Below are positions 1 through 32,000 of a DNA stretch of 32,000 nucleotides, one piece after another (the first letter of the stretch is position 1; each line of letters begins with the position of its first letter). The position numbers and the translations under genes were made by a program. This stretch comes from Acaryochloris thomasi RCC1774. GTDB taxonomy: Bacteria; Cyanobacteriota; Cyanobacteriia; Thermosynechococcales; Thermosynechococcaceae. The stretch covers positions 1 through 32,000 of the forward strand of contig NZ_PQWO01000013.1 in the NCBI RefSeq assembly GCF_003231495.1, in the 5' to 3' direction. The notes beneath the pieces are model-generated. The model did no database searches. It worked only from the letters and a program-made list of their open reading frames with translations, and had not been told where the DNA came from.

Positions 1-1
1 A

Positions 2-118
2 CGCCAACGCGTCTCAAGATTGGTGCGCAAGACACTGTCATTCTCCAAAAAGCTAGAGAATCATATCGGTGCTATTTGGTACTTTATTCACCATTACAAT
101 CAATCCTTACCTATTTAG
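2..118 (+). mobile_element. 3' end of an IS1-family transposase gene (last 38 codons plus stop; the gene runs off the left edge)
   Basis: Frame 2 reads RQRVSRLVRKTLSFSKKLENHIGAIWYFIHHYNQSLPI*. This aligns almost position for position with my recollection of the E. coli IS1 InsB C-terminus (..[35 protein letters not shown]). It is absent from the ORF track because it has no in-window start. The IS terminal inverted repeat was not identified. Confidence 0.7.
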
Positions 119-221
119 GACTACCCAGATATTGATTGGTAAGACAGTCTGTATCTTTAATTCACGGTACTGCAGTGCAGGAGTCATGCTGCTTCAAATC
201 AGCATCTGTACTCCAGAACCT

Positions 222-1268
222 TCAGTGGGGCAAAATTGCAGCTTTGATTGTTTTGCGATCGCGCATATCAAAAAACGCCTGTTCTAGGTTTTTCAGCGGC
301 TGCTGATCGGTAATTAACTGGTCAAACGGAAGCTTCTGACTCGCCAACAGCGCCAACGACTCTCGGACAAAGTGAGGCGTATTGTGAAACACCCCTTTAA
401 GCGTTAGCTCGCTGTAGTGGAGTAGCCCCGTATCGACAGAGATTTTTGTGGCTTTGGGACAGCCGCCGAACAGGTTGACCGTGGCTCCCGGTCGGGCAGA
501 TGCGATCGCATCCTCCCAGACGGCAGGCACCCCCGTCGCCTCGACCACGATATCGGCCCCTCGTCCTGCCGTTAAGTCTCGCACCTGCTCCGGCAAGCTT
601 GAGACTTGATGATGATTGAAAATCTGAGCTGCTCCCAACTTTTTCCCTAACTCTAGGCGCTGATCTGATCCACCAAACAACAGCACCTCAGCCCCTTGAT
701 GCGCCAAAACACCCACAAACATCAAACCGATGGCCCCATCGCCAATCACCGCAATCTGTGGCGGCGTGATCCACTCTGAGCGGGGTCGCAGACCCGAGCG
801 GGCCGCGCCGTGTAGAACACAGGCCAGAGGTTCTGTAAGTGACGCCAGCGCATCGGGCATTCCGTCTGGAATCAAGAGTAAATTATGCTGCACAATCGGA
901 GCCGGGATTTTTTGATACTGGGCAAACGTGCCGTTATTGAAGGTCAAATCAGTACACAGCGAATATTCCTGACGCTGGCAATACCAACACGCCATGCAAG
1001 GAGCAGAGTTATTCGCAATCACGCGATCGCCCACCTTCCAAGCCGAGACGCCTTCACCAACGGCCACGATGTGACCGGCAGCTTCGTGGCCAAAGAGCGT
1101 CGGAGGCCGCAGCATTTTGGCATGGCCACCCCGCCGCCATACCTTGAGATCTGTACCGCAGGTGGTGGCAACATCGATTTGAAGAATCACTTCGCCAGAA
1201 TCAGGCGTTGGATCGGTGCAGGTTTCTAACCGTAAATCTTCCTGGCCGTGGAGAACTGCAGCTAGCAC
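222..1268 (-). CDS. Zn-dependent medium-chain alcohol/polyol dehydrogenase (MDR family)
   Basis: GHEAAGHIVAVGEGV is the catalytic-Zn GHE motif. CMACWYCQRQEYSLC is the structural-Zn Cx2Cx2Cx7C motif. VIGDGAIGLM is a GxGxxG Rossmann motif. The start is GTG at 1268, preceded by aagagga. The N-terminus MLAAVLHG..DLRLE is typical of the family. Confidence 0.85.
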   Translation of the reverse strand: MLAAVLHGQEDLRLETCTDPTPDSGEVILQIDVATTCGTDLKVWRRGGHAKMLRPPTLFGHEAAGHIVAVGEGVSAWKVGDRVIANNSAPCMACWYCQRQEYSLCTDLTFNNGTFAQYQKIPAPIVQHNLLLIPDGMPDALASLTEPLACVLHGAARSGLRPRSEWITPPQIAVIGDGAIGLMFVGVLAHQGAEVLLFGGSDQRLELGKKLGAAQIFNHHQVSSLPEQVRDLTAGRGADIVVEATGVPAVWEDAIASARPGATVNLFGGCPKATKISVDTGLLHYSELTLKGVFHNTPHFVRESLALLASQKLPFDQLITDQQPLKNLEQAFFDMRDRKTIKAAILPH

Positions 1269-1395
1269 TTTTTATCCTCTTATCTGTCCCATAATAGTAG
1301 CGGCTTTCTATCCGACGGCTCAGCCGATGTTAAAAGAAACGTTTTATAGTGAAAATGCTCCGACCCTATGCTTTTGCCCGTCTAATCATTGATAT

Positions 1396-2424
1396 ATGGA
1401 CATTGATCACGCTCACTTCTACGTGCATGACGCTGAGCGCTCCCGCGATTGGTTTGTACGCACAATGGGATTCAGGGCAATCGGGCAACAGCAGGATTTA
1501 AAGACACAGACTGAAATTTTACAAACGGGAGCAGTCACGATTCGAGTGTCGTCTCCCCGAACGTCATCAAGCCCTGTGGCAGCTTATTTAAAACAGCATC
1601 CCCCCGGCGTCGCAGATCTAGCCTTTCGAGTGACAGATCTTGAGGCATTGCTGGAGCGGGTGAAGCGTCACCGAGTCTCTCTACTTTCATCATCACCCTC
1701 AGATCGGCATCAGGTCACCATTCAAGGCTGGGGAAATCTCCGGCATACGCTCGTTCAGTCTCAAGCAAAGGCATCGTCTGCTTCAACGACTTCAGAAGCC
1801 ATTGATTCACCGGTCGACAATGGCCCCACCTTGCTCAAGATTGATCACGCAGTACTAAATGTCGAGCGCGATCAGCTCCAGGATGCTATTGGTTGGTATC
1901 AGGCGGTGCTGGGATTTGAAGCCCGAGACTATTTTAATATTCAGACGGAGCGGTCGGCACTCTGTAGTCAGGTGTTAGTGCATCCTGAGGGCACAGCCCA
2001 GTTTCCGATTAACGAACCGGCCTCGATGCGATCGCAAATCCAAGAATTCCTGGACTGCAACCACGGACCTGGAATTCAACATATTGCTTTAAGCACCGTC
2101 AACATTACCCAAACCGTTAGGCAGCTGCGTCAGCGGGGCCTCAGCTTTTTAGAAATTCCACCGAGCTACTATGCACAACTGCGGCAGCAGGCGTCATCAA
2201 TGCTAGAGCTAGAGGCTATCGAAGAACAGCGAATATTAGTAGAACTACAGCAACCCTCTCAAGCGCTGCTACAAACCTTTACTCAACCCATCTTTGCGCA
2301 ACCCACCTTTTTCTTTGAAGTGATCGAGCGTCGACTTCGAGCACGGGGCTTTGGGGAACGAAATTTTACAGCACTATTTGAGGCCATTGAGCGAGAACAA
2401 CTGAAGCGAGGGACGCTTGTTTAA
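1396..2424 (+). CDS. hppD: 4-hydroxyphenylpyruvate dioxygenase
   Basis: Two VOC/glyoxalase-fold halves are present. Characteristic motifs are IDHAHFYV, FPINEP..SQIQEFL..NHGPGIQHIAL, FLEIPPSYY, and FFFEVIERR..GFGERNFTALFEAIEREQ at the C-terminus. Confidence 0.9.
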   Translation: MDIDHAHFYVHDAERSRDWFVRTMGFRAIGQQQDLKTQTEILQTGAVTIRVSSPRTSSSPVAAYLKQHPPGVADLAFRVTDLEALLERVKRHRVSLLSSSPSDRHQVTIQGWGNLRHTLVQSQAKASSASTTSEAIDSPVDNGPTLLKIDHAVLNVERDQLQDAIGWYQAVLGFEARDYFNIQTERSALCSQVLVHPEGTAQFPINEPASMRSQIQEFLDCNHGPGIQHIALSTVNITQTVRQLRQRGLSFLEIPPSYYAQLRQQASSMLELEAIEEQRILVELQQPSQALLQTFTQPIFAQPTFFFEVIERRLRARGFGERNFTALFEAIEREQLKRGTLV

Positions 2425-2653
2425 AACCCTAGAAGGGTTCACATGCCTACCTCTAGCTTTTACCCTCCTCAGGACAAGCGTTTAAGAACCGTTGGGGAAC
2501 TTCCGGGTGCCTGAGTGTCTTCTCAGACTCAATTCAGTCATCTTCTATATAGGGTTTAGATGTCGTTCAGGTTGGCCTGTCACTCTAAAAACTGTAAGCA
2601 GTAATACAAAAATAGATGTTAACTGCATCACCCCTCACAAGGAGAAAAATGGT

Positions 2654-2992
2654 ATGGCTAACAAAGTAATTTTAGGTGCCCTTGCTGTTATCCCTGGTGC
2701 TTTAGCCCTCGGCAGCGTATTGAATCTGACCACACCTGCTCATGCTTTTGAGCTTGAGCATTCCCAGGATGGAGCGGGTCAAATTGTGAAGACTCGAAAG
2801 TCTGAAGCGCCTGCAGCCCAGTTAGCCCGTCAAACTGAGACTCGACGCTCTACGATTTTTGTCAGAGGCCACCACGGTGCTCAGAAGATTGTGACCGAAG
2901 AAGGGGTCGGTGGCTCTAGTGGAGAATACAAGGGATTTCCTAAACTAGAGCAACGTGGCTCTCATGGTGGTTACCGCCTTGTGAATGACTAA
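2654..2992 (+). CDS. Small secreted hypothetical protein (112 aa)
   Basis: ATG at 2654 is preceded by aaggag (2639-2644). The N-terminus MANKVILGALAVIPGALALGSVLNLTTPAHA/FE looks like a Sec signal peptide with an AHA cleavage site. The track ORF from 2492 is probably an artefactual 5' extension. No family was recognised. Confidence 0.5.
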   Translation: MANKVILGALAVIPGALALGSVLNLTTPAHAFELEHSQDGAGQIVKTRKSEAPAAQLARQTETRRSTIFVRGHHGAQKIVTEEGVGGSSGEYKGFPKLEQRGSHGGYRLVND

Positions 2993-3024
2993 AAAGAAGG
3001 GCAGCTACCCAGTAAAGCCGAAGT

Positions 3025-3237
3025 CAACGTAGTAAGTAGATAGGCTTAATTGAATTGAAGATTCCTGATTAAATTCAATATCGTTGCATTGGCCCTCACC
3101 CCCCCAGCCCCCCTCGCCCAATGTTGGGAGAGGGGCTGGGGGTGAGGGCCATGTAGAGCATTTGCAAATATCTGATCTTTAACTTGATTCTGCCTCGCTA
3201 CTTACATTGTCTAGCGGTCATCAATCGTACTACGTTG
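3025..3237. repeat. MITE-like nested imperfect palindrome (about 210 bp) in an AT-rich intergenic region
   Basis: The outer inverted repeat is caacgtagta (3025-3034) with tactacgttg (3228-3237). A second is gtaagtag (3032-3039) with ctacttac (3198-3205). The arms in between share further degenerate similarity and surround the GC-rich central hairpin at 3091-3150. Confidence 0.4.
3091..3150. repeat. 60-nt GC-tract hairpin (C-run/G-run palindrome)
   Basis: ggccctcaccccc(cc)agcccc(cc)tc.ccca atg ttggg.gaggggctgggggtgagggcc. The stem blocks are 13 + 6 + 2 + 4 bp, with two CC bulges and one mismatch. It lies 99 nt downstream of the 2654-2992 gene. Confidence 0.8.
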
Positions 3238-3408
3238 CGCTTCTTTGCCTCATAAACTCTGCAATGCATGAATGACAGAATTAAGATATTTTTATTCAAC
3301 TAAAGTAATTAAAATCATTTCACGTCAGTACATTTACGGAAGTTTTTGGGAAAGCTAAGTAGTAACTTGACTAACAGAGCAATACTATGCAGTTAATGGG
3401 GGTCATTT

Positions 3409-3741
3409 GTGATTACATCTGTAGAGGTTGAGCATTCCAGTAGAGTGCATGCTCAGAGAAGAATAAGGTCTAGATTCTCTAGGCTTCTGCAAGACTGGCA
3501 AAGAAAATCTAGGGTTCACTACTACCAATCATTCAATCAAGACGTCAATTTTTTTATTGAGGAAAGTACCGAGCATTCTGGTGAACACTACATGACTGCT
3601 CACCACTTTGGCGTTAAAGAGAATGATTTGATTCAGATTCAAGATTCCGATGTTCTCACAACCTACAAAGTTCTAGAAATTGATTACTACTCAGACCCAC
3701 CAGAGATGTGGACGGCTCGCTTAACAAGTGAGGTAGAGTAG
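3409..3741 (+). CDS. Hypothetical protein (orphan; start uncertain, GTG at 3409 or ATG at 3592)
   Basis: This is the only long ORF in an AT-rich stretch, and I recognised no family. An internal Met gives MTAHHFGVKENDLIQIQDSDVLTTYKVLEIDYYSDPPEMW. It may not be a real gene. Confidence 0.3.
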   Translation: MITSVEVEHSSRVHAQRRIRSRFSRLLQDWQRKSRVHYYQSFNQDVNFFIEESTEHSGEHYMTAHHFGVKENDLIQIQDSDVLTTYKVLEIDYYSDPPEMWTARLTSEVE

Positions 3742-3757
3742 CCTTTCCATCGGCTTT

Positions 3758-3786
3758 GTAGCATGAATCGACTAGACTCATGCTAC
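3758..3786. terminator. Hairpin between convergent genes (candidate bidirectional terminator)
   Basis: gtagcatga (3758-3766) pairs perfectly with tcatgctac (3778-3786), leaving an 11-nt loop. It starts 9 nt beyond the stop of the GS-like gene at 3795. There is no clear U-tract on either strand. Confidence 0.35.
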
Positions 3787-3794
3787 TGGCGCTA

Positions 3795-5159
3795 TTAGAA
3801 AAATTTGAGATAGCGCTGAATTTCCCAATCAGAGATGTGACAGTGATACTCTTCCCATTCTTGGGTTTTGAAGTCAATGTAGGTCTGGTACATGAGAGGG
3901 CCCATCACCTCTTTGCTGAGCGGGTCGGCGGCGAAACTTGCGATCGCATCCCCCAAAGTCTTCGGCAGCGTCTCAACCCCCATCTCCTTGAGTTCTTCAA
4001 GGGAATAGTCATACATATTCTCAGTATGAGGTGCCCCAGGGTCTAACCCTTCTCGGATGCCCTCTAGCCCAGCCGCTAAAATCATCGCTGCACCTAAATA
4101 AAGATTAGTCGAAATATCGGCAGCACGGCATTCCACTCGTCCACCTCCGAGAGGAATACGGAGCATATTGGTACGGTTATTGTTGCCATAGCAGACATAA
4201 ACAGGTGCCCAGGTAAATCCAGACATGCTGCCCTTGCGGACCAGCCGCTTGTAGCTGTTCACCGTCGGACAGGTGACTGAAACAATGGCTTTAGCGTGCT
4301 TCAATACCCCAGCAATAAACTGATAGCCCAGCTTCGAGAGGCCACAGGTATCAAGCGGGTCTTCAAAGAGATTTTTACCCGTTTCAGGATCCGCCAGGGA
4401 CATATTGTAGTGGGCACCGCTGCCGGTCTGATTGGCAAAAGGCTTAGGCATAAAGCTAGCAAAGTAGCCTTCTTCTCTCGCCAGTTCCTTAACCATGAAG
4501 CGAAAGAACGTCAGCCGGTCGGCCATCTTGAGGCCATCGCAGTAAGTGAAATCAGTCTCAAACTGGCCCTGAGCATCTTCGTGGTCAAAGGAATAGACAT
4601 CCCAGCCCAGGTCATTCATGGCACTGACAATGCGATCGATGATTTTGTAGTTATCCAGCACCGTTGGCAGCGCATAGGCCGCCTTGGGTAGGGTGTCGCG
4701 ATCGCTGACCGGACTAAATCCGCTTTCAGTTTCCTTGAAAATAAAGAACTCCGTTTCGATTCCTAAATTAAAGCGATAGCCCATGTCTGCAGCCTGCTTC
4801 AGAACCCGCTTGAGGATGGTGCGGCTGCAGGCTTCAAAGGGTTCGCCCACCAGATGCAAATCGCTGGCAAACCAGGCGATCTCAGAGTTCCAGGGTAGAA
4901 CAGTAACGCTGTCGGGGTCAGGCATTGTACCCACTTCATCATCGTTAATCTCCTGAGGAACGCCATCAAGGGCAGCACCTGTGAATAACTCAGAACCCTG
5001 CATCATTCGGTCAAAATGACTCATGGGGACAACTTTGCCCTTGCACATGCCGTGAATATCGACAAAGCTCGCCATTGCATATTTCACCCCTTGCTCCTGG
5101 AGTGTTGACTGCAGTGCCTGGAGTTCAGGAGAAAGAGATTGGAAGTTGGGGAAAGACAT
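3795..5159 (-). CDS. Glutamine synthetase-like ATP-dependent gamma-glutamyl ligase (paralogue A)
   Basis: The protein is 454 aa. GS catalytic motifs are present: GIETEFF, FDHEDAQGQFE, GSGAHYN, NSYKRL, MLRIP, VECR. The N-terminal beta-grasp region is VDIHGMCKGKVVP. ATG at 5159. Confidence 0.85.
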   Translation of the reverse strand: MSFPNFQSLSPELQALQSTLQEQGVKYAMASFVDIHGMCKGKVVPMSHFDRMMQGSELFTGAALDGVPQEINDDEVGTMPDPDSVTVLPWNSEIAWFASDLHLVGEPFEACSRTILKRVLKQAADMGYRFNLGIETEFFIFKETESGFSPVSDRDTLPKAAYALPTVLDNYKIIDRIVSAMNDLGWDVYSFDHEDAQGQFETDFTYCDGLKMADRLTFFRFMVKELAREEGYFASFMPKPFANQTGSGAHYNMSLADPETGKNLFEDPLDTCGLSKLGYQFIAGVLKHAKAIVSVTCPTVNSYKRLVRKGSMSGFTWAPVYVCYGNNNRTNMLRIPLGGGRVECRAADISTNLYLGAAMILAAGLEGIREGLDPGAPHTENMYDYSLEELKEMGVETLPKTLGDAIASFAADPLSKEVMGPLMYQTYIDFKTQEWEEYHCHISDWEIQRYLKFF

Positions 5160-5186
5160 AGGGCTATATGCGAGTTGAGCGTGAAT

Positions 5187-5897
5187 CTAGACAGAGAGAG
5201 AAACAGGAACAAGATTAATCCAGAAGTTTGCCACCTGTTCGGCAAAGCGGGCTGACTGATGAGCATAGTGCGCGAGCTGTTCAGCCACCTGCTGATCGAG
5301 ATCAGGATAGTTTTTCTCAACCCACTCATTTTTTGTCGCCAGCCATTTCCTGACGATCTCAGGCGTGACCTCTAGATGAAATTGAAAGCCATAAATATTG
5401 CGGCCGATGCGATACGCCTGATGTTTACAGATGTCATTGGTCATCAGCAGGGTGGCCTGATTGGGTAAATCAAAGGTATCAAAGTGCCACTGCATCAGGT
5501 GTAAATCATCAGGGCAGCCCTGCAGCCAGGGTTCCTCCGCCGTGGGGTCAGCCACCGTAATAGGCACAAAACCAATTTCAGGCACCGTGTGTGGATAGAC
5601 CTGACGACCGAAGGCGCGAGCAATTAACTGCGCTCCTAAACACACACCCATGATGGGTTTTCCCTCTGCGTGAAATTGATGAATGAGTTCTACGCATTGA
5701 TGCAGATGTGGAAATTTTTCATCTTCATGGGCATTCATTGAACCGCCCAGAAGAATCAAACCTGCATAGTCCCCTTCAGGTGGTGCTTCTTCCTCTGCTG
5801 ACAACCAGATGGACAGGTTGGCCCCTTGCTGAATTAGGGCGTCACCTAAGACGCCAATAGGATCTAAAGCACCACTTTGGATTACAAGGATATTCAT
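5187..5897 (-). CDS. Class-I glutamine amidotransferase-fold protein (candidate gamma-glutamyl-amide hydrolase)
   Basis: The nucleophile elbow is GVCLGAQL. GFQFHLEV supplies the His/Glu of the triad. It is a stand-alone 236-aa GATase1 domain with no synthase domain attached. It lies 27 nt upstream of GS-like paralogue A on the same strand. Confidence 0.85.
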   Translation of the reverse strand: MNILVIQSGALDPIGVLGDALIQQGANLSIWLSAEEEAPPEGDYAGLILLGGSMNAHEDEKFPHLHQCVELIHQFHAEGKPIMGVCLGAQLIARAFGRQVYPHTVPEIGFVPITVADPTAEEPWLQGCPDDLHLMQWHFDTFDLPNQATLLMTNDICKHQAYRIGRNIYGFQFHLEVTPEIVRKWLATKNEWVEKNYPDLDQQVAEQLAHYAHQSARFAEQVANFWINLVPVSLSV

Positions 5898-5949
5898 TGC
5901 GATCGCATCTGAATCTTATTTAGACCAATAAGCAGTTTCATACTGCCCT

Positions 5950-6804
5950 CTAAATATGCCTGACGATAAAGCTTAAAACTGTATCCAGAAAATCAAGCAG
6001 AGGATCTAGAAAGCCTAGAGACTCCTGAGAATCTAGAAAATCAAGCCCAGAATATAGCAAAGCAATCATCGGGCTATCTGATAGTGGCAGTTCTAGCACC
6101 AACCACAAAGCTGCAGCTATAAACGTCAAAGCTGCTAGGAATAGCAAACGCTTCTCTTCAGGCCCCATATCAATGCGAAACTTCTGTCCACTGAGTTCGG
6201 ATGCGCGGTAAAGCGTATAGCGGCTCGGGGACGGCAGCTTATCTCGATAGTCAGTTCCATAACGCGCTGTGTGGGCAAAGGTCAATGCACCCACAGAACG
6301 TTGAGATAAAATCCGACGCCTTTGGTAGGGAACGGTATAGTCGCCAAAGGAGTCCATATATTCTTCACTATCAAGCAGCTCAGCAATGAAGCCCCTCAGA
6401 CCTTTTGTAGCCAGAACAATGGACCAAGCCAACTTCTCCCGCTCGTTATAGACGGGGCGGCCTAAGAGCCGTTGAATGCAGAGTTCAGTAAATCGATAGT
6501 TATTGTTGACCTCATAATTGAGCCGCCGAAAGGCTTCGGATGTCGCTAAGCCTCGAATAAACTCTTTTACTGTGATTTGGCCAATTCTAAGCTGTGACTC
6601 TAGAAAAGGTTGTCGGCAGGCAGAGAGGTTCTGCTGTTCATGATAGACCTGCAGATAAGCCGCTTCGATCAAGCTATCCATTTCACTTGCTGAGAGTACG
6701 TACTGAATTGAATAGACTCTTGCCTGCTCATCGCTAGGAAGCTCAAAGCTTGCAACGCGATTGTTCTGAGATGCAGGAGGATACTTCAGCAAAGGTAGTG
6801 CCAT
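5950..6804 (-). CDS. cpcL: Phycobilisome rod-core/rod-membrane linker, CpcG family with a hydrophobic C-terminus (CpcL/CpcG2 type)
   Basis: The N-terminus is MALPLLKYPPASQNNRV. The PBS-linker domain is FLESQLRIGQITVKEFIRGLATSEAFRRLNYEVNNNYRFTELCIQRLLGRPVYNEREKLAWSIVLATKGLRGFIAELLDSEEYMDSFGDYTVPYQRRRIL, which closely matches CpcG sequences as I recall them. A predicted TM helix LLFLAALTFIAAALWLVLEL spans aa 220-239. Confidence 0.85.
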   Translation of the reverse strand: MALPLLKYPPASQNNRVASFELPSDEQARVYSIQYVLSASEMDSLIEAAYLQVYHEQQNLSACRQPFLESQLRIGQITVKEFIRGLATSEAFRRLNYEVNNNYRFTELCIQRLLGRPVYNEREKLAWSIVLATKGLRGFIAELLDSEEYMDSFGDYTVPYQRRRILSQRSVGALTFAHTARYGTDYRDKLPSPSRYTLYRASELSGQKFRIDMGPEEKRLLFLAALTFIAAALWLVLELPLSDSPMIALLYSGLDFLDSQESLGFLDPLLDFLDTVLSFIVRHI

Positions 6805-6882
6805 ATGGAAAGCCTTTCAAGCTAGACGTGATTTCCATAAACCATTCTAGAGTTAACTGATTCGATTCATCATTGGCATATT

Positions 6883-7962
6883 TTACTGTTCTGCAAGGAG
6901 ACTTTTCATCGGTTCAAAGGCAATGCCAGCTTCAGGCTCTGCTTTTTCCTCTACTAGCCCGAACTTCATCCACCATTCACTGGTGAGATCCCAGTGGTCT
7001 CTAATTTGTCCATTCTTCATGCCCAGAGGTGGCTCTCCCTCGGCTAACCCCATGAACTTCGAGGCTTCTTCTAAATCAAAGACCGCAATGCCGCCTTTAT
7101 AGATTTCGCCGTCGGCACCAATCACGTTCTCTACATCTTTGACGTCAAACTTTAAGCCTTCGGCAATAATCTTGTTGCCCTCTTCCGGGTTCTCTTTCCA
7201 GAACGTAACTGCCTCGAAGTAGGCTTTCATAAGCAGCTTCGCGGCTTCAGGACGATCGTTCAACAGCGATTCGCTCATATACATGCCATCCCCCAATAAA
7301 GCCGTTTTAATCCAGAAATCCTCGCTAGAACTTGTTACGGCCCGTGCGCCCTCTAAGCCTTCTAGGACTTGGGTGCCGAATGGCTCCCAGAACTCTCCTG
7401 CGGCCACTTCGCCAGAGAGCATCGCGGCGACGGCATCATCCATAATCACATTGGTAAATTCGACATCTTTGAAGTTGACGCCATTCTCCTCTAGCCAAAT
7501 GCCCATATAAATCTGAGTGAGTCCCCCTTCGAGCACCGCGACCTTTTTCCCCTTCAACTCTGAAGGATCTTTAATTTGAGGGCTGAGGATGATGCGATCG
7601 GTTCCATAGGAGGGGTTTGTATAGCTCACCAGTTTTACAGGAACGTCTTTATCTACAGCGATGGGGCCATACTCCACTGTGCTAGAGGTGGCATCGAGCT
7701 GGCCCGAACTCATGAGGTTGAAGCTTTCGTAAGGATCTTCAATAATGCTGATATCGAGATCTAGCTCAGGAACAAGGTTCTTCTCTTTAGCAATGAACCA
7801 GAAGCCATACCCCGGCCAAGAGAACAGTGAGACTTTAACGGTCTCTTTCTTCTCAACACCTCCTGATGCTCCAGAGTTACCGGAGGTCTGTGAGCTACAG
7901 GCGACCACTGTGAAAGTGACAGCCATTAGGCAAACGAATCCGAACAGTCTTCTTCTTTTCAT
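6883..7962 (-). CDS. ABC transporter substrate-binding lipoprotein, NMT1/NitT-TauT family
   Basis: ATG at 7962 gives MKRRRLFGFVCLMAVTFTVVAC, a lipoprotein signal with a lipobox Cys. The body (VSLFSWPGYGFWFIAKEKNL..GQLDATSS..) resembles nitrate/sulfonate/taurine-type binding proteins. The track ORF start at 8064 would overlap the permease gene and is rejected. Confidence 0.8.
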   Translation of the reverse strand: MKRRRLFGFVCLMAVTFTVVACSSQTSGNSGASGGVEKKETVKVSLFSWPGYGFWFIAKEKNLVPELDLDISIIEDPYESFNLMSSGQLDATSSTVEYGPIAVDKDVPVKLVSYTNPSYGTDRIILSPQIKDPSELKGKKVAVLEGGLTQIYMGIWLEENGVNFKDVEFTNVIMDDAVAAMLSGEVAAGEFWEPFGTQVLEGLEGARAVTSSSEDFWIKTALLGDGMYMSESLLNDRPEAAKLLMKAYFEAVTFWKENPEEGNKIIAEGLKFDVKDVENVIGADGEIYKGGIAVFDLEEASKFMGLAEGEPPLGMKNGQIRDHWDLTSEWWMKFGLVEEKAEPEAGIAFEPMKSLLAEQ

Positions 7963-7978
7963 GAGGCACTCCACACAG

Positions 7979-8797
7979 TTAGTTTTTTGCTTGATGTAGA
8001 TAGGGGAAAAGTTGCCAGTGCAGCAGTCGCAAAGCGGTATCAAACAGCAGGCCCAAGACACCAATCACCAAAATGCCAGCCATAATTTCATCGACGTGGA
8101 CAAATCGCTTGGCCCGCATCATTACGGCTCCGATACCGTTGGTGGCCGCCACGATTTCAGCAATCACCAAATAGGTCCAGCTCACCGCCAGCATTTGCCG
8201 GAGGGTATCGACAATGTTAGGTAGGGCCGCTCGAAAAATGACGGTTCCCAAAATGCTGCGTTTACTCGCCCCTAGCGTTTTTGCGGTTTCCACTAGCTCC
8301 ATGCGAACAGCCTGGGTGTTGTCCATAATTAGCGTGATTAGAAACCAGACAACGCCCAGTACCAGGAGCACAATTTTCTGTTCATCTCCGGTGCCCAGCC
8401 ACATGAGCAGGAGCGGAATGAACGATGGGGCTGGTAAATAACGAAAGGGAGAAACAAGGGGATTGAAAAAGGCTGCCACGATGGGAAAGGTACCCATCAA
8501 GAGACCTAAGGGGAGAGCAATTGTGATCGCAATCCCGTAACTAATCAAAATCCGAAAGACGCTCTGCAGCACATCAGCTAGAAAATCTTGCTCGGCAAAC
8601 AAAATCCACAGGGCCGTAAATACTGTCAGGGGCGGCGGAAATAGCTGCTCGCTGATCTGTCCACTGGTAGCTAAAACATGCCAGCCCACTAAGAACAGTA
8701 TCCAGCTCGAAAGCCCCAACAGTACCTGTAATTGCCTAGAAACAGGTTTCTTGATATCAAAGCCAGAAAGAACCCGAGGCTCAGCGAGCTGGATCAT
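7979..8797 (-). CDS. ABC transporter permease (NitT/TauT family)
   Basis: The protein is polytopic and hydrophobic and has a binding-protein-dependent transport inner-membrane motif region (..AKTLGASKRSILGTVIFRAALPNI..). ATG at 8797 overlaps the ATPase stop by 17 nt. The track start at 8803 is TTG. Confidence 0.85.
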   Translation of the reverse strand: MIQLAEPRVLSGFDIKKPVSRQLQVLLGLSSWILFLVGWHVLATSGQISEQLFPPPLTVFTALWILFAEQDFLADVLQSVFRILISYGIAITIALPLGLLMGTFPIVAAFFNPLVSPFRYLPAPSFIPLLLMWLGTGDEQKIVLLVLGVVWFLITLIMDNTQAVRMELVETAKTLGASKRSILGTVIFRAALPNIVDTLRQMLAVSWTYLVIAEIVAATNGIGAVMMRAKRFVHVDEIMAGILVIGVLGLLFDTALRLLHWQLFPYLHQAKN

Positions 8798-9638
8798 GGG
8801 CAACTTCCCTCATCAAATGCATAATTCTCTTTTGCAGGTCGATATATTCAGAGATTTCATACATGCTTTCCTTGGTGATTGGCTTGGCCTCACCCTGTCG
8901 CGGAGCTGGGATAATTTCTCTGATCGTTCCGGGGTGGCTGGAGAGGAAAACAATTTTGTCAGCTAGGAATAGAGCTTCATCAACGTCGTGAGTGACCATC
9001 AGCACCGTCATGTTCTCGGTACGGACAATATCTAGAAGCAGCTCCTGCATCTGCCACCGGGTTTCGGGGTCCAGTGCGCCGAAGGGTTCATCCATGAGTA
9101 AGATTTCTGGACCGTTGGCGAGGGCGCGTGCGATCGCAACTCGCTGTCGCATTCCCCCTGAGAGCTGACCGGGATAAGCATCTCTAAATTGCGTCAGCCG
9201 GACACGATCAATAAAATGGTTGGCGATATCACGACGTTCGGCTCGGGGGATACCGTTAACTTTGAGACCGTACTCGACATTCTCTCTAACGGTCAACCAG
9301 GGGAAAGAAGTATAGCTTTGAAAGACCATACCGCGATCTCGTCCTGGCCCCGCAATCGGGTGACCAGATAGTAAAATCTTGCCTGCCGAAATGGACTCTA
9401 GACCGGCCACCATTCGCAGGATTGTAGACTTACCGCACCCTGAGGGGCCGAGCAAAATACCAATCTCGTTCTGTTGAACGTTAAAAGAGACGGAGTCAAC
9501 GGCGCAAAGCTGCTTGCGTCCTTTTAGTTGAAAGATTTTGCAGGCCTTATCAACACTGAGTTTTTCCGCAACCGGGTTAGCAGGTTCAGTCCTTTGAAGA
9601 TGAGGTTTCTGAAGCGCAGTGGGTGATGGACTTGCCAA
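8781..9638 (-). CDS. ABC transporter ATP-binding protein (NitT/TauT family)
   Basis: Walker A is GPSGCGKST, the signature is [15 protein letters not shown] and Walker B is [28 protein letters not shown] is typical of the TauB/SsuB/NrtD type. The start is TTG at 9638, 7 nt after a strong aaggagg. Confidence 0.9.
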
Positions 9639-9799
9639 AAGAGAACCTCCTTTCTATAGGGCGAGCAGTACGATTCGAGAATCCACTGTTTAACCGCGAT
9701 CAAAAAGCAGGAGAAAAGGTTTCTAGCACCTTTAACAAACGAGATGGTGCATTGAAAACCCCTGCATTCAAGAGCTTAAGGCCGTTTTAGCGATTCCCT

Positions 9800-9842
9800 A
9801 TTATTCGTTGAGTTAAAGAATAAAACTGTCTAACTGGATACG
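9800..9842 (-). promoter_or_regulatory. Candidate NtcA-type promoter for the ABC operon (imperfect)
   Basis: The minus strand reads GTAtccagttaGAC (plus-strand 9828-9841). One half-site deviates from the GTAN8TAC consensus. It is followed after 22 nt by AATAAT (9800-9805), which is the canonical NtcA class II spacing. This implies a leader of roughly 150 nt. Confidence 0.2.
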
Positions 9843-9905
9843 AACATCAGGGCTTAGCCAATTTCTACTAGCTGCATTAGGTGGGTGATGAATACGAGAA
9901 GACAC

Positions 9906-10712
9906 CTATCTTTGAAATTGTTGCTGTGTTATCTCATCAGCAGGGAAAAAGCATTCCAAGCGAAGCTCCTGCAGCGTAATATCTTGCGGCGTCCCTAACG
10001 TGGAAATCATCGTAAAAAAGCTGAGCTGCTGTCCAGCTTTAGAAAAGTTGACGGTGAGCAGTGGGAGCTGCCAGTTCTCCTTTGCGGGAGCCTGCCATAG
10101 TTCAAGAACATCTGGATAGGTCAACAGACTTTCAAGCAGGGCTTGCGATTGTTCATCTTGTCCAACGGCCAATGCTTCCCGGTGCACTCGATGGATCAGG
10201 TGAGGTGCGATCGCATCCCAATTCGAAACATGATCTTTAATTCCATTGGGGTGCAGCATCAGTTTCATCAGATTCGGCCCAATTTCATCAGAGACAGTTT
10301 GCCCTGACAGTAACCAGTCCATTAACTGAGCGGTTCCCTGGTTGGTTTTCAACTGATTCCAGTAGCGATCCATGACCAGTGCAGGGTAGGGTTCTTGCTG
10401 ATGCAGCGCAAAGTCTAAGGCACGGCGAATAGGGTCCAGCTCTGGAGCACTCAGATCAAATTCTGAATAAATGGGGGCAAAACCGGCTGCGGTGAGCATT
10501 TTATTCTGCTGACGCAACGGAATGTCAAGAACAGTCGCCAGCTTAAGGACCATGTCGCGACTCGGACGGGCGCGTCCGGATTCAACAAAGCTGATATGCC
10601 GTTGCGACACGCCGCTCGCTATTGACAGGTCGAGCTGACTGAAATTGCGTTGCGATCGCCAGTATCTCAAAAATTGACCGAAGGCCTTATCTAAGCTGCT
10701 CTCTGACGACAT
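9906..10712 (-). CDS. XRE-type HTH transcriptional regulator with an MmyB-like ligand-binding domain
   Basis: FLRYWRSQRNFSQLDLSIASGVSQRHISFVESGRARPSRDMVLKLATVLDIPLRQQNKMLTAAGFAP is the hallmark N-terminus of MmyB-like regulators. The C-terminal region contains PALVMDRYWN. Confidence 0.8.
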   Translation of the reverse strand: MSSESSLDKAFGQFLRYWRSQRNFSQLDLSIASGVSQRHISFVESGRARPSRDMVLKLATVLDIPLRQQNKMLTAAGFAPIYSEFDLSAPELDPIRRALDFALHQQEPYPALVMDRYWNQLKTNQGTAQLMDWLLSGQTVSDEIGPNLMKLMLHPNGIKDHVSNWDAIAPHLIHRVHREALAVGQDEQSQALLESLLTYPDVLELWQAPAKENWQLPLLTVNFSKAGQQLSFFTMISTLGTPQDITLQELRLECFFPADEITQQQFQR

Positions 10713-10836
10713 TATTTAAAAGCTTTTAGCAGGGGGTACCTCTTTACTATTACCTCGAGCGTAATTGAATTGACTACTTCTTCTAGTCACAATTGGACTG
10801 TGAAATCAAACCATACTCACGCCCAAAGGATGCATC

Positions 10837-11208
10837 ATGATGAATATCTCGACTCAGCAGCGCTCCCAATCTCAGGGTCTAAGCAAGATTTATCTCATCT
10901 TTATCATTCTCAGTCTGGTGATATCGTGGGGAATTTTTTTGCAGTTTTTGCTTTCAGGTGAGGCTTCAGTTTCCCTTTTCTTCGAACAGGCTTTAGCGAC
11001 TCCGGTTTCAAGGCTCCTCTCCAGCGATATTGCTATCTCTGCGTTCATCTTTTTCATTTTTGCTTACGTCGAACTGAAGCGATTTCAGATGCCCTCTAAC
11101 CTACTTGTAATTTATATTCTCGGTACGTTTTCTGTTGGTATTTGCTTCGGTCTCTCTCTATTTCTCTATCAAAGAGAAACGTGGTTCAAGCACTCCCAGC
11201 CCCAGTAA
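10837..11208 (+). CDS. Small integral membrane protein (3 predicted TM helices; possibly DUF2834-like)
   Basis: Hydrophobic segments are IYLIFIILSLVISWGIFLQFLL, IAISAFIFFIFAYV and LLVIYILGTFSVGICFGLSLFLY. It is divergent from the regulator. The family assignment comes from memory only. Confidence 0.5.
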   Translation: MMNISTQQRSQSQGLSKIYLIFIILSLVISWGIFLQFLLSGEASVSLFFEQALATPVSRLLSSDIAISAFIFFIFAYVELKRFQMPSNLLVIYILGTFSVGICFGLSLFLYQRETWFKHSQPQ

Positions 11209-11234
11209 TTCACGAGCGGGTATATTCGGATATC

Positions 11235-12104
11235 TCAGATTTCCACGGTACTCTTTTCCATGAATCGCTTACGTTGCCGCTGAGCCATCCAGCAGGTTAT
11301 GTCCCAAACATCAGCGACAGGCATTGCACTGTAGGGCAATGTTTGCATGTAGCCATCCCAAAGAAATTCAGGCATCATCGTGGTCTGTAGCATGCCTCGC
11401 TTGGCTTGCAGCTTCCAAATGAGATCCCACCAGCGTTCGTGGGCCGTTAGTGCTTCTGTATATTCTGGTGCGCGTGGATCAGACACTTGAGCATGTTGAG
11501 GGTAGCCCACCCGACACTGAACATGCATTGCTCGTTCAGCACAAAGCTCAAGAATTGACCATTCTGAATCAATTAGCCGCTCACAGACGACACACCAATG
11601 GCTAAAGTCGCAGGTCAATTTCATCTGCGGAAATTCGTTGAGGAGATCTCGCGTAATCCAAGGATTGAAAAGAGATCGCCCTCGATGAGTTTCAAAGCTA
11701 ATTGTGATTCCAGAGCTGCTCTCTAGCTCTAAGGCTTGACCGAAGAAATCGACGTTTTGTGACCAGGACCAGGCATCGTACCCACACATTGTCGAAACGA
11801 AAAGTGCTCCCATCTCTGCAGCATGTTCAACAGTCCATCTCAAGTCTGATAGGTGATCAGCAATGGTTTTGTCTGGGCGAGGTATCCACCAGTCGGAGGG
11901 GCTGCCAAAATCTCCGCCGGTTGTTGATTCGGCAATAAAAAAAAGTTCATGATCGGCAAGGAGTTTTTTGTAGCGTTGTTGCTCTGCCACACTTTGGGGG
12001 ATGGGGCCTTCGATGCCGTCGAAGCCATCTGTGACAGTTTGGGTAACTAGGTTTTCTAGGGAGGCTGGACCAGTCCATTGCGATCGCAACATCAATAAAT
12101 CCAC
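11235..12104 (-). CDS. Xylose-isomerase-like TIM-barrel protein (sugar phosphate isomerase/epimerase family)
   Basis: The length, and motifs such as FETHRGR and CDFSHW around metal-ligand-like His/Asp/Glu positions, fit the AP-endonuclease-2/xylose isomerase-like fold. The start is GTG at 12104, preceded by gagagga. An alternative ATG lies at 12092. Confidence 0.65.
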   Translation of the reverse strand: MDLLMLRSQWTGPASLENLVTQTVTDGFDGIEGPIPQSVAEQQRYKKLLADHELFFIAESTTGGDFGSPSDWWIPRPDKTIADHLSDLRWTVEHAAEMGALFVSTMCGYDAWSWSQNVDFFGQALELESSSGITISFETHRGRSLFNPWITRDLLNEFPQMKLTCDFSHWCVVCERLIDSEWSILELCAERAMHVQCRVGYPQHAQVSDPRAPEYTEALTAHERWWDLIWKLQAKRGMLQTTMMPEFLWDGYMQTLPYSAMPVADVWDITCWMAQRQRKRFMEKSTVEI

Positions 12105-12199
12105 GGCATCCTCTCTGGCTGATTATGCAGGAATCTTATCGCTTCACCTCAGAATATTGTCTCGATAGTAGAAAAACGAGCGTGACTTCTCTTGAGATC

Positions 12200-12213
12200 G
12201 TAACTGCGGCTAC
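12200..12213. promoter_or_regulatory. Perfect GTAN8TAC palindrome (NtcA-box consensus) in a divergent promoter region
   Basis: gtaactgcggctac lies between the TIM-barrel gene (-) and the GS-like/ADH/ALDH operon (+). The spacing to candidate -10 elements is non-canonical in both directions: about 35 nt to tacgct on the plus strand and about 29 nt to tactat on the minus strand. Confidence 0.3.
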
Positions 12214-12268
12214 AAACGCTTTCAGATAAGGCTGTTTGACTAAAGCTATACGCTCGGAGACCCTCACA

Positions 12269-13594
12269 ATGGTAGGAACGCTCACGCAGACTACGACGCT
12301 GTTTGAACAGGCCCAAGCTCTCGGTATCAAGTTTTTTCTGGTGTCTTACACCGACCTACTGGGCGGGACCAGAGCCAAGCTCGTCCCCGCCGCTAAAATT
12401 GCATCTGTTGAAAAGAACGGAGCTTTCTTCTCTTCCTTTGCTTCTAATTTAGGCTTAGGACCGGATGCTGCTGAAATTGCTGCGATTCCAGATCCAAGCT
12501 CACTGATTCAGCTTCCTTGGGAGCCGACAGTCGGCTGGGTTGCCAGTGACGTTTACTTTGAAGGCAAGCCCTTCCCCGCTGCGCCACGCACGATTCTCAA
12601 TCAGGTTTTAGATGAATGTATTGAGTTGGGATATACCTATAAAGCTGGAATCGAAGCCGAGTTCTTTCTACTCAAAAAGACAGATGTGGGCTATGTCGTA
12701 GCCGACGACCGCGATACAGCAGAGCGTCCCTGCTATGACCAGCTCAACCTAATGCGCCAGTTTGATCTGATTTCTGAAGTGGTGGGGTACATGGAAGCGC
12801 TGGGATGGGAGCCTTACCAATGTGATCACGAAGATGCCAACGGTCAGTTTGAGCTGAACTGGAGCTTCAGCGAGGCCAAGGTGGCTTGCGATCGCCATGT
12901 CTTCTTTAAATACATGGTTAAAACCTTGGCTGAGAAGCGCGGCTTCACCGCCACCTTCATGCCCAAGCCCTTCAGCCACATTACCGGCAGCGGCGGTCAC
13001 GTTCACAATAGCCTCTGGCAGGGCGAGACCAACAGCTTTGCCGAGGGCGCAGACAAGGGCGGACTCTCGCCCGTCGGCTATCACTTCTTGGGGGGCGTAT
13101 TAGAACACGCCAAGGGGCTGACGGCCTTGTTTGCCCCCACCGTGAATTCCTATCGCCGTTTGGGAGCTAGTTCCACCACCTCAGGCAGCACCTGGTCACC
13201 GCGCTACATTTCCTATGGCGGCAACAATCGGTCCCACATGCTGCGCATTCCTGAAGCCGGACGCTTTGAGTGTCGCTTGATTGATGGGGCCGCCAATATG
13301 TACCTAGCTTTAGCAGGGTTGCTGGCAGCAGGGATAGACGGCATCAAAAAACAAACGTCCCCTGGAGAGCGCATTGATGAAAATCTGTACGCACGCGGCT
13401 CGGAGTTCCCAGATTTGCCGACGCTGCCAGCCAATCTGTATGAGGCACTCAAGGCACTGAAGCAAAATGAGCTGCTCATGGAAACGCTCGGCGATCTAGG
13501 TGCAAAAACCTTCTTTGAGTTCAAAGAGAAGGAGTGGAACGCGTTCTGCGATCAGGTGACGGACTGGGAAATGAACCATTACATCGATATTTAA
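12269..13594 (+). CDS. Glutamine synthetase-like ATP-dependent gamma-glutamyl ligase (paralogue B)
   Basis: GS motifs are present: GIEAEFF, CDHEDANGQFE, GSGGHVH, NSYRRL, MLRIP, FECR. ATG at 12269 is preferred over the TTG at 12236 used by the track. Confidence 0.85.
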   Translation: MVGTLTQTTTLFEQAQALGIKFFLVSYTDLLGGTRAKLVPAAKIASVEKNGAFFSSFASNLGLGPDAAEIAAIPDPSSLIQLPWEPTVGWVASDVYFEGKPFPAAPRTILNQVLDECIELGYTYKAGIEAEFFLLKKTDVGYVVADDRDTAERPCYDQLNLMRQFDLISEVVGYMEALGWEPYQCDHEDANGQFELNWSFSEAKVACDRHVFFKYMVKTLAEKRGFTATFMPKPFSHITGSGGHVHNSLWQGETNSFAEGADKGGLSPVGYHFLGGVLEHAKGLTALFAPTVNSYRRLGASSTTSGSTWSPRYISYGGNNRSHMLRIPEAGRFECRLIDGAANMYLALAGLLAAGIDGIKKQTSPGERIDENLYARGSEFPDLPTLPANLYEALKALKQNELLMETLGDLGAKTFFEFKEKEWNAFCDQVTDWEMNHYIDI

Positions 13595-13603
13595 GGGGAG
13601 TCT

Positions 13604-14785
13604 ATGGCTTCTGAAACCTCAACCTATAACTTTCCGACCAAGATTCGCTTTGGTGCAGGCGTCAGGACGGAGCTGCTGTCAGAACTTACGGCTCTGGGCA
13701 TCCAGCGGCCCCTGCTGGTCACCGATAAAGATGTGGCTGCACTTTCCTGGTTCTCGGCCATTGAAGATTCTCTCTCTGTTTTAAAGGTCGGTACCTTTAG
13801 CAGCTTTTGGGGCAACCCAGTTGTTTCTCAAGTCGTGGCAGGACAGTCAGCTTATCAATCTCATGGAGCTGATGGCATTATCGCCGTGGGCGGTGGCGCT
13901 CCGATGGATGTCGCCAAGGCGATCGCACTTATGGCTCACCATCCAGGGCATCTGTTTGACTATGAAGACGGAGCCAGCACTCGACCGATTGATCAGCCCA
14001 TTCCACCCATTCTGGCGATTCCAACAACGGCAGGGACCGGTAGTGAAGTGGGTCGCAGCGCCGTGATCTCTGACGATGAAACCCACGCGAAGAAGATTGT
14101 TTTTGATCCGCGGCTACTGCCTCAGGTGGTGCTGGCTGATCCAGAACTGTTATTGGGACTTCCGGCCAAAATCACGGCAGCAACAGGTATGGATGCCTTG
14201 ACTCATTTGATTGAGGCGTTCTTGGCTAAGGGCAGCAATCCACTGTGTGACGGCATTGCTCTGGAGGGAATTTATCTGGTGTCGCAGCACCTAAAAGATA
14301 GCGTTCTGTTTGCCCAGCAGTTGGCCTCAGGGGAATCCGTTGATGAAGCCGATCATTTGAGATCGCGAGCGGGGATGTTAAATGCTTCGATGATGGGTGC
14401 GATCGCGTTTCAAAAAGGTTTAGGCGTTACCCATTCCTGTGCCCATGCCCTCTCAACGGTATGCGATACCCACCACGGCCTCGCCAACGGGGTGATGCTG
14501 CCCGCTACCATGCGGTTTAATCAATCGGCAGCACCAGAAAAGTTCTTACGGATGGCTAGAATTGTGAATCCAGCCGCAACTAGCGGCACAGATTTCATTG
14601 ACTGGATTGTTGAGCTATCCAGCGGGATTGGCATACCTCCGACGCTTAGTGAATTGGGCGTGTCGAGCGAACAGGTGGAGCAACTTATCAACGTGGCGAT
14701 TGATGATGGCTGCCATCCCCTGAATCCGAAGCCAGTGAACCGAGACGATTTTGCCGCGATTTACCAGGATGCGCTAGCTGCCTAG
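13604..14785 (+). CDS. Iron-containing (group III) alcohol dehydrogenase
   Basis: GGGAPMDVAKAIAL is the GGGSxxDxAK-type motif. Metal His motifs are THSCAHALS and HHGLANGVMLP. It starts 9 nt after GS-like B, with aagggga upstream. Confidence 0.9.
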   Translation: MASETSTYNFPTKIRFGAGVRTELLSELTALGIQRPLLVTDKDVAALSWFSAIEDSLSVLKVGTFSSFWGNPVVSQVVAGQSAYQSHGADGIIAVGGGAPMDVAKAIALMAHHPGHLFDYEDGASTRPIDQPIPPILAIPTTAGTGSEVGRSAVISDDETHAKKIVFDPRLLPQVVLADPELLLGLPAKITAATGMDALTHLIEAFLAKGSNPLCDGIALEGIYLVSQHLKDSVLFAQQLASGESVDEADHLRSRAGMLNASMMGAIAFQKGLGVTHSCAHALSTVCDTHHGLANGVMLPATMRFNQSAAPEKFLRMARIVNPAATSGTDFIDWIVELSSGIGIPPTLSELGVSSEQVEQLINVAIDDGCHPLNPKPVNRDDFAAIYQDALAA

Positions 14786-14793
14786 GACCCTCT

Positions 14794-16194
14794 ATGACCG
14801 ACTTCATTTCTGTCTTTAACCCTGCAACAGAGGAGCTAATCAAAGAGATTCCCGTTGACGATAGCGCAGCGGTGGCGCAAAAGGTACAACATGCTCGGAG
14901 TGCCCAGCCAGCCTGGGCTTCGCTGCCGCTTCCTGAACGGATTGGAGCTTTGGAAAAGTTCAGAGACTTACTAATCCAGCAGGTTGAAACACTAGCTGCA
15001 ACGATGACGGCAGAAACTGGAAAGCCGATTTCTCAGTCGAAGAGTGAAATTCTCGCAACGCCCCAGCGCATTGACTTCTTTTGTGAACATATTGCGCAAG
15101 TGTTGACGCCGCAGCGCGTTTATCAGGAACCATGGCAGGCGCTGCCAGGCACAGGCCAGCTAGAAGAAGTCATTTCCTATGATCCGCTGGGGGTTATTGC
15201 CAATATCTCTGCCTGGAACTACCCATATTTTGTTGGAACGAATGTTTTTGTCCCAGCGTTGCTGACCGGCAATGCTGTTGTGTATAAACCGTCTGAAGTA
15301 GCGACGATGACAGGGCTTGCAATCGCATCCCTTCTCCACGAAGCAGGCATCCCCCAAGATGTGTTTATTCCCATCATTGGCGCAGGAGAAACAGGAGCGG
15401 CCCTGCTAGAGCAGGCCATCGACGGTATATTTTTCACAGGCTCTTACGGGACAGGGCAGAAAATTGCGATCGCAGCTGCTCCAAAGCTGATCAAGACACA
15501 GCTAGAGCTTGGAGGTAAAGATCCGGCCTACGTCTGCGACGATGCTGATGTGGCGACAGCGGCGGCAGGTCTTGCGGACGGAGCCTTCTACAACAACGGC
15601 CAAAGCTGCTGCGGAATAGAACGCATCTATGTACATAAAGACGTATATAAGCCATTCATCGAAAAATTCTTACACACTGTACAAAGTTTCAAAGGGGGCG
15701 CTCCCACCGAGCCTCAAACCTATCTTGGTCCCCTCAGCCGTCAGCCCCAACTGATCGCCTTAAGGCAGCAGGTCAAAGATGCTTTAGATAAAGGTGCTCA
15801 ATTACGCTGTGGTGGACATTCCCTTGCAGGTCCGGGTTGGTACTTTGAGCCAACGGTACTCACAAAGGTGACGCACGACATGCTGATCATGCAAGAAGAG
15901 TCCTTTGGTCCTGTGATTGGTATTCAGTGCGTTGAGGATGATGAAAGTGCGATCGCACTCATGAACGACACCAAGTATGGACTCACAGCATCGGTGTATA
16001 GTGCCAGCCGAAAACGGGCCGTAGGCATTTTGAGCCAAGTGAACAGCGGGAGTTCTTATTGGAACTGTTGCGATCGCGTCAGCCCCAGACTTCCCTGGAC
16101 GGGGCGAGGGCATTCAGGCATCGGATCTACCCTCTCGGTGGCGGGAATCTATGCTTTTTTGCAGCCTCGGGCTTGGCATCTAAAGAGCCACTAA
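14794..16194 (+). CDS. NAD(P)+-dependent aldehyde dehydrogenase
   Basis: The catalytic Glu motif is ELGGKDP. The catalytic Cys motif is NNGQSCCGIERIYV. EESFGPV is also present. It starts 8 nt after the Fe-ADH stop. Confidence 0.9.
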   Translation: MTDFISVFNPATEELIKEIPVDDSAAVAQKVQHARSAQPAWASLPLPERIGALEKFRDLLIQQVETLAATMTAETGKPISQSKSEILATPQRIDFFCEHIAQVLTPQRVYQEPWQALPGTGQLEEVISYDPLGVIANISAWNYPYFVGTNVFVPALLTGNAVVYKPSEVATMTGLAIASLLHEAGIPQDVFIPIIGAGETGAALLEQAIDGIFFTGSYGTGQKIAIAAAPKLIKTQLELGGKDPAYVCDDADVATAAAGLADGAFYNNGQSCCGIERIYVHKDVYKPFIEKFLHTVQSFKGGAPTEPQTYLGPLSRQPQLIALRQQVKDALDKGAQLRCGGHSLAGPGWYFEPTVLTKVTHDMLIMQEESFGPVIGIQCVEDDESAIALMNDTKYGLTASVYSASRKRAVGILSQVNSGSSYWNCCDRVSPRLPWTGRGHSGIGSTLSVAGIYAFLQPRAWHLKSH

Positions 16195-16246
16195 GACAAC
16201 AGCGAGCGCTACAATCGAAACCAATCGCACGTAAGGCACACCCATC

Positions 16247-16855
16247 ATGGTTGCTTCTGTTGAGCAGACTTATCTCACACCCGAAGAATATCTGCAGCTT
16301 GAGAAGGCCAGCGCGATCAAACATGAATATATAGATGGCGACGCCTATGCAATGGCTGGAGCCAGCGACGCCCACGTTACCATTGCTGGAAATTTGTTTG
16401 CTGAACTGCGAAGCTATCTGCGGGGTAAAGGCTGTCGAGCATATATCTCTGATATGAAAGCTCGCATTGAATCGTTGAATCGCTTCTTCTACCCAGATGT
16501 CATGGTGACTTGTGATCAACGTGATCAGGAAACGCCGACCTATAAGCGCTTCCCAAAGTTGATTGTTGAGGTGCTATCGGAATCTACGGCTGCATTTGAC
16601 CGGGGCGATAAATTCTTTGACTATCAGCGCCTCGAAAGTTTGCAAGAGTACGTCCTAATCAATACTCACGTGCAGCGGGTTGAATGCTATCGCCGCGCAG
16701 AGAATGGCCTATGGTCCGTACAGTTTTTTGGGCCTACAGACCCAGCCTTTCAACTTCCCAGTATTGGTTACAAAGGGTCTTTAGCATCACTCTATGAAGA
16801 TGTTGTTTTTCCTAAAGTTGATAGCGCAGCCAATCAGGACACCACTCAACTCTGA
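16247..16855 (+). CDS. Uma2-family (DUF820) restriction-endonuclease-fold protein
   Basis: LTPEEYLQLEKASAIKHEYIDGDAYAMAG..H, YPDVMVTCD, and PKLIVEVLSESTAAFDRGDKFFDYQRLESLQEYVLIN match the PD-(D/E)xK-like D...EVxS..T pattern typical of Uma2. Confidence 0.85.
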   Translation: MVASVEQTYLTPEEYLQLEKASAIKHEYIDGDAYAMAGASDAHVTIAGNLFAELRSYLRGKGCRAYISDMKARIESLNRFFYPDVMVTCDQRDQETPTYKRFPKLIVEVLSESTAAFDRGDKFFDYQRLESLQEYVLINTHVQRVECYRRAENGLWSVQFFGPTDPAFQLPSIGYKGSLASLYEDVVFPKVDSAANQDTTQL

Positions 16856-17424
16856 TCTGGAGCGATAGGCGGCAGTAAATCACGGATGGCAATGGTGCAG
16901 TCTGTAAATGCGATGGGCGTAACGTCCAATGTTTCCGCCAAAATCATTTGGGATTGATAACGGTCTTGATGGGGCTGGCGAAAGATGTGAAGCTGCCGCG
17001 TTAGAACATCTAAAACCCAATACTCAGCAATTTCTGCTCGGGCGTAGAGAACAGCCATAGTCTCTAAGTCATATTTAAGGCTAGAATCTGCAACCTCTAT
17101 CACCAATAAAATCTCTTCTGGAATCGGGTGGTGAGTGCTATACGCCAGAGGATCACGTTTGACCACGGCTACATCTGGCTCCGGCTCCGAGTCATTAAAG
17201 AGTTGAATCGGATCTTGAGATTTGACAAATACCTGACGCCCCAAACTTTCCTTAAAAACATCTTGAACTAGCAAGACTGCGGAGGTGTGAGCTGTTCCCT
17301 TGGCCGCCATTTTGACGATTTCTCCATTGATGAGTTCGGTCCGCTCAGTGGGTGATAGAATCCCCTGCTCCGTCATGCGGTAGTATTCCTGAACCGTGAA
17401 TCGGCGGGTTTGAACAGCAGTCAT
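16846..17424 (-). CDS. Uma2-family (DUF820) restriction-endonuclease-fold protein
   Basis: FTVQEYYRMTEQGIL..ELINGEIVKMAAKGTAH, PEPDVAVV, and LLVIEVADSSLKYDLETMAVLYARAEIAEYWVLDV. The 3' end overlaps the other Uma2 gene by 10 nt. Confidence 0.85.
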   Translation of the reverse strand: MTAVQTRRFTVQEYYRMTEQGILSPTERTELINGEIVKMAAKGTAHTSAVLLVQDVFKESLGRQVFVKSQDPIQLFNDSEPEPDVAVVKRDPLAYSTHHPIPEEILLVIEVADSSLKYDLETMAVLYARAEIAEYWVLDVLTRQLHIFRQPHQDRYQSQMILAETLDVTPIAFTDCTIAIRDLLPPIAPDQS

Positions 17425-17530
17425 GGCTTAGAATTGTTTGCGATACGTCTATTCTACTGGTCGCAGTTAGAGAGTAGGCCCGGTCCTTGTCTCTAGCGCT
17501 AAATCAGCTTTCACTCTCAACTCTTGATTC

Positions 17531-18781
17531 ATGATCTCTGTTGGCGTTTTTATTGATCTCAAGTGGCAGCGCTCTGCAGGGGGGCATGTGAAATGCTGGG
17601 AGAAATTTGCCCAGGCTGCCGTCACGCAACCTGATCTCGATCTATCGCTACACTTCTTGGGGGATACGGCTGAGGTTCTACCCCTGTCGGAGACGGTTCG
17701 TTACATACTGCACCGACCGCGCTTTAGCACAGAGCGCCTGCCTTTTCTACAGGATGTCCCTGACCATACTGATTTGATGTCCCGGAACCCAGCGCTGCTG
17801 CCCTACCTGGAAGCGATGGACGTGGCCCATACGACGCATCCTCTATTTACCTTTGGCAAGACAGCTCAGGCATTTTGCCAGCAAAACAAGAAGCCCTTAG
17901 TGGCTTCTGTGCATACCGATACGCCTCAGTACACGCAGATTTATCTAGAGCAGCGCTTGCAAGGAATGTTCGGTCATGGCTTCGTGAATCAGTGGCTCCT
18001 TGATCGGTGGCAGCTTCCGCTGCGCTATCGCCGCAGGATGGTGGCTCAGCAACAGGACTACTGGCAAACTTGCGATCACGTATTTATTTCGCAGCCTGAT
18101 GATCCTGAGGTGCAAACAGTCATACCCGCGCATCAGGTCTCTTACCTACGGCGAGGGATTGATACGGAACGATTTAATCCAGAAAGATGCGATCGCAACC
18201 ATCTCCAAAAAACCTACGGCATCCCCACTGACAAATTTCTGCTGCTGTACGTAGGCCGCTTGGACGACCCCAAGCGCGTAATGATCTTTGCCCAGAGCGC
18301 GAAGATTCTGCTTGATCAGGGTCTACCGATCCATGCCTTAGCAGTGGGTCGCGGTCACCGTTCCCAGGATATTCAGGCACTGTTGGGCGAGCAGGTCACC
18401 CTCCCTGGCGTCATTGAACAAGAAAAGTTAGGGACTATTTTTGCCAGCGCAGATGTCTTTGTGTTTCCGTCCCCGACCGAAACTGTGGGCAACGTGATTT
18501 TAGAGGCTAAAGCAGCCGGACTGCCGGTTCTGATCTCCAGTCAGGGAGGTGCCTATCAAACGCTGCGGGAACCAGGAAAAGATGGATTGATGATGGATAC
18601 AGAGGAGCCGGAACAGTGGGCGCAGGCGATTGCTCAGCTTTATGAGGATGAGGGGATGCGATCGCAAATCTCCGCAGCCGCTCAGGATCATATCAAAACA
18701 GCTTGGCCGTCATGGCAGGATGTACTGGTAGAAGATTTACTGCCCATTTGGCGATCATTGGCCGATGCTCCATCCCCTTGA
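17531..18781 (+). CDS. Glycosyltransferase, GT4 family (GT-B fold)
   Basis: The C-terminal half carries the glycos_transf_1 signature: LLLYVGRLDDPKRV..FVFPSPTETVGNVILEAKAAGLPVLIS (E-x7-E region). Confidence 0.8.
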   Translation: MISVGVFIDLKWQRSAGGHVKCWEKFAQAAVTQPDLDLSLHFLGDTAEVLPLSETVRYILHRPRFSTERLPFLQDVPDHTDLMSRNPALLPYLEAMDVAHTTHPLFTFGKTAQAFCQQNKKPLVASVHTDTPQYTQIYLEQRLQGMFGHGFVNQWLLDRWQLPLRYRRRMVAQQQDYWQTCDHVFISQPDDPEVQTVIPAHQVSYLRRGIDTERFNPERCDRNHLQKTYGIPTDKFLLLYVGRLDDPKRVMIFAQSAKILLDQGLPIHALAVGRGHRSQDIQALLGEQVTLPGVIEQEKLGTIFASADVFVFPSPTETVGNVILEAKAAGLPVLISSQGGAYQTLREPGKDGLMMDTEEPEQWAQAIAQLYEDEGMRSQISAAAQDHIKTAWPSWQDVLVEDLLPIWRSLADAPSP

Positions 18782-19616
18782 ATACCGAGATCCACAGACC
18801 CCAGAAGCCCTAGCCCGCTGTCTTCATGAGACGGGATTTGCGGTTTTAGGACATCCTCCCATTGCCGAGCAACTCGTGCAGGCCGTCTATCAAGACTGGG
18901 CGACTTTCTTTACCTCAGAACAGAAACACAACCATACATTTGAACCCGAACAGCAGTCTGGCTACTTCCCGTTTCAGCTTGAGCAAGCCAAGGGGCATAC
19001 CGTACCTGACCTGAAGGAATTTTTTCACCTGTATCCCTGGACAGATTTACCGGCAGGCATAGGGGACAATACACACCAGCTTTTCCAGCAACTCAATCAG
19101 CTTGCCTCCGAGTTGCTGGTCTGGGTAGAGCAGTTTGCACCCGAGACCGTCTCCTTCACAGAACCGCTGGGGCGCATGATCGATGGTAGCCAAGAAACCC
19201 TATTGCGTTTGATTCACTATCCACCCCTAGCGGAGGCTATCCCACCGGGGGCCATTCGAGCTGCTGCTCATGAAGACATTAATTTGATTACGCTGTTGCC
19301 AGCCGCCACAGCAATGGGTTTAGAGCTTCTAGATCCTCAAGAAAACTGGGTTAGCGTTCCCTGTAGTCCTGGGGATATTGTGATCAACGGCGGCGATATG
19401 CTGCAGATGGCAAGCGGCGGATATTATCGGTCGGCAACCCATCGCGTCATCAATCCGGAAGGCCCCATGAGCGCAACATCAAGGTTTTCAATGCCGCTCT
19501 TTCTACATCCTCGTCGGGAAGTAGTGTTGGCAGGCACGACGACGGCAAGGGCATATCTTCTAGAACGCCTAGCAGAAATTGGTTTACTTGCTGATGGGAG
19601 AAAGCCATTGAGCTAA
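18765..19616 (+). CDS. 2-oxoglutarate/Fe(II)-dependent oxygenase (isopenicillin-N-synthase-like family)
   Basis: The HxD is in AAHEDINLITLL, the distal His in SATHRV, and the RxS 2OG-binding motif in RFSMPLF. The ATG overlaps the glycosyltransferase 3' end by 17 nt. Confidence 0.85.
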   Translation: MLHPLEYRDPQTPEALARCLHETGFAVLGHPPIAEQLVQAVYQDWATFFTSEQKHNHTFEPEQQSGYFPFQLEQAKGHTVPDLKEFFHLYPWTDLPAGIGDNTHQLFQQLNQLASELLVWVEQFAPETVSFTEPLGRMIDGSQETLLRLIHYPPLAEAIPPGAIRAAAHEDINLITLLPAATAMGLELLDPQENWVSVPCSPGDIVINGGDMLQMASGGYYRSATHRVINPEGPMSATSRFSMPLFLHPRREVVLAGTTTARAYLLERLAEIGLLADGRKPLS

Positions 19617-19723
19617 TCAATCTGTCCCCCTAAAAGATCAGCCTGCGAGTCCCTGACAAAGAGAAATGCCACTCTCATTAGATGCTCAACATTGAGGACA
19701 CAGCCACTTGAAAAACGCGAGAT

Positions 19724-22252
19724 TTACTCTTCCTGCAATAGCTGCTTGAGAGTCAGAGTCAATTTCTCAATATCGATCGGTTTCTTGAGACGGGGGGCCG
19801 TAGCCAAATGTTCGGGCACCTCATATCTAGAGTCATAGCCCGTGGTAAACAAAAACGGAATCTGCCGCTCCTGCAGGGCCTCGGCAATTTCAAAGCTAAC
19901 TTCATCTTTGAGATTGATATCAAGTAGCCCTAGCGTGTATTGCTCAGTTTTCAGCAGCTTGAGGGCTGCACTAACGCGCGGAGCGGTATCAATCTGTTGA
20001 AAGCCTAAGGACTGAAGCGTCGATTCTAGCTCCATTGCAATCAGCATATTGTCTTCGACGATTAAAACCTGTCCGCGTTTAGAGGGTTGTACCGATTCAA
20101 CTTGTGGAGAAAGCGATTCGGACAAGCTCGCGGCATTGGCTTGCCACAACACATATTCTTTGGGAACCCACAATTCAGCTTCAACTCCGGTCGGTACAAA
20201 CCGCAGCCGTGATTCGCCCTCAAATTCGTAGGCAATGGAGCGCTCAATCAAATTTCGTCCAAATCCCCGTCTTGTCGGCGCAGAGACAGATGGCCCTTGG
20301 CGCTCTCGCCAAGATAAAGCCAGCCCTCCATCTTCTTGATACCATTGAACCTCAACTTGTCCTTCAGGCACCGAAAGCGCCCCATACTTAGCCGCGTTAG
20401 TGGTCAGCTCATGAAGCACCAAAACCAACGTGGGAACGAAGTTAGCTTTCAAACCAACCGCTGGCCCCGTCAATCGCACCCGATGTTCTGACTCGGCCAG
20501 GTACGGGCGAAACTCAATTTTGAGTAGTGCATCCAGTTGAGGCCAAGTCAGTCCAGGCCCTGCGACCAAATCATGAGCTGAAGCCAACGCCGCAATGCGG
20601 CTCTCGAGCATTGATGCATATTCTTCAACAGAGGTGGCTGACTCTCTTGTCTGACGGGTGATGGAGCGAATCAAGGCCAGGATATTTTTGACGCGGTGGT
20701 TCAACTCAGCGATTAACAAATCCTGCTGCCGCTGCTGCTGCTGAGCTTCCTGTTCAATGAGATCGACTTGATTCACGGCTAAATGCAGTAGCCCTGTGCG
20801 CAGTTCTAGGGCTGCATCCATATCAGCTAAAGACCAGGGTTGGCAGTGTCCAGAAACAGATTCAATATATTCTGCAAAAGAAGCTCTGGGCTGCAGGCGA
20901 GGACCAAATTTACCTTCGACAATTTCTTTTTGAGGATTGCCTCCCCAACGAATCTGGTAAGAAATTTCATTGCGGAAGAAGACCACATAGAGATGTTCTG
21001 TACTAGAAATGACTAAGACTAAAGCGCCTGCAGTCTTGCCAAGATCTGCTTCGGGAGAGAGCGGAGTTTGCCGCAGTTGTTCAATAGGGACAATGTCGGT
21101 TGTGGACTGACAGTGATGAATCAGGTCTAAGACAGTTGAGACCGTCGGAGTATCTCCATTGGTCTCAACATGCTCATGCTCAACGACGGCTATTCCATCT
21201 GCATCCATGAGCGGACATAATTTTTCACTTAACCAAGACGCGGCCTGGGAGAATCTGAGCGTTTCTTTCGACGTCTCCAACAGATTATGGGTCGCAGAGG
21301 TGAGCCGTCTGCGATTTTGGAGCCGTTCTTCTGCAAAGGCTTGCTGCAGCTTTAGAGAAAAAAGCTGACTGAAGAGTTCGCAGGTAGAGCGCAGGTCTGG
21401 GGAGAGCAGTTTCGGACCCGCGTGATGGCAGGCAAATAAGCCCCACAGCTCTCCTTGAACCACAATGGCAAGGTTCATGCTGGCTCCGACGCCCATGTTG
21501 GTCAAGTATTCTACATGGATGGGGGAGGTACCCCGTAAGTAGGTCAGCGAAAGATCGAGGGGAGCCTCCGCTTCATCGCTCAAAATGGAGACTGGCTCGG
21601 CGGTGATATTTGCGATCGCACGTACGGGCATCTTCAGCGCCATTTCACGAACGCGCGGAGGAATATCAGAGGCCGGGTAGCGCAATCCTAAGTAAGGTTC
21701 ACAGCGACTAGAGCAAGCTTCAGCCACAACTTCCCCCGCTCCATTCGGCAGGAATTGATAAGCCATAATCCGATCGAAGCCGGTCACCCAGCGCAGCGCT
21801 TGCACAGCCTTCTCCAGCATGGCTGTAGACTCAGTTTGTCCTTGCAAATGTCCCAAGATAGACTGCACGCGGGTCACAGCGCTAATGCTGCTGTTAGGAT
21901 CAGCACCGCAGGGTTCCAGCTCAATAATCCAGCGATCTTCGCTGCGGTGCAGACTGATATCAAGGGGCTGGCCGGTCAGCTCATGTTTGCCGAGACGTTG
22001 ACGATGGGCAGCGGGTAGACAGGCCACGTTCATGAGATCGTGGCACAGCTCAGAAGAAAAAAGCTGATCTAAAGACTGTCCTAGTATGGTCTGAGCCTCA
22101 GTCCCCAAAAAGGTCTGCAGGTTTTCTGAGGCATGAGTAATCGTTTCTAGGGAGCGATCAACCGCAATTAAGCTGCCAAAGGGCTGAATGATCCCTGGAA
22201 TATGAATGGGTTCGCGATCGCAATTAGAAATCGCAAGGGCTTCTCTTTCCAT
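19724..22252 (-). CDS. Bacteriophytochrome (PAS-GAF-PHY) fused to an HWE/HisKA_2 histidine kinase and a C-terminal receiver domain
   Basis: The N-terminal Cys11 sits in SNCDREPIHIPGIIQPFG, the BphP biliverdin-attachment context. The GAF domain has YPASDIPPRVRE and SPIHVEYLTNMGVGASM..LWGLFACHH, with no Cph1/plant-type Cys. The kinase has the H-box ELNHRVKNILALIRS, the N-box HELTTNAAKYGA and WRERQGP. The receiver is VLIVEDNMLIA..LGLLDINL..FLFTTGY. Confidence 0.9.
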   Translation of the reverse strand: MEREALAISNCDREPIHIPGIIQPFGSLIAVDRSLETITHASENLQTFLGTEAQTILGQSLDQLFSSELCHDLMNVACLPAAHRQRLGKHELTGQPLDISLHRSEDRWIIELEPCGADPNSSISAVTRVQSILGHLQGQTESTAMLEKAVQALRWVTGFDRIMAYQFLPNGAGEVVAEACSSRCEPYLGLRYPASDIPPRVREMALKMPVRAIANITAEPVSILSDEAEAPLDLSLTYLRGTSPIHVEYLTNMGVGASMNLAIVVQGELWGLFACHHAGPKLLSPDLRSTCELFSQLFSLKLQQAFAEERLQNRRRLTSATHNLLETSKETLRFSQAASWLSEKLCPLMDADGIAVVEHEHVETNGDTPTVSTVLDLIHHCQSTTDIVPIEQLRQTPLSPEADLGKTAGALVLVISSTEHLYVVFFRNEISYQIRWGGNPQKEIVEGKFGPRLQPRASFAEYIESVSGHCQPWSLADMDAALELRTGLLHLAVNQVDLIEQEAQQQQRQQDLLIAELNHRVKNILALIRSITRQTRESATSVEEYASMLESRIAALASAHDLVAGPGLTWPQLDALLKIEFRPYLAESEHRVRLTGPAVGLKANFVPTLVLVLHELTTNAAKYGALSVPEGQVEVQWYQEDGGLALSWRERQGPSVSAPTRRGFGRNLIERSIAYEFEGESRLRFVPTGVEAELWVPKEYVLWQANAASLSESLSPQVESVQPSKRGQVLIVEDNMLIAMELESTLQSLGFQQIDTAPRVSAALKLLKTEQYTLGLLDINLKDEVSFEIAEALQERQIPFLFTTGYDSRYEVPEHLATAPRLKKPIDIEKLTLTLKQLLQEE

Positions 22253-22572
22253 GAGATAGTGACTCTCTTACTATCTACTTGCTGCCACTTACCACGCAGC
22301 AGGAATACCACCATTATCGCTGATTGAGAAATGTCAGGGCTTCCTCACTGTGACACAGAAGCTGGGGTGAATGACGGATGACAATAATCGAGGGTTCTAT
22401 CTCTCAGATACCTGGTTCTCTAGTTATGCCTGGAATAGACAATACAACATAGGGTCAAAAAGAATTACGCATTTTTCAGATGAATATAATCTAGAGAAAG
22501 ACAATTCCTAAAAGACTCACTAGGCAAGCGTTGTTTTCCCTGACGCTTCAAATCCTATTTAGAAAAAGTGAT

Positions 22573-23535
22573 ATGGCTTATAATTCTCCTCCAACTTTCA
22601 ATTTGTTAAGTATTGGCCACAGGGGAGTCGGCAAGTCCGTTTTCTTAGCAGGCAGCTACGCTGAGCTGCAGTTTAATCAACAAATCGAATCACAACGAGG
22701 GACGTGGTTTGAGGGAGCAAATGCCCCATCACAGCAAATGCTAGATAAGCTGCTGTCTTACATGAGGCTGAAGAGTCGCTATCCGACACCCACAATGAAA
22801 ATCACAGATTTTACCTTTAGGGTCGTCTCACGCTCGTTCCGTCAAGACAAAACGCTGTGCGAGTTTCGTTGGGCAGATATTCCTGGCGAAATCTGCCGTC
22901 TAGGGAACTCCGATTTTGAAGCAATGATGCTCAAATCTCATGGATGTTGCGTGTTTATCGATGCAGAGGCTCTGGTTCGAGACCCTAAATACTTGACACG
23001 ATTGGAGGAAACGATCAAGCAAATCGAAGTGATCTCTTCCCTAGCCACCCAAAATAGGGTCCGTTACTTCTTTGCGTTGATATTGACGAAATGTGATCAG
23101 CTCAAGGCTGGACCTGCCACATTAGCCAAAGTCGAACAACAGTGGCAGTCGCTAACCCAGCAGCTGGTGACCACCAACGCTGTTTATCGTCGCTTCAAGT
23201 CTTCCGTTTCACTGATCACCATGAATGGCCCTGCCGTTGTGAGAGCGGAAGGCACTTCTGCCCCAATTCTGTGGCTGGTGTCAGAATTGAGTAAGGCCTA
23301 TCAGAACCAGGTTCCCCAAACTCTCGGAGGGGATGTTGATCCGTCCCAAGAAGCCCACGCATTGTCATCCAATCATCCACCGGCACTGCGCTCCAAGGTC
23401 ATTGCCATGCTGGCGGCACTCGGGGTTGTGGCGGGAATATGGGTTGGACTCACTCACCTTTTGTCTCAGCGGGGACCGGCAGAGAGTCCTAACATCAATG
23501 AGGAAGCTCCAGTCTCAACTGACAATGAGTTGTGA
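22573..23535 (+). CDS. Tail-anchored P-loop small-GTPase-like protein (unassigned family)
   Basis: G1/Walker A is GHRGVGKS, G3 is DIPGE and G4 is TKCD. A C-terminal TM helix VIAMLAALGVVAGIWVGLTHLL is present. ATG at 22573 is preferred; the track start at 22531 is TTG. Confidence 0.6.
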   Translation: MAYNSPPTFNLLSIGHRGVGKSVFLAGSYAELQFNQQIESQRGTWFEGANAPSQQMLDKLLSYMRLKSRYPTPTMKITDFTFRVVSRSFRQDKTLCEFRWADIPGEICRLGNSDFEAMMLKSHGCCVFIDAEALVRDPKYLTRLEETIKQIEVISSLATQNRVRYFFALILTKCDQLKAGPATLAKVEQQWQSLTQQLVTTNAVYRRFKSSVSLITMNGPAVVRAEGTSAPILWLVSELSKAYQNQVPQTLGGDVDPSQEAHALSSNHPPALRSKVIAMLAALGVVAGIWVGLTHLLSQRGPAESPNINEEAPVSTDNEL

Positions 23536-23539
23536 ACAG

Positions 23540-23567
23540 AAAAAAGCCCAAGAAGGTCCGGGGCTTT
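23540..23567 (-). terminator. Candidate intrinsic terminator for the FAAL gene
   Basis: The minus strand reads aaagccc-cggaccttctt-gggcttt, followed directly by ttt. That is a 7-bp stem, an 11-nt loop and a run of 6 U overall. It lies in the 94-nt gap between convergent genes. Confidence 0.45.
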
Positions 23568-23629
23568 GACGACATCACAGGCTAACCCAAACAGTTCTGA
23601 CGGGCAATCGTTTCTGGCCTGCTTATATC

Positions 23630-25375
23630 TTAAGGACCGGAGTTGCTAGTTGCGATCGCATCTCCCCCACCAGCCAAAACCCTTTCTCGACAGAGATATC
23701 GCTGGATTTTACCGCTAGAGGTGCGCGGCAATCCACCGGGCTTCAATAGATAGAAGGCTGAAATGAGAAGTTCGTGGGTGGACCAAACTGCCTTGCGGAA
23801 GGTAGTAAACAGAACCTCGCTTTCCTCTGGCTGACGGCACCGCGACACCATCCGACGATCGACTTCGATCAGGGCAGTCAACTGCTCAGTTCCCTCAACT
23901 GGAACCGTAAACACAGCCGCACCGCTGATCTGAAGCTCAGGCATACAGCGATCAAGGGTTGCCTCGATATCTTGGGGGTAATAGTTTTTCCCGTTGAGGA
24001 CAATGACATCCTTCAGACGTCCGGCAAAAAAGACATCTCCGTTAGCCAAAAAACCCAAATCTCCCGTGCGGAGAAAGGGACCAGAATCATTGAGGTAAGC
24101 TGCGAAAGTCTCTGCTGTCTGCTCCGGCTGTTGCCAATACCCTTGAGCAATGCTGGGTCCCGACACCCAAATCTCTCCGATCTCTGAGGCACGGCAGCAC
24201 TGTTGAGTCTCGGGGTCTACAATCTTAAGCGTCTGATCAAAGAGCGATCGTCCACAGCTCACTAAGGTCTGACGGCGCGCATCCTGCGGCTGGGCCTCAA
24301 CTACTTTGCTCTCGGTTAGTGCCTCAGCCTGAATTGTTTTCAAGACGGGCGGCTGTGACTTGAGCCCACCAGAGATAAACAGGGTCGCCTCCGCCATGCC
24401 GTAGCAGGGGTAGAAGGCTTCTTTCCGAAATCCACAGGGGGCAAAGGTTTTGGCAAAAGCATCCAGGGTGTCAGGGTTAATAGATTCAGCGCCGTTGAAA
24501 GCCAAGGTCCAATGGCTCAGATCCAGCGTGGCTCGCTGCTCTTCGGTAATTTTTTTAATACATAGATCATAGGCAAAATTAGGGCCACCGCTGATGGTGG
24601 CCTGTTCTCGGCTGATGGCGGCTAACCAGCGTACTGGCTTTTGAATGAACATTAAAGGCGGCATTAAGACGGCGGGTCGGCCACTATAGAGCGGCTGCAG
24701 AACGCCTCCAATCAAACCCATATCGTGATACAGCGGCAGCCAAAACACACCTTTGCTTTGTTCATTTACTTCAAAGCAGCGATGCAGCGACTTCAGGTTG
24801 TGGAGCAAATTTCCGTGACTGATTTTGACGCCCTTCGGGGTGGCCGTAGAACCAGAGGTATATTGCAGAAAGGCAAGACTATCCGATGTCAAATCAAGCG
24901 CTTTCTGGAGAGACAGCGGCGGCAGGGCATCCGTGGTTCGCCAAGTGAGCCGTTCCAGGATCGGGGCTTCTGCAATCCGGCGGTTGAGGTTTTCTAAGAT
25001 TGATTCGAGGGTGAGAACAACGGTGGCGCCACTATTAGCCGCAATGGTTTCCAGACGCTCTAAAGAGCGATTCGGCCGGGGCGGATAGGCCGGAACCGCG
25101 ATCATGCCTGCATAGAGACAGCCAAAAAAAGCCGCAATGTAGTCGAGTCCGGGGGGGTAAAGGAGCAGGATTCTAGCGCCAGGTTCCGTTAGGGGCTGGA
25201 GATGGGTTGCGATCGCATCTGCCCATCGATCTAAATCCGCATAGCTCCACTGGATTTTCTCGTCCTCGCCATCCACTAAAAACGTATAGGCCACCTGCTC
25301 TGGCTGACGGCTGGCCCTGTGACGAAGCAATTCCACAAGAGTCTCAACCTGAGGTGGGGATTCGAAGGGCTGCAT
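23630..25375 (-). CDS. Fatty acyl-AMP ligase (FAAL)-type adenylate-forming enzyme
   Basis: The N-terminus is TLVELLRHRASRQPEQVAYTFL. The A3 motif is LQYTSGSTATPKGV. The C-terminus is LRTGDLGF and LPRTSSGKIQR. The overall pattern matches FadD32/FAAL-like enzymes. ATG at 25375 is preferred; the track start at 25411 is TTG. Confidence 0.8.
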   Translation of the reverse strand: MQPFESPPQVETLVELLRHRASRQPEQVAYTFLVDGEDEKIQWSYADLDRWADAIATHLQPLTEPGARILLLYPPGLDYIAAFFGCLYAGMIAVPAYPPRPNRSLERLETIAANSGATVVLTLESILENLNRRIAEAPILERLTWRTTDALPPLSLQKALDLTSDSLAFLQYTSGSTATPKGVKISHGNLLHNLKSLHRCFEVNEQSKGVFWLPLYHDMGLIGGVLQPLYSGRPAVLMPPLMFIQKPVRWLAAISREQATISGGPNFAYDLCIKKITEEQRATLDLSHWTLAFNGAESINPDTLDAFAKTFAPCGFRKEAFYPCYGMAEATLFISGGLKSQPPVLKTIQAEALTESKVVEAQPQDARRQTLVSCGRSLFDQTLKIVDPETQQCCRASEIGEIWVSGPSIAQGYWQQPEQTAETFAAYLNDSGPFLRTGDLGFLANGDVFFAGRLKDVIVLNGKNYYPQDIEATLDRCMPELQISGAAVFTVPVEGTEQLTALIEVDRRMVSRCRQPEESEVLFTTFRKAVWSTHELLISAFYLLKPGGLPRTSSGKIQRYLCRERVLAGGGDAIATSNSGP

Positions 25376-25614
25376 AGAACGACTGGAGAGTGGATGACAC
25401 TCTATTATCAAGCACAGGCGTCAGTAGCATGACGATAGCCCCTCCGCGAGAGACCGCTAAAATATCGGTGTATCGGTGACGAGCAAGAACGAGGGTGTGG
25501 TAATCACAACCGGGCTAGGGTTGAGTGAATCGACGCAAACCCTTAGATTTAACTAATCTTGAGCCATATCATGACAGTTGCAGGTCGGCGGTTAACCAGA
25601 CAAAGGGAATTTTG

Positions 25615-28107
25615 ATGACGCACCACAATCGACAGATTCAAGTCAGAATCTTGCAGAGCATTATTCTTCCGGTTGTGCTGTCTAGCGGCATTGTTCAAGC
25701 TCAAACATCGGCTCCGGCCCCAACCACTCAAGAACAGGACGCGATCAAGAGTCTCAATCGCAGCACGACGTTTTTTAACATCATGCTGGTGGTGCTGGCC
25801 TTGATTGCAGCCGTTGCGATCGCAGGTCTATGGCTTCTCCGCCGCGCCGTCATTCGAGAGGTCACCGAAGTTGTACAGGCTCACCTAAGAGAACTCAAGG
25901 ACTTGAAGGGACAGCTTGCCCTCGCCAGCGAATCCGTCGAAAACGTCTTGCGAGAGTCAGAGGAACTCAGCAATGATTTAGGTCATGATGCCCAAGGCTT
26001 TCAGCAAGATCTGAGAACGAAAAAAGATCAGGTCTCTAAGCAGCTCACGACCTTCAACAAATCACAGCAGCAGCGGCTCACAGAGCTGGAGCAAACCCTC
26101 GAAGACGCGCGAGAAAATATTTCTCACATCGAAGAAGAAACCGAAAGTACCGCTCGTCAAATTGAAGCCAACCTCAAACAGCAGCAAGATAATTTACTCA
26201 AGAGCCTACAGCAGCAAGCCAGCGAATTCGGTCCCCGTCTCTCTGGCCTAGAGGACGACGCCCAGGGCCGCATTGATACGATTGTGCAGGCACTACAGCA
26301 GTCAGAATCAATCTTCACCAGCCAGCTTGGCGATCTGCAGGCTTCAGCCCAACGCCGCCGGGATGCTGTGCTGCAAGATTTAGAGAAAATGTCGACCAAC
26401 TTCGGGCCACAGCTCTCCGCCCTTCAAAATGAGGTCCAGGTTGAGCGTGATGCGGTAATCGGTTACCTCGCAAACACGAAGGCCGACTATATTGGCCAGC
26501 TTGCCGATCTCCAGCAGGAAGCCCGCAAGCAGTGGGATCTGATTTGGCAAAACCTGAAGCAGATGGAGGCAGACTTCTCTCCTCAGCTCTCTGACTTAGA
26601 ACAGCGAGCGCTGCAGAAAGCGATGCAGGAAAAAGATCAGGTACTGCAGCGGTTAGAACAGTTGGGCGGCCAGATCACCACCGAGCTATCCACGGCCCAG
26701 TCTCAGGTTTCTGGACAGGCCGACCAGACCCTGCAGGAGCTACAGCGCCTTGAGTCAGAGTTTTTAGCGAACGTCACCGAGTCCCGCGCCCGTGTCGAAA
26801 CAGAAAAGAACACAACACTAGAGAGCGTAAGAACGCTACAGCAGGAAGCGGCGGCAGCACTCACCAATCTAGATGCCGATGTCCAAACCCGCAAAAACCA
26901 AACCCTGCTCGATCTCAAGAGCCTGACCGGTCAAGTCAGCAAAGAGCTGACGGATCTGCAGACCAGCCTGCAGGCCAGCCGAGATCAGTCACAGCAGGCC
27001 CTTCAACGGCTAGAATCGGGCACCACGACCCAGCTTTCGCAGCTTACGGCTGAGGCCAAGCTCCGTAAAGAGCAGATTCTGCAGCAGCTAGCGGAGATGA
27101 CGCCCGCTCAGATTGCCGGAGATGCTCTCAAGGAAGTCTCAGAGCAGATCCAGAAAATCAATGAACCCTTGGAGCGGCTGCAGGCCAACCATCCTGATTT
27201 GTTCTTAGATGCTTCTGACTATGTGAGTCAGGCCCAGTCTCAATTTGATAAGGGCCAGTACGAAGAAGCGATTCGGTATCTCGATCAGGCGCTAGAGCTA
27301 CAGGAGAGCAATACCGATCTTTGGTATCAGAAAGCCTTAGCCTTGGGAGAGCTGAAGGAATTTGAAGATGCGATCGCATCTCTCGATCAGGTTCTCGACC
27401 GCCAGCCAGAAAACGCTGAAATTTGGTACCAGCGCGGTCTATTTTTGCGCGAACTACGCCGGGAAGAAAGTGCCCTCGCCGCCTTCAATAAAGTCGTCAA
27501 AATGCAGCCAGAGAACGTTCGGGCCTGGATGAATCGGGGTCTGATGCTAGAGCGGCTGCAGCGCCTTGAAGAAGCCGTAGAATCCTACGACAAAGTGGTC
27601 GAATTAGAAGCCGACTCCCGCAGCGCTTGGATGAATCGGGGCTTTGCTCTCGGCATGCTCCAGCGCCACGAAGACGCCTTTGAATCCTTTGACCATGTCG
27701 TCAAGCTGAATGAAGAAGATGGGATCGCCTGGTTTAATCGTGGTTTAGCCCTAGAAACCCTGGAGCGCTACGAAGACGCCTTTGAGTCCTTTGATCAGGC
27801 CGTGAAGCTCAAAGATGACGGATACAAAGCCTGGAGCCACCGAGGACTCGCGCTGATTAAGTTAGAGCGAGACCGCGACGCCCTTGTTAGTCTCAACAAA
27901 TCCCTAGAGATTCAGCCCGACTACGCCGATGCCCATTACGGTAAAGCCATCTGCTATGTTTTGCAGGGCGAAGTTGACCGGGGCTTAGAGACCCTAGAAC
28001 GAGCCATCGAACTGAACCCCAGCCTTCGGGAGCAGGCCGCTGCCGACCCTGACTTCTATACTCTGCGTCGTGACGAATGGTTCCGGGAGCTAGTCGCCCA
28101 GAACTAA
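25615..28107 (+). CDS. Membrane-anchored repeat/coiled-coil protein with eight C-terminal TPR repeats
   Basis: ATG at 25615 gives a signal-like segment ILQSIILPVVLSSGIVQAQ, followed by a TM helix FFNIMLVVLALIAAVAIAGLWLL. About 400 aa of Q/E/L-rich helical repeats follow. The TPRs have conserved aromatics at track residues 600, 634, 668, 702, 736, 770 and 804, an exact 34-aa spacing. An alternative GTG start lies at 25525. Confidence 0.8.
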   Translation: MTHHNRQIQVRILQSIILPVVLSSGIVQAQTSAPAPTTQEQDAIKSLNRSTTFFNIMLVVLALIAAVAIAGLWLLRRAVIREVTEVVQAHLRELKDLKGQLALASESVENVLRESEELSNDLGHDAQGFQQDLRTKKDQVSKQLTTFNKSQQQRLTELEQTLEDARENISHIEEETESTARQIEANLKQQQDNLLKSLQQQASEFGPRLSGLEDDAQGRIDTIVQALQQSESIFTSQLGDLQASAQRRRDAVLQDLEKMSTNFGPQLSALQNEVQVERDAVIGYLANTKADYIGQLADLQQEARKQWDLIWQNLKQMEADFSPQLSDLEQRALQKAMQEKDQVLQRLEQLGGQITTELSTAQSQVSGQADQTLQELQRLESEFLANVTESRARVETEKNTTLESVRTLQQEAAAALTNLDADVQTRKNQTLLDLKSLTGQVSKELTDLQTSLQASRDQSQQALQRLESGTTTQLSQLTAEAKLRKEQILQQLAEMTPAQIAGDALKEVSEQIQKINEPLERLQANHPDLFLDASDYVSQAQSQFDKGQYEEAIRYLDQALELQESNTDLWYQKALALGELKEFEDAIASLDQVLDRQPENAEIWYQRGLFLRELRREESALAAFNKVVKMQPENVRAWMNRGLMLERLQRLEEAVESYDKVVELEADSRSAWMNRGFALGMLQRHEDAFESFDHVVKLNEEDGIAWFNRGLALETLERYEDAFESFDQAVKLKDDGYKAWSHRGLALIKLERDRDALVSLNKSLEIQPDYADAHYGKAICYVLQGEVDRGLETLERAIELNPSLREQAAADPDFYTLRRDEWFRELVAQN
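26227..27108 (+). repeat. Degenerate tandem 29-codon (87-nt) repeats inside the 25615-28107 CDS
   Basis: The motif is [F/Y]-x3-L-x2-L-x7-9-[RK]-D-x2-[LIV]. It begins at track residues 235, 264, 293, 322 and 351 (exactly 29 apart), then 384 (a 4-aa insertion), then 413, 442, 471 and 500 (29 apart again). Weaker copies lie upstream at about 148, 177 and 206. Confidence 0.7.
27366..27381. repeat. HIP1 (GCGATCGC) site embedded in a perfect 16-bp palindrome; representative of about 29 HIP1 copies
   Basis: The sequence here is agatgcgatcgcatct. Other GCGATCGC copies I located start at 255, 502, 1023, 2038, 3940, 4698, 5899, 9130, 10207, 10652, 12080, 12888, 13919, 14399, 15466, 15949, 16070, 18189, 18658, 21612, 22214, 23652, 25209, 25816, 29288, 30299, 30780 and 31926. 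Confidence 0.9.
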
Positions 28108-28190
28108 GCAAAAGAGAGCAGATTTCATCCGCATAGGGTCAGTGCATCGCCGGTCATAGCAAACGCTGTAGCAAATCATTGCGTTCACCG

Positions 28191-28218
28191 TTGACGTTTG
28201 CAACATCAAGCCTATGAT
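28191..28218 (+). promoter_or_regulatory. Candidate sigma70-type promoter for the CHASE-GGDEF gene
   Basis: TTGACG (28191-28196), a 16-nt spacer, then TATGAT (28213-28218). It lies about 60 nt upstream of the ORF start. Confidence 0.4.
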
Positions 28219-28279
28219 AATGGTGTTCAATGCCTCCTGCAGCGATAGGTAGCTGCTCTACATTACTGGGTCATCAGAA

Positions 28280-29869
28280 TTGCCGTTGAATATTAAGGGC
28301 CTTAGCAACCGTCGCCTCAATATTGCGCTACTGATCATGCTCGTCCTGCTAGGACCAGTCGTGGCAATTGCGACGTACAGCTTCACAGCAGCCGGTGAGC
28401 GGAACAGACTCTCGGCACAGTTCGAGAAAGACGTCGGGGAAAGCATTTTCGTCCTTGAGGCAGAGATCAAAGCCAACATTAAGGCACTCTTCGCACTACA
28501 GGCGCTCTATCACGCTTCAGACCGCGTCACTGCAGAGGAGTTTAGTGAATTTTCCAGCAGCATGCGCCAGCGCAATCCTGCCATCCACACCCTAGAGTGG
28601 ATTCCCCGCGTATCTGCTGGTGAGCGCTTTGGTCATGAAGCCCGAGGCCGACGGCGATCAGACTTAGAAACCTATGAGATTACTGAACGGAATGAAGACG
28701 GCGAACTCGTCCGGGCAAAAGAGCGCAAAACTTACTTCCCGGTCTACTTGATTGAGCCATCAGTAGGGAACGAATCAGCAATCGGGTTTGACCTCGCCTC
28801 TAATCCCAACCGCCGAACGGCCCTCATTGAAGCGATGGCTTCCGATAAGCTCACGGTTACAGATCCCATTACGGTGGATCCCAAAGAACCCTCTAAAGCA
28901 TTTCTTGCCTTTGTCCCGGTTTATACCCAGGAAGCAAAGACCTTTCCAGAGCGTTGGAATAATTTAGAAGGGTTTGTACTTGGCATTTTTCGCATTAATG
29001 AGCTGCTGCAGGAGTCTCTATTGGCCGACCGCCGCCACTCAGAGACCATGGCGTACCGGCTAGTCGATCCTGAGGCGGCCAGTGAACCTTTAGAGCTATA
29101 TCGTTCACAGCCAAAGATTTCCCCCCTCCGCAAGCCGGATCTTTCACGACGAGCCGTCATTTCCCTCGGGCCGCAGAAATGGGAACTTTATATCCATGCA
29201 ACTCCGGCCTACCTTTCAACCTACGGAAGGCGGCAGCCGCTGATTCTCAGCATCAGTATTTTTCTGATTTGGGAGCTGCTGGTGGGTGCGATCGCAATTC
29301 TACTCAAGCGCTCTATCGACCTTGAGAAGCTGGCTCGTCTGGACTCCCTCACGGGCCTCTCAAATCGCCGCTATTTCACAGAAACGATTCGCAAAGAATG
29401 GGAACGGGCCAAACGCCAGGAGCATCCTATCTCAGTGATTATGGTGGATGTTGACTATTTCAAGCACTACAACGACAGCTACGGTCACCGCGCCGGGGAT
29501 GAGTGTCTACAGAGAATTGCTGCAGCTTTGAAAACCGCAGCTTCTAGGGCCACAGATATGATCTGTCGCTACGGCGGTGAGGAGTTCGTCATTCTCTTGC
29601 CTAACGTTGGTGCCCAGGGGACAACAACGGTGGCCCACAAGCTGCAGAACCAGATTAAAGCCCTAGCGATTCCCCATAAGACATCAAATGTGTCGAAGCG
29701 GGTCACCGTTAGCATTGGCTGTGCCACTCAGACGAACATCAAGACATCAAGCTGGGAATATTTGGTCGCCCGCGCTGATGCAGCCATGTACCAAGCCAAG
29801 CAAAAGGGCCGCAACCAGATTGCCCAAGGCAAGGTTGAAACATCATCCAGTGCTGAATCACAGCGTTAA
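28280..29869 (+). CDS. CHASE-domain sensor diguanylate cyclase (CHASE-TM-GGDEF)
   Basis: There is an N-terminal TM helix. The periplasmic CHASE motifs are TLEWIPRV, YFPVYLIEP and IGFDLASNPNRRTALIEA. A second TM helix is LILSISIFLIWELLVGAIAILL. The GGDEF domain has the active site RYGGEEF and an RxxD I-site (RATD) five residues upstream. The start is uncertain: TTG at 28280 or ATG at 28337. Confidence 0.85.
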   Translation: MPLNIKGLSNRRLNIALLIMLVLLGPVVAIATYSFTAAGERNRLSAQFEKDVGESIFVLEAEIKANIKALFALQALYHASDRVTAEEFSEFSSSMRQRNPAIHTLEWIPRVSAGERFGHEARGRRRSDLETYEITERNEDGELVRAKERKTYFPVYLIEPSVGNESAIGFDLASNPNRRTALIEAMASDKLTVTDPITVDPKEPSKAFLAFVPVYTQEAKTFPERWNNLEGFVLGIFRINELLQESLLADRRHSETMAYRLVDPEAASEPLELYRSQPKISPLRKPDLSRRAVISLGPQKWELYIHATPAYLSTYGRRQPLILSISIFLIWELLVGAIAILLKRSIDLEKLARLDSLTGLSNRRYFTETIRKEWERAKRQEHPISVIMVDVDYFKHYNDSYGHRAGDECLQRIAAALKTAASRATDMICRYGGEEFVILLPNVGAQGTTTVAHKLQNQIKALAIPHKTSNVSKRVTVSIGCATQTNIKTSSWEYLVARADAAMYQAKQKGRNQIAQGKVETSSSAESQR

Positions 29870-30150
29870 CCCTTTTCTGGGCACATCAATTTCAAGCGGA
29901 CATGCGCAATCACAGGTGGTGCGCGGGCACTCTAGACATAGGTGCTTCTGGAGGTCGCAGCACTAGCTGCTCCCACCTTTGCGAAGTTGCGACCTTCTGG
30001 GCACCGTTCAGTAAACCCTCAAGGTTTCTCTTAAAGTCTCTCTTTGGCAATGATGCCTAAAGGCGGGGGACATTGTTACAGTCAGAAATCTTGGGGGATT
30101 ACTCCAATGCTGGCATCATAGAAGATGGTCTCAAGTTAGCTGGCGAGAGG

Positions 30151-30603
30151 ATGACCATCTTTTTCTATAAGGTCACTGATCCCTACGGGTGCTTCTCCAA
30201 TTTCTCGCTGCACAGCGTTCATCTGCAGGGGCACGATTGGCCCACATCAGAGCATTTCTATCAGGCGCAAAAGTATCGGGATGTTGATCAAGCACTTTGC
30301 GATCGCATCAGACAAACCCCCACGCCAGAAGAGGCAGCAGCCCTCGGTCGCGGATCCCAGGTACCACTGCGCCCAGACTGGGAAAAGATTAAGCCCAAGA
30401 TCATGTACGAAGTAGTCCGAGAGAAGTTTTCGACCCATGCCGATATCCGAGCCATTTTGTTAGCTACAGGTGAAGAATTGATCGTGGAAGATTCACCCAG
30501 AGATGCCTACTGGGGATGTGGTTTAGACGGTACGGGACAGAATCAACTGGGGAAAGTTTTGATGCAGGTCCGTCAAGAATTGCGAGCCAAGACGGCAACC
30601 TAA
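30151..30603 (+). CDS. NADAR-family protein (YbiA/DUF1768-like)
   Basis: FFYKVTDPYGCFSNFS, TSEHFYQAQKY and EDSPRDAYWGCGLDGTGQNQLGKVLMQVR are characteristic of NADAR. ATG at 30151 is preceded by gagagg. The track start at 30073 is TTG. Confidence 0.85.
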   Translation: MTIFFYKVTDPYGCFSNFSLHSVHLQGHDWPTSEHFYQAQKYRDVDQALCDRIRQTPTPEEAAALGRGSQVPLRPDWEKIKPKIMYEVVREKFSTHADIRAILLATGEELIVEDSPRDAYWGCGLDGTGQNQLGKVLMQVRQELRAKTAT

Positions 30604-30619
30604 CGGTCTGCCTTCTGTA

Positions 30620-32000
30620 CTATTCTTCAGATTGGCTGCGTCGCCCTAAATCTTGCCAAGTGCTGCCCACGCCCTGCAAAATGCCGCGACCAATCAGTCC
30701 TAAACCACGCCCCACAACCTGAGTTAAGACGTATACAACACCTCGGCCTACAACGGTGAAGGTGGCCTGCAGAGGAGGTGCGATCGCATCTCTCGTCTCC
30801 AGCGCCAGAGTCACTATAAACGGCAGTCCCGAAAGCTTCTGCAGTTCTGCATCACGGGTCGCATAGATTTCCGCTTTTCTTAGCCCCGTCTCTCCCAACA
30901 CAATTAGCGGGAACTGACTTTCAAACATATTCTTCGGTTCATACACCATCCGCCGCAGCCGATACTTCCAGGACAGCGCATTGCGGAACCGCTCAATGTC
31001 GCGGGTCGATAAAAGTCGTCGATCATAAAAGCGCTGCTTAATCACCTCAGTGGTGGCAAAGTGATTGAGCAGCGGCTGCATCACTGCATTGGCAAGCTGC
31101 ACCAGCAGATTTTCTAGCAAAGCCTGGGCCTGGAACATCGCTTCAGGCGACCCCACCGCACAGGGACCGTTATTGACCAGCAAAGGGATCTGAAACAGCA
31201 GGTGGTTCAGTAGCTCCGTCACCTGAGGAATCGGGTCCAAAATCTCGCGGATCACCAGCTCCCGATCTTCGAGTAGGGTACTCACCATTTCCACCTCTGC
31301 CGCATCGGCCTGAGGTAAAGTCAAATACTTGCCAAAGTAATCCGTAATTGTGGCCTGCCAGAGATCGATTAGAAGATGCGATCTCTTCTCTAGTAGCTGT
31401 ACTTGGGACACCTGCGAAAACCTAAGGTCATCGAGCAGATCCTCAAACCGCTTCAAAATCAGCACAAACAGCTCTTGTTTCTTTGGCCGATTGAGAATAT
31501 CAATCTCTAACGGATCTCGGGTTTGATTCTCCAGGCTCGTAGATAGCTTGGCAAAAACGCCATCCAGAAGCAGGGTCTTGATCGTATCGAATTGCGGATT
31601 CGGCAAAGCGTTAAGATCACGACGCGCGAGGGGCGCATCACTCTTCGGCGACACCGGAGACTTCACCGTCGGCGGAGGCTGCTGCGGCTTAGCCACCGGA
31701 AGGCGACGAACCACCCACTGAGCCGCCCGCACTTCCCGTTCACGTCCGGTCAGAACCTGGCGCTCTAACCAAGACAAATTTGGGTTGCGAAGCTGATTTT
31801 CAAGATCTGTGAGGCGGGTCGATATTTGCTTTAAGCCAGAGGTGCGAGCAGACTGTCGAAGACTGGCAAAGGCACTCCAGCGCTTTTTCTCAGCCGGAGT
31901 CGGGGCAGAAACCATCGCCAACTGAGCGATCGCACTCGGCTCCCAACTTGTCTCTCCGGTCAGAATTGCTTGCATAACCTCCACTAGCTTTTCCAAGGGC
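30620..32000 (-). CDS. Conserved hypothetical protein, 5'-incomplete at the window edge (possibly DUF3685-type)
   Basis: The ORF is open to the right edge, with a candidate internal ATG at 31975. It has a helical region LENLLVQLANAVMQPLLNHF and a Gly/Arg-rich tail VVGRGVVYVLTQVVGRGLGLIGRGILQGVG. The DUF3685 assignment is from memory and is not verified. Confidence 0.5.
   Translation of the reverse strand, partial: PLEKLVEVMQAILTGETSWEPSAIAQLAMVSAPTPAEKKRWSAFASLRQSARTSGLKQISTRLTDLENQLRNPNLSWLERQVLTGREREVRAAQWVVRRLPVAKPQQPPPTVKSPVSPKSDAPLARRDLNALPNPQFDTIKTLLLDGVFAKLSTSLENQTRDPLEIDILNRPKKQELFVLILKRFEDLLDDLRFSQVSQVQLLEKRSHLLIDLWQATITDYFGKYLTLPQADAAEVEMVSTLLEDRELVIREILDPIPQVTELLNHLLFQIPLLVNNGPCAVGSPEAMFQAQALLENLLVQLANAVMQPLLNHFATTEVIKQRFYDRRLLSTRDIERFRNALSWKYRLRRMVYEPKNMFESQFPLIVLGETGLRKAEIYATRDAELQKLSGLPFIVTLALETRDAIAPPLQATFTVVGRGVVYVLTQVVGRGLGLIGRGILQGVGSTWQDLGRRSQSEE

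What the first reader, a model, noticed from the sequence alone, without database searches (positions are those of the whole stretch)
3795..16194. Candidate gamma-glutamylation-dependent amine/amino-alcohol uptake and catabolism locus in a cyanobacterium
Seen in the sequence:
- One tight plus-strand operon encodes a GS-like ligase (12269-13594), an Fe-alcohol dehydrogenase (13604-14785) and an aldehyde dehydrogenase (14794-16194), with 9-nt and 8-nt gaps.
- A minus-strand gene string encodes the ATPase, permease and binding lipoprotein of a NitT/TauT-type ABC importer, then a stand-alone GATase1-fold protein with an intact Cys/His/Glu triad (5187-5897), then a second GS-like ligase (3795-5159).
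- Between the two lie an MmyB-like regulator, a small membrane protein and a TIM-barrel enzyme.

Established knowledge: GS-like ligase, dehydrogenase(s) and GATase1/C26-type hydrolase is the logic of the Puu/Pau polyamine pathways, the Pseudomonas ipu isopropylamine/alaninol pathway, and the GlnA4 ethanolamine route proposed in Streptomyces coelicolor.

Inference:
- An alcohol dehydrogenase is present rather than an amine oxidase. This points to a hydroxylated amine such as ethanolamine or aminopropanol.
- The proposed route is gamma-glutamylation, oxidation of alcohol to aldehyde to acid, then hydrolysis to glutamate plus an amino acid.
- To my knowledge such a pathway has not been characterised in cyanobacteria.
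- The substrate and the role of the NitT/TauT-type importer are open.
Basis: partly seen in the sequence, partly recalled or inferred. Interest (0 to 1): 0.75.

Follow-up and report, generated by a model that had tools for sequence, protein, structure and literature searches.

The report
Nitrogen-regulated gamma-glutamyl amine-scavenging gene cluster
A marine cyanobacterium carries a five-gene module, shared with dozens of related species and apparently switched on by nitrogen shortage, that most likely harvests nitrogen from a small amino-alcohol such as ethanolamine by tagging it with glutamate, a known bacterial strategy here built from an unusual mix of enzyme families.

Summary
The genes are real and lie at the stated coordinates in Acaryochloris thomasi RCC1774.

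The conserved unit is five genes, not the whole 12.4 kb:
- GS2, Fe-ADH and ALDH in one operon (gaps of 9 and 8 nt).
- GATase and GS1 in a second operon.

The module recurs in about half of 80 cyanobacterial species loci. Presence of the GATase tracks presence of ADH+ALDH (Fisher p = 1e-5).

Both ligases belong to the GmaS/GlnT family (methylamine-type ligases). They are not PuuA-, GlnA4- or ethanolamine-ligase types. They lack the ammonium-binding Asp and the Glu-flap Glu of true glutamine synthetase.

The Fe-ADH and ALDH have their best plasmid matches in the ALDH/Fe-ADH pairs of proteobacterial gamma-glutamyl-ethanolamine operons.

A canonical NtcA box, GTA-N8-TAC, sits 69 nt upstream of GS2. 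It is conserved in 68 of 77 orthologous loci.

The ABC importer plus TIM barrel is a separate mobile module. It joins the cluster only in the closest relatives.

Verdict: a chimeric, nitrogen-regulated variant of a known pathway logic. The substrate is unproven. An amino-alcohol is favoured and methylated amines are the main rival.

The parts
12200..12213 (+). NtcA-type box GTAACTGCGGCTAC, 69 nt upstream of the GS2 start codon
   Evidence: It is one of only 3 GTA-N8-TAC matches in the 32-kb window. The same motif occurs within 250 nt upstream of GS2 in 68 of 77 orthologous loci, mostly at -67 to -82. The background is 0.04 per 250 nt.
12236..12241 (+). -10-like hexamer TTGACT inside the conserved element CTGTTT(T/G)ACT, 22 nt after the NtcA box
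   Evidence: The element and its 22-nt spacing are conserved in the 18 of 69 loci printed. The hexamer is not the canonical TAN3T. Only 1 of 69 loci has TAN3T at that spacing.
12269..13594 (+). GS2: GmaS/GlnT-family gamma-glutamyl-amine ligase, first gene of the GS2-ADH-ALDH operon
   Evidence: TIGR03105 scores 573 bits against a cutoff of 470. BLASTP identity to Rhodovulum GmaS (7cql) is 53%. All RhGmaS amine-pocket residues are kept, and Trp replaces the GS Glu-flap Glu. These residues are invariant in 78 orthologues.
13604..14785 (+). Iron-type alcohol dehydrogenase, predicted gamma-glutamyl-amino-alcohol dehydrogenase
   Evidence: Pfam Fe-ADH and ADH_Fe_C. The best plasmid matches (41% identity) are the Fe-ADHs of GS-ALDH-FeADH ethanolamine-type operons. 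It follows GS2 in 35 of 60 loci.
14794..16194 (+). Aldehyde dehydrogenase, predicted gamma-glutamyl-amino-aldehyde dehydrogenase
   Evidence: Pfam Aldedh, E = 1.9e-127. Glu238 and Cys272 are conserved. The best plasmid matches (37-38% identity) are the ALDHs of the same ethanolamine-type operons.
5187..5897 (-). Stand-alone class-I glutamine-amidotransferase-fold protein, predicted gamma-glutamyl-amide hydrolase
   Evidence: PF00117. The Cys86/His174/Glu176 triad is conserved. It lies divergent from GS2 in 37 of 68 loci and co-occurs with ADH+ALDH (Fisher p = 9.5e-6). Legionella lytica has a GS-ALDH-FeADH-class-I-GATase operon.
3795..5159 (-). GS1: second GmaS-family ligase with an altered amine pocket, downstream of the GATase (27-nt gap)
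   Evidence: TIGR03105 scores 561 bits. BLASTP identity is 42% to the Glu-methylamine ligase 9qur and 39% to GS2. The pocket changes Q175S and N188D are fixed in 23 of 23 orthologues. Of the 15 loci with GS1 and both flanks long, 13 also have ADH+ALDH and the GATase.
6883..9638 (-). NitT/TauT-type ABC importer: ATPase 8781-9638, permease 7979-8803, lipoprotein SBP 6883-7962. It is accessory, not part of the conserved core
   Evidence: Among the 80 loci it occurs next to GS1/GS2 only in L007. The SBP is 62-71% identical to SBPs of marine Gammaproteobacteria. The TIM+ABC module occurs without GS genes in L090 and L091.
11235..12104 (-). Xylose-isomerase-like TIM-barrel protein, travelling with the ABC importer, divergent from GS2
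   Evidence: PF01261. Orthologues lie next to GS2 in L005 and L007 and next to the ABC genes in L090 and L091. No PDB or NCBIfam match.
9906..10712 (-). MmyB-like HTH regulator, lineage-specific and a possible local regulator
   Evidence: PF17765 and HTH_3. No orthologue in any of the 80 related loci.
10837..11208 (+). DUF2834 small membrane protein, lineage-specific
   Evidence: PF11196. Not found in related loci.
5950..6804 (-). CpcG/CpcL-like phycobilisome rod-core linker with a hydrophobic C-terminus. It is a passenger gene inside the cluster
   Evidence: PF00427, E = 3.5e-43, with CpcG2/3-like NCBIfam hits. RCC1774 is reported to have four CpcG-like genes, three with a hydrophobic C-terminus (PMC6002478). 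Absent from all related loci.

Best explanation
The conserved core is a nitrogen-stress module of five genes that extracts nitrogen, and an amino acid, from a small primary amine carrying a terminal hydroxyl. The five genes are GS2-FeADH-ALDH plus GATase-GS1. Ethanolamine is the leading candidate substrate.

Proposed steps, all inferred:
1. Under nitrogen limitation NtcA activates the GS2 operon.
2. A GmaS-family ligase uses ATP to join the amine to the gamma-carboxyl of glutamate. GS2 is the candidate by operon position. GS1 is the candidate by its diverged pocket and its restriction to module-bearing loci.
3. The Fe-ADH oxidises the gamma-glutamyl-amino-alcohol to the aldehyde.
4. The ALDH oxidises the aldehyde to a gamma-glutamyl-amino-acid, which would be gamma-Glu-Gly for ethanolamine.
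5. The class-I GATase-fold hydrolase releases glutamate and the amino acid.

The pathway is a mosaic:
- The two dehydrogenases are homologous to those of the proteobacterial ethanolamine operon.
- The ligases come from the methylamine (GmaS) family.
- The hydrolase is a GuaA-like GATase rather than an N-formylglutamate-amidohydrolase type.

In A. thomasi an independently mobile TIM-barrel plus NitT/TauT ABC importer module, an MmyB-like regulator and a CpcL-like gene have been inserted between the two operons. Whether the importer supplies the substrate is open.

Shown here: gene content, family membership, co-conservation, homology of the ADH/ALDH pair, and the conserved NtcA box. Inferred: substrate, order of reactions, which ligase acts, and regulation.
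For: - Operon structure: GS2-ADH-ALDH with gaps of 9 and 8 nt.
- Conservation: GS2-ADH-ALDH in 32 of 60 loci. The GATase associates with ADH+ALDH (21/27 against 3/22, p = 9.5e-6). GS1 is almost confined to module-bearing loci.
- Tight divergon GS1-GATase <> GS2-ADH-ALDH in Nodosilinea PCC 7104, Leptolyngbya PCC 7375 and Synechococcus PCC 7335.
- The Fe-ADH and the ALDH independently find their best matches, among 72,556 plasmids, in the adjacent ALDH/Fe-ADH pairs of RpiR-FGase-TRAP-GS-ALDH-FeADH operons.
- That architecture is the ethanolamine-induced Phaeobacter operon, homologous to the C. salexigens pathway (PMC10132767).
- The NCBIfam hit profiles of the window enzymes and the Paracoccus enzymes mirror each other.
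- Legionella lytica has GS-ALDH-FeADH followed by a class-I GATase. This is a precedent for that type of hydrolase in this kind of operon.
- Both ligases lack the GS ammonium-binding Asp50' and the Glu-flap Glu. RhGmaS is promiscuous for C1-C3 amines (PMC7948447).
- The NtcA box is conserved in 68 of 77 loci with a conserved 22-nt spacing to a -10-like element.
- The catalytic residues of the GATase and the ALDH are conserved.
Against: - GS2 is 53% identical to a biochemically verified methylamine ligase and keeps every residue of its amine pocket.
- No alignment column separates ADH-linked GS2 orthologues from unlinked ones. About 18 of 49 loci have GS2 alone. GS2 may therefore have a function independent of ADH/ALDH.
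- Its nearest proteobacterial relatives sit in mgsABC-gmaS-mgdABCD methylamine clusters.
- Some cyanobacterial loci place the module next to tmm and a tdm-like gene, next to Amt transporters, or next to soxD/A/G-like genes.
- Identity of the ADH and ALDH to the ethanolamine-operon enzymes is only 37-41%. The comparison set was plasmids, not all genomes.
- Ethanolamine was never tested on any GmaS in the paper read.
- The role of a second ligase is unexplained.
- No ethanolamine-type transporter (TRAP EtoX or Eat) is present.
- The -10 hexamer downstream of the NtcA box is non-canonical.
Confidence: 0.5

Rival explanations
1. This is a methylated- or short-alkyl-amine assimilation locus. GS2, and perhaps GS1, are true gamma-glutamylmethylamide (or ethylamide) synthetases. 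Their substrate would be monomethylamine arriving through Amt-type uptake or produced by the Tmm/Tdm breakdown of trimethylamine. The ADH, ALDH and GATase would then either dispose of C1/C2 aldehydes or form a still-undescribed route that replaces the N-methylglutamate pathway (mgsABC/mgdABCD).
For: - GS1 and GS2 pass the TIGR03105 cutoff.
- GS2 is 53% identical to RhGmaS with an identical amine pocket. The pocket is invariant in 78 orthologues.
- The closest proteobacterial homologues lie in mgsABC-gmaS-mgdABCD clusters.
- PCC 7335 has tmm (780 bits, cutoff 675) and a tdm-like gene beside GATase-GS1. Tdm-like or Tmm genes also lie within 10 kb in L020, L037 and L071.
- Amt-family transporters lie next to GS2-ADH-ALDH in 6 loci.
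- In L004 and L077 the GS2 orthologue is followed by soxD/A/G-like genes.
- Several PDB relatives of the Fe-ADH are NAD-dependent methanol dehydrogenases.
Against: - Gamma-glutamylmethylamide has no hydroxyl for an NAD-dependent ADH to oxidise.
- No mgsABC or mgdA is in the window or in most loci.
- The best homologues of the ADH and ALDH act on gamma-glutamyl-ethanolamide intermediates, not on formaldehyde.
- A hydrolase acting directly on the ligase product would create a futile cycle.
- tmm and tdm neighbours occur in only 4 of about 80 loci.
Confidence: 0.2
2. There is no single pathway. GS2 is an independently acting NtcA-regulated enzyme. The ADH-ALDH pair, GATase-GS1 and the TIM+ABC module are separate nitrogen-scavenging units that cluster in an island because they share regulation.
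For: - GS2 occurs alone in 18 of 49 loci. No residue distinguishes linked from unlinked orthologues.
- The neighbourhood is highly variable: AgcS, Amt, amine oxidase plus RidA, amidase, Rieske oxygenase, and a GntR-hydroxylase-MetX-like trio.
- The TIM+ABC module is found elsewhere without GS genes.
Against: - The gaps between GS2, ADH and ALDH are 2-20 nt in many loci, which implies co-translation.
- There is a strong statistical association between the GATase and ADH+ALDH.
- The four enzyme types match exactly the four steps of a known pathway.
Confidence: 0.12
3. This is a Puu-like polyamine or diamine catabolic cluster. The route would be gamma-glutamylation of putrescine, 1,3-diaminopropane or spermidine, oxidation to the gamma-glutamyl-amino-aldehyde, ALDH, then hydrolysis.
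For: - The enzyme logic is the same.
- Six related loci carry a flavin amine oxidase plus RidA between the GATase and GS2.
- Some orthologous GATases are named gamma-glutamyl-GABA hydrolase family by NCBI.
- The window ALDH scores 312 bits against the aminobutyraldehyde dehydrogenase model, below its 615-bit cutoff.
Against: - There is no amine oxidase in the window.
- GS1 and GS2 score 265-267 bits against the PuuA model, whose cutoff is 650.
- The Peptidase_C26 match of the GATase is marginal at 22 bits.
- The pocket is that of a small-amine ligase.
- An ADH would be superfluous.
Confidence: 0.07
4. GS2 is an auxiliary ammonium-assimilating glutamine synthetase (GlnT, 'type III glutamate-ammonia ligase', as annotated) that is induced by nitrogen starvation in the way glnN is.
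For: - The NCBI and PGAP name.
- An NtcA box upstream.
- RhGmaS has weak activity with NH4+ (Km 8.7 mM).
Against: - Asp50' is replaced by Ser, Cys or Ala, and the Glu-flap Glu by Trp, in all orthologues.
- RhGmaS prefers methylamine by about 300-fold in Km.
- Linkage to ADH, ALDH and GATase would have no explanation.
Confidence: 0.05

Closest known systems
Gamma-glutamyl-ethanolamine pathway of Chromohalobacter salexigens, Agrobacterium and Phaeobacter sp. MED193. The operon is RpiR, gamma-Glu-Gly amidohydrolase, TRAP EtoVWX, ethanolamine gamma-glutamylase, gamma-glutamyl-acetaldehyde-amide dehydrogenase, gamma-glutamyl-ethanolamide dehydrogenase (Vetting 2015 as cited in PMC10132767)
   Same: - The same four reaction types: ligase, Fe-ADH, ALDH, amidohydrolase.
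- The window Fe-ADH (41% identity) and ALDH (37-38%) have their best plasmid matches in these operons.
- The ligase and the two dehydrogenases form one operon.
   Different: - The ligase belongs to a different GS-like subfamily. GS1 and GS2 are 26-32% identical to the operon ligases. GS2 gives E = 1e-31 against 5dm3, while the Paracoccus operon ligase gives 3e-180.
- The hydrolase is a class-I GATase fold, not an N-formylglutamate amidohydrolase.
- The ADH/ALDH gene order is reversed.
- There is no TRAP transporter and no RpiR regulator.
- There is a second ligase.
- Control is NtcA-type.
GmaS (gamma-glutamylmethylamide synthetase, glutamate-methylamine ligase; 'GlnT/type III GS', TIGR03105) of the N-methylglutamate pathway. 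Examples are Rhodovulum RhGmaS (PDB 7cql) and PDB 9qur
   Same: - GS1 and GS2 pass the family cutoff.
- GS2 is 53% identical to RhGmaS with an identical amine pocket. GS1 is 42% identical to 9qur.
- Both lack Asp50' and have Trp in place of the Glu-flap Glu.
- In an NJ tree each groups with a GmaS reference.
   Different: - There are no mgsABC or mgdABCD partners. The partners here are an Fe-ADH, an ALDH and a class-I GATase.
- GS1 has Q175S and N188D in the pocket.
- The host is a cyanobacterium, and the operon carries a conserved NtcA box.
Streptomyces coelicolor GlnA4 ethanolamine route (SCO1611-SCO1615; PMC6529630)
   Same: - The predicted sequence is the same: gamma-glutamyl-ethanolamide, then the aldehyde, then gamma-Glu-Gly, then Glu plus Gly.
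- Expression is repressed by ammonium and controlled by a neighbouring regulator.
   Different: - GlnA4 and the SCO1615 hydrolase (formylglutamate amidohydrolase family) belong to other families according to the paper. No sequence comparison with GlnA4 could be run here.
- The regulator is EpuRI, not NtcA or an MmyB-like protein.
Legionella lytica plasmid operon GS-ALDH-FeADH-'GMP synthase' (uncharacterised; L087)
   Same: - The same four enzyme types, including a stand-alone class-I GATase as the presumed hydrolase.
- Its Fe-ADH is the best-scoring plasmid match of the window Fe-ADH (41% identity, 287 bits).
   Different: - Its ligase is of the ethanolamine-ligase type (31-33% identical to the Paracoccus and Microbulbifer ligases), not the GmaS type.
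- Its GATase is only 24% identical to the window GATase.
- It has a single ligase.
Puu/Pau polyamine pathways, and the GS-like plus GATase-like pairs of the aniline and isopropylamine (ipu) pathways
   Same: - A GS-like ligase is paired with a class-I GATase-fold hydrolase.
- Oxidation takes place on the gamma-glutamylated intermediate. This point rests on established knowledge and was not tested here.
   Different: - The PuuA model scores far below its cutoff.
- The window has no PuuB-type oxidase, P450 or Rieske oxygenase.
- The substrates of those pathways are diamines, arylamines or isopropylamine.

Membership tests
GmaS / GlnT (NCBIfam TIGR03105) | Whole-protein score above the curated family cutoff | tested here: met
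   GS1 scores 561 bits and GS2 573 bits against a cutoff of 469.6. The GlnA, PuuA and GlnII models all score below their cutoffs.
GmaS / GlnT (NCBIfam TIGR03105) | Loss of the GS ammonium-binding Asp50' and of the Glu-flap catalytic Glu, which is Trp300 in RhGmaS (PMC7948447) | tested here: met
   GS2 has Ser55 and Trp309. GS1 has Thr60 and Trp317. The pattern is conserved in 78 GS2 and 23 GS1 orthologues.
GmaS / GlnT (NCBIfam TIGR03105) | Conserved methylamine pocket: Lys30', Tyr147, Gln175, Asp177, Glu179, Glu186, Asn188 | tested here: inconclusive
   GS2 keeps all seven residues. GS1 keeps five and has Gln175 to Ser and Asn188 to Asp.
GmaS / GlnT (NCBIfam TIGR03105) | Genomic partnership with N-methylglutamate synthase (mgsABC) and dehydrogenase (mgdABCD) | tested here: not met
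   None of these genes is in the 32-kb window. The proteobacterial homologues do have them. Only L004 and L077 have soxD/A/G-like genes after GS2. The rest of the genome could not be searched.
GmaS / GlnT (NCBIfam TIGR03105) | ATP-dependent ligation of methylamine to glutamate, with preference over NH4+ | not testable with these tools
   This needs an enzyme assay.
Gamma-glutamyl-ethanolamine (Eto) pathway | Ligase orthologous to the ethanolamine gamma-glutamylase (Csal_0679/MED193_10046 type, PDB 5dm3-like) | tested here: not met
   GS1 and GS2 are 26-32% identical to the Paracoccus, Marinovum, Microbulbifer and Legionella operon ligases. GS2 against 5dm3 gives E = 1e-31, while the Paracoccus ligase gives 3e-180. 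These ligases fall outside the GmaS clade.
Gamma-glutamyl-ethanolamine (Eto) pathway | Fe-ADH and ALDH homologous to the operon's two dehydrogenases | tested here: met
   Both have their best plasmid matches in adjacent ALDH/Fe-ADH pairs of such operons: Fe-ADH 40-41% identity, ALDH 36-38%. The identity is moderate, so the same substrate is not proven.
Gamma-glutamyl-ethanolamine (Eto) pathway | N-formylglutamate-amidohydrolase-type gamma-Glu-Gly hydrolase and a TRAP ethanolamine transporter | tested here: not met
   There is no FGase or TRAP gene in the window. The window GATase found no match (E <= 1e-3) to the two operon FGase proteins included in the BLAST reference set, while it matched the Legionella GATase.
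Gamma-glutamyl-ethanolamine (Eto) pathway | Induction by, and growth on, ethanolamine; detection of gamma-glutamyl-ethanolamide | not testable with these tools
   This needs experiments.
Puu pathway (PuuA/B/C/D) | PuuA-type ligase, PuuB oxidase and PuuD (Peptidase C26) hydrolase | tested here: not met
   The PuuA model NF045547 scores 265-267 bits against a cutoff of 650. There is no oxidase gene in the window. The Peptidase_C26 match is 22 bits over 35 residues, while PF00117 scores 74 bits.
NtcA regulon (cyanobacterial global nitrogen control) | GTA-N8-TAC box about 22 nt upstream of a -10 element, conserved across orthologues | tested here: met
   The box lies at 12200-12213 and is conserved in 68 of 77 loci. 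The 22-nt spacing to CTGTTT(T/G)ACT is conserved, but the hexamer is not TAN3T. NtcA binding and nitrogen-dependent transcription were not tested.
NitT/TauT ABC importers | NMT1/SsuA-fold lipoprotein SBP with a BPD_transp_1 permease and an ABC ATPase | tested here: met
   Pfam and NCBIfam hits. The SBP scores below every substrate-specific cutoff (SsuA_fam 92 bits against 163), so its ligand is unknown.

The most novel reading that the evidence does not exclude
Filamentous marine cyanobacteria may possess a previously undescribed, NtcA-controlled way of assimilating methylamine or other short alkylamines. GmaS-type ligases would feed a hydroxylation, ADH, ALDH and class-I-GATase sequence instead of the N-methylglutamate pathway. 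Diiron (FA_desaturase-like) or Rieske oxygenases seen next to the module in relatives could perform the hydroxylation. This would make these phototrophs direct consumers of methylated amines, and of trimethylamine where tmm and tdm are linked.
Probability: 0.12. Interest if true: 0.8.

Novelty: new variant of a known kind. Interest (0 to 1): 0.55.

Why it matters
Cyanobacteria are usually treated as users of inorganic nitrogen, urea and a few amino acids. A module that appears nitrogen-regulated, is conserved in dozens of benthic and marine filamentous species, and glutamylates and oxidises small organic amines would add ethanolamine-like or methylated amines to their nitrogen budget. These amines are abundant products of lipid and osmolyte turnover.

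The locus also shows pathway assembly by mixing families. Methylamine-type ligases are combined with ethanolamine-type dehydrogenases and a GuaA-like hydrolase. It corrects misleading annotations ('type III glutamate-ammonia ligase', 'glutamine synthetase 3', 'carbamoyl-phosphate synthase small chain').

Cultured strains carry the module (RCC1774, PCC 7104, PCC 7375, PCC 7335), so the prediction can be tested directly.

Tried and rejected
- Rfam scan of the whole window, looking for glutamine or other riboswitches: no match.
- Generic sigma-70 promoter and terminator scan: fewer or no more sites than in shuffles, so uninformative.
- Look-up of the exact A. thomasi GS2 protein in the assembly index: not on record.
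- Vetting 2015 could not be read because it is not held. A search for Csal_0679 gave only an unrelated paper.
- A literature search meant to identify PDB 9xfs, the closest structure to the GATase, and gamma-glutamylanilide or IpuF hydrolases returned noise.
- PDB and NCBIfam searches for the TIM-barrel protein gave nothing.
- PDB matches of the SBP were too weak (E >= 6e-7, SsuA-type) to suggest a ligand.
- I looked for residues separating ADH-linked from unlinked GS2 orthologues as a specificity signal and found none.
- I looked for a second NtcA box upstream of the ABC, CpcL, GATase and GS1 string. There were only one-mismatch matches, which I did not pursue.
- I considered GS1 and GS2 as true glutamine synthetases and rejected this on active-site grounds.
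- I considered a PuuD/C26 assignment for the GATase and rejected it as marginal.
- One assembly look-up failed for technical reasons.
- I ran no structure prediction. A monomer model would not resolve the inter-subunit amine pocket.

Full report
**Origin and gene map**

The window comes from Acaryochloris thomasi RCC1774. The GS2 protein and the GATase are 100% identical to that strain's deposited proteins.

- Minus strand: GS1 3795-5159, class-I GATase 5187-5897, NMT1/SsuA-type lipoprotein SBP 6883-7962, permease 7979-8803, ATPase 8781-9638, MmyB-like regulator 9906-10712, AP_endonuc_2 TIM barrel 11235-12104.
- Plus strand: DUF2834 10837-11208, GS2 12269-13594, Fe-ADH 13604-14785, ALDH 14794-16194. 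The gaps between the last three are 9 and 8 nt.

It is presumably one of the CpcG-like genes already reported for this strain. No related locus has it, so I treat it as a passenger.

**What the two GS-like proteins are**

- Both pass the curated cutoff of NCBIfam TIGR03105 ('type III glutamate-ammonia ligase', GlnT). GS1 scores 561 bits and GS2 573 bits against a cutoff of 470. Both fall far below the cutoffs for GlnA and for PuuA.
- Their closest solved structures are glutamate-methylamine ligases. GS2 matches Rhodovulum GmaS 7cql (E = 5e-154, 53% BLASTP identity). GS1 matches 9qur (E = 1e-117, 42% identity). GS1 and GS2 are 39% identical to each other.
- I mapped the residues described for RhGmaS (PMC7948447) onto both proteins.
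  - Both lack the GS ammonium-binding Asp50' (Ser55 in GS2, Thr60 in GS1).
  - Both carry Trp where GS has the catalytic Glu of the Glu flap.
  - GS2 keeps all seven amine-pocket residues.
  - GS1 has Gln175 to Ser and Asn188 to Asp.
- These states are invariant in 78 GS2 and 23 GS1 orthologues.
- In an NJ tree the GS2 clade is sister to RhGmaS and the GS1 clade is sister to 9qur. The ligases of proteobacterial ethanolamine operons fall outside.
- The nearest proteobacterial plasmid homologues of GS2 (49-51% identity) lie in canonical mgsABC-gmaS-mgdABCD methylamine clusters.

Conclusion: neither protein is an ammonium-assimilating GS, a PuuA-type ligase or an ethanolamine-ligase-type enzyme. 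Both are GmaS-family ligases.

**Conservation**

A scan of one genome per species with GS2 returned 80 loci. All are cyanobacterial, with 68-93% identity, and most are Leptolyngbya-, Nodosilinea- or Phormidesmis-like filamentous forms and marine MAGs. Tabulation by tblastn and by ORF clustering gave these counts.

| Subset of loci | Total | With the feature |
|---|---|---|
| At least 3.2 kb downstream of GS2 | 60 | Fe-ADH in 35; Fe-ADH and ALDH in 32 |
| At least 2.5 kb upstream of GS2 | 68 | GATase in 37 |

- Where Fe-ADH follows GS2, the gap is usually 2-400 nt.
- The GATase lies divergent from GS2.

Among the 49 loci with both flanks long:

- 13 have the full set (ADH+ALDH, GATase and GS1).
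- 8 lack only GS1.
- 6 have only ADH+ALDH.
- 18 have GS2 alone.
- 4 show other combinations.

The GATase is present in 21 of the 27 loci with ADH+ALDH and in 3 of the 22 without (Fisher p = 9.5e-6). Nodosilinea PCC 7104, Leptolyngbya PCC 7375 and Synechococcus PCC 7335 show the compact divergon GS1-GATase <> GS2-ADH-ALDH. The conserved functional unit is therefore these five genes.

**The accessory genes**

- The ABC importer and TIM barrel accompany GS1 and GS2 only in the closest relatives.
  - In L007 the operon is TIM-ATPase-permease-SBP-Rieske oxygenase-GS1.
  - In L005 the TIM barrel is divergent from GS2.
- The SBP is 62-71% identical to SBPs of marine Gammaproteobacteria.
- The TIM+ABC module occurs without any GS-like gene in Halopseudomonas pelagia and in another cyanobacterial contig.
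- The MmyB-like regulator and DUF2834 protein have no counterpart in any related locus.
- The importer is thus a separately mobile module inserted here. Its ligand is unknown, because every substrate-specific model scores below cutoff.
- Other loci carry different transporters beside the module: AgcS-type Na+:alanine/glycine symporters or Amt-family proteins.

**Link to a known pathway**

I searched 72,556 plasmids with the window Fe-ADH and, separately, with the ALDH.

- Both find their best matches in the same places. These are the adjacent ALDH/Fe-ADH pairs of RpiR, N-formylglutamate amidohydrolase, TRAP, GS, ALDH, Fe-ADH operons in Paracoccus, Marinovum, Microbulbifer and others.
- Identities are 40-41% for the Fe-ADH and 37-38% for the ALDH.
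- That architecture is the ethanolamine-induced operon of Phaeobacter MED193. Its products are annotated as ethanolamine gamma-glutamylase, gamma-glutamyl-ethanolamide dehydrogenase, gamma-glutamyl-acetaldehyde-amide dehydrogenase and gamma-Glu-Gly amidohydrolase. It is homologous to the C. salexigens pathway (PMC10132767).
- The NCBIfam hit profiles of the window enzymes and the Paracoccus enzymes mirror each other.
- The best-scoring Fe-ADH match is in a Legionella lytica operon: GS-ALDH-FeADH followed by a stand-alone class-I GATase annotated 'GMP synthase'. This is a precedent for that type of hydrolase in this pathway logic.
- The window GATase is GuaA-like. PF00117 scores 74 bits, while Peptidase_C26 scores only 22 bits. 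Its PDB relatives include uncharacterised GATases and, more distantly, plant gamma-glutamyl peptidase 1. Cys86, His174 and Glu176 are conserved.

**Regulation**

- A perfect GTA-N8-TAC box, the NtcA consensus by established knowledge, lies at 12200-12213, 69 nt upstream of the GS2 start. It is one of only three matches in 32 kb.
- The motif is present within 250 nt upstream of GS2 in 68 of 77 orthologous loci, mostly at -67 to -82. The background is 0.04 per 250 nt.
- It is followed after 22 nt by a conserved CTGTTT(T/G)ACT element. The spacing is that of NtcA-activated promoters, but the hexamer is not the canonical TAN3T.
- This is strong comparative evidence that the operon responds to nitrogen status. 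Binding and expression remain untested.

**Most likely mechanism**

Confidence is about 0.5. Under nitrogen limitation a GmaS-family ligase glutamylates a small amino-alcohol. The Fe-ADH and the ALDH oxidise the gamma-glutamyl-amino-alcohol to a gamma-glutamyl-amino-acid. The GATase-fold hydrolase then releases glutamate and the amino acid. Ethanolamine, which would yield glycine, is the leading candidate because of the ADH/ALDH homology. Alaninol, aminopropanols and aminobutanol cannot be excluded.

Which ligase acts is unresolved. GS2 is always operonic with ADH-ALDH. GS1 has a fixed, diverged pocket and occurs almost only where the module is present.

**Main rival and other alternatives**

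The main rival (about 0.2) is methylated- or alkyl-amine metabolism.

- GS2 is indistinguishable from GmaS at the pocket.
- No residue separates ADH-linked from unlinked orthologues.
- GS2 stands alone in many genomes.
- PCC 7335 places tmm (above its NCBIfam cutoff) and a tdm-like gene beside GATase-GS1. Similar genes lie within 10 kb in L020, L037 and L071.
- Amt transporters and soxD/A/G-like genes accompany GS2 in other loci.
- Against it: gamma-glutamylmethylamide offers nothing for an NAD-dependent ADH to oxidise, and mgsABC and mgdA are absent.

Other alternatives are an island of independent nitrogen-scavenging units (0.12), a Puu-like diamine pathway (0.07) and an auxiliary GS (0.05).

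**Novelty**

- The pathway logic is known in Proteobacteria and Streptomyces (PMC10132767, PMC6529630).
- The searches found no description of it, or of GmaS-type genes with a function, in cyanobacteria.
- The assembly is a new variant: methylamine-family ligases (two of them), ethanolamine-type dehydrogenases, a GuaA-like hydrolase and NtcA-type control.
- The substrate is unproven, so I score interest as moderate. It would rise considerably if the module proved to be a new methylamine route.

Noticed in passing
window 5950-6804 (-): A CpcG/CpcL-like phycobilisome rod-core linker gene with a hydrophobic C-terminus sits inside the amine cluster, between the SBP and the GATase. It has gaps of 78 and 52 nt on the same strand, so it may be co-transcribed with nitrogen-scavenging genes. 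No related locus has it.
   Followed up: partly
window 6883-7962 (-); L090 5961-10856: The cyanobacterial SBP is 62-71% identical to SBPs of marine Gammaproteobacteria (Halopseudomonas, Alcanivorax, Marinobacter, Thalassolituus). The TIM-barrel plus ABC module, with an FA_desaturase-like gene, is conserved in Halopseudomonas pelagia. This suggests horizontal transfer of a module of unknown substrate.
   Followed up: partly
L089 (Synechococcus sp. PCC 7335) 12204-17843: Beside GATase-GS1 lie four further genes. They are a CoA-acylating methylmalonate-semialdehyde dehydrogenase, a TMAO-demethylase-like gene (834 bits, below cutoff, and lacking the first 150 or so model positions), a 162-aa ORF, and a trimethylamine monooxygenase above its cutoff. 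Tdm-like or Tmm genes also lie within 10 kb in L020, L037 and L071.
   Followed up: partly
L004 11325-15252 and L077: In Pseudanabaena sp. FACHB-2040 and one MAG, the GS2 orthologue (74-75% identity) is followed directly by soxD-, soxA- and soxG-like genes. These resemble mgdBCD. No soxB/mgdA or mgsABC is nearby.
   Followed up: partly
L007 3457-9929 (-); L091 10972-12249: In the closest long relative contig, the operon is TIM barrel-ABC-Rieske oxygenase-GS1. The Rieske protein resembles glycine-betaine and carnitine monooxygenases (GbcA, CntA). It replaces the GATase and CpcL genes of the window. The GS2 orthologue there has no ADH or ALDH. A similar Rieske gene follows the ABC module in L091.
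   Followed up: partly
L001 1-2957, L035 5017-6558 and at least 9 other loci: A third, more distant GS-like paralogue (about 30% identical to GS2, TIGR03105 297 bits, below cutoff) recurs within 10 kb of the module. It is often accompanied by an FmdA/AmdA amidase, an SBP_bac_3 protein and a PhyH-type dioxygenase.
   Followed up: partly
L006, L008, L028, L029, L045, L089 and others, just downstream of ALDH: A conserved trio lies next to the module in at least 10 loci and next to GS2 alone in L010, L019 and L031. The trio is a GntR/HutC regulator, an FA_desaturase-family protein (weakly GntB-like, which is an arginine hydroxylase) and a MetX-like alpha/beta hydrolase. Its function is unknown, and it is absent from the window.
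   Followed up: partly
L014, L016, L045, L019, L034, L072: A flavin amine oxidase plus a RidA-family gene lies between the GATase and GS2 in several loci. An amidase-signature amidase lies between GS1 and the GATase in L014 and L015.
   Followed up: no
window 12214-12245 and orthologous loci: A strongly conserved element, AAA-N(about 13)-GGCTGTTT(T/G)ACT, lies downstream of the NtcA box. It may be an extended -10 promoter (TGn-TTTACT) or a second regulatory site.
   Followed up: partly
window 16247-17424: Two overlapping, convergent Uma2-family (putative restriction endonuclease-like) genes lie immediately downstream of the ALDH and mark the end of the operon.
   Followed up: no
window 5187-5897 and 12269-13594: The source names returned for the A. 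thomasi RCC1774 proteins call the GATase 'carbamoyl-phosphate synthase small chain' and GS2 'glutamine synthetase 3'. Both names are misleading in view of the family and active-site results.
   Followed up: yes
window 222-2424 and 17531-31996: The flanking genes look unrelated to the finding.
- Upstream: a Zn-ADH (threonine-dehydrogenase-like) and 4-hydroxyphenylpyruvate dioxygenase.
- Downstream: a GT4 glycosyltransferase, a 2OG-Fe(II) oxygenase, a bacteriophytochrome-like histidine kinase, a fatty-acyl-AMP ligase, a TPR protein and a GGDEF protein.
   Followed up: no
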